A DNA stretch of 53,562 bases, the filler included, from Stramenopiles sp. TOSAG23-6 (taxonomy: Eukaryota): NCBI GenBank assembly GCA_900128565.1. It is 3 parts of 3 records of this genome, joined end to end, with 100 filler letters (N's around TTAATTAATTAA, not from the genome) between each part and the next. Parts side by side here need not be neighbours in the genome. Positions count along the whole stretch, not along the records: positions 17,931 to 35,702 come from LT636074.1; 2 more parts are not named here. The stretch is one strand, 5' to 3'. The notes beneath the pieces are model-generated. The model was given only the letters and a program-made list of their open reading frames with translations, searched no databases and was not told where the DNA came from. The translations under genes were made by a program, and so were the position numbers. Positions 1 through 53,562 of this stretch are shown piece by piece; within the stretch, counting starts at the first letter, position 1, and the number at the start of each line of letters is the position of its first letter.

Positions 1-54
1 GTACGAAATTTTGTACCTAACGATTTTTTTTTGAAATATTTTTCCAAAATACAT

Positions 55-609
55 GCCAGCCGTAAATCAACTAGAGTTACATCCAAGATTTTCGTCTCCT
101 TCACTTCGCCAATTCGCAAAAGAGAATGGTATTGTTCTTACTGGTTACGGTTCAGGAAATAGTGTTCGTATTGAGCGTAATCCAGTAGTACAAACTATTG
201 CAAATCGTTTGGATGTTCGTTTCCATGATAAATTTCAACTTTTTTTTTCGTACGAAATTTTGTACCTAACAAAAAAACTTTTGAAATATTTTTCCAAAAT
301 ACATGTTTCTCCAATTTCGGTTATTTTAAAATGGACTCTGAATGTACGTTTTCAATTTCAACATGTATTTTTTTTTCATAGTAAATTTTGTACCTAACGA
401 TTTTTTATACACCAAAAAAAAATACAATACATAAAGGAGTTTCGGTTATTCCCAGAACAGCGAATCAAATGCATATGACTGAAAATTTAAAAGCAGCTGA
501 CGTGAACTTGACTAAAGATGATATTGCAAATATTGATTCAATGAATGAAGCTTGGCCATATTATTGGTGTCCACTGCCATTAACGCTTGATTCAAAGTCA
601 GATCTTTGA
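55..609 (+). CDS. Aldo-keto reductase, 3' part (exons 55-214, 305-343, 433-609)
   Basis: Spliced product reads PAVNQLELHP...IANRLDVSPISVILKWTLNKGVSVIPRT...ENLKAADVNLTKDDIANIDSMN, typical AKR C-terminal motifs. 5' end lies outside the window. Confidence 0.88.
215..304 (+). other. Non-canonical GT-AT intron
   Basis: gat|GTTCGTTT...TACGAAATTTTGTACCTAAC...AAAATACAT|gtt. There is no AG between the branch motif and the next intron. Confidence 0.82.
344..432 (+). other. Non-canonical GT-AT intron
   Basis: aat|GTACGTTTT...TTGTACCTAAC...AATACAT|aaa gga restores KWTLNKGVSVIP. Confidence 0.82.
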
Positions 610-846
610 ATGTATTTTTTTTTCATACCAAATTTTGTACCGAATGCTGCAATTCTAGTTACTGGGTTTAAAAAAAAAAGTAATATTTTAGTTTAAGAGA
701 AAAAGGCGATATACCTAGGTATATGTATAATGTATTGTACATACATTTATTTTTCTACCATTTATATATGAAATTTTAATATTTTCATTGTAAAATTCGT
801 TTGTCAAATTTCTTCAAGATTATTCCGAGAGTTTATTGAATCTGTA

Positions 847-3115
847 CTAAATTTCGTACCAATTTACAAATTTCTGACGTATTACTTTTCTCGAGAAATC
901 CTGGACAGAATCTTTTATAGCAAGCCATAAGACAGAACATTTCTCCTCTTTATTATTTTGTATGAGAGTTTTAGTGGTGTCACACTTGGCGGAACAAAAC
1001 TGTAAAGATAATCCACCACATATATCTACAAATTTATTAAATTTTCGTGTATTTACCCCAGCACTATTTTTCCAAATTGATGTTCTTAGTGAACTCTCTA
1101 AATCTTTTGATGTTTCTATATCGTTTGGATCTCTTGATGATTCATTTTTACTCTTTGAAAGATATTGCAAAAGTTTTTTTCTTCCTATTTTTTCAATGAT
1201 GTACTCAATGATCCAAGGACAACAGTGAAAGTCAATACCCGCAGCCTGAATATCGTGTATTGTGAAAAAATATTTTTTTTTTTTTGAATTTAAAAAAATG
1301 AATACGTACAAAATTTTCACAGTAAAAAAAAATGAAATTCAATTTTGAAAACGTATGCATTTTCGTAATCGTTTGTGTCTAATCGCCTCAAATGAGAGAT
1401 TCATTTGAGGAATATCACTATTTGAAAATAACGTGTTGATTATAATTTTCTCAAACGTTTGGAAATGGCTACTTTTATCACTTGTCGTCGTATTGAACAT
1501 CAATTGATGAAATCTATTTTTCCATGTATATTAGGAAAATATTTCAAAAAAAAAAATGAAAACTTGTTAGGTACAAAATTTCATACAAACAAAAATGAAA
1601 TTGAAGCTCCAACGTACATAGTAAAGCATTTTTTCGTAACAAATCCACATCAAATTCTGTGCCACCAAAACTGGCTCTCAAAAGCAAAGCTCGAATAATT
1701 GAAACTCCCGAAGAGTGCATTGGTTGTTTTTCGTGGTTTGTATTGTGAATAAATATTTGTTTTAGTTTAAAAAAAATCGTTAGATGTAAACTTTTTTTAC
1801 AAAAAAAATAACAATTCATAATGAAAACAAACAAAACGAAACAAAAACAATTGTTTAGATACAAAAAATCTTATGAAAAAAATATAAATTTGAAATTCAT
1901 GATGAAAACGTATGGGTAACTCGATATTGACCTGTAGAGTTTATTTTATGATTTTTATCATTTTTCAAAGAAATATTTATAAAATTATGTGAAATTTCCT
2001 GGTACTGACACGATGATATAGCATACACATATAAAAGAACAGTATGTAGGAAGAAAAAATATTTAAAATTCAAATATTTTGTTAGGTCAAATTTTGGCAC
2101 AAAAAAATAAAATATTTAAAATTCAAGTTTGACAACTTTCATCATACAGTTCAATTCCAGGACAAAAATCTTTACTCATAGCAGCCATTAACCATGATAT
2201 TTGTGGTAGTATTGGGTGTATTGAAATTGTATCCTCCACGCCTATGTATTTTGGAGAAATATTCCAAAAAAAAAAAAATGTTAGGTACAAAATTTCGTAC
2301 GAAAAAAAATTGAAAAAAAAAATTTAAACATACATGACAATCAAACGACGCAAAAGCTCCAAAAATGGATTTGTTTGAATATTTATGGAATTTTTATCTG
2401 TTTGAATGTTTATTGAACTTTTGTCATTTTTCTTCTGTCGTTTTCGTTCTTTTGATATTTCCTTATTCATCTTATATCGACGCATCAATTCAGACGCACA
2501 AGCTACAGCTTTATAAGATTCCCTCCGCCTGACAGTTTTTTGTATTATGCTTTTCAACATTGATATCGTAAGTCCACAGGTTGCACCTGTTGTTGTCATG
2601 GAAATAGGCTGCAAACTTTCCAAGTTCGTTGACAACACCATGAGAACCGACCCTTTTACTGATTTATCTATATTTTTGGCAGGAGAAAACATCCACTCTG
2701 AAGGATCAAAATGTTTATCCTTTATCTCAAAACTTGTAGTCCATCCTCCATTATGTTGAATCTTTGCTCGGGCGTTTGTTTTAGCCGCCTTACGCGAGTT
2801 AAAGTCTTCCCAATGGCACGTAAAATGTGTTCCATTAGTATGAATGATATTTGGATTGTATTCTAGGTGAAAATGCATCCCTCGTCCCTCAGCAGAACGC
2901 ATTAATTGATCAAAAGCATTTCCACCCATATTTCGTATAGGTTGCTTCGGATCATCAATCGGTAAAGGTCTCTTTTTATTTGATTGCATCATTCGTGAAA
3001 AGATATTTTCATTCGTGCGTTTCCCTTGAGCGACTTTCTTTGTATCACACATTTCGCATCGGGGCATACTCGAGTAATTTAGAAAAGTGCACAAAGGACA
3101 AGGCCATTGTGACAT
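847..3115 (-). CDS. Conserved uncharacterised protein with N-terminal RanBP2-type zinc finger (exons 3115-2334, 2243-2148, ~2047-1914, 1737-1618, 1523-1357, 1254-847)
   Basis: WPCPLCTFLN...CEMC zinc finger. Spliced blocks KSIIQKTVRR, LLRRLIVIGVED...HP...WLMAAMSK, LRASFGG, W.NRF, GIDFHC and IW...GVN.RK. One junction near 2047 is uncertain. Confidence 0.7.
1255..1356 (-). other. AT-AC member of the intron family
   Basis: tgc|ATACGTTTT...CACAATACAC|gat restores RKCDIQAAGIDFHC. The 5' end is ATACGT, not the U12 consensus ATATCC. Confidence 0.7.
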
Positions 3116-3522
3116 CGATTTTTGGATTGATTCGCAGCTGGAGCTAGTACAGAGTTCAAAGAAACACTGGGTGGTTGGCTGACGTATAAGGTCTAAGGTG
3201 TTTCGAATTGATATCAATATCAGTTTGACCAGTTTGACCGATGAAATCGCAATGAAATCGAAATCGGCGTTTTTCCAAAAGTCACCAATAACCCCTAACC
3301 CTAGCCAATTTTTTTTTGAATCGGTCAAAAATCCTTCGATATCAGATCGATCGACCTCATCTTCTGTCTTCTTCGATTCTATGGGCTCCTCCTATATATC
3401 GCTAAAATAGACTTCGTTCTTACTGAAAGGCATTTATATTGTGGATAATTATCATTTAAGATTATTCGACAATTTATAAATCCGTGCGTTGCTACTGAAG
3501 GGAGACTTTCAAACAAATTTAC

Positions 3523-6244
3523 ATGAAGCTTGAGCTCTCAGTAGACACTGTAAAAGGTGAACATGACACCCGGTCATCAGTGCTCTCCTATCTTAGCAGC
3601 AAGTCGGCTCGGATAAAATGCGACGAGTTATTTTTAACGTGGTGCTCTGAAAAGAGAACAACTGATCTTATTCTTGGTTTTATAGATACAATTGCCAATG
3701 GAGACACTATAGATGGTAATGAGCTCTCTCCAAGACTATTCTTTCCATCAAAGTCTCCTCATGGTGAAGCCAATGGTTCTCCAACTCTATCCCCACCACC
3801 GCTTTCACCCTCAGCAATACGTACAAATAACCGTAAGCAACTTTCCTCTCAGAATAAAGCTGATCATGATAATAATATCGCTGCTTTATCTATGCTATCT
3901 GTTTCTTCTTCTTCCACAGTTCTTCGAGCAGCGGGATCTACTGATATTGCACCGAAAGTATTATCGCCGACTCGTATTGACCATACTAAAGAAACGAAAG
4001 GAAATGGAATGACAAAAAGTGTTGAAGGACAACACGGTGAAAAGAAAAATGATTCAGTAAATGAGCAAACAATTTTAAGAAAGGCCGAAGAAGCGTTGAG
4101 TGTTGATAGTGATGAAGTTGAGCACAAAGAAAATAACATAATAAACCCTGACGGAACCTCAAAAGAAAATAACATAATAAACCCTGACGGAACCTCAAAA
4201 ACTCTCGTGGAGGTTCAACAACCCCGAAAGAAAATTCGACATGTCTCATCAATGGATGAAATACCGCAGTTCTATCATAAAAAAAAGGATATACCTCCTT
4301 CTTCTAGAGTCGTAACTGCTCATATAGAAGCCATTAAAAATGCCTTTTCATCATTTCCAGAAACTCAGAAAGGAATTTTGTTAGCTGATTTCGTGTGCAT
4401 AGCCAAAACACTCTGGGGTATTCCAACATTTATGTGTCCTCTTTTATTCCGACAGATTATATTACACAAAGACAAAGAAGCAGATATAGAATCATTGGAA
4501 AAAAGGCGAAATCAAGTCACGACAAATTCATCAGATGAACAAGTACGTTTTCATCATGAATTTAATTTTTTTTTCATACGAAATTTTGTACCTAAACAAA
4601 AAAGATTTTTTTTTTGAGTTTTTATTCAATACGTTTTCATCATATTTTTTTTACCTTTTTTTTGTAAAAATCATTTCGTACCTAACAAAAAAAATATTTT
4701 TGAAATATGTTTTCGCAATAAATGGTGCAAATGTAGGGCCCCGTGTGACAGTGACTGATGCAATTCACTTTTATCACCATGGCCTTAAACCATTTTCTCA
4801 TACAGAAAGAAGTATGTTTTATTTTTTTTCAATTTCGAATTTATTTTCGTACGAAATTTTGTACCTAACAAATTCTAGTTTTTTTTTTTTTAAATATTTT
4901 TCCAAAATACAATGTTTCGATTACTGAAAAGACCAGGTGTGGATTTTCTTACTTTTGATGATTTCATGCCTATGCTAGAAGAACTTCTAGCATATCATGT
5001 ATGTTTCCATCATTGATTTTATTTTTTTTGGTAGAAAATTTTGTACCTAACGATTTTTTACTGAATAAAAACAAAATATATATTTTTCACAATACACCCA
5101 GGTCTCGAATTTTTAGAATCAACGCCTGAATTCCAAGAAAAGTATGCGCGTACCGTAATCACTAGGATATACTACGTGTGCAATCGCGCTCAGAATGTTT
5201 GTTTTATCATTGATTTTTTTTTTTTACGATGAAAATTGAAAGATTTCGTATCTAATGATTTTCACATTGTAGAAAATATTTTTTAACTACACATGGTCAT
5301 TTAACTTTGAGTGAACTTGAACGCTCAAATCTTGTTGAAATGATGACTGTTGTTGACGAAGAAGAGGACATTAATAAGGTGGAACAGTTTTTTTCATATG
5401 AACATTTTTATGTTGTTTATTGTAAGTTTTGGGAACTTGATACTGATCATGATTTTTTATTGACACCAGCTGATCTTCTTAGATATGGAAATCATTGTTT
5501 AACAAGAGGAATTGTCGATCGTATTTTTGAGAAAGCAATTCGGCCCTTGAATCCAGGTCCCCCTGATAAAATGACGTATGAAAATTTCTGTTATTTTTTT
5601 CTTTCTGAGATAGACAAGTCAAATCCAATATCTATACGATATTGGTTTCCATTAGTTAATGTAAATTGTGATGGTGTGTTCGTTTTCGTCATTCATTTCA
5701 AATTTATTTATTTTTAATACAAAATTTTGTACCTAACGATTTTTGTAAACCCAAAAAAACATTTTTTTCATAATACATAATTAGGCATCGAGAAATGAGA
5801 GAAATGTATGCTGAGCAGCTTCAAAGAATGGAATCATTAGGGCATGAAGTTGTGCCATTTGAGGATGTTATGTGTCAAATGTGTGATTTACTACAACCTG
5901 CAATTCCAGGAGAATTTCGTGTTCGTGATTTTGTACATTGGGATAAGATTGAAAATTCAGGTGTATTTTTTGACATGTTATTTAATCTAAGTGAATTTCT
6001 TGCGTATGAGCAAAGAGATGTTTTTGCACAAAGACAAATGAAACAAAATGAACCAAATACAACACCATGGGAAAGGTATGCTAGAGACGAATATGCGAGA
6101 TTAGCGATGGAAGAAGAGATGCGTGAGATGGGTGTTTCTGATGAAGACAATGAATTCAATGAATTTGAGCATACCGATGAACTTGATAACTGGGGGACTG
6201 GTAGTCGTATCATGTATGATGGTGAAATGGAAGATGAAAAGTAA
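3523..6244 (+). CDS. PPP2R3: Protein phosphatase 2A regulatory subunit B'' (PR72/PR130 family; exons 3523-4542, 4724-4811, 4913-4998, 5098-5196, 5295-5677, 5779-6244)
   Basis: [50 protein letters not shown]-hands and [17 protein letters not shown] are hallmark B'' motifs. Confidence 0.93.
4126..4200 (+). repeat. 36-bp in-frame tandem duplication ([12 protein letters not shown] x2)
   Basis: aaagaaaataacataataaaccctgacggaacctca occurs twice. Confidence 0.9.
4812..4912 (+). other. Non-canonical GT-AA intron
   Basis: aga a|GTATGT...AATACAA|tg ttt restores [11 protein letters not shown]. Confidence 0.78.
4999..5097 (+). other. Non-canonical GT-AC intron
   Basis: cat|GTATGT...AATACAC|cca ggt restores the conserved HPGLEFL. 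The CAG 4 nt downstream would cause a frameshift. Confidence 0.85.
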
Positions 6245-6411
6245 AAACAATGTAGACAAAAGATCTATACAAAGTGTATAAATTTAAATATATCACATGA
6301 GATATAAAAAATATTCTTCGATTTCGCATTTGTTTATAATTAATTTCTATTTTGTAATAGGTAAATTGAAAACAACACTAGTTGTAAAAAGAGTTATATT
6401 TTTTAATACAA

Positions 6412-9400
6412 CTACATTTTGAGCTCAATATGTGCTCCACGCTGAATCAATTTCATTGCGGCACTGTAACTAATAGCAACAGGCACACCACTGAGTTTCA
6501 TAGCATTGTATAAATCCGGTGCATCCTCTATTTTCGCATGCATAGCCATATTTATCAAGCAGTCATACGTTGCAGTATTGGGACTTAAATCGTCATTGAC
6601 AAGAGCTTTGAAAACTGACATTGCCCTTTTCCATTGTGATGCGCGACTGCATGCGTCGAGTACAGAGTTATAAGTAGTTAGTTTAGGCTGAATTTGAAAC
6701 CTCTTCATCTCCCACAATATTCCGACAGCTGCATCAGCCGCGGGAGGTTTTGCATATTTACAAGTAGAAATTATCGCAGTAAATGTGGAGAGATCTGGTC
6801 GAATATCCCTTTGAACCATAACATTGAAAACGTACATAGACTCCCGCCATTTACCCGTTTTACATAAGTCGCGTAGTATTCTCAAATATAGGCTTCTAGC
6901 TTTCACCATGTCACTAATGGTTACATGTGCAGTAGGAGTTATTTTTCTAACTACTTCAAGATTTGCAATAAAATCTGGAGCTATCGTGTATCTTTCTGTT
7001 TCTTCCTTTTCTATATTAGTAACTCTACGATTTTGCAATACTCCATTAGATTTCTTTCGTTTCGATGCTAATTGTATAGCATCATCAATATCCCCTCGTT
7101 CATCCACAAATTTGGCACGTAATTCAGCAAGTTGAGAATTTTTAAGTTTCTCTAAACTTGCCAAGTCATTTTTTAAACGAGTTACTCGAGAATGTTGAGC
7201 CCGGAAAGCTGGATTTCTTTTAGTTTCATATACGATGCATCGTTTCCTTAATTCTTGTAGCTCGGTGTGNATTTCTTTTCCAGATGCAAATGGTAGTTGT
7301 AAGCCTAATGCACGCATAGCAAATGCTATATGAGAAGCATTGCTCTTATCTTGAAGTAACTCCCCAACATGTTCAACGCATTTAGTTACCCGTTGTCTCC
7401 AACCAGAGCTTTCAGCTAGGGAAAGATGTTCTGTAATACTCAGAGCTTGATTGATGAACCGTAAATATTCAGCCTCTAGCTCGACCAACTTTTCCTTTGC
7501 CTGGCATAGCTGTACACGTCTCTGTGATACAATCATATTACTGTTGGTCTTTATACGATCATAATTGAGTTGTGTGCTCTCAGTTATTTGATGGCGCTTA
7601 ATAGATAAATCTGCTAATTCCGTTTTTGCCTCAGATGCTGCAATAACTTTTGCAATTCTTTCTTCCATTATCTTTTCGCGTTCTTGTATTACACGAGATG
7701 TTTCAGTTTCTGCCTGGCGAATTTGGTTTTTCACTGCTACGAGGAGCTCATGCGAAGAATGCTTACCATCACGCATCCATCTCTGTTTACATTTCATGGC
7801 TGCGTGACGTAGTTTCATTGAGCGCTGTTTTGGACTAAGATTAGTATGTTTTTTTGGAACATCTATATTTATGTCCTCGACATCTTCAATATTTTCTATT
7901 TTCTTTTGAGAGCCATGTTTCTTCTGTGTATCAGAAAATAATCTTCCAAACATCATGGCATATATTCGTAAGATTCCATCTGCCCTCGCCCCAAATCCAG
8001 GTGATGGCTTGCAAAGACCTTTTCGAATATTCATGTGTTGAAGTTTAACCCATTTAGCCATTTGTGCAACATATTCCCTTGGAAGAACATACGGCTCATC
8101 GTGTCCAGGTGGTGAAGCATCGAGACTAGCACCACGTAAAAGAAGGAGCTCTGTTGCATCAGCACATCCCCACTTAATACACTTGAGAAGTAATCTACTT
8201 CCATCAACAATTGTATCTGGGTCTAAACCCCGAGAAAGTAACGTGGCAACAAATGCAGCGACAGGGAATTGCCATGCTCGACGAAATAATCGATCCAACC
8301 AACACACACTACCCATCGCTGCCATCACAGGAGCAGAAAACAAATACTCAGGCCGAGGTGCATGGTGTGTCATTTTTATTATTTTTCGTACTAAAGCTGG
8401 TTTCCAAAGGTTCCAACTAGCTTTTGTTCCACCAATGGTAGTGTTTGCTGCAGCGCGTCGAAGTGCGTGTTGCTTTGGATCTAACTGAGACCATGNTTTG
8501 TTCTTTTGAGCAAATCCATCCGTTGAGCAAAGTAGGCGACGAATTATCATCACAGAGGAATAGCAATTCTTCCAATTGTCCGTGATATTAGGTGCAAGGA
8601 ACGCTGGGTCTGTACCAGTGGACATAGCAAGTCTACAAAACCATGGCCTCCATTGACTTTTTTGCACCTCGCTAGACATAATTTTAGCACGCCATACTTT
8701 ACATACAAGTTCTGCCCGACAAAGCTCTCGGGGGTTCAACACAAGACCTCGGCTTAATGCGCATTGCAAGGCCACCACTGCACCTTGCATACTCTGAAAA
8801 CGTTGTCTTGCTTTATAGTAATGCCAAGCTGCTTGGGCTTTTCGTACCGAACGAAGATATCTTGCTCGCCGACGGTGTATAAACCCTCTCACAAAACGTT
8901 GTAAATTACGCATCGGGCGCATAGTTCCTTTTACCTTTTTAACTAAATCCCAATGGAATAAAACCATCGATGTACATCGTCGTGCCACTTGTTTTCTTTC
9001 TCTTAATATTTGCATTCTATCGGCCCTTATAAGCGCTTCAATTCTATCAGACTTTAATGCTTTATGTCTCTGACGTTCCATAGTTTCCCACCTCTGTCGC
9101 ATGAACATTCTTTTATCTGCATCAAGATCTTTCATTTGGCGCATTGTGCGTTTAATAGTTTCCAGGCGTGTTACGGATATACCATGCGTCACACCCGCTT
9201 CAGAATCAGAATCTGAAGCATCTGATAGAGGATCGCCATCGACAACACTATTTACACGCATTATTTGGGTTGATTCGATTCTGTCTTTATCCCCGTGATA
9301 TGTTGAACAATGAACAAAAAGTTTCTCTGATTCGACGAGACCTCTCATAATTTTTAATTCTTTACTTGGTTTATTTTCTTCTCTGAGCTTTCTCTTTTTT

Positions 9401-12400
9401 ATTCTCCTTTTCATTTTTGCCTTTCTTTGTTTTTTATTCAACCTCCGTACATTATTCGATGCAACGGCCGATAAATTTTCGTCGGTGTTACTATTTTCAC
9501 TCTCTGATGAACTATTACTGCTCTCTTCTTCTTCACTTTTTGACTCATTTTGAACTAAACCCTCTTCTTCGGAACTAGATTCATCATTATTATTATCTGT
9601 GTCAGTCGCTTCGCTAAAATCTTCATTTTCCAAATTTCCATTTTGGTCCTTCTGCTTAGCTTTGAGGAATTTTCGCAATTGTTTACGGCGTATTTTATAA
9701 GGAATAGCATTGCCGCTTTTGTCTCGAACCCACGGTTTGCCTCTACCTTCTGTTTCCCATAACATTGTTCCATGATTTGCAGGCGCAATACCTGTGGGAA
9801 ATAATCTATTGCTTCGTTTTATCACCACGGAAATTTCAGTATTACATGGAATAAATAAACCCCTTTTAGCTACCAATATCAATGTGTGTGTGTTTCTATA
9901 CCATGCTGAACTAAAATCTTTGCCATGAGACCCGGATATTGAACATGGTATAATATCATATGCAGATGAAAGACATGGAAGCGTGAATACAATTCGATTA
10001 GAAGATTGAATGGAAATATTTGATTTCCACTGTATCGTAACTTCTGAAATTTGTTTCGCAAAGTTAGGCTTGAAAAAAACGCTTGAGTCATAAAAAATAG
10101 CTTTTGAAGATTCAACCATCTTATGTTCGAAAGCAGAAGTTGCCAGTGCAAGAAGCATTTTGTGTCGCTCCAATGATGTCTTTGCTGTTTCAATTACATA
10201 TGACTCAATTAATAGTTCGTTTTGTAGCGCTTCTTCCCGAGCAATATTTGTTGCAATTACCCTCTCCGCAGCTTCCTTTTCTTCACGGAGCAATTGTTCT
10301 TGCATACTCTCTCGTTTGTAACCTTCAGTATTCTCTGAGCCAATTTCCCGAATACCTTTAGCTACATTTTTCAAGTACCAGTCGGTAAATTCCTCAAATG
10401 TAACACTTCCATCACCACTTGAATCCATCTCAGAAAACGCATCATTCAGTTTTTTATTTGATAGAAAACCCGTTAGTTTCTCGCCAAGCGCTTCCGCAAG
10501 TTTACGCACTTCGTTTTTGTCTAATTCGCCAGATTTGTCTTCATCAAGTTGGTCAAATAGTTTACGAATCTTGCCCATCATCAGTTTTTTTCTTTCAATC
10601 GCACTGTAAGCTTGCCCATTTTCATTGAAGAAGCCTATTCCGAGAGGATCAAGTCTCTTCTCCTTTTCCCTTATGTTTTTTTGTTCATTCAAAATTCGTT
10701 TCTTTTCCTTCTTTTCAGCTTGGATTGCCTTTTGCGATTTACGTTTTTCATCGCGTGCGCGTTCTTTAAGAGTCTTTTTCAATTCTTTTTCTGTGAGTGT
10801 CTTATCATTTTCATCGCGTTTGCGAAGTTCTTCTTTTTTCAGTTCTTCACACCGAATTGTATCAGCTTCAGAAAAAGCAATTTCTTTCATTACCGTTCGC
10901 TGACGATTCTCTTCCCTTTCCATCGAAACTCTTTCTCGTTTCATATTTAAACATTCCTTGTGTTGTTTTTCTTTTTCGCATAAATCTATTCTCATCAAAG
11001 CTACCCAATGACGCTCTTCTTCATCAGAGTCACTAGAAAGACTAGGATCATCCTCTGATGAAGCTAGAGCCTCTTCCCATATTGGAAGTGGACCTCGGTT
11101 TCTTCTCCGAATAGCACGACGTCGTCTTCGAACTATTTGAGCAACGCGCTTACGCTCTTTCTCAACAAGCGCTATAGCATCATCATCTTTGCTCTGGATT
11201 TCTGCCTCACGGCGTAGCTTGAAAAAATATTTCTTGTATTTTTCTTGGGCATCAATAAAAGCAGGTACGAGACATTCAAGCTCACTATGACGCGCACACA
11301 ACTCACTTTCTATTTTTGCTTGTTCGATTGGTGTGATGTCACCACTTCGCATTGGACCAAACGGACGAAGGGCAGCAATACGCGCATCTAAGTAATTTTG
11401 AAGAGTACATTTATCCTTATTGCAAGCTTCCATAGCAGCTTTTGATTTATCCATATTTTCCCGGAGTCTCTTAATCTGAGCATTGTTCCATATATTATCG
11501 AAACTTCTTAGTTTATCTATTAGGTGCTCTGAATTTGAAACATTTTTCTCGCAAAGCTCCTTTTGCTTTTTCAGAGTATCTAAATCTTCTTTCCATTTCT
11601 CTTCCTGTAGAACTTTGAGGTCAGTACGTATATCATCCATGTCATCAAAACAGTCTTCCATTTTTCGTGTTGCATCAGTCAAATCATTATATAATGATAC
11701 CAAAACTTCAGAAACATCCGTGCGTTCTTCTACAACAAATTCATCATAATCTGGTAATGGTTTGAACTCACCTGATGCGTCAGCTTCTTCTTTCCATTGG
11801 GATTGAAATAATTTATCTGCCTTATCTCTTTTTATTTGTGAATTTTTGTGCTTCAGCATAGCATCTTTAAGCATTGAGTTTAGACTACGTATATCTTCAT
11901 CACGCAATGCTGAAATTTTCTTTTTATATTCAACTTCTGCTAGAACTCCTTCGAATCGTCTCTTTGTGGCAAGCCTTGATGCTTTAATGAGTAGTACTCC
12001 TTCAGAATCCGAGCTTGGGTTGGATTCAGATGGTATTGAAATTGGTTGGTCGTATTCTATAACATCCTTTGTTTCTATAAATGGATTAAAATTATACACT
12101 CTCCAATAATCTGTTTCTGCTGATGGACTCGATGCGGTCAAAGCCAAAGCAGCAGCTCGCTTCATTGTATCTTCTTTTGTCCATTTTTTTCCAACCAATG
12201 CAGAAATTATACCGCGTGAATCCTTTTCTTTGTTTCTTTGTTCCAGAATGATTTCTTTATGAAAATTTTCTGCCCATTCGACACTAGAAGTTGTAACCTG
12301 TTTTTTACGATTGACTCGCGCAATAGATGCTGCTTCCAGCTTTTGATTCAAATTAAGTCGCTCTATTTCCAATGGTTTTATAAGGACATCAATGCCGAGA

Positions 12401-15400
12401 ACTTCTTTTTCAGCGACTTTAAGTGCATTTATTGCATTTTTCATTATTCTTTCTTTATCAAGATCTTCTTCGTCAACCATATTAGCTTTTTCCATTTTCT
12501 TTTGAGCTTTACTTAATAATATATCCACATTATTTTTACTTTCATTGAATGGGATGAGCTCTACATTAATTTGCTTGATTCTATCCTCATATAGTGAACA
12601 TTGTAAATAATCTGACTTTTGCATCAAAATTTCTATTACTCGCTTTCGTCTCTCCAATTCAGCACTTGCAGCATATACGCAGAGACTCATGGCGCGTAGA
12701 GCACAAGGAACGACACGTTTCTCATTAAGGTTTGTTTCTTTTGCGAAAAATCTCGACTTCAGTATTTCTATATTATCTGATACATTGTTTTCAAAGGCAG
12801 TAGCTAAATTTGGTGCATCCCCAGGAAGCATCCATTCCTTAACATTCCCTTCGGGGATATTATTTAGCAATGTTTTGTACATTTCTTTGTCTTCTTGTTC
12901 AGCTCGCCTTGCAATATTTGTTAAATCCTTTAAAACTTTAAATGCCTCTTCCGCATTTTTCTTTAATGTCTCAATTCCTTTACGTTCTTTTTTCAGCATA
13001 CTTGCTCGGATCCGTTTGGATTTTGCGAACTTGGTTAAACGTCGAATTATAATATGAGATGATTGATCTTTTTCTGTCTTATCTTTCTTACTTTCGTGGA
13101 AGGCTTGATTCACTTTCTTGGTAGCTTCTACAGCTGCAATTTTCCCACNCTTTTCCATCTCTAAGGCCACAGACGCTTTGGATTCCAGCTGTAAATATGT
13201 CTCACGCGCATCTCGCAAATTTTGTTTTGACAAAATCATGTGTTTGTAAGATTTTTTCCATTTATCATGCGATTTTAATAGAATATCCCATTTTGTTTTA
13301 TGGTTTTTGTGTAACAAGAATCGTTTTCTTTTAGCCTCGATATCGAGTTTGTCATTTTGTACTGAGGCTTCTACATCACTACGAGCGTACATTTCTGATA
13401 TGTACCTCATTGCAAGCATAAAACCCGGTGATTGAGTTAATCCACTTCCTGTAAACTCGCTCAATGAAATTAACTGTACACTCCTAATTTCTTTATTGAA
13501 CGTATCGGTTTTTCCCACACCGTTTTCTTCGAGATCATTTGTTATATGGTTTAAATGCATCGCCGGTTCCACATTATATTGAGAAAGCTCTACTAAACAT
13601 TTAGAACTCTCGCGTACCACATGGTCAAATTGTTTCTGTAACTCTATTTTTTCCTCCATTGTAATTTTCGCCTTTGCTTTAGATTTTCCAAGTGAGCGAC
13701 GCGCAATCATCTTTTTATGTTTTGCAATTTTTGCTTCGCTTTCTGCTTTCCCCAATTCGATTATATGCGCANCCTTCAATGCTTTAGTAGGAATGTAGTC
13801 GATTGCTACTAACGCTGCAAATATTTTATCCTTTTCACTACTTAGACGCGATACTTTCTTTAGGTCTAATTCTTGATTTTCAATCAATATTTGTAATTCT
13901 GAGAGTAATCCTTTAGCTGTCTCTGCTCGTTGTTCTGCTTCAAATCCCAATCTTGCGACGTTTTGAGCATCTTGAAAATGTAATAATCTTTGTTCTGCTT
14001 CTGATTTTGATTTTTCCATTCTTGAAATTTCGTTGTTCGTAAGTTTTAGTAATTCAGTATAATTCTCTAATTTCTTTAATCGTTTTTGTTCCGTCTCTTC
14101 AGAAATAAGTTCGTTTAAGATAAGACGTTTTTTCACCAATTTGTCTCTAATTTGTCTCATATTATTTTGTGAATGAATTAATTGTTCTGTTGCCTCTTTA
14201 TTTGCCGCCTCAGCTTTGGCCAGTGCTTTTCTGTGAGTACTTAAGAGAGACATCTTTATATTAACCCTTTTGAATACTTTAGAAAAACGTTGGAAATTCA
14301 ATTTTGATTTGGACCTTTCTCTATTTCCACTTTTTACTGGAGTTTTAGCTTCATCTGTGACAATTTCAGATGTGTCTATTTGANCAACCGAGTTTTCGTT
14401 TTCGAGTTCTTCTTCATCGGCGTCTACATTTTTCTCTTTCGCAACATCAACATTTGCAGCTGCATCCATTACATTATTCGATGTCTCTAAAACCTTTTCT
14501 TTGGCAAACTTATATACAATTTCTGCATCTTCAAAAGCTCGCTGCAATTTTTTTACAATTGGGCGAAGTTTCGACAACCTCAAAGTTCGTTTTGAAATAT
14601 CAAAAGGCAAGAAGTCATCCTTAATACGGTTGTAAGCCGTAACTAGCTTTTCATATAATTGTGTTTTTTTCAAGTTTCCAAGATTATCATCATTGTTTCC
14701 ATTGACTTCAATTGTTTTGTTATTCCTTTCTACATCATTGTCACTGTTATCCGAATCAGAACTTGAATCATCCTCAGAGCCATCAGCAGCACTGTTAATC
14801 GCACCCATTGTACCATGTATATCATTGTATGCTTTTTCGGCCGCAGACTTTGCAACTTCAACTTTTGATTTGAGTATATCTAAATCATAATCAATTTGTT
14901 GAAGATTGCGAAGTTCTTTTAATTTTAGCTTGACATCGTTTTGATCTTGAAGTAATTTAATTACATCTAGCTTATGATTCCGAATCTCTAGTTCACGAGA
15001 TGCAATTTCCGCAGNCGTGAGCATTTCTTTAGAAATTTGGTCCACAAGGTGTCCTTCTTTCATTTGAGTNGTTTCTTCAATATCTTCTTGTTCAAACTGT
15101 AAATCATCTAACTTTTTTTCCAATGCATTAATTTTTTCTGATTCCAAGATTCTTATACGTCGCCGAGGAATATTGTAAAACTCGCGATCGTTGTTGAGCC
15201 GCACTGTAAATTTAGTTTGGACAATATTTGGGTTTAATGAATCAACGCCTACGATAAATCCANGACGCCAATCGCGGCGATATATTTCATTGTCGCTCTC
15301 TGGACGTTTATATGTTTCGGCATAAGGATCATCNTCAGTGATTACTAATGTTTTAGACAATAATTTCAGTTCTGCAATACTACTACCATCTTTTGTTTTT

Positions 15401-17805
15401 TTGATTTTACTTTTTTTTTTCTTATCATGATCAGATGTAACTCCATCAATGTTAGTATCCACAGGTACTTCCTTTAACTTTTTTTTACGGGCTTTTATCT
15501 TTGTCAAGGAGATTTCACCAAAGTCCTCGTCAGAAGAAGTTGCCATATCTTCTGCTTTTTTGATTTCTGCTTCTAATGCAGCAACCTTTGCTCTTTCTTC
15601 TTCCTTCTTCTTCAAATAAATGTTCCTTGCCTCCTCNGTGGGCATATTATCTAAAAGCATTTTCTCATTATTCTTTTTATTATCTGCTAGGCTCTTTGTC
15701 TTTTTCTCCGCCCTTTTCATTTTCTCAGCTTCTCTAGCCTCACGGAGTCTCTTCTTATCAAAGAAACGCATCCTAGCAGACTCCTCGAGCTTTAAAAGCA
15801 TATCAACTTCTGATGCACGTTTCCGCAGCAGGCGGCGCTTTTGACGGGCAGCGCGTCGCTGAATTTTACCTTCTCTAAGAATTTGTAGATAGGTAGTAAC
15901 AGCATTATTGTCATCTCCTTCTCTCAACTCTTGGAGCTTCTTTAGTTCGTCTTCCTTGCGCCTCTTACGAAAAGCAGATCGGCAAGCAATCCGAAATTTC
16001 TTATTCCTCGCCAATTTTCTAGCATTGTATCCTGCTCTTTCATTTTCTTCCATCCTTGCAATTCTATCTGACTCAAGCTGTTTCTCTTTAGCCTGTCGCA
16101 CAGAGCGTTTATTTAACTTTCGAGTATTGTCAACAACTCGGTCAGGTTTTACAATATCTTCGTCAGATTCGACATTTGAATCAGTATCAGAATCTTTATG
16201 TTCTTTTTCACTATTGGCTTCAACAAAAGAGTTTCCATTGACAATCTTTTCATCATGTTTTTTAGCTAGCTTCTTTTGTTTGTCTGATTCTTTCTTTAAT
16301 TTACTTTTATTAGTCCCGATATATTGTCCATCTTCATCTGGATCTTCATCAGAATCACCAAAACTTACTTCTACAAATGTTGCATCGTATGTAGCTCCTC
16401 GCCGTGGAAAAAGCATTCGTATATTTTTACCCATTCGCTCTCGGCGACGTTCATCGCGGAACCATTGTAATTCCTTTTCTCTATCGGTTTTATGCAAGGC
16501 TTTCAAATCAGCCCTTTTAGCCTTTGTTGCCGCATCTACCATTGCTTTGCGTTCAGCTTTGGATTTTTCCATTTCTCTAATACGATCAATGTTACGGACA
16601 TCTAATGACAATTGATCAGCTTCTATCATGAGCATTCGTCTTTCACTTAATGCAATGCGCATTTCCCGCGTTTCATATGATGCAGCAGTAAATCGGGCAT
16701 TACTTAATGTTCTTCGTGCTAAAGTTACGATTTCGAGTTCGGGTGATTCTCCTTCGACATTATCACTATTATTTATATTCAAATCTTTATCATTCACCTG
16801 ACTTAATACAAAGGCAAGTTGTTTCTCAGCCTTTTCTACAGCAACTCTAAGCGCATTCAGTTCAGCTACTTCTTTTTCAGACTCCATATCTACTTTTTCT
16901 CGTGCACGTGAGTGGGAAAATTCCACAGACATTAATATTTGTTCATACTGTCGCATCACCGCCTCTACAGCTCTATTGGAGGCACGATGGGCAATTGATA
17001 CAGACGACTTTGTTTCACGAATAATCTCTTTAATTCTTTGCTTCAGAGCTTTTGCATCTTCAGCTTCTTTGGCTTCCGCCTCAGCTACTCGACGAGCTTT
17101 TTCATCCGCTTCTTGTTTCTCCCGAGACTTCTTTTCTGCGATTTCGCGCGCATACTTATCTTTACTTTCCCATTCTTCAAGTTCTCTTTTTGCACTTTCC
17201 AAAAGCTTTTCAGCTTCAGCTTTATCGGGACCCTCTTTTGCCAGATTGAAGGCCTCTTTGGCTAATTTTACTCGTTTACGAGCCTGTCTCAAAGCTCTAG
17301 ATGCCAGTTTTGCATCAGTCTTGGCCATCTTTTCTTCCTCTTGTCTATGCAACGCCGCTTCAGCTATTTCACGTTGCATTTGCCGCTTTTTCATGCGTAG
17401 TTTTGCCGCATGTGCTCTCGCTAAAGTCTCTGCTTTTTTTTGGGCTTTCTTCTTTTTACGTTCTATTTCAGCCTGTTTTTCAGCAACCATTCGAAGCTTT
17501 TCCTCTTCTTCTCGTTCTTTTGCATCTATTTCATCTTGAATCCTTTTTTCTTCCCTTTGTTTTTCTCTCTCAGACTCTTGTATGCTAAGCAAGTTTTCTA
17601 ATTTTTGTAATTCCTTTGCAATCAATATCCGACGTCGGCGTTTTTTACTTCCTCCACCCATAGCTCCATCAAGTTTTCGACGTAATTCGAGTAGCTTTGC
17701 AGATAACTCAATAGGGGTCCAAGTTTTGTGCTTAATAATATTGTGTACACCAAGGTTTTTAATATTTTTTGTAGTTGAAATCCGGGATTTACTAATTGGT
17801 AACAC
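6412..17805 (-). CDS. Giant intronless coiled-coil protein with an EF-hand pair, IQ motif, ankyrin-like repeat and C-terminal PPR repeats (5' end truncated by gap)
   Basis: 11.4-kb ORF containing FDQLDEDKSGELDKNE and MDSSGDGSVTFEEF (EF-hands), LQRFVRGFIHRRR (IQ), ATELLLLRGASLD (ankyrin-like) and PKLTTYNSVLDACSRASQWKRAMSVF (PPR). Confidence 0.85.
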   Translation of the reverse strand: MLPISKSRISTTKNIKNLGVHNIIKHKTWTPIELSAKLLELRRKLDGAMGGGSKKRRRRILIAKELQKLENLLSIQESEREKQREEKRIQDEIDAKEREEEEKLRMVAEKQAEIERKKKKAQKKAETLARAHAAKLRMKKRQMQREIAEAALHRQEEEKMAKTDAKLASRALRQARKRVKLAKEAFNLAKEGPDKAEAEKLLESAKRELEEWESKDKYAREIAEKKSREKQEADEKARRVAEAEAKEAEDAKALKQRIKEIIRETKSSVSIAHRASNRAVEAVMRQYEQILMSVEFSHSRAREKVDMESEKEVAELNALRVAVEKAEKQLAFVLSQVNDKDLNINNSDNVEGESPELEIVTLARRTLSNARFTAASYETREMRIALSERRMLMIEADQLSLDVRNIDRIREMEKSKAERKAMVDAATKAKRADLKALHKTDREKELQWFRDERRRERMGKNIRMLFPRRGATYDATFVEVSFGDSDEDPDEDGQYIGTNKSKLKKESDKQKKLAKKHDEKIVNGNSFVEANSEKEHKDSDTDSNVESDEDIVKPDRVVDNTRKLNKRSVRQAKEKQLESDRIARMEENERAGYNARKLARNKKFRIACRSAFRKRRKEDELKKLQELREGDDNNAVTTYLQILREGKIQRRAARQKRRLLRKRASEVDMLLKLEESARMRFFDKKRLREAREAEKMKRAEKKTKSLADNKKNNEKMLLDNMPXEEARNIYLKKKEEERAKVAALEAEIKKAEDMATSSDEDFGEISLTKIKARKKKLKEVPVDTNIDGVTSDHDKKKKSKIKKTKDGSSIAELKLLSKTLVITXDDPYAETYKRPESDNEIYRRDWRXGFIVGVDSLNPNIVQTKFTVRLNNDREFYNIPRRRIRILESEKINALEKKLDDLQFEQEDIEEXTQMKEGHLVDQISKEMLTXAEIASRELEIRNHKLDVIKLLQDQNDVKLKLKELRNLQQIDYDLDILKSKVEVAKSAAEKAYNDIHGTMGAINSAADGSEDDSSSDSDNSDNDVERNNKTIEVNGNNDDNLGNLKKTQLYEKLVTAYNRIKDDFLPFDISKRTLRLSKLRPIVKKLQRAFEDAEIVYKFAKEKVLETSNNVMDAAANVDVAKEKNVDADEEELENENSVXQIDTSEIVTDEAKTPVKSGNRERSKSKLNFQRFSKVFKRVNIKMSLLSTHRKALAKAEAANKEATEQLIHSQNNMRQIRDKLVKKRLILNELISEETEQKRLKKLENYTELLKLTNNEISRMEKSKSEAEQRLLHFQDAQNVARLGFEAEQRAETAKGLLSELQILIENQELDLKKVSRLSSEKDKIFAALVAIDYIPTKALKXAHIIELGKAESEAKIAKHKKMIARRSLGKSKAKAKITMEEKIELQKQFDHVVRESSKCLVELSQYNVEPAMHLNHITNDLEENGVGKTDTFNKEIRSVQLISLSEFTGSGLTQSPGFMLAMRYISEMYARSDVEASVQNDKLDIEAKRKRFLLHKNHKTKWDILLKSHDKWKKSYKHMILSKQNLRDARETYLQLESKASVALEMEKXGKIAAVEATKKVNQAFHESKKDKTEKDQSSHIIIRRLTKFAKSKRIRASMLKKERKGIETLKKNAEEAFKVLKDLTNIARRAEQEDKEMYKTLLNNIPEGNVKEWMLPGDAPNLATAFENNVSDNIEILKSRFFAKETNLNEKRVVPCALRAMSLCVYAASAELERRKRVIEILMQKSDYLQCSLYEDRIKQINVELIPFNESKNNVDILLSKAQKKMEKANMVDEEDLDKERIMKNAINALKVAEKEVLGIDVLIKPLEIERLNLNQKLEAASIARVNRKKQVTTSSVEWAENFHKEIILEQRNKEKDSRGIISALVGKKWTKEDTMKRAAALALTASSPSAETDYWRVYNFNPFIETKDVIEYDQPISIPSESNPSSDSEGVLLIKASRLATKRRFEGVLAEVEYKKKISALRDEDIRSLNSMLKDAMLKHKNSQIKRDKADKLFQSQWKEEADASGEFKPLPDYDEFVVEERTDVSEVLVSLYNDLTDATRKMEDCFDDMDDIRTDLKVLQEEKWKEDLDTLKKQKELCEKNVSNSEHLIDKLRSFDNIWNNAQIKRLRENMDKSKAAMEACNKDKCTLQNYLDARIAALRPFGPMRSGDITPIEQAKIESELCARHSELECLVPAFIDAQEKYKKYFFKLRREAEIQSKDDDAIALVEKERKRVAQIVRRRRRAIRRRNRGPLPIWEEALASSEDDPSLSSDSDEEERHWVALMRIDLCEKEKQHKECLNMKRERVSMEREENRQRTVMKEIAFSEADTIRCEELKKEELRKRDENDKTLTEKELKKTLKERARDEKRKSQKAIQAEKKEKKRILNEQKNIREKEKRLDPLGIGFFNENGQAYSAIERKKLMMGKIRKLFDQLDEDKSGELDKNEVRKLAEALGEKLTGFLSNKKLNDAFSEMDSSGDGSVTFEEFTDWYLKNVAKGIREIGSENTEGYKRESMQEQLLREEKEAAERVIATNIAREEALQNELLIESYVIETAKTSLERHKMLLALATSAFEHKMVESSKAIFYDSSVFFKPNFAKQISEVTIQWKSNISIQSSNRIVFTLPCLSSAYDIIPCSISGSHGKDFSSAWYRNTHTLILVAKRGLFIPCNTEISVVIKRSNRLFPTGIAPANHGTMLWETEGRGKPWVRDKSGNAIPYKIRRKQLRKFLKAKQKDQNGNLENEDFSEATDTDNNNDESSSEEEGLVQNESKSEEEESSNSSSESENSNTDENLSAVASNNVRRLNKKQRKAKMKRRIKKRKLREENKPSKELKIMRGLVESEKLFVHCSTYHGDKDRIESTQIMRVNSVVDGDPLSDASDSDSEAGVTHGISVTRLETIKRTMRQMKDLDADKRMFMRQRWETMERQRHKALKSDRIEALIRADRMQILRERKQVARRCTSMVLFHWDLVKKVKGTMRPMRNLQRFVRGFIHRRRARYLRSVRKAQAAWHYYKARQRFQSMQGAVVALQCALSRGLVLNPRELCRAELVCKVWRAKIMSSEVQKSQWRPWFCRLAMSTGTDPAFLAPNITDNWKNCYSSVMIIRRLLCSTDGFAQKNKXWSQLDPKQHALRRAAANTTIGGTKASWNLWKPALVRKIIKMTHHAPRPEYLFSAPVMAAMGSVCWLDRLFRRAWQFPVAAFVATLLSRGLDPDTIVDGSRLLLKCIKWGCADATELLLLRGASLDASPPGHDEPYVLPREYVAQMAKWVKLQHMNIRKGLCKPSPGFGARADGILRIYAMMFGRLFSDTQKKHGSQKKIENIEDVEDINIDVPKKHTNLSPKQRSMKLRHAAMKCKQRWMRDGKHSSHELLVAVKNQIRQAETETSRVIQEREKIMEERIAKVIAASEAKTELADLSIKRHQITESTQLNYDRIKTNSNMIVSQRRVQLCQAKEKLVELEAEYLRFINQALSITEHLSLAESSGWRQRVTKCVEHVGELLQDKSNASHIAFAMRALGLQLPFASGKEXHTELQELRKRCIVYETKRNPAFRAQHSRVTRLKNDLASLEKLKNSQLAELRAKFVDERGDIDDAIQLASKRKKSNGVLQNRRVTNIEKEETERYTIAPDFIANLEVVRKITPTAHVTISDMVKARSLYLRILRDLCKTGKWRESMYVFNVMVQRDIRPDLSTFTAIISTCKYAKPPAADAAVGILWEMKRFQIQPKLTTYNSVLDACSRASQWKRAMSVFKALVNDDLSPNTATYDCLINMAMHAKIEDAPDLYNAMKLSGVPVAISYSAAMKLIQRGAHIELKM

Positions 17806-17830
17806 TTCAACCTTTTGGACAGATTCATTT

Positions 17831-17930
17831 NNNNNNNNNNNNNNNNNNNNNNNNNNNNNNNNNNNNNNNNNNNNTTAATTAATTAANNNNNNNNNNNNNN
17901 NNNNNNNNNNNNNNNNNNNNNNNNNNNNNN
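17831..17930. other. Assembly gap with TTAATTAATTAA linker (17875-17886)
   Basis: N-run interrupted by a 12-mer that has stops in all six frames, a typical contig-joining spacer. Confidence 0.9.
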
Positions 17931-17983
17931 TACGAAATTTCGTATGAAAAAAAAATTAAATTAGAAATTCATATAAAACATAC

Positions 17984-18397
17984 AGCATGCTCCTCGTAAA
18001 ACGCATATCGCCGGTATGAACTATATTGCCAGTATCCATTTCAAAAATCAATATACAAGCACCTGGGCAATGATTTGCATCAATTGGAGTCACTCTCGCA
18101 TTTGAAATTTCCACTGTCTCATTAAGATTTAATATCTTTATTCGCTTGGAATCAACTTTAAGCTCCGAGATTACTAAGGATGCAGTAATCGAAGTAGCAT
18201 AAATACAACAATCTTCTGGAAGCAAATTAAATTTTTCTCCTTTAAGTCCGTTATAGTGATCACCATGGAAATGCGTAAGAAAGTGTATACATATACCATT
18301 CCGTGGCAACTTAGATTCATTGAAACCATCCACGAGAAATCCACCACCTGGTGCTGATGAGCAGTTTACAACATGGCAGCTTCGTGATGAATTCATG
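17984..18397 (-). CDS. SNM1/DCLRE1-type metallo-beta-lactamase nuclease, first exon (truncated by gap)
   Basis: FLVDGF, HFLTHFHGDHYNGL, DANHCPGA and VHTGDMR motifs. A family intron starts at 17983. Confidence 0.85.
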
Positions 18398-18481
18398 GAA
18401 GTTGTGTACAATTTAATGGCATCCCCATATTCAACAATTCATGGAAGTTGTGTACAACTTTATGGCATCCCCACATTCAAC
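18390..18481. repeat. 46-bp near-perfect tandem duplication
   Basis: aattcatggaagttgtgtacaa...atggcatcccca.attcaac x2. Confidence 0.85.
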
Positions 18482-18972
18482 AAACACCGTGTTATTGCAA
18501 CGCTTTCTTAGTCCTCGAACTCCAGAGGTTGTGTTCGAAAAATTTCTGAATAGGAACACACCGACCGGACACGTGGAAACTTTTTTTTGCTATTTTTTTC
18601 GTAGTAACCGTTCGTTGTCAATGAAGAAATCTACAAAAAGTACAAATATGAAAAATATTGAAGACTATAATGATACAGTGAACACTTGGAATTTACCTTT
18701 ACGTCGTCGTGATTATTCAATTTATCTTCCAGTTACTATTGTGGCAAATTATTCAACATGGTTTACAATACACTAATGATGATGTGGTGAAAAGAAATAG
18801 TCTTCTGATAGAATCATTAAAAATCTTATTTGTAGATGTTTCAAAATAATTTAAAAGTTTATAAAAATAAACTTGGGGATATTACATTTTAACTTATAAC
18901 ACACAAATTCGTTTGGAAAAGAACTGACGGTACATTTTGTAATTATTTACTGTTAAAAATGTCTTTTCAAAA

Positions 18973-19983
18973 TTAGGTGATGACACAATTTGGAACTTCG
19001 CATTTTTGACAAATATGATTATCTTTTCTTTCTTGAAGGTGATGGTAGACAAACTTCTCTATATTATTTCCAGTTTTACTAATTTTTAGTGGTTCATTTT
19101 TGACAATGTAAGCTTCTGACTTTTTGTTATTTTGAACACCATTTACTTTGTTATTCTGAAGAGAATCAAATTGATCCCCGTTTGTCTTCATTAATATATC
19201 ACTAGAAATTTGTTTCTCTTCACTTTCAACGTTGAGGTTTTTGCTAAAACTTGTTTTTTGTTTTGTTTGAATTGTTGAATTCTGAGAACCCTTACTTTCA
19301 ACTAACTTCGATGAATGGTCAGATGATGTTTTTTTTTTAACTGTAGTCATAGAAGTTGTTTTCACTTGTGGAGTTTTTATCGTAGTAGTCTGTTCAAACA
19401 TCATGGCGAATGGACTTGATTGCTTTGCACCGGCATAATTAATATCAAATGCGTTGCAGTCACCAAAGGTATAATCTTCAGGACTTCCGGATACAAGAAG
19501 AAACTTTGAAGAGACAGATATAGAAGATAAACCTGATTTTTCAACTCGTGTATGATAAACTGCTTTTATGCGCTCTATACACGATCTATAGTCATGCATT
19601 GCAGTGTTATAGTCTGCAAAAGCAATTTTTACTGGCGCCGGATCAAATCCTTTTGCCAAATACTTTTCTAGATCCGACTTTATTTGTATTACGTCATGCT
19701 CAATATCGCTCATTTCAATCATAACTTTTGACCCTCTCGATGATATTTCATGCGTATGCCTTTCAGTACCAACTAAAGGCATAAACTTTTCGAGTACTTC
19801 CGTATGTGAAACAACTTTAGTTCGAGCTTGTCGAAGCTGCATCAATGTCCTTGTCCAAATCATTCGCTGACGAAAAGACCTCGGGGAGTGCCCATTGTAC
19901 ATTCTATAGCGTTTCTCTTTTATATTCTTTTTTTCATTTGATCTTTTTACTTCGTCAGTATGCATTCCTCGCCAAGTAGACAT
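18973..19983 (-). CDS. Hypothetical protein (336 aa)
   Basis: ATG-initiated intronless ORF divergent from the ATAD5-like gene. No family recognised. Confidence 0.6.
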   Translation of the reverse strand: MSTWRGMHTDEVKRSNEKKNIKEKRYRMYNGHSPRSFRQRMIWTRTLMQLRQARTKVVSHTEVLEKFMPLVGTERHTHEISSRGSKVMIEMSDIEHDVIQIKSDLEKYLAKGFDPAPVKIAFADYNTAMHDYRSCIERIKAVYHTRVEKSGLSSISVSSKFLLVSGSPEDYTFGDCNAFDINYAGAKQSSPFAMMFEQTTTIKTPQVKTTSMTTVKKKTSSDHSSKLVESKGSQNSTIQTKQKTSFSKNLNVESEEKQISSDILMKTNGDQFDSLQNNKVNGVQNNKKSEAYIVKNEPLKISKTGNNIEKFVYHHLQERKDNHICQKCEVPNCVIT

Positions 19984-20122
19984 TCGAATAACAAATATGT
20001 AATTTCCACTTCAATGTTACTTGTAAAGATATGAAAAACGCGAAGGATCGACAAAAAAAAACCCATAAAATAACGGATAATTTTGGATTTTTCGGTACCA
20101 GGTCACCCAGACCCAGGAAAAT

Positions 20123-23100
20123 ATGAGCACAACTCGTTGTCGTATTGGTTTTGAATGTTTTTCAATAGAAGCACTAAAGCGTACGTTTTCATCTAATTTA
20201 TTTTTTTACTAAGAAAATTTTGTACCTAACGATTTCTTTTACTAAAAAGAAGTATTTTTCACAATACATATTTACGCAAAGATAAAGAATTCTTTTTTCT
20301 TACACCTGCAGCACAAAAAAAAGTCGTTTTGGAAGAATGGAATAAACTCAGTGAGATCGATAGGGACATGATCTGTTCAAAAGCCGAAATTTCTCAAACA
20401 AAAGAATCAAATATTGTCACAGATGACAATGAGTCAACGAAACAGTCACTTAAAAAATTGTCTATGAAGGGAAAGAAAATTAAATGTAAAAATACTTTAT
20501 CTAAAGGCAAAACAACCACAAACACAAAAAGTAAATATAAGAAAAGAAAAGGTAGCAGTAATAAAAAAGTGGTGAAAACTGCAAATACCTCTTTAGTGGA
20601 TCCTCAAATTATTCAAGAAGAAACAAAAGATAAAAACAAACAAAGTAATGTTTGTAAAATTACACATGATTCATCTAAATCTATAAATTCTTCAGTCAAT
20701 GTTATTGATTTAATTGATGTTGACGAAGATTGTATAATGATTGATGAAAGTAAAGGAAAAGTGGATATAGTTGTTATCGATGTCAAAACACCAAAAACAT
20801 TAAAAAAATCAAATAATGTTGCAAATAATATTACAAATAATATTACAAATAGAGAAAATAGTGGAAATGGTTCAATTTCTATCGACAAAAATATCTCTCA
20901 AAATGATAAAGATTTGATTGAAGAAAACAAAATTAAATCTATTCCTATGATGTTTCGTACCAAATCACAAAAAAATCAACTTAATATACTACAAAGTCGT
21001 CGTTTAGAGCGGGAAAAATATGAAAAATTAAGAAAATTTGATCAAGCACTGAATCAAAATAAAACTTTAAATCCGTTTTTTGATAGAGAAAAGCGACGTT
21101 TAGCAGCAAAAAAATGTCAGAGATCAAATTCTTTTGGCAGTGAAAAATGTACGTTTTTATCATGGATTTAAATTTTTTTTTTTTTTGGTAGAAAATTCTG
21201 TACCTAATGAATTGTTTTTGTGACATATTTTTCCACAATAAATATATCCCTCCTCAATTTATTCACAAACATTGGAATTTAGTTGAATTTCCGTCCCAAA
21301 TGTTGGGATTAAAAAATCATGTGTATGGTGATAATAAAACTATCTGTGATAAGGATGATGAAACTGTCGTGATTTTCCCCATCAATTATATATGTTTTCA
21401 TGATGAATTTCAAATTTATCTTTTTTCATACGAAATTTTGTACCTAACAAAAAACAATTTGAAATATTTTTTCACAATACATTCTTCTGTCGCGAAGAGT
21501 ATGTGTGATTGGATTGATAAGAAACCAGAGAAGAATAATATAGATGAAGTAATTGATATAAACACTCAAGAAAATCTGGATAGCAGTAGTGGCATTTTTT
21601 TTTCAACTGCTCTTTTGAATGGGGAAACAAAAAAATATTTAGGAAAAAAAGTAAATGTTGTAGATATAACTCTTGATGAAAATAATTGTGAAAATAGTAA
21701 AGTTTTACATGATAATTGTCACACCGTAATGTCTCGAGCATTACCTGCTGCCGTTTCGACATTTATTAAATCGAATAAAGTTCAGAATGCAATCCTTGAT
21801 ATTACTAGAGGTAGAGAATTTAATTCAAAATGTAGTACTAATAAAGAGGATAAAGAACAAGATGATGATGATGATGATGATGATATGAAGGAACTGGATG
21901 CAGAATATGCAACAACGTTGTCAATGTTTACAATGGCTGCAATGCGACGTTTTTCAATGGGTGACGCAAATGTGTGGCATTCAGATTGGAGTCATAAATA
22001 TCGTCCTAGGTGTACGTTTTCATCATGAATGTTTTTACCTAAATTGTTTTTTACTAGAAAATTTCATACCTAACGATTTTTTTGTATGGAAAAAAATGTA
22101 TATATTTTTTTATAATACATGTACGTTTCATATGAATTTCTAATTTAATTTTTTTTCGTACGAAATTTCGTACCTAACGATTTTTTTTTAAATATTTTTT
22201 TATAATACATGTGTCGGAGACATTATAGGAAAACATAATCGAAATGAGGCTGAATCTTTACTTACATGGTTGTACGTTTTCATCATTTCAATTTCGAATG
22301 TATTTGTTTTGTACCAAATTTTGTACCTAACATTTGTTGTACACCAAAAACCAAATATATCTTTTTACACTAATTGAGGGAATGGAAACAACTTCATTTG
22401 GGTCAACGTGGTAGACAAAATGTATCAAATAAAAGTAGTTATGGCTCTTATGGTATAAATTTATGGTACGGATTTGATGATGGTGATAGTAGTGACGAAT
22501 CAGAATTAAGTAATGGTTGTTTACTCACTGGTCCTACTGGTTGTGGCAAGACTTCATTAGTATATGCATGTGCAGAGATGCTTGGAATTAGAGTTATTGA
22601 AGTTCATGCTGGTTGTAAAAGATCTCGCGCGGATATATGTATGTTTTCCAGTATGAATTTCAAATTTATTTTTGTGTAGTAAAAAATTCTGTACCAAACT
22701 TTTTTTTTACTCAAAAAAAAAAAAAAAAAAATTCACAATATAGTAAGACTCTTTGGCGAAGCAACGCAATCGCAACGTTTGACTTTAGATTCAAAAAATA
22801 AGAATAAAAAAAGTAAACAAAAAACTACATGGCATGTACGTTTTTAAAATTGAATTTTGTCTAATTTTGTTTCATGCGAAATTTTGTACCTAACAAAAAG
22901 AATTGTATAATTTTGTTTTCCACAATACATGTTGCTCGAGATGACGATACACCGAAAAAGATTGCAAAAAGATTGGACGTAAGTGTCAAAGACATTCTAC
23001 TACTAAATAATGGGAAGTCTGGAACAGAAAAATTGTACATGTCTGCTCGTTTATACAAGGGAACGAATGTAAAAGTTCCTGTTGAAAAGCAAAAAAAGAA

Positions 23101-24834
23101 AAAGAAGAAATCAAAAGCTTCAAAAGCGAGAGAAAAAGCTCTACAAAGTACGGAAACATCGACTGAAGCAAATTTTAGTATTATTTTATTTGATGAAGTT
23201 GATCTCGATTTTGAAGAAGATTTGGGTTTTATCGCTGCTCTTCGAAATCTTCTTCGATCTGCAAAGTGTCCAGTTGTTATGACTGCAATTACTAGACCGA
23301 ACTCTTTGACTGAAAATTCTACTATTGATTTACGAACTTTACATTTAATACGACCTGATAAATTGGTACAACTTCGCTGGCTTCGTGTAATTTGCCTTGC
23401 TGAGGGATTAAATGTAAAAAGTTCAATGTTACAAAAACTTCTTGAAAATTCAAGTTTTGATGTGAGACGTTGTTTAAATGAATTACAAATTTGGTTTAAT
23501 AAATTGCCACCGGTACAAGAAAGTCGTTCCTCAAGGCATTGTAAAGATGATACTTTATCGATACAATTAAAGATCCCACTTCTTGAGATTTCGTATGGTC
23601 AATCTGGATTAGATGATATTCCATCGTATAGTGGTAGAAGTGCTGTTGAGGGAATGGGGGATTTACGATCTCTATGGTGTTCCGTGTTACCACAATTATG
23701 TACTCATTGTAGAATTGCATCTACTGTGGTGAATATAGAGGGTGGTTTTTATGATACACAAAATTATACATCTACTGATATGAAGTGTTCATTGATGAAT
23801 CTTAAAAGTAAAAAGAATAGTAATAAGAAGAAAAAAATTGCCTCGAATGGACGTCGTAGACTTCGAAAAGCATGTGTGTCAAGTTCTGATGATGATTTTG
23901 AAGATCCACCAATAGCACAAGATGATAATGAAGAAAAGATTAAACATTCTGATGATGATTTTGAAGATCCACCAATAGCACAAGATGAGACTATAAATGT
24001 CATTAAAAGTGAAAAAGATAAAATAAGACCACTTCGTCGTACAACACCTCTGACTGATACGGAACACTTATCTAATGTAGAATTTTCTATTATTTCAAGT
24101 GTATCATCATTGACGTCAGATGTCGATGCAATAGTATCCTTAAATTCTCTGCAACGTCGGGGGTGGAGCAGTTGTTCTTTAGCAGATTCGCGAGACAGTG
24201 AGAGTAGTGAAGATCTGGAAATGTGGCATCATTCAAATCTTGCATCAGAAATTTCCGCAGAACTTTTTGCATTGCAAGGTAAAGTGTACAATAATAAAAT
24301 TTCTAATATTGTAAGCAAAGTCCCAAATGAAGTAAAAACTTCAGAACCAATTTGCCCTACAGCTGCTCAGAATTATTGCGAATATGCTATACAAGTAGAA
24401 AACACTCGAGATAAATTTCGTATACAATGGGAGGTTATATTAGACCTATCATTCAGAAATGATTATGAAAGATGTTTTGTAGAATCTTTGTCTAAGCGTA
24501 CGTTTTTATCATGAATTTCAAATTTAGTTTTTTTTTCGTACGCAATTTTGTACCTAACATTTTTTTTTGATATTTTTTTTACAATACATGTTCTGTAGGT
24601 AATAATAATATGTCAGGCGCCGGAGTACTACGACTATCACATAAAGGTATCGATGAACTTTCTGGTCTACGGTCAATTTGTGAGTCCTGGCAGTTGAATA
24701 GTAAATACATGGCATCTCGTCGTCGAAGTAAAAGAGCACGTCTTCACTATTTAGTTGATGGTGCCCGAACTTTTCTTACGGATGAAGACGTTGCGACAAT
24801 TACAAGATCTGGAATATCTAGTGATGCACGGTAG
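20123..24834 (+). CDS. ATAD5: ATAD5/Elg1-like (RFC1 family) AAA+ clamp loader/unloader large subunit with LysM-like insert (exons 20123-20180, 20270-21148, 21244-21389, 21483-22011, 22211-22271, 22376-22638, 22744-22835, 22931-24497, 24590-24834)
   Basis: WSHKYRP, LLTWLREWK, Walker A GPTGCGKTSLVYACA, RS..DIL..FGEATQSQR, Walker B ILFDEVD, AKCPVVMT and DVRRCLNELQIW. The start codon is uncertain. Confidence 0.82.
22012..22210 (+). other. Two back-to-back family introns (22012-22120, 22121-22210) with a zero-length exon
   Basis: ...TATAATACAT|GTACGTTTC..., each unit with its own branch motif. Removing both gives KYRPRCVGDIIG. Confidence 0.85.
22272..22375 (+). other. Non-canonical GT-TT intron
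   Basis: tgg tt|GTACGT...ACTAATT|g agg restores WLREWK. Confidence 0.72.
22639..22743 (+). other. Canonical GT-AG member of the intron family
   Basis: ata t|GTATGT...CACAATATAG|ta gives DILRLFGEATQS. The AG falls in the same register as the AT of other members. Confidence 0.85.
23885..23988 (+). repeat. In-frame 41-bp direct repeat, 63-bp spacing (SDDDFEDPPIAQD x2)
   Basis: tctgatgatgattttgaagatccaccaatagcacaagatga occurs twice. Confidence 0.85.
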
Positions 24835-25048
24835 TAAAATTAAGGTGAATTAATTGGTCACTTGAGTGTTTGTTATCATGATATATCAAAGATAATAAAT
24901 GGGTATTCATATGATGTATATACATTTGAAAAGTTGTTTTTTATTACTAGAAACTGCATATGAAAAAAGTGGATACTAGAGAGAGAGAGAGATAAAATGT
25001 TTTTTTTTTTATTTTCTTACAAAAAGGGGTTCAAAAACATCTCAAATG

Positions 25049-27666
25049 TTATTTTCTTCCATCGCTAATAGGCCATATACTAGAGTTCCTTTTACGATAA
25101 AATAATTGGTATGCTCTTGGAGATATAATATCACTTACATCACGAACTTTTGTGCATGAAGAGTCATTAAAATTATACCATTGGTTATTTTTAAAGTTCT
25201 TAGCATATGCTGTGTAGTGTCCCCCTCCAAGACCACCTGAATGATTAGATACTGCAAATAAATCATATATATAATCATCATCATTCGTTGCTGACATTAC
25301 AAATGGAGAAAGATCAAGACCTTCCAAGGGGAAATCGACCATTGATGATATTTTATCACGAGTAACACTATGTTTTCTCCATCCTTGACTATAGTGAAAA
25401 CGTTTTAAACCTACAATGAAAATCTCAGGTACAGACCATAAACCTAATTGTTTATATGCGCGAACGTGTTTTTTACACTTATTACAATACCATTCATTCT
25501 GTTCATCAAGCTGTTCTTCTGCAGCAAAAGCTGAGAAGCACGATGCTATATTGAGTGCGCTTGATTTATTACAGCCACGTCGAGGCATAGATGAATGCAT
25601 AACAACATGTGAAAATGTACTGTAAAAAAATATTTAAAATTTTGTTTTGTTAGGTACAAAATGTTGTACGATTTGTTTTCTACAATTCATGATGAAAACG
25701 TACATGCTGCTTGATCAAAAGAGTTATCAAAGCCTTCGACGGTCCATTGCACCACAATCATTTTGTCTTTGAAAGATGTGGTAACGACATCATCATTTTC
25801 AAAAACTTCTTTCAATTTTGAATTTCGAGAGGAATATGATGAGTATCCTTTTTGTTTAGATGAACCTATAGCAAGTTTAAATGGAAGCCTTTGGGAATTA
25901 TAACCGGATCCAACTTTTACGTATTGTTGCATATATTTCCACACTAGAGTATGCATTTCCCTTCCAGTACAAGTATTGTGAAAAAATATTTCAAAAAAAA
26001 ATCGTTAGGTACGAATTTTCGTATGAAAAAAACAATTAAATTAGAAATTCATATAAAACGTACAACGCCTGGGGAAAACAAGGACAAGAGTATGCCCAAA
26101 TGATTCTCCACGAGAACCAGGTGATCCTAGACTAAATATCTTTTTATCTTTTGGAGCTTTCGGTTTTTGTTGATGAACTTCTATTGCAACTCTACCGATA
26201 CCAAGGGCAGTTTTATGTGAACCTAATTCAACCATACCAATTTTTTTACTCTCATTTACCCACTCATCTGCAGTCAATCGGCCAGGTTCAACATTCGAGT
26301 TAAAGTCACCATCTGCAAATTGAACCTCAAAAGTTCCATCATCATTGACACTATCAATCCAGCCATTAAATTCATTACCTGTCATACATATATTGTGAAA
26401 ATATATTTCTTTTGTATAATTTGTTAGGTACGAAATTTTTATAAAAAAAAATAAATAAATTCGAAATTGAAAAAATATAAAACATACTATTCCATCGACA
26501 TCTAACTTTTAAACCTTTCACGAAATTACCATTGGCTCTAGCTTTGGCTTCATCACTGGATCCTCCTTCATACGGATCAGGCTGATTCATTTCGAGTTCA
26601 TATATAAATGTTGTAGCTCTAGGACGAATTCGTTTACATTTTTCTGAATTATTTCGTGTTGTATTAATCCTCACAACTCCAAGATTATCTGTCATATCAG
26701 CACAAACAAGAGAATCAACACCACCGGAAATACCACTCATCACAACTACAGCATGTTTCAAATCAATTATAGTACTATTTTTAATTTCTACACGAGGTTG
26801 GCATCTAAGTGGAGGTCTAGCTGGATCTTTAAAAACTACAGTCACTTCAATGGGTCTTGTAGTAGGCAATGGTAACGGTAGAGATACTGTCATATATGGA
26901 TCAAAAGTAATGCTTTCACGACTACATTTGTTACACTTAATGTGACTTCGAAGTTGTCCAAAAAATGTATCTGTGATAAATGATTTATTACGTCGAAGGT
27001 GCCCATCCCATGCTAATTTCGCAATAACTTCATCTGGTCGTCCATCTGATTCAATGACTGGCTCGTATGGTTTTTTCTTAATTAAATTACAATCTTCATG
27101 TAAGCCATCCAACAAAAACGTCATTAATTCTTGAGCATCTTGTTGATTGTATCCCGCAAAACTTGAATTATATTCACCAATTCGTTTTTTAAATTCTGCA
27201 GGCACACAAACTGAATAATCACCTGACCAAACGGCATTAATAAGATTTGCGTACGTTTCAGTCATCCGACCACCATAACCAATTTTATTATCTTTATTTA
27301 TTGAGTCTTCATATTTTCCAGATAAAAAAAATGTGGATAGAGGCTCACAATTTGAAAGACATTGAAGAATAGAGTTCATAAAACAAGTATTACCTAAATT
27401 CCTTAAACCAACAGCTCCTTCAATTGCTGGAGATCCAATTGTATGAGCTCGAACATTACGTGTATTTCTACTATTATAACGACGACCAAATTGTGATTGT
27501 TGCTTTACGTGTGTTCCATATCTTTGTAATTCATCACTGTCAAATGTAAACCAAGTATCAGTACTTTCATCACTTTTATCCCAATGTAGTTTTACACGTT
27601 TTCCTCCATGTATTGAGAAAAAATATGTTTTATATTCTATACATATTTGTTAGATTTAGAATTTTC

Positions 27667-27697
<31 letters not shown>

Positions 27698-29157
27698 ACA
27701 TGAAAACGAAAACATACATTGGTCGAAGGATCTCTGTCCACTTCGACAACACGAGCGTTCATCCAGTTCGAAGATGTTCCAGAAGAATTAAGCTTTTTCC
27801 CCTCTACGCGATCATTTACACGAAAGTTTCTCCAATTTCCAACTTTTGAATATTTTGGTTGTAATCGACTGCGTTCGGTTTTCCAATTAATCCACTCATC
27901 CCATCTCGATGCCCAACCTCTATAATGAACTTTAACACGAAATTCTCGATGATTTGTTTCAATAATATCAGCTTCCCACCATTTATTCTGAGAATCTATA
28001 CCATCACAGCGACCCCATGCATTGTGAAAAAAAAAATCAAATGTTTTTTGTTAGGTACAAAATTTCGTATGAAAAAAAAAATTCGAAATTGAAAACGTAC
28101 CGACAGCAAGTTGTGAACGCCAGTTATCAGATAATTCTTCGACATCACGAGGCCATTTACCATTGGCGTTTAATTCTTCCACTAAAATCTCACACGAGTC
28201 TTCAACTCCAGCAAGATCCTGAAGATTACCATCAATACCAACAAGCTGCCATGGATTATGAAAAATATTTCAAAAATTAAAATTGTTAGGTACAAAATTT
28301 CGTATGAAAAAAAAAATTGAAATTGAAATGAAAACGTACATGCTTCTACTTCATTACCTCTGGAGGTTGGTCTCGACCAAAGTCGAATTCGTGACTTGGC
28401 TACTTTATATTGATTGGCGACGATTTCTAGAAGTTTGGTTAAGGTTTGATTTCGTGAAAGCAAAACTCGTTGATACATGTATTGTGAAAAAATATACATA
28501 TTTTTTTTTCTGTACAAAAAAATGATTAGGTCCAAAATTTCGTATAAAAAAATAAATTTGAAATTGGTAAAACATTGAAATGAAAACGTACATGCCAGAG
28601 TGAATATTTTCACGATCTGTTGCAGACACTATTTCTGCTTTACCAGCTAAATCAGCTTTAATTAAGTCAAAAACTAAAGGGTGAACTTCAACAGATAATT
28701 TCTTTTCAGTACCACGCACAATGACTTCACGACGTAAAACTATTGAGCAACCATATAATTTAACGAGTACAATCCAAGCTTTTTCAGGAACAGCAGTGTA
28801 ATCTTGATCATAAAAACAATCTTTACGAACCTCTTGACCAGATCCTGTTACAATAGTACTGTTATCAATTGGACCAGGTCGTTCACCACCTATGGACAAC
28901 TCCTTTCTCAAACTCAATTTCTCCTCAAAAACACGCTGAAGGTCAGTTTTGTTTTCAGACATTGGACTTCCAGGTGTCAGCTCCATTGATTCATTTGCAA
29001 GCGACTCGCAAGGTACAGATGCTTGGTAATCGTTCCATGCTTGGAACCACTTAACCGGTAGGATATACCAAATAGAACCAAGTGTCAACTTTGAATTTTT
29101 GATTACTTTTGCAACTTCCGACTCTGTAAGAAATGAATCATCCATATTTGGAGGCAT
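25049..29157 (-). CDS. Ubiquitin-specific protease, USP4/11/15-like, with DUSP, UBL and Tudor/Agenet-like inserts (exons 29157-28592, 28476-28340, 28250-28101, 28016-27718, 27607-26488, 26387-26064, 25970-25704, 25614-25049)
   Basis: DUSP (WY...KWF..W, PGPIDN), Cys box GLRNLGNTCFMNSILQC, QQDAQE..FLLDGLHED and His box NHSGGLGGGHYTAY. Confidence 0.9.
25971..26063 (-). other. Non-canonical GT-TT intron
   Basis: cgt t|GTACGT...CACAATACTT|gt act. The exon also ends in TT. Confidence 0.78.
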
Positions 29158-29483
29158 TTTCAGAACGTATTATTGACAATAGACTCTCACTAAATGACAC
29201 AAAATTTTACTTTGGATTAAATAAAGAAACTTCTGAGAGAGAAATCAATGTTAATCGTGAATAAGATCTAGATCTCTAATTATTTTTCCCTTTTAGTTCA
29301 ATCTAATCAAAATGGTGCGTCGGATGATGATGAAATGATTTGTAACTTCTACGTGAATAACACGAAATCAAAGAAATCGGCGAGGGTCTGAGAAAAAAAA
29401 CGGAAAAAATGAGAAGCTTCCATTTATACTAATAACGGTTAATTGTTCAAGACTTGAAGAGAAGTTGAATCTATCTGAAAGCA

Positions 29484-32400
29484 ATGTCTATGCAACTTTC
29501 ATCAAATGAAACAAAGAAAACGATGAATGAAAGTGAAGGACAAGCGCCCTTAGACTCAACTAGACGAAGTCAATCACGATTCGGGAGACCAGGGGGACAT
29601 AAACCGTCGCAATCATTGTCTTCAGCTGGTGATGCTGATAACGAAACAAAAGAAGAGAAAAAATCTTCGATAGAAAATGATGAAACGAAAGGTAAAGCGC
29701 CAGATTTGAGTGAAATAAATGAAATGCTTGGCTCATCTCGTGAAGGCACATCATTAATCGCGAAATCTGTCAGATCTGCGATATATTTTCCTCCCCCACT
29801 AGAGTCTAAGATTATCGTGAATTCTTCTCAACCAGGACAAATTGACTATCATAACCGTAGTATAGCTGTTATTAAGAAACGTTGGGCGGATGGAATTGCG
29901 TTTCCTAAAAGACCAATTATAAGTAGTAGAAATACAGCAAAAATGGAGGATCGGCAATATCGAGAAGGAGGAGACATCGAGGTGTATAGCATTCCATCGG
30001 TAAAACACCGTACACATTTATCTAAACCTTTCAAGGATAAAACTCCCGCAAACTTACAAATAAGACGCTCAGTACCTGATATGTCTATTGTCGAAGGTGA
30101 TAAAACGGCTACATTGCTATTACGTTTCACAAAAATTGTTTTTCGAGATCATGTATGTTTTATTTTTTTTCAAATTCGATTGTTTTTTTCGTACGAAATT
30201 TGTACCTAACGAATTTTTTTTGAAATATTTTTCCAAAATACATTCTCTTTTTTCAAAAGAAGATGAGTTATCAGTTTCTCTTGGCTTACAATTTGAAAAA
30301 TATCAAAACCTTTTAAAGGCACAAACTCTTCCGCATTTAACTAGTCGCATGGAAAGTCTCATAAATTTAGGTATACAACACGATGGAGAAATGCCTAGTA
30401 ATGTACCAGTTTTATCAAAATCAAAAATAGCTTTACAACAGGAGCAATCTCGGGATATGCGTATTTTATTTGTTGTTTCAAAATGGTGTAGTGTAGTCGA
30501 GGAGTATCGAAAGTCTGCTGCTCAATGTTACAATTTATGGCAGAAATTAAAACAAATTCGAAAAGAGAACGGATATTCTAATAGTCGAATAAAACTTACA
30601 GCAAAAAAAGTTCTATTATTTGATGAAGAAAAGATGAAGAAACAGTTAAGTTATATTGATCGCATCATTCATCGCGATTATTTAAATGATTCAAAAAACG
30701 AACAAATCAAAACACAAACAAAACAAAAGCGCTACTGGATCAATATGCTTGAAAGAGCACGAAAATTAGTAGCACTTGATGGAAATGACTATTTATTTAC
30801 TTTAAAAAATAGTAATTTAGTATCACCTGTCTCTCTACCAGCGGTTACACTGAAGGAAGAATTAAGGAGAAAAAGTATAGAAAATTTACGAATTTATACT
30901 ATATTAAGAATTAATGGTCACCAAGTATGTAAAACAGATCCAATGCCTTTCGATTGGCCAAGCTTTGCAATGAATATATCACCTCACCAAACATTGCATA
31001 TTGAATTATATCAATTACCAGAAAAAGTTGAATTGCAAATATTTCAGAAAAATAAAGTTGATTCCATGACGGGAAATCTTCTAGGTACTATGAATATTGA
31101 ATTACCTGGATCAAGTACACACTGTCCAACGATGCTCTCTGTTGCCCCAATAAGTAATAAAGGATTTTTTAAATCGGCTAATCCAATGATTTCAAAATTT
31201 ATAGCAAATGACATCCAAAAGCCAGAAAAAGATAAAAAGTCAAAATCAAATGATTTGAAAAAGCGATATTTTTATGGAAATGTCGATTATGAAATTGCAT
31301 GGGATACATCTGATGCGCTAGTTGAGCCTGGGGCTAAACCTTGTATTTTGCCAGCACAGCCTTTACCAAGTGGGAAAAGTGGAGGTCTTAGTATTAATGG
31401 AAAAATTCTAGTTGGTCCTAAACAGGCCTTGCGAGCTCTTTCAAAGAAAGAATCCATGAAAGAACAAATTGATGTTAATATAGACAAAGATTTCAAAGAT
31501 GAATCACGGCGATCCTCAAATACTGAAACAAATGCGGCAGAACTGGCAACATCATGGTGTTTAGAACTTGGTGAAAGTGAACAATCTGCGTTTCAAACTT
31601 TAGTAAATCCAAATGATCCTCGGAATCAAGAGTTTATGAGATTGAAAGCAAATAACATACTCCAAGAAAAACGTATATTTCGCGTGACTACATTGGAATC
31701 AGAGTTAAATTTGTCTACGTATATTGCATCTGGTGCATCTCGACGACATCAGCTACTAAGATTACGTGAAAAGGAGCCAATTCATTTCATGCAACCTGTA
31801 CCAAGTACGGAGAAAGAAGTTGCTTCATCCAACACAATGCTGTCAATCCTTAAAGGTGCAGAGGAAAGGGAGGCAGAAATTAGAGCAATGTCAGGTCGAA
31901 AAGCAGCAACAAAAAAACAAAGAATTGGTAATTTTTTAAGACGTGTGAAAGAAGTTTATCGAGAACAAATACAGAAATCAGCAATACATAAAACTACGCT
32001 AGATGAGATTGTTCGAGAAGAACTTCTTCCAGACTTTGCAGCTAGTCTTGATTTTGGGAACATAGTCAAATTCTTTGAACCAAGAAGACGACTGAAACCA
32101 CAACCAAGAGCACGGCAACCTTCGAGTACACTTGTACCCGAGTGTAAAATACATGTTCAAATTGTTAGAGCACAAAATGTACCCATTCGAGCTTCATATT
32201 CTAAACTCAAATATTCTGGATCGACTGGAGATGGATCAGATGGTGATCGCGTGATGTCATTTGTAGATGTTCGTTTCCAAAACCATCAGCATAGAACATC
32301 AGCCCACGAAGGCCCTGCTCCAATTTGGAATGAAACCAGACAAGTTCCAATAACGCTTCCATTTCAGGATATTTCTGCAAAGCGCCTTATTCAAATTCGA

Positions 32401-34023
32401 GATGAAGTTCATTTTCTTTTATTTGATGAATTGAGACCAGATGAATCAACTAAAAGGGGACGTTTAGGCCGAAGTGATCAAACTCAAAGATATGAACGAC
32501 GTTTTCTGGGCTCTTTTTCATTGCCCTTTTCCACAATTTATTTAAATGGAAGAATTCGAGGAAATTTTAGACTTAATGCTCCGATATCAATGCTAGGCTA
32601 TGATCGTTATACTGGTCCAAATGCCATTACAGGTCTTCCAACGCCTGGCGGAGCTCCCACGTACTTGACTATCTTAGCAACTCTTGATCCTCCTGTAGCT
32701 GTTCCGCCAAATATATGGAAAGCTCCAATTCCATACATTCCAAATGACTTAGACTTATTAAAGCTTCATCAACATGCGATGTCTTGGAAGAAAAAGATAA
32801 CAAAACAATATCCAGTTATGAGCGATAGAGAGTTAGAGGTTCTTGTACCTGATTTGACAGGTCATGAACAATTAATTACAAGATATATTCGACCACAGGA
32901 ACCTCCACCTGCACTTGCAGGTAATGTAACCATGAGTAGAGTAGCAGAAATAGTTCGATTTGTGTCTGTTATTCCATTTCTTAATGATTGGCATGTTGAT
33001 GGAGATAAAAATGATATTTGGTGCACAAGTGAACAATTTTTAAATTTGCAAGCAGGGGATTGGGAAGAGCACGCAATACTTTTATGCAACTACTTTTTAT
33101 ATCTAGATAAAAAGGCGGGAAGGTCTGATGCTGATGCTAGAACTTATCTATTGCTCGGACATGGTGTACCTATGGGTGATTGTTGTATGGTTTTGCGTTA
33201 CACTTCTCATGATGAAATTCATGATGCTGATGCAAACTGGCGAGTCGACAATGACAAAGCAAATGCAAAGAAATCAGCAGTAAAAAAAAATAAAGAAACA
33301 GGAGGTCAAAATATAGATGAAGATAAATTACAAACTGCAACAGACATGATAAAACACGACGCAAAACTCCCTGTAATTTGGGATGCATGTTCTGGCAATT
33401 GTTATTCTCCATTGGACTTAAATTGCCCACTTGTCACAGTAGGATGCGTGGTTAACGCTAATAATGTTTGGGCAAATATTCAAACAAATGAAGAGCCGAA
33501 GCGGATGAATTGGAATCTAGATGACACAAAATGTTGGTCCGCTTGCTTTCAATCAGATGCTGCATCGAAAGTTAAATCATTGCAAAAAGAAAGATTAGAG
33601 TATACAAAAACACCTAGTACCTACACTGCGGAACTGGAAGCACAAATAGACCAAGAAATCCTACGAGCTATTCGTGGTTGGCGAAGAAATAGATTTACTA
33701 CAGATTTCAATCGCTCCGTTTCGCTAAAGCTTAAGGAACTTTTAAGACCTCTAGAAAATGTCAAATTAGGTCTGAATGAGTATGATATCGAACATCATGT
33801 GAATCAGTTAAAGCGATTGAATCATACATTTGACATATTTGGCTTTCCGATTAATGTAACATTTATAGAAATGAAGAAATTATTAGCTGCAGTGAAAAAT
33901 ACAGATATTCATGAAAATGAAATCAAAGGTGTTCAATTTGCTATTGCGTCTTTGGTGCAAAGTTATACAAATCATGTTTGTTCAGTATGGTTGTATATTG
34001 CCGCTTTAATTCCTGTGAGGTAA
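29484..34023 (+). CDS. CC2D2A: CC2D2A/MKS6 ciliary transition-zone protein (exons 29484-30152, 30244-34023)
   Basis: NPNDPRN, FEPRRRLKP, C2 domain (IVRAQNVPIR...GPAPIWNE...LFDE), GDWEEHAILLCNYF and NVWANIQ. One GT-AT intron at 30153-30243. Confidence 0.92.
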
Positions 34024-34106
34024 AAGGTTATTTTTGAATAAATTGTTTTCGTAGTACATTTTATACGTAACAAAACAAATTATATTTGTGTATACAATTT
34101 TATTTT

Positions 34107-35587
34107 TTAAATACCCAGTGTTTTGAAAGTTATGGGTGCAATAATTAGAATATAAAAGGGTATAAAATAATGGCTCGCAAACCTCAAAAAAGCAGGCGAA
34201 TTCAATAATTGGCCACTTATAGTTAATCTTTTGTCTATTGTGCGAGCTACACCTCCATTTTGTTTCACTTCAGCTTCAATTCGTTTTTCTCTAGCCTTTG
34301 CACTCAAAAACACAACAGAAAGACCAATAAGGCCCACTACCAGTCTACAACTTCGTTTGAAGTTAGATGTGGGTATTTTAAGTTTTAATAGTCGAGTTAT
34401 CTTCCCCAATATCCCGTTACTTTTTGAGTAAACACCCATCAAACTTACACAAAGTGATAGAGCCGATAAAACACCAGTCATCCCAAAATATGCCTTTGCA
34501 GGTTCATTTAATGGATCTAGTTCCCGAATTAATAAAATATTTTTGTCTTTACTTCTTTTCTGTGGGGACCCACCAGATGATGAAAATGCAAGTTTTCTCT
34601 TCATTTCAGAATTACTTTGTAATTTTACTTCATTTCCATCATTTGTTGTCAATATCTCAGTGGCATCATGATTAGTAAGTGAATATTTACTAAGACTTGC
34701 TCTTTTTGCCCACTGCTTAACTAACTCACTGTAATTACTAATTCTTGATGTCTCTCTAATGGCTCTCCTTTTAATTTTTAGTGATAATCCATACAAAGCT
34801 AAACTGGAGAATTGCAGAATCAAATATTGCTGCCACCGTGGCCGTGACCTCAAGAAGTACCTAATACGAGGAAGAAACTCAATATATAACGCAGCAAGAC
34901 TCAAACCAACACCTGCTCCAACACTGACATCACGTGGGTAGTGAACACCCTCGTACATGCGAGAAAAAGAAACCCAGAAGGCAAAAACATAAGGTGCTAG
35001 TAAAACATACCAACTAAGGAAAGCAGTCCTTCTAAGAGAAGAATTCAATCCAATGATACGTTTTTTTAGCTGTCCTGTTGAAGATTGAGAGAAGAAATGT
35101 GCTAAAGCCCAAATAATCTGGCTATGACTAGAAGGAAAAGAATATTCATGAGTCCAGTTACCTTTGTGTATAATTCGACTATCAACCCAGCTTGGCCTAG
35201 GAACACGAAAGAAAGACTTTAGTGTCCCATTGACTATTTCAGACACAGGGACAAGCCAAATACCATAAAGACACCTATAAGGGTTGAAACACCAATATAA
35301 GGCAGCAAAATAGGGTACAATAAGTTCATCTGCAAACATACTGGGTCAATAATAGTTGTTAAAAATGGATACATCCGTTGCATAGGAAGCATTATTGTAT
35401 CACGCTCCCATTTCAAGCCTCCTAGACGCCCAATACCACGCCCTCCAAGTTTCAATTCACTCAATAAAGTAGATAAAGCACAACCAATAATAAACGCAGC
35501 AAATTCACCTCGGGCAGGGACAAGATTCTCTTTCAGGAAACGACTAAATTCCTTTGGTGTCACTGGTTTAGAAAGAGTTTGCCCCAT
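34107..35587 (-). CDS. PAP2-superfamily (lipid/sphingosine phosphate) phosphatase, with an apparent frameshift near 35345
   Basis: K..F..PRP, EYSFPSSH and SRMYEGVHYPRDV catalytic motifs. The N-terminal ORF 35587-35234 is in a different frame. Confidence 0.8.
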
Positions 35588-35702
35588 ATTTGAAGAACGT
35601 CACAAAGATAGAATATATCTCCTTATCAGAATAATAAGGTTCGGCTCGATAGCTTCAATAATAATAATGATAGCGGTAAAATAAAGCTCTCTCGAAGAGA
35701 AA

Positions 35703-35802
35703 NNNNNNNNNNNNNNNNNNNNNNNNNNNNNNNNNNNNNNNNNNNNTTAATTAATTAANNNNNNNNNNNNNNNNNNNNNNNNNNNNNNNNNNNNNNNNNN
35801 NN
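35703..35802. other. Assembly gap with TTAATTAATTAA linker (35747-35758)
   Basis: Same spacer as at 17875. Confidence 0.9.
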
Positions 35803-35901
35803 TGGAAAAATATTTCAAAAAAAATCTAAAAAAAATTGTTAGGTACAAAATTTCGTATGAAAAAAAATGTAGACAAAAAATTAAAAAAAAATAAAACATA
35901 T

Positions 35902-36561
35902 ATCATTTTTTGACATTATGCAATCGCGTTTCGTTACCCATTGCCCCTCTTCATCCGAGTGAGCAGAGAAGTAAACATGCTCAACCACACCATTCTTTAC
36001 AATCACTGATATATGTTCTAAATCGCCTCCATGAAAGCCCTCATATATTAAGCCAAATAATATTTTGAATGCAGGGTTTGTAGAGAAAAGAAACGCGTAC
36101 ACAATTTGGTACGATTCATCATTATTTTCCATGGTTTTCACGTTTTTGCTTCCTAGCCGTGTTACAGTTGCATATATAGGTACGGCATTGAGTTCTTTGG
36201 CTGTTAGTTTTGGGCCTCTTGCAGTACCAAGTCGTTCGTCGCCAGGCCTTGGATTGATATATTCTAGATAACAGTTTGCTGAACGTTCGATAAACCCTGG
36301 TGAGCAGCACAATGATCTCGTTACAGTGCCTACACCGGCTAGTACTTCAGCACCAGCTCGTCGAGTATATGGACGTTTGAACCAACGCCCTCCAGTTTGT
36401 ACTATTTTACCTTTATATACAAGTTGACATCGACGTAAGTATTCGTCAATACTCATTGGGTAGTGTGGTTCATCAGGATGCATTTTTAATATAGGACAAA
36501 ACTTTTCTGCAATTTCCTGCTGCTTACTTTTAGAAGTGAACAAGTTACCAATGTTTGCCAT
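35902..36561 (-). CDS. Vps62-like protein, first exon (truncated by gap)
   Basis: FCPILKMHPDE..YP.SI..YL, GFHGGDLEHISV and YFSAH motifs. An AT-starting family intron begins at 35901. Confidence 0.65.
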
Positions 36562-37252
36562 TTCTATAGTAATTCTAAATAAAGGTTAAGCTATCTTGCA
36601 GATTGCGTAACTAAAATCTCCAATTCAATTTTCCGAGAAATTCATTTTCTGAAAACCATTCTTTTTTGTTGTGTATTATCAAACAGAGATATTAGCGAGA
36701 TATTACTAACTATTTTGATGTACTTTTGATGTAGGCTTTTCCCTTGGTGTGATAGATTGTTGTTAGGTACAAAATTTTCTATGAAAAAAATTGCTAAAAA
36801 AAATCTTGGAAGGCTTGGAAACAGAAATAATGATCCTCTCGTCGTACAATTGTTACATTACTTGAAGAAGCAATTTAAAAAAAAAATCCTTATAAAATGT
36901 TCACTATAAAATTATAAAATATAAATAATTGGAAAGAACAAGTCAAATTCAGCAAAACCGTACTGAAATTTTCACTATAAAATTATAAAATATAAATAAT
37001 TGGAAAATCTCTAAAAGTAAATTGTTTTTCAAGTACAAAAAAATGGTACGGAATCTCACAATGCGTTGGAAATTGGTGATTTTGGATTTTGATTCGTTAT
37101 ATTATTCTTTTATATGTACAGAGTGAATATATGTACAGAGTGAATAATAAAAATTGAAACTCATACGAGAAAGGTTACACAGAATTCACAAAGAATACGA
37201 AAGAATACTCACAGCTTTTCATACTTGTAACAAGGCTGAAAAATAAACCAAA

Positions 37253-37389
37253 TTATACAAACATTGATGAGATTGCTGACAAGGCGACAGCAGCAAATCC
37301 GACGCTGACATTTGTTGCAGCACCTTTGCATGTGTTAGTGCAAGCTTTTCCGTCTTTATCTTTCCAAGTATCAACAGCGTCAGCAATTT
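37253..37389 (-). pseudogene. Diverged duplicate of the 3' end of the adjacent surface-protein gene
   Basis: IADAVDTWKDKDGKACTNTCKGAATNVSVGFAAVALSAISSMFV versus IADIVEAYKDKDGKSCTNTCVGAATNVSV...; no own start codon. Confidence 0.7.
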
Positions 37390-37407
37390 CTTGAAAAATA
37401 AACCAAA

Positions 37408-37977
37408 TTATACAAACATTGATGAGATTGCTGACAAGGCGACAGCAGCAAATCCGACGCTGACATTTGTTGCAGCACCGACGCATGTGTTAGTGCAAGA
37501 TTTTCCGTCTTTATCTTTGTAAGCCTCAACAATGTCAGCAATGCCTTTTTTAAAAGAAGGACAACAAACGCCGTCATGGCATGCTGCGTAAGCTGCAGCT
37601 CCAGTACACGTAGTATCTTCGCTGCCAAAGATGACACTCAATTGACAGTTTTTTATTCCAGTCGTAATAGGACATGGGGTGCATTGGTTAGTGCATTGAA
37701 CTCCATTATCATCCACCTGTTTCGCGTCTTTGATAGCCGCTGTAACATTCGCTTTTCCACTTGCGTCGCAACAATCGCCATCATAACATTGTGCAACTTT
37801 TTTAGCATCCTCACAAGTCTTACCCGTAATTTTTGCCGCACACGTAGCAGCGTCGGTTTTGTCGGTTGTAGCACATACCCAACCTTCGCCAAATATATCC
37901 GAAAATTTTTGGGCATCAGTTTCAGCATTTGCACCAACAAGGGCAATAGCACCAATAATTGTTGAGAGAACTTTCAT
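37408..37977 (-). CDS. Secreted Cys-rich protein, probably GPI-anchored
   Basis: N-terminal signal peptide, two Cys-rich modules (CYDGDCC...CTNQC and CHDGVCC...CTNTC) and a hydrophobic C-terminal tail. Confidence 0.75.
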   Translation of the reverse strand: MKVLSTIIGAIALVGANAETDAQKFSDIFGEGWVCATTDKTDAATCAAKITGKTCEDAKKVAQCYDGDCCDASGKANVTAAIKDAKQVDDNGVQCTNQCTPCPITTGIKNCQLSVIFGSEDTTCTGAAAYAACHDGVCCPSFKKGIADIVEAYKDKDGKSCTNTCVGAATNVSVGFAAVALSAISSMFV

Positions 37978-38621
37978 TTTTATGTTTTACGTTTGTCTGT
38001 AATGTTTGTCAATATATTTAGAATGAATATATATGAGAAGAAGCTCGTGCAAGATATCCGCTTAGAATTGCAGCTCGAGAATTGTATATTCTAAAACGTT
38101 GGGGAAACAAAATAAAACAAATATGGAAAGTATTCCATACTCATGAATGCCACTAATGAAAGATGGAAACATGAATATAATGTGAAACACTAGATACATT
38201 CAAAACACATGGGACAAATTACTTTAACTTACCGTTATTGCTTCGATAAAAAACAGAGGAAATCTTTTTTATGACGAGAAATAACAGAAATAGGTAGTAC
38301 CGTAGGACCTACTGTATATCTTGTTTTTGAGCGTTTTATCACCAAAAATGAATCGATATAATACTAGTACCGGGTAACCAATCAAACTCGAGTTGAAATA
38401 TCGAAAATGCATCGAAAAAAATACAATTCGAAGAAGAAGCGCGATTTGTCGACGTCGACAGTCCACTCACACACACAGTCATATATTTTTTACATTTGCT
38501 ACACATTAACGAAGTTCACTACAGCAATACACCTTGTTGAATTTTGACATCACTATTACATATCAAAGTACTTAATAAAATAGTTGTATTGTATATAATA
38601 TTTTAATCCTTTTGATCAAAA

Positions 38622-39854
38622 ATGGCTTTCCGACTAAGCGCTGATCTCATTGAAAATTCAAGAACATTTTACAACTGTATTGGTGAACGTGAGTTAGACC
38701 TTAGAGGTCAAAAAATATTAGTAATTGAGAATATGGGTATTATAGATGACCAATTTTGTGCTATTGACTTTTGTGAGAATGATATCCAGAAACTTGGTAA
38801 TTTTCCAAGGATGAAACGTTTGCGGTCTCTCTACATATCGAATAATAACATTTCGAAAATTGACTTGACTATCGGAGACTCCCTTCTAGGGTTGGAATCA
38901 CTTCAACTTTCAAATAATAAGCTTGCAAACCTTGGAGACTTGGCTGCACTTGCATCTTTACGTAAATTACGCGAATTGAATCTCTTGAATAATCCAGTTG
39001 TGCGGCGGCCTGACTACAGGTTATTTGTGGTGCACTGCATTCCCCAGGTCACTCTATTGGATTTTCGTAAAGTGACAAGAAAGGAACGCCTTGCTGCGGC
39101 TGCTTTATTTTCTACAGAGGAAGGTGAAAAAATATTAGACGTTGTATCTTCTCCAAAAGAAAAGGATAAAAATACGTTTACTCCGATGAGCTTCAAAAAT
39201 GGTCCAACTCCTCAACAGCTACAAGCCTTGCAAGATGCTATTCAAAATGCAAAGACTCCTGCAGAAGTGGATAGATTAGAGCAAATGGTACGCCTGGGTG
39301 AATTTCCATCTCCCGAAAAAGACCATACTACAAATTCGGTCAATGGAGGAAATAAAAATACTGATAATACTGATAATACTGAAACATCCTCAACGACTCA
39401 GGCAGAGGGTTCAACAGGCAACAAACGGAAATTATCGGCTGAATCGAACGCAGAAGATCAAGTACTTGTGAAAAAAACGAAGACGTCACCTAAAAAGAGG
39501 TCTCCTCGTCGAAGTCCAAAGACGTCACCTAAAAAGAGTTCACCTCGTCGGAGTGCACGGAGTAGTCCAAAAAAAGCAAAATCTTCACCAAAAAAGACAT
39601 TATCAAAAGCAAGCTCTCCTCGTCGGAGTCCACGGAGTAGTCCAAAAAAAACGAATTCCTCACCCAAACAGAGTCTACGCAGTAGTCCAAGGAAAACGAA
39701 GTCATCAGCAAATGTTTCGGTCTCAGCGCGGAAGAAGGAACTTATGAAATTGAAGTCAAAAGAGTTAAAAGATCTTTGTCTTGAAGCGAATTTAGACAAT
39801 GTTGGAACGAAAGCAGTTTTGTGTAAGCGTATTATTCAATACGAAAGGTCATGA
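38622..39854 (+). CDS. SNRPA1: U2 snRNP A' with an SP/basic-rich tail and C-terminal SAP-like domain
   Basis: MAFRLSADLI...ERELDLRGQKI..IENMG...DQF..IDF..NDI LRR and LRRcap YRLFVV...LDFRKV..KER. Tail has SPRRSP repeats and LKSKELKDLC...GTKAVLCKRI. Confidence 0.9.
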   Translation: MAFRLSADLIENSRTFYNCIGERELDLRGQKILVIENMGIIDDQFCAIDFCENDIQKLGNFPRMKRLRSLYISNNNISKIDLTIGDSLLGLESLQLSNNKLANLGDLAALASLRKLRELNLLNNPVVRRPDYRLFVVHCIPQVTLLDFRKVTRKERLAAAALFSTEEGEKILDVVSSPKEKDKNTFTPMSFKNGPTPQQLQALQDAIQNAKTPAEVDRLEQMVRLGEFPSPEKDHTTNSVNGGNKNTDNTDNTETSSTTQAEGSTGNKRKLSAESNAEDQVLVKKTKTSPKKRSPRRSPKTSPKKSSPRRSARSSPKKAKSSPKKTLSKASSPRRSPRSSPKKTNSSPKQSLRSSPRKTKSSANVSVSARKKELMKLKSKELKDLCLEANLDNVGTKAVLCKRIIQYERS

Positions 39855-40293
39855 TGAGAGGAAAATTTGAAAAACTAGATATCGTTTTGTGGAAGTGCCG
39901 AATTGAATATGAAATTAAATTTTTTAAGAAAATAAATTATGTTTTGTGTAAAAATTTATGATTTACAACTTACTATAGTAAGTACCAGGTAACACATACG
40001 ATTTTTATGCTCTGACTTTTGTACCTCGAAAATACCCGGATTTCCCATTAGGTATCAAATTTTGTATGAAAAAATCTATAGCGGGTACATTTTAAACTTC
40101 AACTCGTGTTAACGGAAATAATATCACCGCTTCTTCCGCGCGAAAGAGTAGGCTTCACTCTATCCTTGCTTCTTCACACCAGAGCGAAAACTACCTTCAA
40201 GGTAAACGTGTGATCCTTACTAAGTATTGAACCAATTTTCCTATTTACCTAAAGTGTGGCTGTATCCCAAATAGCCCTATAAAACTGTTGTAG

Positions 40294-41988
40294 ATGAACA
40301 ATCATAGATGGCAAGATAGTGAACAGAGCCAAACCAAAAACAGTCTTAGTTCCGAAAGACGTTCCTCCACATCTACAACAACACTTCCTTCTCCGCAGAT
40401 GTATTCTCCACACCAACCTAGGCAGTCAAACTACTATCCTGCGCAACATGCTCACCAATGGTCCGGGCAAATACAAAACGGGGTTGATCATTCCTTTAAT
40501 CAGCAACATACATCAATTTACCCCGTAAATGTTCCTCAACAACAAGTAAGTGCCGGAATGTACTCAGCCAACGAAAATGGGTTTCAAATGTACACGAATG
40601 AAACCCCACTTCAGACAGCTGCTACTCACCAAATACCCGGTATACAAAATCATGTCCCAATATCCTATATACGCCAGCCTCCCAACATACATCAGCCTCC
40701 CGAACCCTTCCCTATTGCCGCGCCTCAATCAGTTCAGCCAGTTCCTCAATCAGGACAGATTGGAGGCGTTCCTGTTTTTCCTCCTTATAATCCGACTCCA
40801 AGCCCGCCACTTGTAACACCTACTATTAGCTCCCTATACACGAATAATCCAAATAATAATGAAACATTTTCAAACGCAGCTCTTGGTAATTATATTGCTG
40901 AATTTAGTCGATCTGCTGGAGTTCCATATGGTGCTGCTGCCATTAGCCAAAATAATGTTGTACATACTCGACACCCAACCAGAAATGTAAGAAATTCGGT
41001 AAATGTTCCAAAAAGTTCTCATCATGCAATCAATCCGATGATACCGAATACGTCTCATCATAAAACCAATACGGCGATGCCAAATATGCCAAATATGCAG
41101 AAGCAAAAAAAAATGAATAACAGTTACCATACTCACACGAATAGGAGTATGTTTTTTTTTTTTTCAAATTCTAATTTTTTTTCGTACGAAATTTTGTACC
41201 TAACAAATTTTGAAATTGTTTTTGAAATATTTTCGCAAAGTATATGAACGTCACCGATTGATGTGACCCGCCCAAATTCTGGTGGAAACAAGAAAACGTC
41301 TCAAAGCAATGGCTTAGCTGCACCTGGCGTTGTAACAAAAGTTATTCTTGTTGCTGGATTAAAACCTGGAATATTTGATACAGGTAAGGCAGCCACAGCA
41401 GATAATTTAGCAGTCTTGCTAGGAGTATACGGAGATGTCATGAAGATTAAAAAGTTGAAACGATCTAGTGCAAGCCGTCGTGGCGAGGAACAAGCGCTTG
41501 TTGAAATGGATATGATCCATCAAGCTTGTTCTGCGCGCGAGTTTCTAAATGGCTTCCTGGGTTTAGACTTACGTGCATCACGCCAATTATTGGTAAAAGA
41601 TAGAGCCGCATCCAATTTTTTTAATTCTATTTTTCATAGACACCGAGGGGACTGTGGACCAAAATATATAGCTTATTTGTGCGCTCCATCGAATCGACTT
41701 CACATATCAAATATACCAAATGGTATCTCTTTAAGTGAATTAAGTTTGTTATGTGCGCAACGTGGAAAAGTTATGCGGTTGAAACTCCTCCCTCCGATGT
41801 TTCCAACGGCAGCTAATGGCATAATCACCAATGATGCTTTAGTGGAGTTTAGCACTGAAGCTGATGCTGCGCGGGTGATGGTTCATCTTCAAGGATATGG
41901 TGCGCAGGTTATGAAATGTAATCAAATGAACATTCAAAATCAGGGTCTTGACCTTCGATTTGCTGCTGCAACCACTACCTTTGACTGA
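40294..41988 (+). CDS. PTB/hnRNP L-like two-RRM protein with a Q/P/N-rich N-terminus (exons 40294-41146, 41246-41988)
   Basis: LLGVYGDVMKIK...QALVEM...FLNG and APSNRLHISNIP...ALVEF resemble PTB RRM3-4. GT-AT intron at 41147-41245. Confidence 0.75.
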
Positions 41989-42198
41989 CTGTTCTACAAT
42001 CTAGATGTAGAAAAAATATAGAAGAATTAGAAAATTTAATTTTGAATATGATATCCAGACATTTTTAGTGTCTAATATTTAAGATATTTAAGATATTGAG
42101 TTGTATGTGTTCATTGTGTGTGTGTGTGTGTGTTAAATTTATCTATTCACAGTAATAAAAATATTTAGTTATCCAGAGTGACGTCATGTAGTTTTTTA

Positions 42199-42218
42199 GT
42201 TAGGGTTAGGGTTAGGGT
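42199..42218 (+). repeat. Interstitial (TTAGGG)3 telomere-type repeat
   Basis: gttagggttagggttagggt. Confidence 0.8.
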
Positions 42219-42374
42219 GTACATATTGTATTCTAGCTAGTAGAGACTATTTCGTTTATTTTTTTACACAAATGAAAATTTTTACTGTATAATTACAAAT
42301 ATAATTAATGTATTGTTTTTTTTAGAAAATGTATTTTTATTTTTTTTATTTTGATTATTCTCAGATTCTGTATT

Positions 42375-42851
42375 TTATAAATGTAGTGATGTAAGTTGTT
42401 TTAAAAAAGGCATGTCAAAAAGATCATTCAAGTAAATTTTGTCACCTTTCGCCAATTCTTTTTCCAATTCGTTGTAATCCTCCAATTTCATCTTTACACC
42501 CATTTCTGTCATGATACGTCTAAATTGTTGTTTTTTCATGAATGGGTTTTTATCCATTGGGTCGCAAAATGAACAAAACATTTGCTTTAAAGCCTCCGTT
42601 GGATTCGATTGTTCTATAAATGGACCTGATACGTCGCTATAAAATGTGTCCTCATTGGTTGCTGTATAGAAAAGAATATAGTAAAATTATCGGATCTAGT
42701 TAATACGTGTCTTGTTTGCAATTTATAATGGAAATAATTCTTCATAAGGACAAATAAGGATATTGTCGTAGTACAACTTTGACGAAACAATAGATACAAT
42801 TCGGATATGAAAAAACGTACCCATTAAATCTTTGAGGTATTCTTCAAATAT
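42375..42851 (-). CDS. Small EF-hand/calmodulin-like protein, partial (exons ~42851-42821, 42661-42375)
   Basis: EALKQMF..FCD...FRRIMTEMGVKM...GDKIYLNDL. Canonical GT-AG intron at 42820-42662. Start not resolved. Confidence 0.45.
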
Positions 42852-43247
42852 CTATCGTTGCTACGAATCTTTATGAATATTGAAAAATGTATATTTATGC
42901 TTCTGTTGCTTGCAATGTATTGATTGAAACTGTGTGAAGATCTTTGTAATGGTGACTTCAACTATACAAATCAAATATTATAATACTACTATATAGAAGA
43001 ACAACAAACAACGAATTTCAATTCCGTTTTTTTAGTACTTGACGGTTAAAAAAAGTGGAAAAAAAAAAGTGTTGCCGTTAAAAAAAAAAAATTGAAATAT
43101 AATTTTATTTTTTTATTTTTTAGGGTTAATAAATATATAACATTTTACACTGTACCAATACATGAAGATCATAGTATACTTTCTTCATTTTTTAAACATT
43201 GTGATTTAGATTGAGATTGGTACACCACGAATTTCATCACGAAAATT

Positions 43248-44594
43248 TCATTTAACTTTGACTTGATTAAATTCAGGTGCATACTTTAATTTGTTCTTGT
43301 GTCTTTTTCCCTTTATATGTTCTGAAAACTGCATCATACTATTGAACTCCAAATCACACACTTGACATTTAGGTTTAGTTTCTCGTTTTTTATTAGCGTT
43401 CGAAATTAAACTTTGTTTAAATTTAGGGTTAGGACTTGAGTATCTTGAGTATCTTGAGTTAGGGTTAGGGTTAGTCGTAGTTCTCATTTTATGTTTGCCT
43501 TTTATACTTAGATCTGCTTTTTTTGTTGCTGAATTAGCTGAATTACTTGGATTCGTTTTATCGTTAATATTTTGTAACAGTTCCAAATCAGTGATTGGCG
43601 TTCCATGATTTACCTCACTTGGAACATCAATCACAGCCTCCCACAATTTTATACCAATGAAAGCGTCATATGCAGCATAAAAGATCATCTTGTCAGTGTA
43701 ATGTTCCATTTCCCAATTTTTCATTTGTTGTTTTTTTGACAAATTGTAACTTAAAATAGAGGCGGTTGCGTAGCGTAATCCACAGCGATTTAATTGAGGC
43801 CATCTAATTCTTATCATATCTTCTAGGTCTATAAAAGATCCGCTCGTACAAAATCCAGGAAAACGTTTTTTCATTTGTACTTCATCTTGGGATATGCCTA
43901 CACCAACTTTCATAATATCTGGATTTCCGATAATATTCAACAGTGTACGTATCTGTTTGGAAGCTCTGAGATAATATGGTTCGGAGACTCGAAAGACATA
44001 GGCTGTTTTCAAAGTAGAGAGTTGTATTAACGAGATTAAATTACTCTGACCTCCCTTATGAAATTTCGGTTTTGTTTCAGTATCGAACCCTAAAACCATT
44101 ATTGGTTCCTTTTTCGGTTTGTTTGTTCTACTGTAGAAACCACACAAACAATCACCGCCCTCAATTTCTTTCTGTAATGTATTGAGAGCTATGTTATATG
44201 TATCTGCTGTATCTGCGAACATTACGTTGAGATGTCTCGGTGTAAACAGTGGAAGGTCCTTCACGGCGTCCTTTTCAACGTCACGTAGATAAGGATCTAT
44301 TGGACCTAACAACGTATGCCGAGCAGGAGTAAAACCCCCAAGTTTAAAACCATCATCATATATCTCTTCAATCTTGTTTACATGAGAATCTCTGAACATT
44401 TTTAGTACATCGACAGACCAATTTCCCGCACCAATACCAACTTCTTTCTTTAATGAGGTTTTCACAAGTTTTGTTTTACGTATCCATTTTTCCCATGGAT
44501 TAGAAAATGTATATGCATATATTAACAAACTGTCTCTGTGGCAAGACATATTTGCCCTCAAAAATGGAGGTAGTGGGGACATTTTAGAGGACAT
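43248..44594 (-). CDS. WRN/EXD2-type DEDDy 3'-5' exonuclease with C-terminal matrin/U1-type zinc finger
   Basis: LGFDTE (ExoI), KVGVGISQD (ExoII), YAAYDA (ExoIII) and CQVC...HIKGKRH. Confidence 0.87.
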   Translation of the reverse strand: MSSKMSPLPPFLRANMSCHRDSLLIYAYTFSNPWEKWIRKTKLVKTSLKKEVGIGAGNWSVDVLKMFRDSHVNKIEEIYDDGFKLGGFTPARHTLLGPIDPYLRDVEKDAVKDLPLFTPRHLNVMFADTADTYNIALNTLQKEIEGGDCLCGFYSRTNKPKKEPIMVLGFDTETKPKFHKGGQSNLISLIQLSTLKTAYVFRVSEPYYLRASKQIRTLLNIIGNPDIMKVGVGISQDEVQMKKRFPGFCTSGSFIDLEDMIRIRWPQLNRCGLRYATASILSYNLSKKQQMKNWEMEHYTDKMIFYAAYDAFIGIKLWEAVIDVPSEVNHGTPITDLELLQNINDKTNPSNSANSATKKADLSIKGKHKMRTTTNPNPNSRYSRYSSPNPKFKQSLISNANKKRETKPKCQVCDLEFNSMMQFSEHIKGKRHKNKLKYAPEFNQVKVK

Positions 44595-45659
44595 ATACAA
44601 AAGGGTTCATTTTGTTCTTATAGTTCAGTTTGGACAAGAAAAAAATATAACCGGCGCATGCAAATCTCAAATGTTGGCGAAAAATCGAATCCAAGAAATC
44701 TCGGGATGCGACACGAAAAGCAAGGAGAATTTTTTTTTCCCGGCGCTCCTACAAAACAAAATACAAAACAAAATATATATAGTGTACTCTTATTACTATA
44801 CTAATAAAATCATGTAATGGACTACTATCTGATTGAAAATTCTACAATGATATTTGTGTTGAAAAAAAATCTATATACAAAAGAACATGTGGCATTGATA
44901 TGAATGTGTTTTTTAAAGCTTTTATAAGAAGAAAAAAGTGTAAACTCTAAAAATTTACGTTGTACGTTGAAATTTGAAAAAAAATGCCTCAAGCAGGTTT
45001 GTTTATTTAAAGTCATAAGTACCAAATTTTCGTACGGAACAAAGGTTGGAGATTATTTTGCAAAGGATATCCGACATCGCTTTGGCTAGTTTTGTGAGTA
45101 CGTAAGCAGTTTGAGTCCAGCCTGGGTAAACCCCCCCTCAAAACTTGTGCATTATTGAGGTTAATATTAAGCATTCGCATTACAAAGTAAGTATATCTAT
45201 GTCAGTCATTCGTATTGAGTTATATGAAATGACATTTTCCATGTAATATTTCCCTTTTTTGTTGTGTTTCCTTTGTTCTACGTACATTCATCTTTGACGA
45301 AATTGTAACGTTTTCTTGTTGCGTTTTTAGCGGCCCCCGTCCGTTGTATGAATATATTTTTTGTTCGGTGATGAACCCATGTTATGCAATTTCAAAATGC
45401 TTGTTCGGTATAGTATTAGAACAACTCTATATACTTTGTTTTACAAAATATTCTTAACCCCTTGATGAAATTTTGACTTTTAATGTAAAATGTACAAAAA
45501 TATGCGTAAACATGCAAACTGTGTTTCCTTGATATCTTGTCCCAATATATATTATTTCATAAAATTTACCCTCTAATGAGGAAGCATTATTTCAACCGTA
45601 TATTCAACATCACTTATGATTAATATGATATTCAAACTTTGTTATACATCCAAATTTAG

Positions 45660-48600
45660 ATGCCTAGTGACAGCTCTTCAGAGAATTCTGACAATTCTGC
45701 GTCTGATAATTTTGAAGATTCTGACGTACAGTGGGTTGGTTCAGGGACTAAAAGGAAAGTTTTAGGTCGGAATCAGGTATGTTACGATGCCTTCTCACGC
45801 AATAATAGAGTGTACAGAATTGGCCAGTGTATACTATTGTTATCCGACGACGAGAACGTTCCATACATAGCGCAGATACAAAAACTGTATCTTGATACTA
45901 AGACCAACGAGAAATCCCTCATTGCTAATTGGTTCTTCAGAGTTTCAGATACACAGTTAAAAAAGGAGGATATTCCTCCTCAAATGGAGCCTAATGATAT
46001 TTTTCAAAGTACACTGACTGATTCTAATACATTGAGTTCCGTCATTCGCCACGTGAGAGTACTCAGAACAAAGTACGTTTCTATCATATCTGTTGTATCA
46101 TTTTGTAAAAAACCGTACGAAATTTTGTACCTAACTACAACAACAAAAAATTAAATATATTTTTTCACTATAGGTGCAATGGAGACGCTGGTTTTGGTCC
46201 CTTTACATGTCGTTTTCTTTATGATCCAAAAAAAAACAAATATAAGGAACTTAATTTATCAAATTGTTCAAAGTTCACTCCAAATGATCTGGATCATTTT
46301 CAAAATCAAAAAAATCAAAAAAATCAAAAATCAAGTCACACGGACTTGGATCTCCTAAAAAAAGAAGAAGAAAATAATAAAAACAGATCATCTCCTAGAA
46401 TTGGAACTAGTTATCAAGTTCAAATTCCTTCTTTGTGTATATCTACATCTAGAAGAGATCCAAAGCGTTTGACTCATCTCCCTAACCCTAATGAGACATA
46501 CCAGAACCCTAACCCTAAACACAATATAATCAATACTAATGATATAATCAACGGTAACAATACTAAAAACACTAATACTATTTACAATACTAACAATACA
46601 TTCTCCAATACGGTTGATCATGCAGTAGACCCTAACCCTAATAACCGCAATACTCCAATTGATCCTGCAGAATTTGCAAAATTTGCAAATATTATGAAAC
46701 AAAATGTGTATCAAGAAAAATCGTTTTGGATGGATAAAATTGTTCAAATCGATGGTGATACAATTCGAGAATATTCAATAAATTATATAAATGCAAAAAA
46801 AATGAAGTCAGGTTGGATTTATGCCAAAGTCTTATCTGGTGGGAGAACTACACACAACAATAACCCTAACCCTAGTGCTTGTACGAACCCTAACCCTACA
46901 AAAAACGCCACAACAACAACAATAATACCTAAAAAAATGATGAAACATGAATTAAATACTATACCAAGCCCTAACCCTAGTACTCACTCTTCTATGAATA
47001 TTTGTTCTGATGAGAAGAGTCCAAAAATAACGAAAATGGTAAAGGTACCTGATGATATCCCTCTGAACCCTAACCCTAGTGACAATCACTACAACGACAT
47101 TTGTCTTTCGATTATTCTGCTCCCTTCAGGAAATAAATTAGAGAATGTAAAACTTACACATGTGAGAGGGTTCGAAATTCAAGATGTATGTCATCGAATT
47201 CTAACCTTAATAACACACACTAACAACAGTAACTCTACAAAACAAAAAAAATTGTAGTCATTTGTGTACCTAACAAAATTTATGTCCTAACAAATTTTTT
47301 TTTTTTCATACCTAACGAAAAAAAAATATATATATTGTCCTACACTTTATGATATTTTAACAGAATTTTTTGTTCAACACAAATGTGATATCGTGTTGGC
47401 TACTCAACCATCAAAAGTGAAGGATTTTATTACACATTTGCGTAGCTTGACATGTATGTTTTATTATTTTTTTTTTCCAACCGAAAAAAAAAAAATCGAT
47501 TTTTTTTTTTTTTTATAGGAAATTTTGTACCTAACAAATTTTCAAAATTTTTTTTGAAATATTTTTCCAAAATAAATGGTCTATTGAAGCAGAACATTCA
47601 TATTTACATTCCTGTAAAATGCATGGAAATGATGATTTCAAAAACATTGCAATGGACGTGTCCAAAGTACGTAAAGGCACAACTGTCAAGGACATTATAG
47701 TACGTTTGGCTTAGGTTTCACTTTTCTTTTTGTATTTTTTTTTTTTCTTTTTGTATTTTTTTTTCGTAGGGAATTTCATACCTAAGAATTTTTTTTTTTT
47801 TCAATTTTTTTTTCTAAATTTTTTTTTCGTAGATAATTTCGTACCTAACAATTTTTTTTTTTTTTTTGAAAATATTTTTCATACTATTTTCTCATTACTG
47901 GTGGAGGAAAAAATTACCAATATATTTAAGACTTCAACTTCATAGATCAGCTGTTGTTATATATAACAAACATATTTCAGAATTGGAACTGAAAAATATG
48001 TATGAAAAATCTATCACAAATTGTGTCAAACGTAAAACTTTGAGGGAACGTAATTGGACCTGTGACGTTTGTATGTTTTTACATCATTTCCAAATTTTTT
48101 TTTTATAGGAATTTTTTTTTCGTACGAAATTTTGTACCTAACAAAATTTAAATTTTTTTAAATTTTTTTTTTTTTTAAATTTTTTTTTTAATTTTTTTTT
48201 CCAAATTTTTTTTGGTGTTTTTCCAACGAAATTTTGTACCTACCAAAAATAATTGTATAGCTAACAAAACACAAAATATACTTTTAAATATTGTGTCATA
48301 ATGTATGCACATTTGTCAATGAAAATTTATCAAAACAATGTGCGATTTGCTCTTCGTCCCGTGTCTCTTCATCTTTATTAGGAAGGGAACGATGTCAATC
48401 TATTCTCAAAAATGAAAAGAAAATTTTATGTGATTCTTTAAATAGAAAGAATAAGGTAAGAAAAAAAGATAGCAAACATACAAAAAAAAGAAAATCACAA
48501 AAACACGAAAAAAGTAAAAAAAATAAAAAGAATAAAAAAATTCGACGTACGAATGAAAAACAACAAACAAAAAAACTTTGTATTTTTAAAAGTCTTACTA

Positions 48601-49912
48601 ATAATAATAATAATAATAATAATGATAATAATGATGATAATAATGATGATAATGCTAGCTCGAATGGAATGTCATCAAATGAGACTAACACTTGGCCTGG
48701 TTGGGTACGTTTGTATCATTTTATTTTCTTTTTTTTTTTTTTGTTTTTTTTGAACATTTCATACCAAACAGTTTTTTTTTTTAATTTTGATTTTGTTAAA
48801 CAATATTATTTTTTTATAAAAAATTTGTACTAAAGACGAATAAAAGTTTTTTTTTGATATATTTTACACATATTATGTTTTATGTAAAGAGAATGACACA
48901 GTTCAAGATATTGCAGATAAGTATAATATGGATGTTCATCAACTAATATCTATGAATAAATGTAATTATAACGGTTTACGACCAAATGCACGTAGGTTTA
49001 TTTTTTTTGGTTTTCATACGAAATTTTGTACCTAAAGATTTTTTTTTTTTTTTTTGTTCGAATTTTTTTTTTAACAAAAAAACAAAAAAACAAAAAAACA
49101 AAAAAAAAGTAACATTTTATACCTAACAAAAAAAAAAAAAAATATTTTTTACAATGTATAACTAAAAGAAGGGACTTGGTTAGAGATTGGTTGTACTGAT
49201 TCAGATGAAGATATGACAGAGGTAGAGTCTTTACCCACAACAACTACCATACCTAGCCCTAACCCTAATGATTTGAATACAAAAAATACAAAACATACAA
49301 AAAATACAAAAAATACAAAAAATACAAAACATACAAAACATACAAAACATACAAAAAATACAAAAAATACAAAACATACAAAAAATACAAAACATACAAC
49401 AATGGATACCAAAGTGGAAAACCCCAATAATAATATAAACGCAGGATCTCGTGTAAACACTATACTTCGACAAGTGAAAAACAGATGTACTTTTTTTTTT
49501 TTTTTTTTTTTTTTCGAATTTCGAATTTAAATTTTTTTTCATACGAAATTTTGTACTTAACGAGAATTAATTTCAAAAAAATATTTTTTCACAATACAGT
49601 TAATAAAAAGTCCCAACCTGAAAATTTCAATAGCTTTTGTCAATATCTCTACCAGTTAGCTAGAAAAGAAATTTCAACTGAAATGTATTTTTTTATTTTT
49701 TCAATGTAGAAATTTACAAATTTAAAAAAAAAAAAAAATATATATATATTTTCATACGAATTTTTGTACCTAATATATTGTACATTTTTTTAAAAAATAT
49801 ATATATATCACAATAAATGGTTTTGACAGGATTTCGTCATATTTTACGGGATGATTTAGATTTATTACATGCAGTCAATGTTTTTATACAAGATCACGTC
49901 AATGGGTTGTAA
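45660..49912 (+). CDS. Chromatin regulator BAH - ELM2 - SANT - RanBP2 zinc finger - LysM-like - PAH (exons 45660-46072, 46174-47185, 47351-47453, 47578-47699, 47890-48070, 48307-48704, 48874-48991, 49160-49486, 49600-49684, 49819-49912)
   Basis: BAH (PYIAQI...WFFR...FTCRFLYD), PRIGTSYQVQIP (ELM2), WSIE...HGNDDFKNIA...HYWW (SANT), WTCDVCTFVN...CAIC, ENDTVQDIADKY (LysM-like) and VKNRF...DLLHAVNVFI (PAH). Confidence 0.75.
49276..49400 (+). repeat. Coding 9-bp tandem repeat (NTK/HTK)n
   Basis: aatacaaaa and catacaaaa units inside an exon. Confidence 0.9.
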
Positions 49913-50543
49913 ACCCTAACCCTAATCAATGGGTTGTAAACCCTAACCCTAACTCTTTCTTTAAATATGTATCAATATTGATTGTTTTACAATAAAACCC
50001 TCTCCCTCTATTGTTTGTATATCAAAATATATATTATATATGGATGTATTATTAGGGTTAGGGTTTCGATGTCGTACAAAATAAAATCAAATGTAAAATT
50101 TTTGATTTTTCTGACAAAAAAAATGGAGTCAACACCAATTTGGAATTTTGGATGTAGTTTGGAAAAATATTTCAAAAAAAAAATTCTAAAAATTTTGTTA
50201 GGTACAAAATTTCGTATGAAAAATAAATTCGATTTTTTTGTAAAAGAGTCACGACGACAAAGTCGACAAAGTAATAAGTAAAAATAATAATAAAAAAACT
50301 ATTTTTATATGAAACATAAAATTAACACGAAATCAGTATTTCTGTTGACATATTTTTTTTTTAAACCCTACACACATTAGCATTAAAAATCTAAAAAAAT
50401 CTAAAAAACCTTAAAAACCTTAAAAATCAAAAATATTGAATTAAAAAAAATGTGTCTGTTTCATTTGAAAATCAAATTAGATTTTTTGTTTTTATTAAAA
50501 TTTTGTACCTAACGATTTTTTTTTTGAAATATATTGACTCAAG

Positions 50544-52310
50544 TTACAATGAAAAAAGTTTTGTATTTGAGAATGTTTCAGATAATCCACAAATATTTTG
50601 TTCTTCTAGGGTTAGGGTGTTTAACCCTAACCCTAATTCACTAATATTTGGTTCGTCGAGAATTCGTTGAATTTGAGCTCTTTGCGTTGATTCAATCGTT
50701 TGTGGATGAAAAGTACATTCTTCTAAATCACGGTCTTTTAATTTTTGTAATTTTGCGGCATCTTTTTTTTTCTGTTTGTCTCTACTAGGATCATTATGTG
50801 AAAGCTTAAATGAAGAGTATAACAATATGTAAAAAAAAAAAAATGTTAGGTACAAAATAAAGTACGATTTTTTTTTTCAATTTTTTTTTTCAAAATTTTT
50901 TTTTTTTCAAAAAAAAAAAATATTATTAAATTTGTATGTAAAATATATATAATATATTATATATTATATATAAAACCTACATGGCTCAGGCATCGTTATA
51001 TGTTCAGGTGTTGAAGGATTATTATGAAAAACTTTGTCTTCTCGATCACGCTTCTCCTGGTCTAATTTCTTTGCAAGTTCCTTTACTGTATTATGAAAAA
51101 ATATTTTTTTTTTTTGATTTTTTTTTTTTAGGTTTAGGTACGAAATTTCGTACGAAAAAATTTAGATAAAAAAATTAAAAAAAAAAAAAAAAAACATACA
51201 TTCGAGGTATCTACCCAATCCTCGAACAACAACTGGTTCAGATGTATTCATTTTAACATTCTTTTTAGCACGACGTGGTTGAAAAGTACATGTATGTTTG
51301 GACAATATGTATATATATATATATATATTGTTAGGTACGACATTTGTATAGTTTAAAAAAAAAAAAAAAATTTTTAGGAAAAAAAAAATTTTAGGAAAAA
51401 AAAAAAAAAAAAAATTAAATTTAAAAAAAAAATGTACATGCCTGGAGTGCATCATCCTTTTGTAATGACCGTATCTCAGCCAATTTAAAATCTCGTTCTC
51501 TCTTGTGACTTGCAATGCGTTCACCGAGTAGACGAGTATCAGTTACCCCTGCACTAAATTTATTCTTACCACTAACTGTATTCTGCGTTATTGTTACATC
51601 TGGTTTGAAACTACCTTGATTGTGAAAAAATATATATTTTTTTTTTTTTTTTTTTAGGTACAAAATTTCCTACGAAATTTCATACAAAAAAAAAAAAAAA
51701 AAAAAAAACGTACATTTTTTTTTAAATTTTNNNNNNNNNNNNNNNNNNNNNNNNNNNNNNNNNNNNNNNNNNNNNNNNNNNNNNNNNNNNNNNNNNNNNN
51801 NNNNNNNNNNNNNNNNNNNNNNNNNNNNNNNNNNNNNNNNNNNNNNNNNNNNNNNNNNNNNNNNNNNNNNNNNNNNNNNNNNNNNNNNNNNNNNNNNNNN
51901 NNNNNNNNNNNNNNNNNNNNAAAAAATTTTTTTTTTTTTTTTTTTTTTTTGTCGGTAAAAAAAAAAAAAAATCGTTAGGTACAAAATTTCGTATGAAAAA
52001 AAAAAAAAATTGAAAAAAAAAAAAAAACATACACACCAAGTCTTTGAAATCGTTCTTCTGGTGTTTCAGACATTCTCGAAGGTCTCGTATGGAGGAGTAT
52101 TGCATCTGCATTACCAATATCTGGTGTAAAAGTACAATGTTGATACTCTCCACTCATTACGACTCTTTCAGATTCTGAATGTGGTTTTTTACTTTTCGAT
52201 TTTTTTTGAAACATGTATTTTGGAAAAATATTTTGAAAAAAAAAAAAAAAAAATCTTTTAGTTTAGGTACAAAATTTTCAAAAAAAAAAAAATTCGATTT
52301 TTTTTTACCG

Positions 52311-52347
<37 letters not shown>

Positions 52348-53449
52348 TTTTTTTTTAAAAATTTTTTTCCCAAAAAATTTTAAATTTTTTTTTTTTGAGG
52401 TAAAAAATTTCCAAGAAATTTTCAAAAAAAAAAAAAAAAAAAAAAAACGTACATTCTTTTCTAAATTTTGAATCAGCTTCAATTAGAGTTCGCATTTTTG
52501 AACGTGCACCTCGATCATTTTTTGATAACTCTGTGATACTTGACGATTGACCTAACAGTTTCGAAATTTTATTAATTTTTGGAATATGATTAAATTGGTT
52601 GTAATATTTTTCTTTAATTGAATTTCTCACTGCATTGAATTTTTTAGCATCGGATAAATAGTGTGAAAAAATATTTTTTTTTTTTTTTTTTTTTTTCGGG
52701 AAAAAAAAAAAAAATCTTTAGGAAAAAAATTTTGTTTAAAAAAAAAAAAAATTCATTTTTTTTTNCANAAAAAAAAAAAAAAAAAAAAAAAAAAAACATA
52801 CATTTTTTGTCGTTCAAGAAATTGTTTGGTTCCGTGTCCTTTATATGCTTTTTTATCCTTGACTATTTTTTTTGACATGCTATTGATACGTGGTTGAAAT
52901 GGACAGGCTTGTTCCACACGAATAAGATGTTCTTTCTGTCGTAACATTTTGCGATGTTTATGTATTACAAAAAAATATTTTCAATTTTTTTTTTTTTTGT
53001 TAGGTACAACATTTCGTATGAAAATTTAAAAAAAAAATTAAATGTATAAATACAACATGCATGCTGTACAGCATCTGACAGCAGTCTCTGAGTTGTATCT
53101 TTTGAGCGATAATTGAGTCGATCATGTTGTTTAGCTAATTGTTTACTACGTTTCCCAATGGTAGGTACGAATGTTAAATCTTCATTCGATTGATAGGTAT
53201 ATATATTGTGAAAAAATATTTTTTTTTTTTTGATTTTTGAAAAAAAAAAAAAATTGTTAGGTACGAAATTTCGTATGAAAAAAAAATTTAGATAAAAAAT
53301 TTTAAATGCAATTGAAACATATCCAATCGTAACCGTTGTAATCTTTGATTTTTTTCTCTTTGCAAATGATGGATTCGGTGTTCAATTGGGATATATTCTG
53401 TACCTCTGTCATGATATTTTTGAGATACGATTGCTTTTGAAGTTGGATT
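50544..53449 (-). CDS. Intron-rich protein with repeated (C)TFxP motifs, 5' end outside the window
   Basis: Spliced exons give LTFVPTI, CPFQPRIN, CTFTPDI, SFKPDV, CTFQP, CTFHPQT and TMPEPFKLS. About 10 family introns and one N-gap. Confidence 0.65.
52960..53060 (-). other. GC-AT member of the intron family
   Basis: cat|GCATGTT...GTACCTAAC...GTAATACAT|aaa joins the exons in frame. Confidence 0.65.
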
Positions 53450-53470
53450 ATAAAGTGTGAACAAATATTT

Positions 53471-53501
<31 letters not shown>

Positions 53502-53505
53502 GGGA

Positions 53506-53559
<54 letters not shown>

Positions 53560-53562
53560 ATA

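What the first reader, a model, noticed from the sequence alone, without database searches (positions are those of the whole stretch)
1..53562. Pervasive family of introns that lack the 3' AG (mostly GT-AT): candidate AG-independent splicing system
Seen in sequence: about 50 copies of one module (GTAYGTTTT ... TACGAAATTTTGTACCTAAC ... ~25-40 nt ... AAATATTTTTCACAATAC-NN) interrupt conserved genes on the sense strand. Frame-restoring removal needs NN = AT in most cases. Other ends are AA (4912, 1738), AC (5097, 1255) and TT (22375, 25971, 47889, 52656). AG occurs only at 22743, 46173, 49599 and 51086, in the same register. Established knowledge: GTAYGT and CTAAC are major-spliceosome 5' splice site and branch signals, and the 3' AG is nearly invariant in eukaryotes; known exceptions such as Fritillaria, Amoebophrya and euglenids have different intron structures. 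Inference: this organism's spliceosome defines the 3' splice site by motif, distance or structure rather than by AG.
Basis: partly seen in the sequence, partly recalled or inferred. Interest (0 to 1): 0.97.

Follow-up and report, generated by a model that had tools for sequence, protein, structure and literature searches.

The report
Repeat-derived introns ending in AT
About fifty copies of one short mobile-element-like sequence interrupt the genes of this marine protist, and the reading frames are restored only if each copy is cut out at a site ending in AT rather than the near-universal AG, which suggests a splicing machinery that does not need AG.

Summary
A 20-mer core of the element occurs 38 times against 0.01 expected. 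A profile of the element gives 48 strong hits, and 44 of 44 hits inside genes lie on the coding strand. For 44 testable copies, removal from GTAYGT to two bases after the ATAC-like anchor gives the best open frame in 40 (P about 2e-15). It restores single ORFs of 711 and 1142 codons and is colinear with homologues. The last two bases are AT 31, TT 4, AG 4, AA 2, AC 2, TG 1. Using the first AG after the branch motif restores frames only at chance level. A good TTTTTTTACAG sits 5 nt before one functional end and is skipped. One poly(A) RNA contig stops at both borders of one exon, but I saw no junction read directly.

- There is a 2-bp flanking duplication (including AA/AA and TT/TT), and copies outside coding sequence occur in either orientation. 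This points to a transposon-derived "introner".
- The duplication leaves the cut register ambiguous by 2 nt in half of the copies.
- Four introns start with A.
- Fritillaria already shows frequent 3' AT.

Verdict: real, probably spliceosomal, and a new variant of non-canonical introners.

The parts
1..54 (+). 3' part of an intron cut by the window start; ends ..AAAATACAT|G
   Evidence: Homologues have Met at the split codon xxG before PAVNQ. Not in the 44.
215..304 (+). intron GTTCGT..ATAC-AT, flank AT/AT (aldo-keto reductase gene)
   Evidence: frame is best in this register; no gap in 6 of 6 homologues
344..432 (+). intron GTACGT..ATAC-AT, flank AT/AT
604..647 (+). element fragment just after the reductase stop codon (outside coding sequence)
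1255..1356 (-). intron ATACGT..ATAC-AC (starts with A, ends AC)
1524..1617 (-). intron GTACGT..ATAC-AT, flank AT/AT
1738..1913 (-). compound (two-unit) intron ATACGT..ATAC-AA
2040..2147 (-). diverged copy GTATGA..CATAC-TG; frame misfit (needs +1 or -2)
2244..2333 (-). intron GTATGT..ATAC-AT, flank AT/AT
4543..4723 (+). compound intron GTACGT..ATAA-AT (PP2A B'' gene)
4812..4912 (+). intron GTATGT..ATAC-AA, flank AA/AA
   Evidence: HTER-M-FRLL is colinear with P0002
4999..5097 (+). intron GTATGT..ATAC-AC, upstream flank AT
   Evidence: LAYH|PGLEFL, no gap in 7 of 7
5197..5294 (+). diverged intron GTTTGT..ACAC-AT; an internal TAG 22 nt upstream of the end is skipped
5678..5778 (+). intron GTTCGT..ATAC-AT, upstream flank GT
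   Evidence: the GT..AT register gives the conserved Val (DGVIR)
17931..17983 (-). 5' half of a copy, cut by an N gap
   Evidence: not tested
20181..20269 (+). intron GTACGT..ATAC-AT, upstream flank GC (RFC1/ATAD5-like AAA gene)
21149..21243 (+). intron GTACGT..ATAA-AT
21390..21482 (+). intron ATATGT..ATAC-AT (starts with A)
22012..22120 (+). first unit of a tandem pair, GTACGT..ATAC-AT
   Evidence: the KYRPRCVGDIIG spacing is kept when both units go
22121..22210 (+). second unit of the tandem pair; the two units share one AT
22272..22375 (+). intron GTACGT..CTAA-TT, flank TT/TT
22639..22743 (+). intron GTATGT..ATAT-AG, same register
22836..22930 (+). intron GTACGT..ATAC-AT
24498..24589 (+). 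intron GTACGT..ATAC-AT, upstream flank GC
   Evidence: DNA contig X2 record 5 runs from inside it into the exon.
25615..25703 (-). intron GTACGT..TTTTTTTACAGTAC-AT; the CAG 5 nt upstream is skipped
   Evidence: 100 codons open in this register against 21 and 18 in the other two
25971..26063 (-). intron GTACGT..ATAC-TT, flank TT/TT
   Evidence: RNA contig X8 record 25 stops at 26060, the last base shared by intron and next exon.
26388..26487 (-). intron GTATGT..ATAT-AT, upstream flank TA
   Evidence: X8 record 25 stops at 26385.
27608..27717 (-). diverged intron GTATGT..TCTAAC..CAATAC-AT
28017..28100 (-). intron GTACGT..ATGC-AT
28251..28339 (-). intron GTACGT..ATCC-AT
28477..28591 (-). intron GTACGT..ATAC-AT
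30153..30243 (+). intron GTATGT..ATAC-AT (CC2D2A-like gene)
   Evidence: DNA contig X2 record 7 starts inside it.
35803..35901 (-). copy starting ATATGT, 3' end lost in an N gap
   Evidence: not tested
36759..36797 (-). core fragment upstream of a gene start (outside coding sequence)
41147..41245 (+). intron GTATGT..AAGTAT-AT; the AAG 5 nt upstream is skipped (PTB-like gene)
46073..46173 (+). intron GTACGT..CTAT-AG
47454..47577 (+). intron GTATGT..ATAA-AT
47700..47889 (+). compound intron GTACGT..CTAT-TT; register compatible (55 codons) but not the best
48071..48306 (+). long compound intron GTATGT..ATGT-AT
48705..48876 (+). diverged intron GTACGT..TATT-AT
48992..49159 (+). compound intron GTAGGT..ATGT-AT
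49487..49599 (+). intron GTACTT..ATAC-AG
49685..49818 (+). intron GTATTT..ATAA-AT
50153..50230 (-). copy without a 5' end, between two convergent genes
50456..50531 (+). copy antisense to the adjacent minus-strand gene, abutting its stop codon
50825..50980 (-). diverged intron GTAGGT..ACAT-AT
51086..51199 (-). intron GTATGT..ATAC-AG
51290..51437 (-). intron GTACAT..ATAC-AT
51615..51713 (-). copy GTACGT..ATCA-AG beside an N gap
   Evidence: frame not testable
51969..52032 (-). 5' half of a copy, cut by an N gap
52213..52452 (-). 240-nt compound intron GTACGT..ATAC-AT; frame misfit (needs -1 or +2), with long homopolymers nearby
52656..52801 (-). intron GTATGT..CTAT-TT, upstream flank AT
52960..53060 (-). 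intron GCATGT..ATAC-AT (GC 5' end)
53201..53322 (-). intron ATATGT..ATAT-AT (starts with A); register compatible (63 codons) but not the best
53453..53562 (-). probable intron cut by the window end; 3' boundary only estimated by eye
   Evidence: not tested

Best explanation
These are spliceosomal introns that derive from one family of short (about 85-120 nt) non-autonomous DNA-transposon-like elements, an 'introner' family.

Each copy carries three signals:
- its own 5' splice site (GTAYGTTT);
- a CTAAC-type branch site embedded in a 16-20 nt conserved core;
- a T-run followed by YCAMAATAY-AT.

I infer that the pre-mRNA is cut right after that final dinucleotide, so the 3' splice site reads YAU (more loosely A-N) instead of YAG. 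Because the cut removes the element plus one copy of a 2-bp flanking duplication (usually AT, within a CAT|G-like target), the original reading frame is restored exactly.

What is shown: the module; its strict sense orientation inside genes; exact restoration of frame and homology in this register; the skipping of AGs; presence of the element in the DNA of an independent sample.

What is inferred: that the major spliceosome does the cutting; that CTAAC is the branch site; that the last base need not be G in this organism; that the family spread by DNA transposition.
For: 1. Frame. 40 of 44 testable introns give the longest open frame in the anchor+2 register. P(>=40 of 44 at 1/3) is 2e-15. Lengths are spread over all three classes mod 3 (20, 14, 10), so retained copies would break the frames.

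2. Whole genes. Removing 5 introns leaves the PP2A-B'' reading (711 residues, from just inside the ORF) with only its terminal stop. Removing 7 gives one 1142-aa ubiquitin-hydrolase ORF.

3. Homologues. There is no gap within +-6 residues at 2 of 2 reductase junctions in 6 of 6 homologues. The same holds at PP2A-B'' junctions 3-5 in 7 of 7 and at junction 2 in 5 of 7. Junction 1 lies in a variable stretch (gaps in 3 of 7).

4. AG is not the signal. AG ends only 4 of 44. The first AG at least 8 nt after the branch motif coincides with the functional end in 4 of 40 and is in frame in 18 of 40, which is chance. In 8 of 40 an AG between the branch motif and the end is skipped, including TTTTTTTACAG|TACAT at 25615-25703.

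5. Strand. 44 of 44 genic hits are in sense orientation (p = 6e-14), while a copy outside coding sequence is antisense to its neighbouring gene.

6. Constraint. Across 45 units the most conserved positions are +1 to +8 (G41 T44 A42 Y43 G42 T44 T45 T42) and -9 to -1 (A at -2 in 40, T at -1 in 36). Seven diverged copies have lost ATAC but keep the final AT: 5197, 41147, 48071, 48705, 48992, 50980 and 27717 (which keeps both).

7. RNA. The poly(A) RNA contig X8 record 25 (413 nt) matches only 26060-26385. That is the exon between two introns plus the 4 bases (GTAC) that the intron start shares with the next exon. It leaves 72 and 15 letters that do not continue into either intron.

8. DNA. Contigs of DNA run X2, labelled a seawater metagenome, run from inside elements into exons (records 5 and 7).

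9. Transposon origin. The flanking dinucleotide equals the terminal dinucleotide in 22 of 44, including AA/AA once and TT/TT twice among the 13 non-AT ends. My hand estimate is about 0.4 such matches expected, p about 0.01. Two units in tandem share one AT (22012-22210).
Against: - No read or contig with a visible junction sequence was seen. The joints table was swamped by cross-matches between copies (15 of 323 rows shown).
- X8 record 25 stops 2 nt short of the predicted exon end at 26387, which I cannot explain without assuming a polymorphism.
- RNA-library contig X7 record 18 (22298-22489) starts inside intron 22272-22375. It is either unspliced RNA or DNA carried into the library.
- Two of 44 introns do not fit the register.
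- Conservation of GTAYGT and CTAAC could partly reflect recent copying rather than selection.
- In yeast and mammals, changing the last G blocks the second step of splicing (recalled knowledge). A spliceosome that accepts U, A, C and G at that position would therefore be unusual.
- The flanking duplication is absent in 22 of 44. In those the downstream AT is kept while the upstream pair varies, which a simple target-site duplication does not explain.
- No autonomous element was seen, and the terminal inverted repeat is only about 4-6 nt.
Confidence: 0.7

Rival explanations
1. Same introns, different register. The cut lies 2 nt upstream at both ends, so the introns are AT..AC (ATGTAYGT..AATAC). 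They are removed either as U2-type AT-AC introns or by a minor-spliceosome-like system, where an A at the first base and a C at the last base form a known compatible pair.
For: In 22 of 44 the flanking duplication makes this register give the identical mRNA. 24 of 44 are preceded by AT and most anchors end in AC. At 4999-5097 this register turns an odd GT..AC into AT..AC with the same protein (read from the sequence). CCTAAC resembles the minor-type branch box TCCTTAAC (recalled).
Against: By hand count, only about 16 of 44 would be AT..AC at both ends, against 28 of 44 GT..AT. The 5' dinucleotide would be far more variable (AT 24, then AA, GC, TT, GT, TA, GG and others) than GT (39 of 44). 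At 5678-5778 the GT..AT register gives the Val kept in 5 of 7 homologues, while AT..AC gives Ile. The 5' end lacks the ATATCCTT box. The branch-to-end distance is mostly 32-50 nt, which is longer than I recall for minor-type introns.
Confidence: 0.08
2. The segments are removed from RNA by a non-spliceosomal or unconventional route, as proposed for euglenid nonconventional introns. Pairing of the two element ends would bring the cut sites together.
For: The termini are weakly complementary (AUGUAY against AUACAU). In 3 of 6 folded copies the minimum-energy fold pairs the two ends. Non-canonical ends together with TSD-like repeats are typical of such introns (review PMC11282704, section 6 read).
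Against: The folds are not more stable than shuffles (z from -1.7 to +1.0 in 6 of 6). The variant flanks are direct repeats (AA/AA, TT/TT), not complementary pairs, so they reflect duplication rather than a helix. A yeast-like GTAYGT and CTAAC persist in diverged copies, which this route does not need.
Confidence: 0.08
3. The segments are cut out of the DNA (like ciliate internal eliminated sequences), so the expressed genome lacks them.
For: Short flanking direct repeats and precise restoration of the frame are also features of such elements (recalled).
Against: 44 of 44 genic copies are in sense orientation, and DNA excision has no reason to care about strand. DNA contigs from an independent sample carry element-exon joins (X2 records 5 and 7). 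No DNA contig skipping a copy appears among the rows shown.
Confidence: 0.03
4. The pattern is an artefact, or the genes are dead: assembly chimeras, pseudogenes, or segments bypassed by the ribosome during translation.
For: The window has N gaps and long homopolymers next to several copies. CAT often occurs both before the element and as its last three bases, as a bypass take-off and landing pair would need.
Against: The same element-exon joins occur in a second DNA data set. Frames and homology are restored across more than 40 loci. The phases are 0, 1 and 2 in 13, 23 and 8 introns, so CAT is usually not a codon.
Confidence: 0.01

Closest known systems
Introners: transposon-derived, multi-copy spliceosomal introns of Micromonas, Aureococcus, dinoflagellates and others (PMC9860276, passages read; PMC12130899, passages read)
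   Same: Many near-identical introns sit in unrelated genes. The element carries splice signals. There are short flanking duplications and short inverted ends. Removal restores the mRNA length.
   Different: Described families use GY..AG. The surveys start from annotated introns, and one of them screened families with 'unfamiliar' splice sites, accepting AG and AC as 3' ends (PMC12130899, methods passage). A GT..AT family would be hard to see there. The duplication here is only 2 bp, whereas 3-9 bp is quoted.
Non-canonical introns of the larvaceans Fritillaria borealis and F. pellucida (bioRxiv 10.1101/2025.08.15.670264, introduction and section 5 read; review PMC11282704, section 6 read)
   Same: They derive from non-autonomous DNA transposons. 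3' AT is the commonest 3' end (34% and 44%). A T-rich tract precedes the end. The authors attribute removal to the U2-type spliceosome.
   Different: In those animals the 5' ends are mostly not GT (AG/AC and AG/AT lead) and the termini are very diverse. Here 39 of 44 keep GT within a yeast-like GTAYGT, with a strong CTAAC box. The best protein matches here are to oomycetes, green algae and plants rather than animals.
Non-canonical introners of Amoebophrya (as summarised in review PMC11282704, section 6; the primary paper PMC7789003 was seen only in search listings)
   Same: A marine protist in which more than 60% of introns are non-canonical, multi-copy, and carry TSDs and TIRs.
   Different: The TSDs there are 3-5 nt and variable, the borders are variable at both ends, and U1 snRNA is reported missing. 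Here the 5' site looks U1/U6-compatible.
Euglenid nonconventional introns and hemistasiid diplonemid non-canonical introns (PMC11282704, section 6; PMC12621601, abstract only)
   Same: Non-GT/AG borders, TSD-like repeats, and ends that can pair.
   Different: Those rely on extensive end pairing and lack conserved GT and branch signals. Here the folds are no better than shuffles and the canonical 5' and branch signals are kept.
U12-type AT-AC introns
   Same: An AT..AC register is possible for part of the family. The branch box is CCTAAC-like.
   Different: There is no ATATCCTT 5' box, and the branch lies 32-50 nt from the end.

Membership tests
U2-type spliceosomal intron | 5' splice site GT with a consensus that can pair with U1/U6 | tested here: met
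   GT in 39 of 44, AT in 4, GC in 1. GTACGT or GTATGT in 30 of 44. Positions +1 to +8 are 91-100% conserved.
U2-type spliceosomal intron | Branch-site box CTRAY upstream of the 3' end | tested here: met
   A CTAAC-type motif was found in 40 of 44, mostly 32-50 nt from the end. It is kept as TCTAAC in the diverged copy 27608-27717. Its use as the branch point was not tested.
U2-type spliceosomal intron | 3' splice site YAG | tested here: not met
   AG in 4 of 44. The last three bases are CAT 20, TAT 7, AAT 4.
U2-type spliceosomal intron | Removal from RNA through a lariat | tested here: inconclusive
   One poly(A) RNA contig stops at both borders of an exon. No junction or lariat read was seen. 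One contig from an RNA library starts inside an intron.
Introner (transposon-derived intron family) | Many sequence-similar introns in unrelated genes | tested here: met
   48 profile hits at E<=1e-4, 44 of them in at least 10 different genes.
Introner (transposon-derived intron family) | Marks of DNA transposition (TSD, TIR, copies outside genes in either orientation) | tested here: inconclusive
   A 2-bp flank match occurs in 22 of 44, including AA/AA and TT/TT. Inverted ends are about 4-6 nt. Four copies lie outside coding sequence, one of them antisense. No empty site and no autonomous copy was found.
U12-type (minor) intron | 5' box RTATCCTT, and a TCCTTAAC branch close to the 3' end | tested here: not met
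   The 5' consensus is GTAYGTTT. The branch box lies 32-50 nt from the end.
Euglenid-type nonconventional intron | A stable helix that joins the two intron ends | tested here: not met
   6 of 6 folds have z between -1.7 and +1.0 against shuffles. Flank variants are direct repeats, not complementary.
DNA-level eliminated sequence | Absent from the DNA of expressing cells; no strand bias | tested here: not met
   44 of 44 are in sense orientation. Element-exon joins are present in DNA run X2.

The most novel reading that the evidence does not exclude
In this protist lineage the consensus 3' splice site has shifted from YAG to YAU, with any base tolerated at the last position, while the 5' splice site and branch site have stayed strongly canonical. 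The second catalytic step would therefore no longer depend on the pairing between the first G and the last G of the intron. The shift would have allowed, or been driven by, a burst of a 2-bp-TSD transposon that now supplies every intron seen in this 53-kb window.
Probability: 0.5. Interest if true: 0.88.

Novelty: new variant of a known kind. Interest (0 to 1): 0.8.

Why it matters
The terminal AG is among the most constant signals in eukaryotic gene expression. In current structural models, as I recall them, the spliceosome reads it through contacts with the first G of the intron and the branch adenosine. A free-living protist would be a clean natural experiment if it kept textbook 5' and branch signals but ended about 70% of its introns in AT and skipped good AGs. 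It would show what actually positions the 3' splice site.

It would also be a second, independent case beside the larvacean Fritillaria in which invasion by transposon-derived introns goes with relaxed 3' end recognition.

There is a practical consequence as well. Gene finders that allow only GT/GC..AG would break nearly every gene of this organism into fragments. That affects any gene catalogue built from such genomes.

Tried and rejected
- Whole genome: none is held, so U2AF, Prp8, Slu7, Prp18 and the snRNAs could not be inspected. Rfam found no RNA family in the window.
- Transcript-derived proteins of this organism: the search with exon 26065-26385 found nothing. The searches with the PP2A-B'' and reductase exons found only relatives, with best exon identity of 83% and 88%.
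- Metagenome scan with the hydrolase exon: 46 loci, all distant (at most 49% identity apart from one 111-residue match at 61%), none with the element core. tblastn of the spliced hydrolase against these loci gave no informative HSP across the junctions.
- The core 20-mer in other collections: 1 match in a Bacteroidales MAG, which I take to be chance, and 0 in viral contigs.
- Read laying joints: 15 of 323 rows were shown, and all of them were cross-matches between copies, so junctions could not be read. Depth per bin is high over the elements in all four runs. The tool warns that contig depth cannot rank parts of a gene, so I draw nothing from it. Exon stretches without RNA cover are not used either.
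- RNA folds of six copies with flanks: not better than shuffles.
- Placing the organism: the Atlas search only identified the ORF at 38616-39854 as U2A'-like. The cluster look-up of P0002 gave no name. I leave the organism as a marine protist of unsettled affiliation.
- Literature: no report of a GT..AT intron family was found with the terms used. Supplementary files were not consulted, and subscription papers such as Henriet et al. 2019 are not in the library.
- Translational bypass, pseudogenes and DNA excision were considered and rejected (see rival explanations).
- A frame change near 35340 in the PAP2 gene is not an intron of this family.

Full report
**What is in the window.**
The window is AT-rich (33% G+C by the base counts) and is eukaryotic and gene-dense. 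Pfam and PDB searches identify these genes:
- an aldo-keto reductase;
- a PP2A B'' subunit;
- a 3820-codon ORF with EF-hand and PPR repeats;
- an RFC1/ATAD5-like AAA protein;
- a ubiquitin hydrolase;
- a CC2D2A/CEP76-like ciliary protein;
- a PAP2 phosphatase;
- a Vps62-like protein;
- a U2A'-like protein;
- a PTB-like protein;
- a 3'-5' exonuclease;
- a BAH protein.

The best protein matches of the PP2A-B'' exon are an unnamed EukProt entry (83%) and then oomycetes (64-66%), green algae and plants. There are no animals among the 120 listed. Runs that hold the stretch are labelled seawater or marine metagenomes. DNA run X2 covers it in long pieces with few differences, for example 4238 nt with 16 other letters. 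I call the organism a marine protist and leave its affiliation open.

**The observation.**
The 20-mer core occurs 38 times with up to 3 mismatches, against 0.01 expected. The 3' 18-mer occurs 12 times against 0.78 expected.

I built a profile from 20 clean copies that I chose by eye. It gives 48 nhmmer hits at E<=1e-4. Forty-four of these lie within gene spans, and all 44 are on the strand of the gene (p = 6e-14). Four lie outside coding sequence: 604-647, 36759-36797, 50153-50230 and 50456-50531. The last is antisense to the gene it abuts.

Every interruption of a reading frame that I examined in this window is a copy or a diverged copy of this family. The one exception is a one- or two-base frame change in the PAP2 gene near 35340. 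I found no ordinary GT..AG intron unrelated to the family.

**Where the cut must be.**
I fixed coordinates for 44 introns and asked which of the three 3' registers leaves the longest stop-free frame on both sides. The register 'two bases after the ATAC-like anchor' wins in 40 of 44 (P about 2e-15 at a chance rate of one third).
- Two others (47700-47889 and 53201-53322) are still open for 55 and 63 codons in that register.
- Two are real misfits (2040-2147 and the 240-nt compound copy 52213-52452). Both are diverged or lie next to long homopolymers.

The test was not fully blind. The ends of several diverged copies were set with the frame in view. Six copies at N gaps or window ends were not tested.

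Whole genes confirm the rule. Removing 5 introns leaves the PP2A-B'' reading (711 residues) with only its terminal stop. Removing 7 gives a single 1142-residue hydrolase ORF.

Homologues confirm the exact codon:
- Both reductase junctions show no gap within six residues in 6 of 6 homologues.
- PP2A-B'' junctions 3-5 show none in 7 of 7, and junction 2 shows none in 5 of 7.
- These include the AA-ended (4912) and AC-ended (5097) introns.

In the AAA protein, the KYRP-x7-G spacing that I recall for RFC1-type proteins is kept across the tandem pair 22012-22210.

**The ends.**
- The first two bases are GT 39, AT 4 (1356, 1913, 21390, 53322) and GC 1 (53060).
- The last two bases are AT 31, TT 4, AG 4, AA 2, AC 2 and TG 1. 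The TG belongs to one of the misfits.
- The last three bases are CAT 20, TAT 7 and AAT 4.
A fifth AG, at 51615, cannot be tested.

Across 45 units the 3' consensus is TTTTTYCAMAATAY-AT, with A at -2 in 40 and T at -1 in 36. The exon after the intron starts with G in 24 of 45. The exon before it ends in AT in about two thirds, often CAT.

**AG is not the signal.**
The first AG at least 8 nt after the branch motif coincides with the functional end only in the 4 AG introns. It falls in frame in 18 of 40, which is chance level.

In 8 of 40 an AG lies between the branch motif and the functional end and is skipped. The clearest case is 25615-25703, where TTTTTTTACAG lies 5 nt before the end. The CAT register leaves 100 open codons on both sides, against 21 and 18 for the other two. 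In 5197-5294 an internal TAG is skipped, and the homologues show no insertion there.

No shift of both borders allowed by the flanking repeats produces an AG end. The alternatives read AC, CA, TG or GT.

1. *Flanking duplication.* The two bases before the intron equal its last two bases in 22 of 44. This is not only because both are often AT. Among the 13 non-AT ends there are AA/AA (4812) and TT/TT (22272, 26063), against about 0.4 such matches expected by my hand estimate. These are direct repeats, not complementary pairs, so they speak for a target-site duplication and not for an RNA helix.
2. *Tandem units.* Two units stand in tandem and share one AT (22012-22210). Several introns are compound (4543-4723, 1738-1913, 47700-47889, 48071-48306, 52213-52452).
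3. *Inverted ends.* The ends are short inverted repeats: ATGTAY.. at the 5' end and ..RTACAT at the 3' end.

Together with the copies outside coding sequence in either orientation, this is the signature of a small DNA-transposon-derived introner family. One consequence is that in half of the introns GT..AT, TG..CA and AT..AC are indistinguishable from sequence.

Where the flanks differ, GT..AT is the more regular reading: 28 of 44 are GT..AT at both ends, against about 16 of 44 AT..AC, by hand count. At 5678-5778 GT..AT gives the conserved Val.

In 22 of 44 the flanks do not match, and in these the downstream AT is kept while the upstream pair varies. Seven diverged copies have changed the anchor but kept the final AT. 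I read this as selection on the terminal AU itself.

**RNA and DNA evidence.**
I laid three RNA-library runs and one DNA run on 17931-35702. The joints table was saturated by cross-matches between copies and showed no usable junction.

One contig of the poly(A) library (X8 record 25, 413 nt) matches the window only from 26060 to 26385.
- At its low end the match stops after GTAC. These are the four bases that the intron start shares with the start of the next exon, and the next base differs (G in the intron, T in the exon). That is exactly what a spliced join at the TT-ended intron predicts.
- At its high end it stops 2 nt short of the predicted exon end, and well short of an in-frame internal AG 21 nt inside the intron.
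- Its remaining 72 and 15 letters lie on neither intron.

This is a good hint, not proof.

Against it, contig X7 record 18 starts inside intron 22272-22375. The tool notes that such RNA libraries can hold DNA.

DNA contigs of X2 run from inside elements into exons (records 5 and 7). The elements are therefore in the DNA of a second data set.

**How it most likely works.**
*Shown:* the signals, their orientation, the register, and the indifference to AG.

*Inferred:*
- The major spliceosome recognises GTAYGT and CTAAC as usual.
- The second step joins the exons after a YAU that lies behind a T-run and the CAMAATAY motif, 32-50 nt from the branch.
- The base at -1 is free (U>G>A,C), while A at -2 is nearly fixed.
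- In current structural models, as I recall them, A(-2) contacts the branch adenosine and G(-1) contacts G(+1). The pattern here would fit a spliceosome that keeps the first contact and has relaxed the second.
- That relaxation would also fit the four introns that begin with A.

Folding gives no support for a structure-defined site. The variable branch-to-end distance argues against a pure ruler.

**Comparison with what is known.**
The family works like an introner but ends in AT.
- *Fritillaria.* This is the nearest precedent. Transposon-derived introns there are removed by a U2-type spliceosome, and 3' AT is the commonest end (34-44%). Their 5' ends are mostly not GT, however (bioRxiv 10.1101/2025.08.15.670264, introduction and section 5; review PMC11282704, section 6).
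- *Amoebophrya, euglenids and hemistasiid diplonemids.* These differ in having variable borders at both ends, or in relying on end pairing (same review; PMC12621601, abstract).
- *Published introner surveys.* They start from annotated introns, and one checks 'unfamiliar' splice sites against GT/GC/GA/AT and AG/AC (PMC12130899, methods passage; PMC9860276, passages). A GT..AT family would be easy to miss.

With the terms I found no report of such a family. The library lacks many subscription papers, and supplements were closed.

**Verdict.**
It is a new variant of non-canonical, transposon-derived introns, in a protist that keeps canonical 5' and branch signals.

Noticed in passing
window 3293-3303, 42201-42217, 43460-43470, 46480-47078 (7 copies), 49257-49267, 49914-49951, 50053-50063, 50607-50635: The telomere-like 11-mer CCCTAACCCTA occurs 17 times against 0 expected. 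Seven copies lie in one ORF (46109-47257), all on the coding strand, where they read Asn-Pro-Asn-Pro. Others sit between genes, two of them as an inverted pair (50607-50635). This could be a promoter box or a second tiny insertion family.
   Followed up: partly
window 6412-17874 (-): This is an 11.4-kb ORF of 3820 codons (EF-hand and PPR repeats) without a single copy of the element, while neighbouring genes carry one roughly every 300-800 bp. The 3.8-kb exon at 30244-34023 is likewise free of copies. The distribution of the introns is clearly uneven.
   Followed up: no
window 38616-39854 (+): An intronless gene for a U2 snRNP A'-like protein (LRR_9, E = 7e-54) carries a C-terminal SAP domain. 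It is a spliceosome component encoded in the same window. I do not know this domain combination from U2A' proteins.
   Followed up: partly
window 40294-41988 (+): A PTB-like RNA-binding protein. The second exon matches the RRM3-RRM4 region of polypyrimidine-tract-binding proteins in the PDB (E = 3e-8). It is split by intron 41147-41245.
   Followed up: partly
window 35330-35350 (-): The PAP2 phosphatase gene changes frame between ..TTIIDP and SMFADE.. with no element and no intron-like sequence. This is either an assembly error at a CCC run, or the real start is the ATG just downstream.
   Followed up: no
window 47450-53562: Copies in this part carry very long A or T runs and are often compound. 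All N gaps of 44-190 bases (17831-17930, 35703-35802, 51731-51920) lie inside or next to copies. DNA contigs of X2 also break at copies. The family therefore fragments assemblies.
   Followed up: partly
window 49276-49399 (+): A 9-bp unit (AATACAAAA) is repeated 13.8 times inside a coding exon. Other in-frame coding repeats lie at 4126-4200 (36 bp, 2.1 copies) and 39480-39554 (39 bp, 1.9 copies).
   Followed up: no
window 50535-53562 (-): The minus-strand gene here is made of many short exons, each holding a Cys-x-Phe-x-Pro motif (for example ECTFHPQ, CTFTPD, CPFQPR, CTFQPR). Nearly every repeat unit is separated from the next by one copy of the element.
   Followed up: no
proteins P0133, P0143, P0175: Three related reductase entries from other marine assemblies run normally and then break off into unrelated residues, each at a different point of the conserved C-terminal region. 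This looks like ORF calls that read into unrecognised introns. Relatives may also have introns that gene finders miss.
   Followed up: no

Follow-up and report, generated by a model that had tools for sequence, protein, structure and literature searches.

The first base of U2-type introns, G+1, is their most invariant position, as it is used in recognition by U1 and U6 and again in the pair between the intron ends at exon ligation. This G+1/G-1 pair normally fixes both ends of the intron (PMC11585973). In Fritillaria borealis and F. pellucida, according to the available portion of the report (PMC13326754), a major spliceosome without a minor one removes introns most of which end in AT or AC. 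Introns starting with A, YAY at the intron end and a share of about 5–6% of GT..AG introns are further likenesses to the genome described here, where 14 of 228 introns have GT..AG termini. In Fritillaria, the main classes start with AG and the U1 5′ sequence is kept, the change residing in m6A and in a duplicated U2AF, whereas here 91% of the introns (208/228) start with GT, one family is dominant and the U1 gene itself is rewritten. A U1 whose 5′ end has changed to complement an atypical donor consensus is described for Entamoeba and Mastigamoeba, and the same source places a Physarum U1 variant with these cases of co-evolution (10.1101/2022.06.08.495308). In Entamoeba and Mastigamoeba one or two bases are involved, against three here, one of which faces an exon-side target duplication, and the accessible part of that source makes no mention of GT or AG loss, nor of a donor provided by a transposon. 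An expansion of U12-type introns is also described for Physarum (10.1101/2020.10.12.336362).

Introners, including those of Micromonas and Aureococcus, resemble the elements described here: similar short introns occur by the thousand, direct repeats are present at their junctions, and their termini share a short inverted similarity. Here, however, the duplication supplies a non-AG acceptor; in Amoebophrya, unlike here, the intron ends vary widely and a U1 was not found, as far as the parts at hand of these reports go (PMC12130899, PMC7789003). U12-type introns likewise have a long, information-rich donor that pairs fully with an snRNA, and loose termini (AT-AC, AT-AA, AT-AT and GT-AT), but their donor is RTATCCTT instead of the RTAYGTTT found here, where the matching snRNAs are U1, U2 and U6 (PMC1557818). 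In the yeast prp18-null strain, CAU and UAU 3′ ends are used after U-rich tracts and a G+1/U-1 pair was proposed, which fits the -CAT and -TAT ends found here; unlike the present case this is a laboratory mutant with minor site usage, and in the portion available of that report donors with A+1 play no part (PMC10711555). We found no report of a marine protist that combines GT-AT introners, non-G donors and a rewritten U1, in a search that reached mostly literature outside subscription.

An introner family with GT..AT termini

The window, i.e. the whole stretch of 53,562 nt that was analysed, is AT-rich eukaryotic DNA comprising several contigs linked through N spacers, with positions 1–17830 corresponding to contig C123. 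The assembly (21.1 Mb, 6,236 contigs) is fragmented, with scattered N's and duplicate contigs. Together with 80 ten-kb stretches, 60 of them taken blind and 20 chosen for known core hits, the window forms a survey set of 852 kb, about 4% of the assembly. One stretch of the assembly (L088, contig C2095) has a visibly higher GC content and no obvious family copies, and the assembly may include foreign DNA.

A repeat about 100 nt long interrupts the genes of the window. It is composed of GTAYGTTTT, then a core with TACCTAAC at its end, a T-rich stretch, and AATAC followed by two letters. The exact 16-nt core has 6,431 matches genome-wide, against a single control hit. From 501 cores with full flanks we obtained 263 distinct ones with a 3′-end call, of which 228 have one donor with at most one mismatch to GTAYGTTT, 32 have none and 3 are ambiguous. 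The last two letters of the intron repeat the last two of the upstream exon in 163/226 copies, and ends other than AT match the two upstream letters in 26/52 cases, against 2.8 expected and a permutation maximum of 10, which identifies these repeats as a 2-nt target-site duplication. With many similar copies at unrelated genic sites and a target-site duplication, the family is an introner. Its copies lie in the sense of open frames in 170/228 cases and antisense in 8/228, a bias that is expected of RNA splicing signals.

Among the 228 introns the first two letters are GT in 208, AT in 11, GC in 4, TT in 2, GG in 2 and GA in 1, and the last two are AT in 174, AG in 16, TT in 14, GT in 11, AA in 4, AC in 4 and CT in 3, with 2 unreadable; with so few GT..AG pairs, the family departs from the GT/GC..AG rule for U2-type introns. 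A crude scan of the 852 kb for ordinary GTAAG..AG introns returned one candidate (L044, (-) strand, 103 nt), and nearly every intron of the genome seems to belong to the introner family. The element pattern had 0 matches in viral contigs.

The core contains a near-perfect palindrome directly upstream of the branch motif, and short imperfect inverted repeats form the two ends of the element; both features may be pointers to the mechanism of transposition. At 22012–22120 and 22121–22210 ((+) strand) two family copies are directly adjacent, without an intervening exon, and the second has inserted at the end of the first, an arrangement that would need recursive or nested splicing. More doubled or partly duplicated copies are found at 4550–4710 (+) and at 47000–53560, along with intron-dense contigs that have long T runs. 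An unbroken open frame of about 3,800 aa at 6415–17830 (-), with EF-hand and PPR matches, carries no family copy.

RNA evidence was sought in four seawater metatranscriptome runs, which hold 6–12% of the words of window positions 1–7200; depth and long-range joints were left out because much of the depth derives from other copies of the element. One poly(A) contig skips exactly 94 nt, corresponding to the GT..AT intron at 1524..1617 ((-) strand) in the gene at 850..3391. The fit of two others starts at position 5293, where the duplicated AT of the GT..AT intron at 5197..5294 ((+) strand) begins; this intron is located in a PP2A B″ gene. We rejected these starts as proof of the register, given that the intron ends at 5294 and its AT duplication is intact, and retain them as evidence of splicing only. 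These two GT..AT members are removed precisely from mRNA. The initial annotation had proposed RNA junctions as a check of splicing; they support the GT..AT members, whereas no RNA record of the four runs crosses any non-G donor, which is the chief gap in the evidence.

The placement of the cut has to be considered at this point. If the true cut lay two bases upstream at both ends (NN..AC), these would be AT-AC-type introns of minor-spliceosome origin. In the 163/226 copies with an intact duplication the two registers give the same mRNA, where this is AT, and U12 introns with AT-AA, AT-AT and GT-AT ends are known (PMC1557818, Table 2). Against this, the 48 informative copies with unequal duplications present 5 junction stops under NN..AC and 0 under GT..NN, and C8 of U1 falls on the G of GTAYGT. 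Furthermore, the poly(A) contig spanning 1524..1617 fits from 1737 and its first letter misfits at 1738, which disagrees with NN..AC and agrees, by this one letter, with the predicted AA end of the intron at 1738..1913. Where A+1 is combined with an intact AT, the first base would be non-G in the shifted register too. As the initial annotation had held, these are not U12 ATATCC sites: ATATCC is not enriched (463 seen, 477 expected), and U12 and U6atac had no match in the organism's own, incomplete genome. We regard the NN..AC register as very improbable and keep GT..NN. A register test based on synonymous changes gave 8/29 versus 3/10 (p = 1). A slipped register, in which GT is lost and the cut falls after AT, was also rejected, the +2-shifted donor being open in 0/13 cases.

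Donors without G at the first position

The initial annotation had singled out six hexamers as donors with a relaxed 5′ G: ATACGT at 1356 and 1913, ATATGT at 21390, 35901 and 53322, and GCATGT at 53060. All six were confirmed in place, five on the (-) strand and the one at 21390 on the (+) strand, and each lies upstream of an exact or degenerate family core, in the family register, as a family donor. Exact excision restores an open frame in five of these copies; the sixth, at 35803..35901 (-), starts with ATATGT and has lost its 3′ end in an N gap at 35802.

Two of the copies belong to one gene (850..3391, (-) strand), which codes for a conserved protein with an N-terminal RanBP-type zinc ribbon (its match to Pfam PF00641 is below the cut-off) and with homologs P0001–P0003. 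The five family introns of this gene form the series GT..AT, GA..AT, AT..AA, GT..AT and AT..AC, and the spliced model, with 661 aa from the start of the open frame, aligns along its length to two database proteins. The GT..AT intron at 2244..2333 (-) restores the homology to P0001 and P0002. The next, at 2044..2140 (-), is a degenerate introner with inferred GA..AT ends, across whose junction the alignment to P0001 and P0002 is gap-free; a contig from an RNA library falls inside it, so that the intron may be retained, unless the contig is DNA. The AT..AA intron at 1738..1913 (-; 176 nt) has an internal partial duplication with two branch-like motifs, and its retention leads to a stop at 435 aa. 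A rival in-frame GT donor at 1931 gives homology scores of 191 and 187 bits, versus 186 and 183 for 1913, and a duplex with the organism's own U1 of −0.4 kcal/mol, versus −5.4 for 1913 (and likewise −5.4 for 1356). The AT..AC intron at 1255..1356 (-; 102 nt), with a degenerate branch motif at about 1298–1305, leads to a stop at 531 aa if retained, and when it is excised the L-x-x-x-D-I spacing ahead of the DFHC motif is the same as in P0002. There is no in-frame GT donor for its acceptor and the sole GC..AG alternative loses 13 aa; as the alternatives lie within 0 to 5 bits of it in homology score, homology is weak evidence at this junction.

Among the other copies, the AT..AT intron at 21390..21482 (+), in an RFC1/ATAD5-like AAA gene, has an intact target duplication and 80 open codons on each side, against 20 or fewer for shifted donors. 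The GC..AT intron at 52960..53060 (-) leaves the frame open through both flanking exons, and an in-frame GC..AG end 24 nt further on is possible. The AT..AT intron at 53201..53322 (-) is in frame with the family-register end of the preceding intron; 2 nt upstream of its donor lies a GG donor that is open in a different frame.

In the survey set, 13/228 donors (5.7%, CI 3.1–9.6) start with a base other than G, 11 with A and 2 with T. This is far more common than in ordinary U2 systems, in which U2-type AT-AC introns of five model species number 24/608,562 (PMC1557818, Table 1). Each of the three rough subfamilies contains such starts (5, 4 and 4), which have thus arisen repeatedly. A single mismatch to the donor is found at +1 in 13 introns, +2 in 7, +3 in 11, +4 in 6, +5 in 11, +6 in 3, +7 in 2 and +8 in 5, with none in 170. 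The change rate at +1 equals that at +5 (13 versus 11, p = 0.83) and that of an internal G of the element (p = 0.53). The relaxation of the 5′ G therefore stands, but it is not confined to this base, since +3 and +5 vary about as readily as +1. The conservation of AYGT at +3 to +6 holds for the named copies, but is in part an artefact of how they were selected.

Errors in the assembly or consensus could in principle produce the non-G bases, in view of the fragmentation, scattered N's and duplicate contigs, but the flanking coding frames are clean, the changes are biased from G to A (11/13), and genome-wide a strict non-T+ATAYGTTTT pattern has 43 matches, of which about three quarters are family copies as judged by eye, against 1 control hit. 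We consider such errors the least probable of the explanations discussed.

Shuffled sequences gave 10.5 chance matches with a +1 mismatch per 263 regions, which scales to about 4 for the 93 elements without a perfect donor, compared with the 13 seen. Since about 4 of the 13 non-G donors could be explained by chance motif matches, the weight of the evidence lies on the frame test. At least 30 open codons on both sides are found for 11/13 non-G donors and for 154/170 perfect GT donors, whereas a donor moved by 1–2 nt leaves such a frame open in only 0 to 5 of 13. Of the 13, one belongs to a tandem internal copy and fails, and another is situated in a gap. The copies at 1356 and 1913 were added by hand to some tests, raising the non-G set from 13 to 15; with at least 50 codons on both sides, the frame is open in 13/15 of this extended set, 133/171 GT donors and 0–2/15 shifted donors.

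Additional junctions come from two genes outside the window. In a UvrD-family helicase gene (L054), the exon upstream of an AT..AT intron ends at the position of UvrD 224 (PcrA 227) and the next starts at UvrD 225 (PcrA 228), and in-frame GT donors to the same acceptor would remove a motif or add 4 aa. A second non-G donor in this gene, that of a TT..AT intron, has 80 open codons on each side. In a coronin gene (L016), excision of an AT..AT intron gives a gap-free alignment to the 69%-identical P0024, with a conserved Cys kept, and there is no GT/GC..AG alternative within 30 nt. The AT duplication is intact in both AT..AT introns, which therefore start with a non-G base in every register that gives the same mRNA. 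A search for a spliced coronin from the same species across the junction, with 87 candidates, gave 1 hit, the 69% relative, and a metagenome scan for a same-species counterpart gave 1 distant locus only (29% identity).

On the basis of the frames and homology at these donors, we propose that the non-G copies are spliced there by a retuned U2 spliceosome, with a probability of roughly 70%. They could instead be recent, mildly harmful mutants or minority alleles, poorly or cryptically spliced, with the organism getting by on leaky splicing or on another allele. Such a view would agree with the missing RNA across non-G donors, with their weaker U1 duplex, and with the similar rates of change at +1 and at other positions, which would be expected of new mutations not under selection. 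Moreover, an in-frame GT/GC..AG alternative exists within 30 nt for 9/16 non-GT copies, although those that differ in the donor all pair less well with U1, and in most of them residues are lost or gained. However, frames and motifs are intact in the helicase, the coronin and the window gene, and the helicase has two non-G donors. In addition, imperfect donors sit more often in drifted duplications (26/60 versus 39/170, p = 0.004), which suggests that they are old and persistent. We judge the mutant or minority-allele explanation unlikely, and splicing at the non-G donors is the reading pursued below.

A rewritten U1 and a proposed mechanism

The 5′ end of U1, whose gene sits between those of U2 and U4, reads AAACGUACAUG, compared with AUACUUACCUG in the Rfam consensus. 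The differences are U2 to A, U5 to G and C9 to A, while C8, which faces +1, is unchanged. With these changes the U1 5′ end complements the family donor exactly over exon −3 to intron +8, the target-site AT included. Two U1 copies were found, identical at the 5′ end, so that this is the sole U1 form found. For 170 perfect donors the mean computed duplex energy is −10.2 kcal/mol with the organism's own U1, against −2.1 with consensus U1, and for the 13 non-G donors it is −4.4 against +0.05, so that the pairing of non-G donors with U1 is less than half as strong as that of perfect donors. As the 2 kb of the U1 contig that were read contain no family copy, the tie of this contig to the organism rests on the complementarity; U1 folding (z −1.9) is uninformative alone. 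Deviations from the Rfam consensus extend to the U1 loops for U1-70K and U1A binding (L062:349–508; 54 bits, with a cut-off of 69.5).

The initial annotation, in which the changed U1 did not figure, had seen the free first base as fitting a loss of the G+1/G-1 pair. That this loss suffices, the U1 change being incidental, would agree with this pair being the accepted cause of end constraint (PMC11585973) and with its absence from most introns, as only 16/215 G-starting introns end in G. Nonetheless, +2, +3 and +5 vary as much as +1, and changes at +2 (GA, GG, GC) lie outside the reach of a G–G pair. The three U1 differences all match the element. Coupling between +1 and -1, which had been suggested as a test, is weak: A+1 occurs with C-1 in 2/12 versus 3/216 introns (p = 0.023) when the hand-added 1356 and 1913 are included, and in 1/10 versus 3/214 (p = 0.17) without them, and most A-starting introns end in T. 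Drift away from AT gave AG in 8/11 intron ends versus 0/4 exon ends (p = 0.026), so that G-1 may still be favoured. Both the A+1/C-1 preference and the drift to AG are hints from small numbers that the end pair is still felt. The pair is mostly absent, as supposed, but its loss is quite improbable as the whole explanation; the pair is probably weakened and not gone. Given the G+1/U-1 pair proposed in the available part of the prp18 study (PMC10711555), it may also have been replaced rather than lost.

We propose the following mechanism by which a retuned U2 spliceosome would use the non-G donors. A short non-autonomous mobile element, the introner, would give rise to these U2-type spliceosomal introns. 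It would insert with a 2-nt duplication, usually of AT, so that each intron consists of the element plus one copy of the duplication, in the form GTAYGTTTT..branch..AATAC-NN. U1 would have been rewritten at three positions into the complement of the family donor, exon-side AT included. In the first step, the cut would be fixed by an 11-base U1 duplex and by pairing of U6 ACAGAGA at +4..+6, instead of by the letters GT, and with such long pairing a single mismatch would be tolerated anywhere, at +1 or +2 included. Since about 93% of the introns have a last base other than G, such ends must already be usable in the second step, which would largely strip G+1 of its second-step role; with the G+1/G-1 pair absent in that fraction, an A at +1 would cost little more. 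Changes from G to A at +1 would then accumulate at about the rate of other element positions, independently in several subfamilies. Pairing of this U1 in the cell, a relaxed proofreading at the second step and a change of U1 in response to the element are what we infer from these observations, and the matching U1 end suggests that the splicing machinery adapted to its invading element. More broadly, we tentatively envisage, at somewhat under even odds, that a mobile element replaced nearly all introns, U1 was rewritten to its end plus duplication, the proofreading of AG (perhaps Prp18 and U2AF35) was abandoned, neither terminal dinucleotide is required any longer, and a U2 machine converged on a U12-like logic.

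A natural genome in which G+1 is as free as its neighbours would allow the contribution of each donor position to be measured once AG is gone, with thousands of near-identical introns as built-in controls. The matching U1 would clearly exemplify a core snRNA that has followed a transposon or is being exploited by one, and bears on how introns spread and on why GT-AG is otherwise fixed. In practical terms, gene finders that require GT..AG will mis-model this lineage.

Other components of the splicing machinery

The U2-type character of these introns is indicated by a donor complementary to U1 and to U6 ACAGAGA, a CTAAC-type branch, and the presence of U1, U2, U4, U5, U6 and Prp8. The U2 branch helix and U5 loop 1 are canonical. 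U6 (L061:953–1056, (-) strand) is found on a contig that bears family copies and has a canonical ACAGAGA box, directly preceded by GGAUAAUAU, compared with GGAACGAU in the consensus; its GAUAA could pair with a UUAUC downstream of some family donors.

The stretch of Prp8 aligned to human 1506–1535, which we take to be the alpha-finger with yeast Q1594, differs at two residues only, so that this active-site stretch is essentially unchanged and points to no protein cause. The alpha-finger of Prp8 holds yeast Q1594 (PMC12707134). Prp18 had no match in this fragmented, intron-rich assembly, and the same search was also blank in control genomes. U2AF35, searched in the fragmented assembly with a pattern based on a motif, was absent from 2 pattern hits and from 11 contigs with 16 zf-CCCH matches. 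Neither of these two blanks speaks for a real absence of the gene.

The genes of U5, U2, U1 and U4 lie head to tail at L062:9–645 (contig C1146), with spacers of 2, 23 and 5 nt, and the same cluster is found on contig C6122. The arrangement suggests a single polycistronic transcript, and our literature search returned no clear parallel for a cluster of this kind. In the window, an intronless gene at 38616–39851 (+) codes for the U2 snRNP protein A′ with a C-terminal SAP domain, a fusion common to two EukProt hits.

Follow-up and report, generated by a model that had tools for sequence, protein, structure and literature searches.

How is the 3′ end of an intron chosen when the AG dinucleotides close to it would, if used, break the reading frame of a conserved protein? 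The question is raised by several genes in a stretch of 53,562 nt, filler included, of Stramenopiles sp. TOSAG23-6 (the whole stretch is referred to below as the window). The DNA is AT-rich and its source is a marine eukaryote. The original prediction, made from this sequence, was that nearby AGs must be bypassed at particular junctions and that AG scanning cannot explain these genes. Its positions all hold and the observation is confirmed. Beyond it, the introns concerned are one repeated family, and they end at a set place within a conserved motif, in most cases with AT.

A repeated intron family and its ends

The family introns of the 53.6 kb window are copies of one repeated unit of 84-124 nt. 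Logos of the ends of 30 copies give GTAYGTTTTC as the 5′ consensus, TTTGTACCTAAC as a branch-like motif and TTTTTCACAATACAT as the 3′ end, with the cut following its last letter. Downstream of the branch-like motif there is a T-rich tract and then a conserved 3′ block, TATTTTTCACAATACAT. The intron starts with GT in 28 of the 30 copies and with AT in the other two, and the extended 5′ consensus (G at +5, T at +6 and +7) is present in all 30. ACCTAAC, with at most one mismatch, occurs in 28 of the 30 and is followed by the T-rich tract, as is expected of a putative branch site of CTRAY type. In the window, the branch motif (up to two mismatches) is found 60 times where 6.1 are expected, and a search with the family profile gives 53 matches.

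Twenty-seven of the 31 curated copies end without AG; 22 are GT..AT, the rest are AC, AA and TT variants, and two start with AT. Terminal AG is present in only three of the 30 tabulated copies (3/31 with 27608-27717 added), and it lies at the same motif position as the non-AG ends. The last intron base is T in 24 of the 30, G in 3, C in 2 and A in 1, and the penultimate A is retained in 28. In 28 copies, 31-48 nt separate the last base of the branch motif from the 3′ end, and across that range the cut keeps to the end of the 3′ motif. Between branch and 3′ end AG is rarer than expected (9 against 20.4 +/- 3.4 in shuffles), which could mean either that AG still competes or that the copies inherited its scarcity from their founder.

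The 31 curated copies are spread over at least 8 unrelated genes, repeat and intron sharing the same limits, as in introners. From one seawater metagenome 9037 contigs matched the window, mostly in parts of introns, and the similarity stops at 4812 and at 54-56. In 18 of 30 introns the exon and the intron close with the same two bases, mostly AT; in the other 12, 5678 among them, they differ (hand count). The exon-end consensus is CAU/GU rather than CAG/GU (a slash marks the junction), and the family appears to prefer ..AT/G sites for insertion. No inverted termini are visible in an alignment of 24 copies, and neither clear terminal inverted repeats nor a target-site duplication was found. Rfam and tRNA scans gave no matches, and the family profile had none in 80 related metagenome loci and 6 viral loci. 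[A 17-mer scan of viral contigs gave six single matches with no family copy among them, which were taken as chance.]

Reading frames and the AGs passed over

Intron ends were set from the motif alone, and the longest upstream frame was compared with the longest downstream frame. The motif-defined ends join the longest frames in all 28 evaluable introns, the chance expectation being 1/3; the remaining two of the 30 are ambiguous in this test yet consistent with it. At the double intron 22012..22210, the frames join only when both units are removed.

Table. Introns of the repeated family, and one exon between two of them, by position in the window (slash, junction; codon numbers are upstream + downstream frames)
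Position	Strand	Gene	Feature and ends	Frames and further details
215..304	+	AKR	intron, GT..AT, AG-less tail	frames join
305..343	+	AKR	39-nt exon, 13 codons, without AG	fills 13-residue gap in 4fzi_A
344..432	+	AKR	intron, GT..AT, AG at +4 passed over	103 + 58 codons; +4 AG out of frame
1255..1356	-		intron, AT..AC	58 + 135 codons
2244..2333	-		intron, GT..AT, AG at +2 passed over	352 + 39 codons
4543..4723	+	PP2A B''	two fused introns (twin), GT..AT overall	348 + 67 codons; both halves recognised
4812..4912	+	PP2A B''	intron, GT..AA	107 + 33 codons, phase 1
4999..5097	+	PP2A B''	intron, GT..AC	35 + 44 codons, phase 0
5197..5294	+	PP2A B''	degenerate intron, GT..AT	RAQN/GHLTL gap-free against 5/5 homologs
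5678..5778	+	PP2A B''	intron, GT..AT	split codon GT/A
20181..20269	+	RFC1-like AAA gene	intron, GT..AT, in-frame AGs at +12, +18	33 + 299 codons; basis, frame only
21390..21482	+		intron, AT..AT	66 + 181 codons, phase 0
22012..22210	+		two abutting introns (22012-22120, 22121-22210), no exon between	273 + 54 codons
22639..22743	+		intron, GT..AG, AG at same motif position	
24498..24589	+		intron, GT..AT, in-frame AGs at +9, +27	544 + 80 codons
25615..25703	-	USP	intron, GT..AT, TACAG at -5 passed over	AG at -5 out of frame
25971..26063	-	USP	intron, GT..TT	PRR/CTGREM, P0133 PRQ/CTGREM, gap-free
26388..26487	-	USP	intron, GT..AT	RCRWN/SM TGNEF gap-free against P0133
27608..27717	-	USP	intron, GT..AT, weak branch motif	DPSTN/GGKRVKLHW matches P0133 ATNGGKRVKLHW
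28017..28100	-	USP	intron, GT..AT	split codon G/GG, G, conserved in P0133
28251..28339	-	USP	intron, GT..AT, CAG at +5 passed over	split codon T/GG, W
28477..28591	-	USP	intron, GT..AT	IHSG/MYQRV, P0133 VSSG/MYRRV, gap-free
30153..30243	+	CC2D2A/CEP76-like gene (Pfam)	intron, GT..AT	228 + 1259 codons
41147..41245	+	RRM-protein gene	intron, GT..AT, AG at -5 passed over	284 + 246 codons
46073..46173	+		intron ending AG	

Of the 27 units ending without AG, 13 have an out-of-frame AG as the first past the branch motif and 12 an in-frame one, a share that is about the chance rate; in one further unit the first AG is in frame but followed by a stop, and in one there is none within +60 nt. Four of the 12 in-frame cases are covered by the protein of a relative, 5778 (+6), 26388 (-21), 28017 (+21) and 28477 (-33), and in all four the relative retains exactly the residues predicted from the non-AG end (use of the AG at +6 after 5778 would remove a conserved IR). 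Both the 13 out-of-frame AGs and these four cases support the claim that scanning for AG cannot yield these genes. For the intron 22272-22375, with its TT end, the real acceptor may be the in-frame AG at +3. [At 34020-34118 a GT-AG intron is possible but unneeded, the ORF running out at 34021-34023, a short way past the last Pfam domain.]

The AGs that had been singled out beforehand behave largely as foretold. The CAG after 5097 (5099-5101) was said to break the frame of HPGLEFL, and it does so, its AG at +4 leading, with the consensus donor, to a stop after 4 codons. That this AG is unusable is true for that donor but not for an alternative one, the GT at +4 that is always present within GTAYGT: for the intron 4999-5097, pairing it with the AG at +4 is in frame, though HVCLEFL then replaces the conserved HPGLEFL. 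At 28251 (minus strand) the AG at +5 gives a stop after 4 codons, as stated; however, P0132, a gene model already available, splices at this AG from an upstream donor and loses residues by it. The AG 5 nt upstream of 41245 shifts the frame and runs into a stop 8 codons on, and the TACAG at -5 of 25615 is out of frame, both as claimed. [Among relatives of the RRM exon the best, P0252 (58% identity), begins at about the junction, and no homolog spans 41245.] The caveat that in-frame AGs do exist downstream of 20269 and 24589 is also correct.

The aldo-keto reductase (AKR) gene had been said to have an exon that, together with the intron tail before it, contains no AG at all, and this is so. AG is absent from the branch motif of the intron 215-304 (position 271) through 379. 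The first AG, at 380, is inside the next intron, so neither the exon 305-343 nor the upstream tail holds one. The exons on either side match 4fzi_A, a solved AKR structure, one as far as residue 221 and the other from residue 235 on (both approximate), and the 13 residues between correspond to the 13 codons of the exon.

Conserved proteins across the junctions

Four conserved junctions of the PP2A B'' gene are gap-free against 5 homologs. AYH/PGLEFL, across the 5097 junction, aligns without a gap to all five, and HTER/MFRLL, across the intron 4812..4912, does so to HTER/IFRLL of P0013. The valine of the codon split at 5677/5779 is conserved in 5/5 homologs with EF-hand spacing retained, and in P0002, an 86% relative, DGVIRSREM is uninterrupted across the 5678 position. 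The junction of the twin intron 4543..4723 sits in a poorly conserved region of the protein. [The divergent tail of P0002 was considered as a translated family intron and dropped, tblastn against the window giving E >= 0.1.]

In the USP gene all seven junctions are colinear with P0133, with exact residue continuity in six and a 2-residue insertion of the relative in one. The latter is at 28251, where the W is conserved (WQL versus WRL) and the insertion in P0133 is just upstream. The split codon T/TT at the 25615 intron encodes F, which is conserved in P0133. A Pfam search with the short exons gave nothing bearing on 28251 or 25615. Counting PP2A B'' and USP together, 11 junctions have no gap at the junction itself relative to their relatives. 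Comparison of the alternative splice products with orthologous proteins, proposed with the original prediction as a way to check it, thus has the relatives (the PP2A B'' homologs and P0133) agreeing with the non-AG ends.

The direct RNA evidence is a single poly(A) contig of low depth, X9 record 26, which bears on one of the PP2A B'' junctions: it matches the genome only from 5293 on, and its 45 earlier letters are unmatched there. The AGs nearest to the intron end at 5294 are at -22 and +17. A same-species transcript was not among the 80 metagenome loci retained from 354 relatives (the best 64% identical). Of 410 contig joints on the window, the 15 listed are all repeat-to-repeat, with no junction read among them.

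Splicing at nearby AGs in an existing gene model

It might be argued that splicing is canonical after all, at nearby AGs and with shifted donors, the non-AG ends being an illusion created by the reading frame. P0132 is built in just this way on essentially the same sequence, its exons differing from those of the window by 0-2 mismatches each; the GT at +4 is available in every GTAYGT, an AG at +4 is present at 5097 and at 432, and 12 of the 27 first AGs are in frame. When P0132 is compared with P0133, however, 5-11 residues are deleted at three junctions, 28477 (11 residues), 28251 (VEAWQ, retained in P0133) and 25971; intron sequence is translated at 26388 and 25615; and a 100-residue exon after the 28017 intron is skipped, which affects both flanking junctions. 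On this comparison with its relative, P0132 is distorted at 7/7 USP junctions. Further against canonical splicing are the loss of the conserved HPGLEFL that pairing the +4 donor with the +4 AG entails, the exon 305-343 with no usable AG, and the start of the RNA match at 5293, 22 nt past one AG and 17 nt ahead of the next. We regard this alternative as very improbable.

Two findings that would have spoken against bypassing had also been named at the outset, namely mRNA that uses the AGs with compensating events, and pseudogenes. The sole model with compensated AGs is P0132, which, set beside P0133, lacks residues, keeps an intron or leaves out an exon; and the intact frames and conserved residues show that these genes are no pseudogenes.

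Register of the junctions

The identity of exon end and intron end at 18 of 30 introns, where both share their last two bases, mostly AT, means that boundaries placed 2 nt to the left, AT/GTAC...ATAC/AT, would give the same mRNA, and the introns would then be AT-AC introns, either U12-type or rare U2-type (the branch-like ACCTAAC loosely resembles the U12 branch site). Where the two registers differ, though, relatives favour GT..AT: V and not I is found at 5677/5779 (5/5 homologs) and G and not W at 28101/28016. Introns with other exon ends would, in the AT-AC register, begin with GC, GT, GA, CG or TA. The split codons also bear on other displacements. Shifts of -2 and +4 are ruled out by V at 5677/5779, those of -1 and -2 by G at 28101/28016, and that of +1 by P at 5098 together with F at 25614. 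The AT..AC register and the +1, -1 and +4 shifts were rejected on these residues which, judged from their conservation in relatives, fix the register as GT..AT, and the positions of the junctions are thereby given to the base.

U12-type introns tolerate varied 3′ dinucleotides, have the 5′ site RTATCCTT and have their branch site some 10-20 nt from the 3′ end. The family resembles them in that its acceptor need not be AG and that its 5′ and branch motifs are strongly conserved. However, its 5′ site is GTAYGT, RTATCCTT occurs in 0/30 copies (ATCC at +3 to +6 likewise in none, G being at +5 in all), and the branch-to-end distance is 31-48 nt. That these are AT-AC introns seems to us highly unlikely.

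Presence in DNA and removal from RNA

Intron-family sequence is abundant in the contigs of RNA libraries, which could reflect unspliced RNA or contaminating DNA, and it may be asked whether the elements are removed from RNA at all or are instead pseudogene insertions, DNA that the expressed genome has lost by elimination, or artefacts of assembly or amplification. Against this, frames are preserved across the elements in 28/28 evaluable cases, while retained elements would wreck the conserved PP2A B'', USP and AKR genes, and the RNA contig breaks off at an intron end. A separate seawater metagenome of 2024 supplies a DNA contig (X4 record 4) that is colinear with the window over 5153-6437, has no differences at the intron ends 5294 and 5778, and carries the two introns at the same depth as neighbouring sequence. 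The introns are thus present in genomic DNA, and the idea that they stay in the RNA is scarcely credible.

What sets the 3′ site

U12-type introns choose their 3′ site by distance. A site measured from the branch point, or one fixed by pairing of the intron's terminal AUACAU with the 5′ junction (AU/GUAU), in the manner of the non-conventional introns of euglenids, could likewise be independent of AG, and in the end logos exon-end AT plus intron GTA are complementary to the last five intron bases, UACAU. The distance from the branch nevertheless varies over 31-48 nt without displacing the cut from the end of the motif, and RNAalifold finds 0 consensus pairs, euglenid-type pairing included, in 24 copies (exon bases being outside the alignment). 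Where introns end in AA or TT (4812, 25971, 22272), the exon ends in the same dinucleotide, which is identity and not complementarity (hand count); and the two introns that start with AT have no compensating change at -3. Measuring or pairing of this kind is improbable.

Very likely, the introns are an introner-like spliceosomal family that has recently multiplied and in which the 3′ site is set by a motif, not by AG. Each copy, of about 90-115 nt, would bring its own signals, i.e. the strong 5′ site, the branch-like TTTGTACCTAAC with a putative branch adenosine within TACCTAAC, the T-rich tract and the 3′ block TATTTTTCACAATACAT. The 3′ cut would fall directly past the conserved block, whatever the last base, with AGs a few bases up- or downstream left unused. 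A U2-type spliceosome would remove the introns, accepting U, C or A as the last intron base, and the acceptor would be specified by the motif and the upstream A rather than by AG scanning. Since the repeat starts and stops at splice sites and is without clear terminal inverted repeats, the family may multiply by exact copying of the intron after its excision.

A wider proposal, which we put forward tentatively and think somewhat doubtful, is that most or all introns of the lineage are one introner with an ..ACAU acceptor, spread as an exact copy of excised RNA, the need of the major spliceosome for a terminal G having been relaxed or replaced by a 3′ motif of about 15 nt. The change from G to U also at the exon end would hint at an altered shared reader, e.g. 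an snRNA or a U2AF1-like factor.

Relation to known introns

Yeast introns have rigid GTATGT and TACTAAC signals, and the first suitable AG past the branch is used. The family is similar in its near-invariant 5′ site and branch consensus and in a branch-to-3′ distance of tens of bases but, unlike in yeast, AGs at -5, +2, +4 and +5 go unused. Non-canonical introners are also reported from the parasitic dinoflagellate Amoebophrya (Farhat et al. 2021), again a marine protist with repeated intronic elements and many non-GT/AG introns. Their ends are reportedly variable and flanked by direct and inverted repeats, whereas the present family has one fixed 3′ motif and a 5′ end of canonical type.

Introners multiply within genomes, e.g. 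those of Micromonas, Aureococcus, dinoflagellates and fungi (Gozashti et al. 2022, PMC9860276; PMC12130899). The window presents the same picture, of many near-identical short introns in unrelated genes of one aquatic protist, each unit being an intron with its own splice signals. Introner families described so far end with AG (or AC), and the 2025 survey regarded families with unfamiliar ends as suspect (PMC12130899). In contrast to the described families, 27 of 31 copies here have no AG, and only a preference for AT is seen at the exon end. In the tunicate Fritillaria borealis, non-GT/AG introns are removed by the U2-type spliceosome; both intron ends are non-canonical and diverse there, and divergent U2AF paralogues have been implicated (Soo et al. 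2026, PMC13326754). The family shares with Fritillaria 3′ ends other than AG, presumably handled by the major spliceosome, but differs in its 5′ GT (28/30 copies), its one conserved AT 3′ motif, its origin in one family and its protist host. The literature searched, PMC5269757 and PMC5778133 included, yielded no report on the family, nor one on marine stramenopiles with GT..AT introns, although supplementary files may hold intron statistics.

Since nearby AGs are ignored, standard gene annotation goes wrong. With P0132 wrong at 7/7 USP junctions, protein catalogues of such uncultured plankton, where built with predictors that allow GT-AG introns only, likely hold systematic deletions, retained introns and skipped exons, and introner surveys that depend on annotation would miss families of this kind. 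Few signals of eukaryotic gene expression are as constant as the terminal AG. A protist that is free-living, keeps the canonical 5′ site and has an intron family of which most copies in the window end with AT would be a natural experiment on 3′ splice-site choice, one that complements the tunicate and is simpler, with one motif and one family.

The intron family and its termini

The 12-mer TTTGTACCTAAC occurs 60 times in the window (up to 2 mismatches allowed) against 6.1 expected, and none of 100 shuffles reaches 60. Alignment of its flanks gives a common unit with GTAYGTTTTCATC at the 5′ end, a T-rich middle, (T)TCGTACGAAATTTTGTACCTAAC, a further 31–48 nts and then the block TATTTTTCACAATACAT. 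With 25 copies as its input, a family profile matches the window 53 times. The curated set comprises 30 copies between open frames, with 27608–27717, one further GT..AT intron, added as the 31st. Copies are 84–124 nts long, apart from one fused pair of 181 nts.

The termini of the 30 are GT..AT in 21, GT..AG in 3, GT..TT in 2 and, once each, GT..AA, GT..AC, AT..AT and AT..AC. The last intron base is T in 24, G in 3, C in 2 and A in 1, while the penultimate base is A in 28. In the AG-ending members, the AG is at the identical motif position. One TT-ending intron, 22272–22375, has an in-frame AG at +3 which could be its real end. Since two of the AT-starting copies (Table) sit between long frames that join correctly, tolerance seems to extend to the first intron base also.

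On the exon side of the 5′ site of the curated introns, A is at −2 in 20/30 and T at −1 in 21/30, so the junction is typically AT/G (the slash marks the junction). The first exon base 3′ of the intron is G in 18/30, and the consensus of the ligated junction is AT/G rather than the usual AG/G. The exon and the intron end in the same two bases at 18 of the 30 introns (counted by hand), which may reflect an insertion-site preference or one reader common to both sites. At 5678, P0002 (an 86% relative) is uninterrupted across the intron position and the exon-end and intron-end dinucleotides of the window differ, which argues against simple target-site duplication. Repeat boundaries coincide exactly with splice sites, which is compatible with spread by copying of the excised intron. 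The aligned family copies gave no consensus secondary structure. Joints of a family 3′ end to a 5′ start, two of which are in the window (Table), are seen many more times in metagenome contigs.

GC content across this 53.6-kb AT-rich eukaryotic window, probably that of a marine stramenopile, is 0.21 to 0.41. The long intron-free gene in the Table contrasts with neighboring genes that have up to 8 family introns each, and the classical-looking candidate at 34020–34118 would, if real, be the only non-family intron seen in the window.

Coordinates of family copies and other features in the window
Position	Strand	Feature	Remark
605–690	+	Degenerate family copy just 3′ of the AKR stop codon	Ends ..TTTTAG; may be a 3′-UTR intron or a decaying copy
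1255–1356	−	AT-starting copy (ATATGT or ATACGT)	
4543–4723	+	Two copies fused at ..CAATAC/GTTTTC	Joint at about 4634
4629		AT-starting copy (ATATGT or ATACGT)	
6412–17874	−	Single open frame, ≥3820 codons	Intron-free; coiled-coil-like, K/E/R-rich; enters N gap
17931–17983		5′ half of a family intron	Directly upstream of the 6412–17874 frame
21390–21482	+	AT-starting copy (ATATGT or ATACGT)	
22012–22210	+	Two complete copies	Abut at 22120/22121, zero exon between
34020–34118	+	Classical-intron look, AG/GTAAAAGG ... TACGTAAC ... CCCAG/	After the end of a CC2D2A/CEP76-like frame; stop already at 34021–34023, so may be no intron
47000–53562		GC 0.21–0.30, long T/A runs	Many partial or degenerate family copies, both strands; N gaps 51731–51920
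53201–53322	−	AT-starting copy (ATATGT or ATACGT)	

Reading frame and homology at the junctions

Reading frame, homology and the fit of the AKR mini-exon independently indicate that the motif-defined ends are the real junctions. When the longest open frame on each side of an intron was chosen blind to the junction, removal of the motif-defined intron joined the frames exactly in 28 of 28 evaluable units (chance would give one in three); the other 2 of the 30 are ambiguous, yet consistent.

PP2A B″, whose closest named relatives are oomycete (64–66% identity) with two EukProt records being closer, was spliced at the motif ends and aligned to one labyrinthulomycete protein, three proteins from oomycetes and P0013, a relative with 83% identity across the queried exon. 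Its four junctions in conserved regions are gapless (HTER/MFRLL, AYH/PGLEFL, RAQN/GHLTL and CDG/V/IRHREM) and the fifth is in variable sequence. In P0002, at 86% identity, DGVIRSREM is unbroken. After FFDMLFN this relative of window 5500–6000, which is on a 571-nt contig, continues as unrelated sequence, possibly reflecting an intron placed differently there; for this tail tblastn against the window gave E values of 0.1 or worse and no identity was found.

All 8 exons of USP (25052–29169, −) map consecutively to P0133, a relative 70% identical over the queried exon, with exact residue continuity at six junctions; just upstream of the junction between 28339 and 28251, P0133 has a two-residue insertion. 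In AKR, the upstream flank matches the solved structure 4fzi_A to residue 218 (extrapolated to ~221) and the downstream flank from 236 (extrapolated to ~235). The 13 residues remaining match in number the 13 codons of exon 305–343, which has no AG.

With AT at the end of most exons and of most introns, a shifted AT..AC register often yields the same mRNA as GT..AT. Where the two differ, conserved split-codon residues reject the shifted register. At the intron between 5677 and 5779 the split codon GT/A specifies V, conserved in 5/5 homologs, and rules out shifts of −2 and +4. Between 28101 and 28016, G/GG specifies G and rules out −1 and −2, while P at 5098 plus T/TT, specifying F, at 25614 rule out +1.

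AGs that are passed over

Placement of 3′ ends solely by the conserved block yields the same 5097, 20269, 24589, 25615 and 28251 as the original prediction; at 41245 a weight matrix favored 41243 and the reading frame favors 41245. AGs near four of these sites had been held to break the frame, and they do so: the AG at +4 of 5097 and that at +5 of 28251 each lead to a stop after 4 codons, and those at −5 of 41245 and of 25615 are frameshifts. (No homolog spanning the 41245 junction was found.) The AKR exon 305–343 is AG-free as described; counting from 271, in the branch motif of intron 215–304, no AG occurs before 380, which is already within the next intron, and therefore an AG acceptor for this exon is absent. 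The caveat that in-frame AGs exist downstream of two ends was also borne out, at +12 and +18 for 20269 and at +9 and +27 for 24589, and these may be the actual ends there. Use at 5097 of the second GT in GTATGT with the AG at +4 keeps the frame, but converts the invariant HPGLEFL to HVCLEFL.

Among the 27 units with a non-AG end, 13 have their first AG past the branch motif out of frame and 12 have it in frame; in one other it is in frame with a stop after it, and the last has none within +60 nts. A relative covers four in-frame cases (5778 +6, 26388 −21, 28017 +21 and 28477 −33), and in all four its residues are those expected from the non-AG end.

Use of AGs with compensating events has a concrete form in the existing USP gene model, P0132 (EukProt record GSMAST32.ASY1.ANO1.897.1), which, with only 0–2 mismatches per USP exon, models essentially the sequence of the window. 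It is distorted at 7 of 7 USP junctions. Missing from it are 11 residues at 28477, VEAWQ at 28251 (where the +5 AG is used) and 10 residues at 25971, while it translates through intron 26388–26487 and has intron-derived residues at 25615. It also omits the entire exon 27718–28016, so that both flanking junctions are affected; this exon is Tudor-knot-like (Pfam E=1.6e-5) and is present in P0133. At every distortion P0133 retains what the non-AG model predicts, and the compensating-event explanation fails against this homology.

RNA and DNA evidence

DNA sequencing runs of one organism, as well as several seawater metagenomes, contain sequence of the window, and thousands of metagenome and RNA-library contigs bear the family element, with no junction read among the matches listed. 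Direct transcript evidence is one contig of 196 nts (X9 record 26, poly(A) RNA library), of which only letters 46–196 match, to 5293–5443, leaving its first 45 letters unmatched there. It departs from the genome at the predicted acceptor, given the ambiguous AT, and the AGs nearest the breakpoint are 22 nts upstream and 17 nts downstream. A 1285-nt DNA contig from a separate 2024 seawater metagenome (X4 record 4) is colinear with 5153–6437, two introns included, with no difference at the ends. This colinearity places the introns in genomic DNA and means that errors of one assembly do not explain the AT ends.

Proposed mechanism

The 5′ site GTAYGT (+5 to +7 invariant), a CTAAC-type branch motif and the T-rich tract together point to the major spliceosome for removal of family introns; U12 hallmarks are absent from the 30 copies. 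The cut follows the conserved 3′ block despite the 31–48 nt spread in branch-to-end distance, so the block, and not a ruler, would mark the 3′ site. Branch-to-end tails have 9 AGs (20.4 ± 3.4 in shuffles), a scarcity that, since the copies share ancestry, does not count as independent evidence for selection. Spliceosome structures show two contacts for the acceptor AG: its A is paired to the branch A, its G to the 5′ G. For family introns we infer that, plausibly, the first of these contacts would be retained and the second relaxed.

Relation to known systems

Literature searches and main-text passages of single-cell genome papers on marine stramenopiles yielded no description of a GT..AT family. 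Introners, i.e. multiplying intron families, are established in aquatic protists (PMC9860276), and so, in Fritillaria, is non-AG splicing by the major spliceosome on a genome scale (PMC13326754). The family described here joins both traits in another lineage and in a form of its own: the 5′ end is canonical, there is one 3′ motif and the usual terminus is AT.

Follow-up and report, generated by a model that had tools for sequence, protein, structure and literature searches.

Intron family of the window

Dozens of introns of one ~100-nt family lie in the genes of the window (the whole stretch of 53,562 nucleotides analysed here). Typical copies are about 85-125 nt long and carry GTAYGTTT at the 5' end, the branch motif GTACCTAAC, a T tract and AATACAT at the 3' end. 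An nhmmer search at E<0.001 returned 50 matches within 53.6 kb, from which 41 copies with both ends identifiable, spread over about 15 genes, were picked by eye, copies with unclear ends being dropped. The AT-ending introns are one repeated, introner-like family, as an earlier note on this DNA had proposed. The copies are listed below with strand, exon end (before the slash), intron ends (after it) and supporting evidence; P0122 and P0124 are proteins homologous to the PP2A B'' gene, and X3 is a run of poly(A) metatranscriptome contigs.

215..304, +, family intron AT/GT..AT; profile match, frame kept
344..432, +, family intron AT/GT..AT; profile match, frame kept
4543..4723, +, composite intron of two fused copies, AA/GT..AT; two matches, 4543-4600 and 4630-4722
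4812..4912, +, family intron AA/GT..AA; bypassed AG 34 nt before end; junction length fits P0122 and P0124 (TER-x-FR)
4999..5097, +, family intron AT/GT..AC; junction YH/PGLEF agrees with P0122 and P0124
5197..5294, +, family intron AT/GT..AT; bypassed AG 22 nt from end; junction NRAQN/G fits P0122
5678..5778, +, family intron GT/GT..AT; the V conserved in DGVIR (P0122, P0124) arises in register 0, I in register -2
20181..20269, +, family intron GC/GT..AT, mismatch; frame test
21149..21243, +, family intron AT/GT..AT; AAAT at both junction sides
21390..21482, +, family intron AT/AT..AT, first base A; top nhmmer match
22012..22120, +, abutting pair, copy 1, GT/GT..AT; frame restored only by removing the pair 22012-22210 jointly
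22121..22210, +, abutting pair, copy 2, AT/GT..AT; sequence inspection
22272..22375, +, family intron TT/GT..TT; profile match, frame kept
22639..22743, +, family intron with canonical end, AT/GT..AG; frame test
22836..22930, +, family intron AT/GT..AT; CAT at both junction sides
24498..24589, +, well-conserved copy GC/GT..AT, both bases mismatched; conservation comparison
30153..30243, +, family intron AT/GT..AT; frame test
41147..41245, +, family intron GA/GT..AT; AG 5 nt upstream bypassed; in-frame stop in registers -1 and -2
46073..46173, +, diverged copy AA/GT..AG; profile match
47454..47577, +, family intron AT/GT..AT; frame test
48071..48306, +, long copy with two branch motifs, TT/GT..AT; curated
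48992..49159, +, long copy AC/GT..AT; in-frame stop in registers -1 and -2
49487..49599, +, family intron AT/GT..AG; profile match
49685..49818, +, family intron AT/GT..AT; frame test
53201..53322, -, copy GG/AT..AT, 5' boundary uncertain; frame not restored
52960..53060, -, family intron with GC donor, AT/GC..AT; curated
52656..52801, -, diverged copy AT/GT..TT; curated, frame test
51615..51713, -, diverged copy AT/GT..AG; upstream exon lost in N run
51290..51437, -, family intron AT/GT..AT; 7-nt junction repeat CATGTAC
51086..51199, -, family intron AT/GT..AG; profile match
28477..28591, -, family intron AT/GT..AT; 115-nt excision in RNA, X3 joint 28473->28589, 6 equivalent placements
28251..28339, -, family intron AT/GT..AT; curated
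28017..28100, -, family intron CG/GT..AT, both bases mismatched; curated
27608..27717, -, diverged copy AT/GT..AT; curated
26388..26487, -, family intron TA/GT..AT; GTATG repeated in next exon
25971..26063, -, family intron TT/GT..TT; 93-nt excision in RNA, X3 record 19 (413 nt), joint 25966->26060, 0 of 6 equivalent placements giving GT..AG
25615..25703, -, family intron AT/GT..AT; canonical-looking TTTACAG 5 nt upstream bypassed (frame argument)
2244..2333, -, family intron AT/GT..AT; profile match
1738..1913, -, two fused copies forming one composite that starts with A, CC/AT..AA; profile match
1524..1617, -, family intron AT/GT..AT; profile match
1255..1356, -, copy beginning with A and ending with C, GC/AT..AC; profile match
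1..54, +, 3' part of a copy at the window edge, outside the 41; profile match
17929..17983, -, 5' portion of a copy truncated by N run, CT/GT, outside the 41; profile match
35800..35901, -, copy cut by N run, AT/AT, outside the 41; profile match

Conservation is highest in the 5' site, the branch motif and the 3' heptamer, and sequence identity also runs through the non-signal parts, with subfamily-specific variants common to copies in different genes (e.g., 22121, 26063 and 17983). The sequence GTACCTAAC with at most one mismatch occurs 54 times (4.9 expected), and the full branch motif (T/C)GTACCTAAC is typically found 32-47 nt before the intron end, with a median of 37.5 nt. All 41 delimited copies are in sense orientation relative to the gene, and three tandem or fused pairs were found in the window. 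Intron density is patchy, with none in the 11.4-kb ORF at 6412-17874 and six in the PP2A B'' gene. Seawater RNA contigs showed depths of 1000-3200 over element bins versus at most 5 over most exon bins, and only one further copy of the family was found among public contigs, in metagenome contig L041.

The terminal inverted repeats, GTA(Y)..(R)TAC, are only 3-4 nt long. The consensus fold of 21 sequences (20 of the 41 introns and L041) contained 5 pairs joining the 5' site and the branch region, at -0.23 kcal/mol, and no end-to-end helix pairing the intron termini. Because of these short inverted ends and this weak fold, the family does not show itself to be a classical MITE, and the same features tell against the transposon-like GTA...TAC element with a 2-bp duplication put forward in the earlier note. 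A Pfam scan of 10 of the 32 ORFs of at least 150 aa detected no transposase, recombinase or reverse transcriptase.

Splice boundaries and the 3' splice site

Removal of the introns at the family-register ends keeps the reading frame in 39/41 cases (one third expected by chance), in a test that is blind to shifts of +/-3 nt for introns without a homology check. Four junctions of the PP2A B'' gene align gap-free with P0122 (83% identical) and P0124, and the junction of intron 48071..48306 restores what we take to be zinc-finger spacing of the RanBP2 type (C-x3-N). Shifting the register by -1 or -2 introduces in-frame stops at introns 41147 and 48992, and register -2 at intron 5678 swaps the conserved V for I. 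Two excisions in the X3 contigs match the predicted introns, 26063-25971 (93 nt) and 28591-28477 (115 nt), these being two junctions only, in metatranscriptome contigs that might also derive from DNA alleles lacking the introns. The family is thus shown to have defined boundaries and a defined register, as well as non-AG ends.

Intron termini (n = 41) were GT..AT in 26 copies, GT..AG in 5 and other combinations in 10, with GT (36), AT (4) or GC (1) as the 5' dinucleotide, and AG is at the intron end in only 5/41. Intron position -5 is T in 40/41 and position -2 is A in 38/41; the last three intron bases are YAY in 27/41, and the exon end is YAY in 15/41. Between the branch motif and the intron end an AG is present in 11 of 40 introns, 5 nt from the end in two of them, and these AGs are demonstrably passed over by splicing. 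The earlier claim that the introns are removed without an AG is borne out by the 26/41 GT..AT termini, the 39/41 introns in frame and the two excisions in RNA.

Site preference and matching of exon and intron ends

The upstream exon ends in AT in 24/41 cases against a background of 9% (p=3e-15), the next exon starts with G in 23/41 (background 21%) and exon position -3 is C in 14/41 (background 16%). Family copies therefore show a preference for (C)AT/G(T) sites, and as a consequence both junctions read CAT/GT and half of the introns seem flanked by a duplicated AT or CAT.

The earlier note described about 20 AT/GT..AT introns, and 18 were counted among the 41. Its three rare cases, TT/GT..TT at 22272-22375 and at 26063-25971 (minus strand) and AA/GT..AA at 4812-4912, are as described, and so are the mismatches that it named, GC with AT (twice), CG with AT (once) and GG with AT (once, ambiguous). 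The covariation that it drew from these cases held in part: the dinucleotides of exon end and intron end are identical in 21/41 introns versus 17.4 expected by permutation (p=0.036), and 20/41 mismatch, 13 at one base and 7 at both. Trinucleotide identity was found in 11/41 versus 6.6 expected (p=0.021), and T at -2 in the exon was associated with T at -2 in the intron (Fisher p=0.021). Junction repeats, which vary from 0 to 7 nt with the abutting pair set aside, were at least 5 nt long in 9 introns versus 4.75 expected (p=0.012), and the intron ends in CAT in 9/20 copies with exon CAT versus 2/21 of the remainder (Fisher p=0.012). Non-AT matches numbered 3 versus 0.41 expected (p=0.004, post hoc); the matching statistics rest essentially on these two TT/TT introns and one AA/AA intron, and the tests are post hoc because the earlier hypothesis was framed on the same cases.

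Exon end and intron end thus covary weakly. Among the 17 non-AT exon ends, 12 are nonetheless paired with an AT intron end, and whether the ends match has no bearing on how well a copy is conserved (mean identity 0.826 vs 0.828), so AT would mostly be the element's own end. In the matching cases what is removed does amount to the element and a single copy of the dinucleotide beside it, as had been claimed. A 2-bp target duplication that generally supplies the terminal dinucleotide is not supported as a rule for the family, given those 12 pairs and the 7/41 introns mismatched at both bases, with well-conserved copies such as 24498-24589 (GC with AT) among the mismatches and matching showing no relation to conservation. 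A 2-3-nt duplication in some copies is possible.

Origin of the family and alternative explanations

The explanation we favour, by a little more than even chances, is a high-copy introner family with U2-type signals and an AT end of its own, with a 2-3-nt duplication or microhomology in part of the copies. Each copy would bring a full set of U2-type splicing signals (GTAYGTTT, branch motif, T-rich tract and AATACAT heptamer) and would be removed by the major spliceosome, which would cut at the G of GTAYGT and then directly past the heptamer, usually at ..CAT/. AGs between the branch site and the cut point would be skipped, the 3' site being recognised as an A followed by any base, mostly T, within AATAYAN. 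The family would spread by insertion of copies, with duplication or microhomology of 2-3 nt on insertion in at least part of them, and the terminal AT of most copies would be the element's own conserved end. It is possible, although we consider it rather doubtful, that no duplication is involved: the ..AATACAT end would be the element's own, exon AT or CAT with the following G(T) would reflect site preference or selection on usable exon contexts, spread could be by reverse splicing of the excised intron into CAT/G-like sites and the three rare matches would be chance. This would agree with the AT ends opposite 12/17 non-AT exon ends, the 7/41 double differences, the unrelated conservation and match status, the heptamer conserved well past its last two bases (T at -5), the AT exon end that still precedes 4/5 AG-ending copies, the sense orientation of all copies and the absence of long inverted ends. 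However, the 2-mer, 3-mer, rare-match and repeat-length tests all deviate in the same direction, and exon CAT pairs with intron CAT more often than the remainder does.

Taken strictly, the model of the earlier note is unlikely; in this form a GTA...TAC element, with AT as its favoured target, duplicates exactly 2 bp whenever it inserts, the 3' terminal dinucleotide is always that duplicate, and any mismatch arose by substitution afterwards. The TT pairs at 22272 and 26063, the AA pair at 4812 and the excess of rare matches are on its side, and the 21/13/7 counts for 0, 1 and 2 differences roughly fit a per-pair change rate of about 0.3, which resembles the extent to which copies diverge from the consensus (roughly 17%). 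However, substitutions should accumulate less rapidly in the two dinucleotide copies than in the element body, rather than at the same rate, since one lies in coding sequence (exon) and the other in a splice site (intron); in addition, double mismatches occur in well-conserved copies (24498, GC with AT; 28100, CG with AT), matching shows no age trend, and the excess identity extends to position -3, fitting 3 nt rather than 2. It is very improbable that the similarity is non-mobile, an extended lineage-specific splicing signal that constrains entire short introns as in some intron-poor protists: the conservation peaks at the 5' site, branch motif and 3' heptamer would suit it, but non-signal identity defines subfamilies common to unrelated genes, tandem and fused copies are present, RNA-contig depth over the element is very high and density is uneven (none in ORF 6412-17874 versus six in the PP2A B'' gene). 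Hardly credible is a register two bases to the left, giving AT..AC-type introns (ATGTAYG...ATAC) that would possibly use the minor spliceosome. It would yield the same mRNA for the 18 AT/AT introns, and one copy (1356-1255) is literally AT..AC, but it is contradicted by the stops at 41147 and 48992 and the lost V at 5678, the 5' hexamer GTAYGT sits in the register universal among U2-type introns, neither ATATCC nor GTATCC occurs as a donor, and the branch motif is about 32-47 nt, not 10-15 nt, from the end. U12-type introns have the donor /RTATCCTT and, at 10-15 nt from their end, the branch motif TCCTTAAC; an identity as minor AT-AC introns was rejected on the GTAYGT donor, the median branch distance and the failure of the shifted register.

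Comparison with known systems

Ciliate internal eliminated sequences are bounded by TA, lack spliceosomal signals and occur in hosts with the ciliate genetic code; on these features they would be a poor counterpart, given ends in AT rather than TA, a 5' site, branch motif and T tract, and long ORFs open under the standard code. The closest known cases are the "YAY" introns of Fritillaria and the introners of Amoebophrya or Micromonas. In the fritillariid larvaceans F. pellucida and F. borealis, AT is the most frequent 3' terminus of introns, at 44% and 34%, respectively (PMC13326754, PMC11282704), and F. borealis introns are presented as transposon-derived, with a duplication forming the 3' site (PMC11282704); the idea that a duplication supplies a non-AG 3' splice site is thus already published and not new (PMC11282704). 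Both systems have non-AG 3' ends on a large scale, keep a T-rich tract and show YAY as the last three intron bases (here 27/41) and often before the 5' site (here 15/41). In contrast, the 5' ends of F. borealis are mostly AG, whereas here they are canonical GTAYGT (GT in 36/41); the host there is a larvacean tunicate, and the family described here is a single dominant, highly similar one with an explicit yeast-like branch motif.

The introners of Micromonas pusilla and Aureococcus anophagefferens are likewise many near-identical, short, sense-oriented elements serving as introns in unrelated genes, and their excision takes the element plus one flank copy, here where the flanks match (Huff et al. 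2016, as reviewed in PMC11282704; Gozashti et al., PMC12130899). The same sources give them clear terminal inverted repeats, fixed duplications of at least 3 bp and canonical GT/GC..AG introns (PMC11282704, PMC12130899), while the present family has inverted ends of 3-4 nt, AT at its 3' end and an only putative duplication. Amoebophrya A25/A120 is also a marine protist in which most introns seen are non-canonical, with short direct repeats of variable position over the exon/intron borders (here 0-7 nt) (PMC7789003). Its introners are described, in the sections consulted, with inverted repeats of 8-20 nt that fold the ends together, no consensus termini and no U1 found (PMC7789003), unlike the present family, which has no end-to-end fold, a strong U1-type 5' site and fixed termini.

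Significance

This intron family is a simple case in that the 5' site and branch site are normal, only the 3' site is altered and AGs are passed over. To our knowledge the GT..AG rule is true of almost all eukaryotes, and the few lineages that break it genome-wide are the main natural experiments on the limits of spliceosome re-tuning and on mobile-element drive. Gene finders that demand AG will mis-annotate most genes of the host organism, and annotation-based introner surveys would overlook the family as a result. Were a short duplication confirmed genome-wide, there would be a second lineage, unrelated to the first, in which a non-AG acceptor can be set by duplication.

Tentatively, and with rather more doubt than confidence, we suggest that a marine stramenopile-like protist independently evolved genome-wide GT..AT splicing, the rule having arisen and spread through an introner whose insertion copies a target of 2-3 nt (CAT). 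The major spliceosome would then read ..CAT/ and not ..YAG/ and disregard AGs close by, each insertion would be removed scar-free, and the exon-end and intron-end consensus would have shifted together from CAG to CAT. Large-scale non-canonical splicing would then have originated independently once more, beyond tunicates, syndinian dinoflagellates and euglenozoans.

Host organism

A protein search with the PP2A B'' exon gave a EukProt protein as top match (83%), followed by oomycetes (64-66%), with no animal among the best 120 matches. A tunicate (larvacean) host was rejected on these matches, and the host of the AT-ending introns is probably a stramenopile, judging from sequence similarity. 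The genome context is that of an AT-rich, gene-dense marine protist. Long ORFs are open with the standard genetic code, and read-through ORFs contain intron-encoded peptides.

A repeated family of GT..AT introns

The robust and more interesting result of the analysis is that a non-tunicate marine protist carries a dominant introner family with GT..AT ends. The introns described in the earlier note are members of one repeated family. The nonamer GTACCTAAC was found 54 times in the window with at most one mismatch, versus 4.9 occurrences expected, and a profile trained on 23 clear copies matched 50 places in the window (nhmmer, E<0.001). The consensus, derived from an alignment of 21 sequences (20 of the 41 delimited copies and one copy from the metagenome contig L041), runs from GTAYGTTTT through a variable A/T-rich segment, TTTTTC(G/A)TACGAAATTTTGTACCTAAC and a T-rich stretch to GAAATATTTTTTCACAATACAT.

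The 41 family copies counted here are those in which both ends could be fixed. Copies truncated at N runs or at the edge of the window (1-54, 17983, 35901 and 52032) were left uncounted, as were those with unfixable ends at about 585-668, 2140-2043, 36818-36738, 47709-47900, 50247-50152, 50454-50553, 50980-50800, 52312-52213, 40095-40025 and 34023-34101.

Beyond the window, a 20-mer scan of public metagenome contigs returned 18 loci, one of which, on L041, was a true family copy. The same contig carries short CCCTAA/TTAGGG-like telomere-type repeats at 2250-2330, in an apparently non-coding stretch. None of the 12 loci from a 20-mer scan of prokaryote genome contigs was a true copy, and the 28 loci from a 16-mer scan of viral contigs were all chance matches within unrelated genes. 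No Rfam family matched the window.

Copies are distributed very unevenly along the scaffold. Two regions were noted:
6412-17874 (-), unbroken 3,820-codon ORF containing a few X (N bases) and no family introns; neighbouring genes have a family intron every 100-500 bp
47000-53562, last 6.5 kb, much more AT-rich (GC 0.21-0.30) and with N runs; its copies have greater lengths (up to 236 nt), are poly-T/poly-A-swollen and more diverged, and more frequently end in AG

Intron boundaries

When introns were taken to start with the G of GTAYGT and to end in family register, right behind ..AATACAT, the long ORFs on either side joined in frame in 39 of the 41 (p=9e-17 against 1/3). One exception belongs to an abutting pair, whose first copy regains the frame only together with the second. 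The other is the 53322 copy, whose 5' end is uncertain because zinc-finger codons overlap the profile-called intron start. In two genes with a RanBP2-type zinc-finger start (W-x-C-x2-C), at 48071 and 53322, a family copy breaks the finger exactly where its second cysteine lies.

Among the joints listed, RNA support was found for two introns, in contigs of a poly(A) seawater metatranscriptome run (X3). A 413-nt contig joins 25966 to 26060, and the 93 nt skipped correspond exactly to the intron 26063-25971; because of a TTGTAC repeat this joint has six equivalent placements, none of which gives GT..AG. Another contig skips 115 nt, corresponding to the intron 28591-28477. The alignment of the 413-nt contig ends at 26385, two bases before the predicted intron end at 26388 (26388-26487), with 15 letters unaligned, which hints at a third spliced junction.

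Four junctions in the PP2A B'' gene (4812, 4999, 5197 and 5678) gave a gap-free fit both to a close homologue, the EukProt protein P0122, and to the oomycete homologue P0124. A register set one or two bases further left puts in-frame stops into 41147 and 48992 and, at 5678, swaps a conserved valine. The stops and the lost valine indicate that these introns are GT..AT and not AT..AC. A stop codon at 5678 in register -2 was also considered and ruled out, the change there being V to I only.

Termini and splicing signals

The termini of the 41 delimited copies are dominated by GT..AT.

Terminal dinucleotides of the delimited family introns (copies of 41)
GT..AT: 26
GT..AG: 5
GT..TT: 3
AT..AT: 2
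GT..AA: 1
GT..AC: 1
GC..AT: 1
AT..AA: 1
AT..AC: 1

Conservation at the 3' end reaches past the last two bases, with T at -5 in 40/41, A at -2 in 38/41, and A in 36/41 at each of -4 and -6. The median distance from the branch motif to the intron end was 37.5 nt, a rough figure in which a few regular-expression assignments are wrong. In 11 of 40 introns an AG follows the branch motif before the intron ends, and by the frame argument a YAG 5 nt before the end goes unused in 25703-25615 and 41147-41245. The family introns look to be of U2 type, with ..A(T)| as the acceptor instead of ..AG|.

Five copies start with A rather than G (ATAYGT), namely 21390, 1356, 1913, 35901 and (53322); in these small numbers, C is the last base of one copy (AT..AC) and A that of another. 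Inside most copies a 16-nt palindrome overlaps the branch motif (e.g. 22155-22178; perfect form GTACGAAATTTCGTAC), so that GTAC recurs three times, at the 5' site, mid-copy and at the branch site. At this palindrome nhmmer scores the reverse strand too.

Exon ends, intron ends and insertion sites

The earlier note had proposed that a GTA...TAC element inserts with a 2-bp target-site duplication and that splicing removes the element plus one copy, so that the intron end tracks the upstream exon end. This covariation is present in the window but weak: the last two bases of exon and intron were identical in 21/41 introns versus 17.4 by permutation (p=0.036), and every test of it is post hoc and depends largely on three introns (4812, 22272 and 26063). 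The last three bases were identical in 11/41 versus 6.6 (p=0.021), and junction repeats of at least 5 nt numbered 9 versus 4.75 (p=0.012), both by permutation. Three matches involved dinucleotides other than AT (AA at 4812, TT at 22272 and 26063) versus 0.41 by permutation (p=0.004), and T occurred at -2 on both sides in two introns (Fisher p=0.021).

As the source of the terminal dinucleotide, the 2-bp duplication is at best a candidate, and as a general rule it is contradicted. Where the exon does not end in AT, 12 of 17 introns still do, and in 7/41 the two ends differ at both bases; mismatched ends also occur in near-consensus copies (GC/AT at 24498, CG/AT at 28100). Copy age was ruled out as the cause of the mismatches, since identity to the consensus did not differ between matching and non-matching copies (0.826 vs 0.828). 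Overall, the earlier observation is partly confirmed and its interpretation partly supported; what stands from the proposal is an introner removed without AG, which is supported.

Unlike the covariation, site preference is a strong signal. The exon upstream of a copy ends in AT in 24/41 cases versus a 9% background, with C at -3 in 14/41 (16% background), while the next exon begins with G in 23/41 (21% background) and with GT in 11/41. Both junctions therefore tend toward CAT|GT, and by that alone many introns look repeat-flanked.

Probable mobility and possible modes of insertion

Similarity among copies extends across stretches outside the splicing signals, and subfamily variants are common to copies in separate genes. 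Three tandem or fused pairs were found (22012+22121, spanning 22012-22210; 4543-4723; 1913-1738), suggesting local duplication or conversion, or insertion beside an existing CAT|GT junction. The pairs lie head-to-tail inside one intron, and the abutting pair has the unusual end variant TATAATACAT in common. In seawater RNA contigs the depth over the element is very high. These features, together with the uneven intron density, count in favour of a mobile family.

A classical MITE is another matter: the short inverted ends, the weak fold and the transposase-free ORFs scanned all count against it. The inverted ends are GTA..TAC only. In the consensus fold, pairing is confined to the 5' GUACG and the (Y)GUAC that precedes the branch site (-0.23 kcal/mol, no compensatory changes), and a MITE-like hairpin was not found; a scan of 10 of the window's 32 long ORFs revealed no transposase domain. 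The family could have spread by DNA insertion with a short duplication, by microhomology recombination with joined element ends (..ACAT+GTAC..), or by reverse splicing into CAT|G sites, these being three possibilities.

Comparison with known introners and genomic setting

In the literature searched, neither the present family nor GT..AT introners in stramenopiles were found described; annotation-based introner surveys throw out unsupported non-canonical families, according to PMC12130899. PMC13326754 reports AT as the commonest 3' intron end in Fritillaria pellucida and F. borealis, with YAY commonly preceding the 5' site and nearly always forming the intron's final triplet; the same asymmetry was seen here (15/41 before the 5' site vs 27/41 at the intron end). 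A review (PMC11282704) describes the exonic triplet as a duplication that formed the 3' site. The present family differs from Fritillaria in lineage and in its intron 5' end. As portrayed in PMC7789003, Amoebophrya introners share its variable short direct repeats but, unlike it, depend on long inverted repeats. Micromonas and Aureococcus introners also differ, producing canonical introns.

The window DNA is eukaryotic, AT-rich (GC 0.21-0.41 per 2 kb) and dense in genes; the standard code leaves its long ORFs open, and its N runs reflect a draft assembly. The top match of the PP2A B'' exon was P0122 (83% identity over the exon searched), with oomycetes (64-66%) next, ahead of green algae and plants. 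Animals were absent among the 120 matches listed, which rules out a fritillariid tunicate origin. The USP exon lacks a close relative (best match 49% identical). Among the sequencing runs checked, words of the window were found in three seawater metatranscriptomes only (shares 0.06-0.09), and in no RNA or DNA run from a cultured organism. The likeliest host is a marine stramenopile-like protist. Two ordinary-looking splicing-related genes are encoded in the window:
38616-39854 (+), LRR_9 protein of the U2 snRNP A' type that carries a SAP domain and a long basic tail
41248-41988 (+), RRM_5/RRM_1 protein of the PTB/hnRNP-L kind

Follow-up and report, generated by a model that had tools for sequence, protein, structure and literature searches.

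Does a palindrome that recurs beside a candidate branch-point motif in the genome of Stramenopiles sp. TOSAG23-6 serve splicing as an RNA structure, or is it a trace of something else? The question arises from a stretch of 53,562 nucleotides (hereafter the window; three parts of three records of the genome GCA_900128565.1, joined end to end with filler), in which GTACGAAATTTCGTAC forms a perfect 16-bp palindrome and CTAAC adjoins it at 22174-22178. A preliminary description of this DNA had pointed out both elements, which are read directly in the window, and had proposed an RNA stem-loop presenting the branch A, an extended snRNA pairing site or a transposase binding site. When up to three mismatches are allowed, 91 strand-matches to the 16-mer are found in the window, whereas 2.06 would be expected. 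Across the 21.1-Mb assembly, exact matches to the 21-mer that includes CTAAC, with either C or T allowed at position 12, number 3,014, which exceeds the count of true loci because some assembly contigs are duplicated; the reversed control has none. Among metagenome records the motif was found in one (L121:2463-2566, minus strand), which contains a single complete family intron whose palindrome is perfect, and viral contigs gave no matches. One protein of the window has a best homolog that is 96% identical and carries a MAST-3-style label in EukProt, the next homolog being 70% identical, and the organism is therefore called a MAST-3-like stramenopile here.

The analysed sample, 848,440 bases in all, was made up of the window together with 80 stretches of the genome, about half of which were picked on contigs known to hold exact matches, so that the sample favours intact copies. 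Introns were called by donor and tail matrices. A branch anchor with at most two mismatches in positions 13-21 was present in 270 of them, of which 243 were gap-free and were used for pair counts, and 27 were dropped. When the anchor was restricted to positions 17-20, 286 introns were obtained against 19 calls in the reversed control, and the 192 high-scoring ones were used for the decay and arm-asymmetry counts. The automatic calls include errors: the donor of the intron directly upstream of the copy studied was put at 22027, the true one being at 22012. Training of the donor matrix used only sequence and preceded the comparison with U1, yet the matrix favours consensus-like donors.

The motif is the branch-site box of a family of GT..AT introns of about 95 nt, which are copies of a small, apparently mobile intron present in thousands of genes of this marine protist. 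The element spans roughly 80-120 nt and has three boxes, namely the donor GTAYGTTTT, the central box, and the tail AAATATTTTTTCACAATAC followed by two bases, mostly AT. In the high-scoring set, 186 of 196 introns start with GT, as expected of U2-type donors complementary to U1, although the calling model favours such donors, and six start with AT. The intron end is AT in 168/196 and AG in only 6/196, that is, an AG acceptor is not the rule. U12-type words (donor RTATCCTT and branch site TCCTTAAC) are at background, and a search run without a positive control returned no U12 snRNA match in the genome. Many similar introns occupy unrelated sites, as in introner families, with a median nearest-neighbour score of 0.84. 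Canonical donor and acceptor words occur at 0.73-1.24 fold in the sample and thus near background, and the donor words of the family are enriched about 4-fold; the family therefore appears to be the main intron type.

The splice register was fixed with reading frames (Table 1). In the USP4/15-like gene, a frame of 1142 aa results when seven elements are removed at GT..AT or GT..TT, and all 28 shifts of an intron end by 1 or 2 nt truncate this frame. Six of the seven junctions align gap-free to a 70%-identical homolog; the seventh shows a 2-residue gap, and shifts of -3 and -6 score slightly higher there. An AG between the branch box and the intron end is skipped in four of the seven introns. 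The public model P0001 for the region 24900-29300 (minus strand) has 942 aa, 200 aa below the GT..AT frame, and appears to be mis-spliced. At 27608-27717 (minus strand) an intron of the same gene is needed for the frame although its palindrome is nearly gone and CTAAC is left. A polyA contig that spans the exon 26060-26385 with 72 and 15 unaligned end letters fits splicing, displays no junction and carries no weight as evidence here. Mapping of reads from three metatranscriptome runs of two studies, together with one DNA run, was swamped by jumps between repeat copies.

The copy studied lies in a gene for a clamp-loader-like AAA+ protein with a Walker A motif GPTGCGKT and a LysM-like insert, presumably ATAD5/Elg1-like. 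Removal of nine elements yields 1282 aa, retention of the motif-bearing intron shortens the product to 737 aa, shifts of its end by 1-2 nt give 731-772 aa, and retention of the intron directly upstream gives 808 aa. No exon base separates the two introns, and the CAT that ends the first forms positions -3 to -1 of the next donor, much as in a recursive splice site. A second abutting pair was seen at L037:7483-7678, so that 2 of 172 neighbouring pairs in the sample abut. Another element of the same gene, at 21390-21482 (93 nt), starts with AT instead of GT and may be either retained or spliced; the frame offers no proof of its removal because the intron is in frame and free of stops. Elsewhere in the window, an intron-free frame of about 3,800 codons (6412-17874, minus strand) with EF-hand-, IQ- and PPR-like stretches by eye contains zero family introns over 11 kb.

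Table 1. Positions of the features discussed; coordinates are those of the window unless a genome stretch is named.
Feature	Position	Strand	Remark
Clamp-loader-like AAA+ gene region	20000..24800	+	nine family introns; limits are translation limits
Upstream family intron, 109 nt, GT..AT	22012..22120	+	reading frame
Near-palindrome TTCATCATGAA in the upstream intron	22019..22029	+	subfamily feature, 13/212 introns
Donor, -3 to +8	22118..22128	+	11/11 complementary to U1 nt 1-11; duplex -14.2 kcal/mol
Family intron holding the motif, 90 nt, GT..AT	22121..22210	+	second of two abutting; reading frame
16-bp palindrome, motif positions 1-16	22158..22173	+	3' arm, GTAC at 22170-22173, also forms the upstream half of the branch box
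Branch box GTACCTAAC, conserved	22170..22178	+	putative branch A at 22177
Tail box: AAATATTT, T-run, conserved ATAC, then AT	22190..22210	+	AT, a 2-nt target-duplication-like end, is the acceptor
USP4/15-like gene	25052..29157	-	seven family introns; fixes the splice register
U5 snRNA	9-126 of L033 (contig C1146)	same strand	
U2 snRNA	129-325 of L033 (contig C1146)	same strand	
U1 snRNA	349-508 of L033 (contig C1146)	same strand	
U4 snRNA	514-645 of L033 (contig C1146)	same strand	

The palindrome had been singled out as the best-conserved block, which is true of one part of the motif. In the copy set anchored on positions 13-21, these positions show 91-100% consensus, whereas positions 1, 4 and 5 of the 5' arm reach 60-72%; the contrast was seen again when copies were anchored on positions 17-20 together with the donor and tail boxes, positions 13-21 serving only as tie-breakers. 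The T variant is indeed common, being found in 68/243 gap-free copies against 16/243 for the perfect palindrome. As for the two further motifs reported earlier, AAATATTT recurs ahead of the 3' end in 150 of 212 introns (22190-22197 in the copy studied). Recurrence of TTCAT(C/G)ATGAA is real, with five occurrences in the window against 0.19 expected, but minor (13/212 introns), and the copy near the 5' end sits in the neighbouring upstream intron, the copy studied having TTCATATGAA in its place. The central box itself is repeated in some copies, with a third 12-nt unit at 51658-51685 (minus strand) and a tandem second box at 47766-47849 (plus strand) of the window.

As read from its gene, the U1 RNA of this organism is changed at three normally fixed letters and matches the starts of the family introns exactly. 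Within nucleotides 1-11 (L033:349-359), the departures from the Rfam consensus are at nt 2, 5 and 9, which face donor position +7 (T in 100%), donor position +4 (C in 45% and T in 53%, both of which pair with G) and exon position -1 (T in 90%), respectively. Over 196 donors, the mean pairing is 10.2/11 with the U1 of this genome and 7.3/11 with the consensus U1. The match to the U1 family (Rfam RF00003) is full-length, covering model positions 1-166 with four stem-loops and the Sm site (E 7.5e-12), and its score of 54.1 bits is below the Rfam gathering score of 69.5 bits. No second, canonical U1 emerged from the assembly, which may be incomplete: the canonical 10-mer occurs 24 times against 21 for the control, and the family search returned changed copies only.

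The gene belongs to a cluster in the order U5-U2-U1-U4 with gaps of 2, 23 and 5 nt. These are too short for separate promoters, and the cluster may therefore be transcribed as one polycistronic precursor. A second copy on contig C6122 is identical to the first over the first 664 nt, and since one cluster contig carries a complete family intron, the cluster belongs to this organism. The U5-U2 adjacency pattern was found in none of the metagenome records searched, and the U6 gene lies outside the cluster (L034). Loop 1 of U5 and the ACAGAGA box of U6 have canonical sequences. In Prp8, 798 residues align to the human protein, with near-identity around residues 1475-1600, a stretch that we take to include the 3' splice-site pocket. 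Of 16 zf-CCCH matches, five loci were read, and none of these five is U2AF1-like. The window also encodes, at 38616-39854 (plus strand), a U2A' homolog whose long basic extension ends in a SAP domain.

The U2 snRNA likewise gives a full-length match, and its branch-recognition region equals the Rfam consensus. CTAAC, which lies 32-47 nt from the intron end, would pair with this canonical U2 in the manner of U2-type branch sites; at the level of sequence the earlier reading of CTAAC as the branch point thus stands, with the second A as the probable branch nucleotide. In the branch-helix register described in the accessible text of PMC13167188, C21, A19, T18 and C17 would pair with G33-G36 around a bulged A20, G13 would stand opposite C40, and the helix extends 5'-ward through a channel formed by protein. 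For that reason, positions 13-16 would lie inside the U2 branch helix and could not be part of a hairpin at that step. A one-base bulge would let GTA pair with U37-U39; the energy estimate did not favour this bulge over a short helix, and the extended and short helices were not separated by it.

The flanks of the introns bear on how the family spreads. When exon positions -1 and -2 were compared with the last two intron bases, exon -1 equalled the last intron base in 176/196 introns against 167.3 ± 1.3 after shuffling, and exon -2 agreed with its counterpart in 151/196 against 133.7 ± 2.7. No such signal was seen at exon positions -3 to -6 of the 196 introns. Excess agreement confined to -1 and -2 points to a 2-nt target duplication around GTAY...ATAC. 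The duplication, a property of introners, is stronger in less diverged copies, and the candidate terminal inverted repeats, seen on inspection of the consensus, comprise only 4 bp (GTAY...ATAC).

Copies were ranked by the similarity of their spacers to those of the nearest relative, and the close and diverged thirds (64 copies each) were compared. Between the close and the diverged third, the share of copies with an intact 16-mer, in either its C or its T form, drops from 33/64 to 6/64 and that with the 2-nt duplication from 55/64 to 36/64, while TACCTAA goes from 62/64 to 48/64 and the AT end from 55/64 to 53/64. In the diverged third, the G/C positions 0, 1, 4 and 5 are down to 36-53%, whereas G13, C16, C17 and C21 are still at 81-92%; the A/T positions of the 5' arm and loop are 83-92% intact, which allows for weak selection there. 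The arms differ accordingly when mirror positions are compared, position 1 being changed in 85/192 introns against 13/192 for position 16 (p 5e-18) and position 4 in 60/192 against 18/192 for position 13 (p 1e-7). A 5' arm that decays after insertion while the 3' arm persists is the pattern of an inherited, eroding feature. A copy counts as old if the 4% sample contains no close relative, and these copies are enriched for a different subfamily (donor +4 is C in 48/64 of the diverged and 12/64 of the least diverged copies); some of the decay may therefore reflect differences among the source elements. The youngest group is mostly T12 (84%), an imperfect DNA dyad; hence the source was no perfect dyad, which argues against a strictly symmetric protein site. 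A role of the palindrome in transposition would fit the decay pattern, and it is from this pattern that we infer it. Several common variants lie at CpGs. Deamination of CpG as their sole cause was considered and rejected, as the observed/expected ratio of CpG in the sample is 0.89 and the youngest copies do not have C12 more often (16% against 30%). The genome does contain three loci for cytosine-5 DNA methylases (L116, L117 and L118).

Could the palindrome nevertheless be conserved as an RNA stem-loop, pairing 1:16 to 6:11, that presents the branch A? Taken alone, the 16-mer has a folding energy of -5.4 kcal/mol in its C form and -3.3 kcal/mol in its T form, positions 17-18 are predicted to be unpaired, the common T12 variant retains a G-U pair, and in silico folding gives the hairpin a mean pairing probability of 0.44, with 158/243 16-mers at -1 kcal/mol or better. 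Yet the substitutions are random with respect to pairing. Pair counting on these six pairs showed no covariation, compensatory changes not exceeding the shuffled and slid controls: 150 of the 243 copies, 116 of them distinct, were aligned and contain no two-sided changes in 696 cells, 78.4% of the pairs are formed against 78.8% after shuffling, and the covariation score is 0.095 against 0.102. All six pairs are possible in only 106/243 copies. Pair 1:16 is A-C in 80/243 and pair 4:13 is G-G in 45/243; pair 5:12 is A-C in 15 copies and shows no avoidance (paired in 201 against 205.6 shuffled, n = 243), and pairs 3:14 and 4:13 are formed slightly more often than in shuffled copies (p 0.004 and 0.034), with one compensatory change each. 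The 3' arm lies, moreover, within the footprint of the U2 branch helix in the register given above (accessible text of PMC13167188), and in yeast reporters stems on the branch site or just upstream of it reduce splicing, according to the available part of PMC12637734. The intron 22121-22210 folds no better than its shuffles (z -1.39), its centroid is nearly unpaired and its best fold uses other partners; the mean z of 60 sampled introns is -0.75. We therefore regard a maintained stem-loop, the first proposal of the preliminary description, as very unlikely. An alternative hairpin TTTC-GTAC-GAAA, with the stem centred on positions 1-4, was tried and discarded (pairing probability 0.02, no covariation). 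The minimum-energy fold of the intron instead pairs the 3' arm with the donor, and such pairing of YGTAC (12-16) with GTAYG, which would bring the 5' splice site beside the branch point, is kept by all the common variants (C or T at +4, C or T at position 12). Its probability is lower still: compensation is lacking, in that all six A+1 donors with a pairable partner column keep C16 and one more has A16, A13 occurs with +4 C in seven copies and with +4 T in three, and the donor must stay free for U1 and U6. A yeast stem over both sites also lowers splicing, as stated in the accessible part of PMC12637734.

The remaining alternatives concern what might read the upstream half. Long stereotyped boxes are characteristic of U12-type introns, and the length and uniformity of the box could suggest that the whole 21-mer is read by extended pairing with U2 or a novel small RNA. 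Such pairing, also envisaged in the earlier note, is highly improbable: with U2 canonical in its branch-recognition region there is no support for extended U2 pairing, and the longest perfect complement to the 21-mer in U1, U2, U4, U5 or U6 is 5-6 nt. Less remote, though still unlikely, is that the upstream half (T-run and RTASRAAATTT) is a single-stranded RNA site for a protein that helps to load U2 in place of the missing AG/U2AF1 contact, the palindromy being incidental. The constant register relative to the branch A (no gap in 243 of 270 copies), the persistence of the A/T positions in diverged copies and a genome with no SF1-HH match, in a search run without a positive control, would suit such a site. 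The loss at the G/C positions 0, 1, 4 and 5 would not, slow decay of A/T positions is expected anyway in an AT-rich genome, and at least one frame-required USP intron (donor 27717) lacks the upstream half.

We favour, with a probability of about 0.6, the reading in which a non-autonomous mobile element, about 95 nt long and carrying the motif as its central box, is now the dominant intron type and is removed as GT..AT by the major spliceosome. The palindrome, itself real, is neither a maintained RNA hairpin nor an extended snRNA site; its 3' half belongs to the branch box, and its 5' half is most likely a relic of mobility. The element would consist of GTAY...ATAC and a duplicated 2-nt target, usually AT. 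For its removal, the changed U1, whose complementarity to the donor is direct, would pair with positions -3 to +8, after which the ordinary U2 would presumably pair with CTAAC and bulge the A at 22177. Positions 13-16 (GTAC) would occupy -7 to -4 of the branch helix and hence be single-stranded, and selection for splicing would keep them conserved as observed. The tail box 32-47 nt downstream would then set the 3' cut independently of an AG, in the register given by the reading frames. The 5' arm would have no maintained role in the pre-mRNA and would go back to the source elements, in which the symmetry was probably used for mobility, as a protein site on DNA or as a single-strand hairpin; after insertion it would erode together with the target duplication, in line with the decay observed.

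Several known systems share parts of this arrangement. The extended branch box of yeast-type U2-type introns is UACUAAC. It resembles the box described here in its CTAAC core, conserved bases just upstream and a canonical U2, but GTACCTAAC has U2 mismatches at -4 and -5 in the register of PMC13167188, or needs a one-base bulge, and is preceded by the palindromic relic. The introners of Micromonas pusilla and other algae are likewise many similar short introns at unrelated sites (available portions of PMC11282704 and PMC12130899), and in the Micromonas type the donor comes with the element and the 3' end from duplication of the target site (PMC11282704, same portion). In our family, the duplication is of 2 nt and mostly AT, so the intron ends with AT rather than AG, the candidate terminal inverted repeats are only 4 bp, and an internal branch box with a palindrome is present. 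U1 is changed here, whereas Micromonas keeps the standard one, as the consulted part of 10.1101/2022.06.08.495308 reports. The same part of that source describes Entamoeba and Mastigamoeba balamuthi U1 with a 5' end fully complementary to an atypical, near-uniform donor, the changes pairing with intronic donor positions. It counts only these cases and a mixed one in Physarum as changed, and lists yeasts, Giardia, Thecamonas and Mamiellales as having standard U1 despite atypical donors. Here, by contrast, there are three differences from the Rfam consensus, one of them opposite exonic position -1, and the host is a stramenopile whose donors come from a family of mobile elements with non-AG ends. 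The transposon-derived introns of Fritillaria borealis also have non-AG ends, although their donors are mostly AG and have no strong U1 complementarity, whereas ours are GT and matched by U1 (accessible text of PMC13326754); the adaptation there is described as U2AF paralogs and m6A (PMC13326754 and PMC11282704, in the parts available).

What is new here is the U1 change at nt 2, 5 and 9, including the base opposite exon -1. The literature covered, mostly freely accessible main texts, held nothing on MAST-3 introns, the changed U1 or an abutting four-snRNA cluster, and PMC6461891 and PMC5778133, in the text accessible, had no bearing on the question; introner species tables in the supplements of PMC9860276 and PMC12130899, which lie outside this negative result, could include the genome.

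The proposed hairpin is no new splicing structure, and it is the surrounding system that matters. Few cases are known in which the 5' end of U1 has changed in a compensatory way (Entamoeba, Mastigamoeba and mixed Physarum in the accessible part of 10.1101/2022.06.08.495308). Here such a change coincides with a mobile intron family lacking AG ends, while U2, U5 loop 1, the U6 ACAGAGA box and central Prp8 are ordinary. Tentatively, at a little short of even odds, we suggest that a transposon took over the introns of this genome and the spliceosome adapted to it, U1 changing three conserved bases of its 5' end and the tail box replacing AG recognition, with the palindrome as a cis-signal for mobility. 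If so, the changed U1 bases may match the element end and the preferred target base, the palindrome possibly acted as a single-strand hairpin (the youngest copies keep a G-T mismatch), and copies landing on the AT end of an existing intron can create zero-length exons that need recursive splicing. For annotators, the family supplies donor, branch and acceptor models for the MAST-3-like lineage. It also poses a testable question, namely whether mass intron gain from a transposon reshapes the spliceosome or a changed spliceosome selects the transposon; genomes of sister MAST-3 lineages would give the order of the U1 change and the intron gain.

What the first reader, a model, noticed from the sequence alone, without database searches (positions are those of the whole stretch)
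22012..22210. Two complete introns back-to-back with no exon (recursive splice site AT|GT)
22012-22120 and 22121-22210 each have a full 5' motif, branch hairpin and TATAATACAT end. The junction is TACAT|GTACGT. Both must be removed to restore the RFC-box motif KYRPRCVGDIIG. This suggests re-insertion of an element at the end of another, and either recursive splicing or single-step removal.
Basis: partly seen in the sequence, partly recalled or inferred. Interest (0 to 1): 0.75.

Follow-up and report, generated by a model that had tools for sequence, protein, structure and literature searches.

The report
Back-to-back AT-ending introns, rewired U1
Two copies of a mobile intron sit end to end in a DNA-replication gene of a marine protist whose introns mostly end in AT instead of AG and whose U1 splicing RNA has changed to match, so the end of almost every intron is also a preferred landing site for the next copy.

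Summary
Confirmed. 22012-22120 and 22121-22210 are two abutting introns in an ATAD5/Elg1-like RFC gene. Only removal of both gives a frame that matches a homologue without a gap. The pair is not unique: 23 abutting pairs were seen in this genome, among about 6,200 introns of one transposon-like GT-AT family with a 2-nt target duplication. This scan had already noted both the GT-AT family and such pairs on other DNA of this genome. New here: (1) the only U1 snRNA found reads AAACGUACAUG, the exact complement of CAT|GTACGTTT. CAT|GT is therefore this organism's CAG|GT, and the junction is a perfect acceptor plus donor. (2) Pairs are no commoner than target preference predicts. (3) Partners are not whole duplicates, but 8 of 22 share their last 14 bases (1.7 expected). 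Here the second copy is probably the newcomer, with its 3' end copied from the resident. Two-step removal is likelier than one-step, but no read shown covers this junction. One other non-AG intron is spliced in RNA contigs.

The parts
21483..22011 (+). Upstream exon of the ATAD5/Elg1-like RFC large-subunit gene, ending ...KYRPR plus the first base of Cys; exon end GGT
   Evidence: (40% identity to P0020 633-742)
22012..22120 (+). First intron (109 nt, GT-AT), probably the older resident; hairpin decayed
22066..22074 (+). Branch motif ATACCTAAC of the first intron; predicted branch A 22073 (inferred)
22102..22120 (+). 19-nt 3' end identical to 22192-22210; its last 12 bases occur in 16 genome matches against 6,202 for the general pattern
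22118..22128 (+). Zero-length-exon junction CAT|GTACGTTT: acceptor of intron 1 and donor of intron 2, 11 of 11 complementary to this genome's U1 5' arm
22121..22210 (+). Second intron (90 nt, GT-AT), probably the newer insertion; in frame but carries stops
22158..22173 (+). 6-bp hairpin GTACGA-AATT-TCGTAC just before the branch A of intron 2
22170..22178 (+). Branch motif GTACCTAAC of the second intron; predicted branch A 22177 (inferred)
22211..22271 (+). Downstream 61-nt exon (CVGDIIGKHNRNEAESLLTW)
20000..24830 (+). Host gene (approximate limits), 1293-codon frame after removal of 9 introns: 6 GT-AT, 1 AT-AT (21390-21482), 1 GT-TT (22272-22375), 1 GT-AG (22639-22743)
   Evidence: (AAA, AAA_lid_RFC1 below cut-off)
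25971..26063 (-). Family intron (93 nt, GT-TT as predicted) whose removal is seen in RNA contigs of two samples of one study; no GT-AG placement fits
4543..4723 (+). Double-unit intron (181 nt) with two branch cores, an inner donor-like site and no intact inner acceptor; member of a repeated composite type

Best explanation
The two units are copies of an introner-like element (about 95 nt, ends GTA..TAC, 2-nt target duplication, usually AT) that supplies most of the introns examined. They are spliced by the major spliceosome under a shifted code: U1 differs from the Rfam consensus at positions 2, 5 and 9 and pairs with CAT|GTACGTTT, and the acceptor is YAT. Because the element prefers AT|G targets and nearly every intron ends in CAT, each intron's own boundaries are hot spots. 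A second copy landed at the 3' boundary of the first, and its last ~19 bases were then replaced by the resident's, most simply by conversion from the single-intron allele. The RNA loses the two units in two ordinary reactions in either order; both intermediates keep valid sites. Shown: sequence, frame, U1 sequence, recurrence, duplication signal, shared ends, splicing of one other non-AG intron. Inferred: U1 pairing in vivo, insertion order, conversion, two-step removal.
For: Frame and homologue. In 165 sampled introns: GT-AT 118, GT-AG 6; exon -2 is A in 72%, -1 is T in 80%; frame open at the predicted end in 122 of 144 against 38-55 at +/-1 or 2. Non-AT intron ends equal the exon's last two bases in 13 of 31 against 1.1 by permutation. 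U1 arm; it pairs better than the Rfam consensus in 164 of 165 donors, median -9.6 against -1.9 kcal/mol; its contig carries a family intron; U2, U5, U6 core motifs are standard. Zero spacer: 14 real pairs of 16 matches, against 9 matches over spacers of 1-30 nt, about 50-fold; predicted from target preference about 34-fold. Last 14 nt identical in 8 of 22 pairs against 1.7, 0 of 20,000 permutations; in 7 of those 8 the second copy is the one closer to the family, against 4 of the other 12 (Fisher 0.028).
Against: No read or contig shown spans the focal junction in DNA or RNA. Composite ~180-nt introns lacking an inner acceptor exist (15 matches, about 12 loci), so one-step removal of this length seems possible. 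Donor positions +2 to +7 were fixed by my search pattern, so only -3 to -1, +1 and +8 test U1 independently. The age proxy rests on a 650-kb sample. No transposase was looked for. Terminal inverted repeats are only 3-4 nt.
Confidence: 0.62

Rival explanations
1. Same origin, but the 199 nt leave in one step from the outer donor to the second branch point and acceptor; the inner CAT|GT is a silent relic.
For: Double-unit introns with two branch cores and no intact inner acceptor recur at unrelated loci, and removing 4543-4723 in one piece restores the frame. U1 bound at 22118-22128 would cover the inner acceptor (inference). The first copy's hairpin has decayed.
Confidence: 0.2
2. The pair arose without a new insertion: a tandem duplication of one intron that then diverged, or a template switch from the resident's end into another copy's 5' half and back.
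For: Shared rare 3' end; shared tracts reach 37 and 52 nt in L014 and L011; partial internal duplications occur.
Against: Whole-intron similarity of partners is no higher than random pairs (1 of 20 at p<=0.05; focal p 0.31); the second copy's nearest relatives lie in other genes (0.75 against 0.48 to its partner). This counts against plain duplication but not against a template switch.
Confidence: 0.12
3. Assembly or amplification chimera joined two family copies.
For: Fragmented assembly (6,236 contigs) with thousands of similar AT-rich repeats and duplicated contigs; no independent read at the junction.
Against: Flanks join in exact frame with the homologue; 19 of 20 complete pairs leave an open frame when both units are removed; the junction is base-exact in 23 pairs.
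Confidence: 0.06

Closest known systems
Recursive splice sites / zero-length exons (Drosophila ratchet points, consensus (Y)nNCAG|GTAAGT; PMC5126111, passages)
   Same: Acceptor directly followed by donor, no exon between.
   Different: Here the site is CAT|GT, joins two ~100-nt mobile units rather than dividing a long intron, each unit has its own branch point, and stepwise use is not shown.
Introner elements of Micromonas pusilla and others (PMC11282704, PMC3879977, passages)
   Same: Thousands of similar introns; one splice site taken from the target duplication; nested or merged copies are reported in Micromonas (its supplementary figures S16-S17 not seen).
   Different: 2-nt AT duplication gives a non-AG acceptor; very short terminal repeats; Micromonas U1 is reported as standard (10.1101/2022.06.08.495308, passages).
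Non-canonical transposon-derived introns of Fritillaria borealis (PMC13326754, abstract and first part of Discussion)
   Same: Genome-wide escape from GT-AG under the U2 spliceosome; acceptor from a target duplication.
   Different: There the adaptation is U2AF duplication and m6A changes, and the two U1 versions have identical 5' ends; here the U1 sequence itself differs.
Co-evolved U1 of Entamoeba (ACAAAC) and Mastigamoeba (ACGUAC) (10.1101/2022.06.08.495308, passages)
   Same: U1 changed to match an atypical donor; the ACGUAC core is the same as in Mastigamoeba.
   Different: Here position 9 is also changed and pairs with exon -1 T, which mirrors a YAT acceptor; the passages read describe intronic positions only.
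Fungal stwintrons (PMC7138796 passages; PMC8469720 listing only)
   Same: Complex intervening sequences removed by consecutive U2 reactions, some with abutting donors.
   Different: Neither unit interrupts a signal of the other, so no order is forced.

Membership tests
Recursive splice site | Acceptor directly followed by donor, no exon | tested here: met
   (in this organism's CAT|GT code)
Recursive splice site | AG|GT consensus | tested here: not met
   junction is AT|GT
Recursive splice site | Lies inside a long intron | tested here: not met
   199 nt in all
Recursive splice site | Exon-to-site intermediate and separate lariats | tested here: inconclusive
   contigs only, no joint shown at this place, 69 joints not shown
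Introner element | Many similar introns at unrelated sites | tested here: met
   6,202 matches against 76 for the reversed control; shared ends and cores
Introner element | Target-site duplication | tested here: met
   13 of 31 against 1.1
Introner element | Terminal inverted repeats | tested here: inconclusive
   only GTA..TAC (3-4 nt) in the logos
Introner element | Absent at the same site in relatives; cognate transposase | not tested
   no orthologous DNA found; transposase not searched
Stwintron | Inner intron interrupts donor, branch point or acceptor of the outer | tested here: not met
   both units have uninterrupted signals
U12-type intron | U11, U12, U6atac present | tested here: inconclusive
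   none found, incomplete genome and no positive control
U2-type intron | Donor pairs with U1; CTAAC branch motif; U2, U5, U6 present | tested here: met
   (pairing predicted)
U2-type intron | AG acceptor | tested here: not met
   6 of 165 sampled introns end in AG

The most novel reading that the evidence does not exclude
A transposon that duplicates AT has driven this lineage's major spliceosome to replace the CAG|GT code with CAT|GT at both intron ends, with a rewritten U1 as its only U1. Abutting copies are transposon-made recursive splice sites in 200-nt introns that are removed stepwise, and half-spliced RNAs are copied back into the gene and overwrite one partner's end with the other's.
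Probability: 0.25. Interest if true: 0.88.

Novelty: new variant of a known kind. Interest (0 to 1): 0.62.

Why it matters
The pair alone is an expected by-product of a mobile intron's target choice. What it exposes matters more. A U1 whose exon-pairing base has changed in step with a non-AG acceptor gives a natural test of how the spliceosome couples the two intron ends and of whether transposons can reshape core snRNAs. The 23 short abutting pairs are a ready set for testing recursive against one-step removal with ordinary read lengths, and for following how new introns arise and are homogenised. Gene predictors that require AG will mis-model this genome.

Tried and rejected
Orthologous locus in metagenomes: 0 matches. 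U2-next-to-U1 pattern in metagenomes: 35 matches, 0 of 35 with a U2 core, taken as chance. Family in viral contigs: 0. A canonical U1 5' motif in the assembly: 0 matches (incomplete genome). U11, U12, U6atac: none, no control rang. U2AF1: none of the 11 CCCH loci translated (16 matches) looked like it, inconclusive. A U2AF2-like gene exists, not analysed. Prp8 1301-1700: 1501-1600 differs from human at 3 residues, none recognised as explaining the AT acceptor (which residues contact the acceptor is recalled). Taxonomy: homologue names did not place the organism. AT-AC reading (cut shifted by -2) changes the mRNA at this junction, rejected. First pair comparison used wrong automatic boundaries and was redone; first gene model had four wrong ends, corrected. 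Three of 23 pairs (L005, L015, L131) were dropped from whole-intron tests for truncation, one (L015) from the 3'-end test. Of 31 further candidate loci picked by eye were pairs. High RNA depth over introns reflects thousands of similar copies and is not used. Parts of the gene without RNA cover are not evidence. Literature searches listed no paper on a GT-AT protist with a matching U1 or on base-exact abutting introners; the library lacks most subscription papers.

Full report
Observation. Retaining either unit, or both, gives in-frame stops; removing both gives KYRPRCVGDIIG. Removing all nine predicted introns of the gene gives one 1293-codon frame, and shifting any tested 3' end by 1 or 2 bases breaks it (the inner junction was not shifted). 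The product aligns over most of its length with P0020 (35% identity), with no gap at this junction, and has AAA and RFC1-lid matches; the ATAD5/Elg1 label is my reading of these, not a database name. The hairpin before the branch point is intact only in the second unit.

The splicing code. The window belongs to a 21.1-Mb, 6,236-contig eukaryote assembly; the lineage could not be placed. The branch-plus-end pattern has 6,202 matches against 76 for its reversed control. In 60 fetched regions plus the window (650 kb), 338 branch hits gave 165 unique introns; 125 lacked my donor motif and 22 lacked the end motif. Of those 125, the 75 printed include many single-base donor variants and some chance hits. 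Ends were GT-AT in 118 and GT-AG in 6; the upstream exon ends in A (72%) then T (80%), and the next exon starts with G in 51%. The frame is open at the predicted end in 122 of 144 cases and in 38-55 at offsets of 1 or 2. RNA contigs from two samples of one seawater study skip exactly 93 nt at 25967-26059, slidable by 6; this fits the predicted intron 26063-25971 and no placement is GT-AG. That is the only such joint among the 15 rows shown; 69 were not shown.

U1. An snRNA cluster U5-U2-U1-U4 lies on contig C1146, with its first 664 bases repeated on C6122. The U1 match covers the whole Rfam model (E 4e-13, 54 bits, below the 69.5 cut-off) and its first eleven bases are AAACGUACAUG where the Rfam consensus has AUACUUACCUG. 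The reverse complement is CATGTACGTTT, the donor consensus with its three exon bases. The changes at U1 positions 2, 5 and 9 face intron +7 T, +4 C/T and exon -1 T. Positions +2 to +7 were fixed by my pattern, so -1 T (80%) and +8 T (96%) are the independent matches. This U1 pairs better than the consensus with 164 of 165 donors. The contig carries a family intron, so it is the same organism. No canonical U1 motif was found, nor U11, U12 or U6atac, with the limits of an incomplete assembly. U2, U5 and U6 core motifs are standard. CAT|GT thus plays the part that CAG|GT plays elsewhere, and 22118-22128 is at once an acceptor and an 11-of-11 donor; after loss of the first unit the donor would be GGT|GTACGTTT, the same as the outer donor. 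Earlier notes of this scan report the GT-AT family and several back-to-back pairs in this genome; three look-ups showed none on this U1.

Why pairs exist. Where an intron does not end in AT, its last two bases equal the exon's last two in 13 of 31 cases against 1.1 by permutation: a 2-nt target duplication that supplies the acceptor, as described for introners (PMC11282704, passages). Since introns end in CAT and start with GT, both of their boundaries resemble the preferred target; the summed likelihood ratio is about 34. With one pattern, a zero spacer gave 16 matches (14 real pairs) and spacers of 1-30 nt gave 9 in all, two of them duplicates and the one inspected false. A rough expectation from target preference alone is 46-169 pairs under assumed intron numbers and coding lengths; 23 were seen with strict patterns (17 of 21, 6 of 31). 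There is no excess to explain.

How this pair formed. Partners are not duplicates: 1 of 20 complete pairs is more alike than 95% of random pairs. Yet 8 of 22 share their last 14 bases against 1.7 expected, with identical tracts of 14 to 52 nt; first 12 bases are shared in 3 of 20 (p 0.02). In the focal pair the shared 19-nt end is rare (16 matches of its last 12 bases in the genome). In 7 of the 8 end-sharing pairs the second copy is the one nearer to the family, against 4 of the other 12. With the target ratios (35.5 against 4.1), this points to the second unit as the newcomer, whose end was overwritten from the resident. Conversion from the allele that still had one intron explains the polarity most simply; copying from half-spliced RNA or a template switch would give the same pattern (all inferred).

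Removal. Both two-step routes leave valid sites, and the older first unit keeps its branch motif and acceptor, so I put two steps at about 3 to 1. Against this, a composite type with two branch cores, an inner donor-like site and no intact inner acceptor recurs (15 matches, about 12 loci, one at 4543-4723), which is most simply removed whole. A post hoc hint: +9 is not T in 8 of 23 inner donors against 21 of 165 introns (p 0.012).

Known systems. It works like a recursive splice site (PMC5126111, passages) but fails the AG|GT and long-intron features, and its use is unshown. It is not a stwintron (PMC7138796, passages). Nested or merged introners are reported in Micromonas (PMC3879977, passages; supplements not seen and may show abutting cases). 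Co-evolved U1 is reported in Entamoeba and Mastigamoeba (10.1101/2022.06.08.495308, passages); Fritillaria handles non-AG ends through U2AF and m6A (PMC13326754, abstract and first part of Discussion). Seven searches listed no report of a U1 change at the exon -1 position tied to a YAT acceptor.

Verdict. Real, recurrent, and an expected by-product as a single locus; a new variant of known kinds. Interest 0.62, carried mainly by the U1 and the end-copying pattern.

Noticed in passing
G000:C1146:9-645 (L022, L184); repeated at G000:C6122:1-664: Tight snRNA cluster U5-U2-U1-U4; U1 5' arm AAACGUACAUG, complementary to CAT|GTACGTTT.
   Followed up: yes
window 4543-4723; L154-L168: Composite double-unit intron type with a shared inner segment and no intact inner acceptor at about 12 loci; in several the second unit's 5' part repeats the first's.
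   Followed up: partly
window 21390-21482; sample: Donors vary even at +1 and +2 (AT, GA, GC starts), mostly one mismatch from the U1 complement.
   Followed up: partly
window 22931-23030: Weak LysM match (E 9e-4, below cut-off) inserted inside the AAA domain of the RFC-like protein; the same stretch is present in P0020.
   Followed up: no
window 6412-17874 (-): 3,820-codon open frame with no family intron, with EF-hand-like and repeat-like segments by eye.
   Followed up: no
L153 (G000:C84), Prp8 near human 1440-1452: Cluster of substitutions in an otherwise about 90% conserved stretch; not compared across other eukaryotes.
   Followed up: no
L035 minus strand near 9717: Possible 13-nt exon between two family introns.
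   Followed up: no
L032: The same stretches appear on both strands, suggesting an inverted duplication from amplification or assembly; L063 likewise.
   Followed up: no
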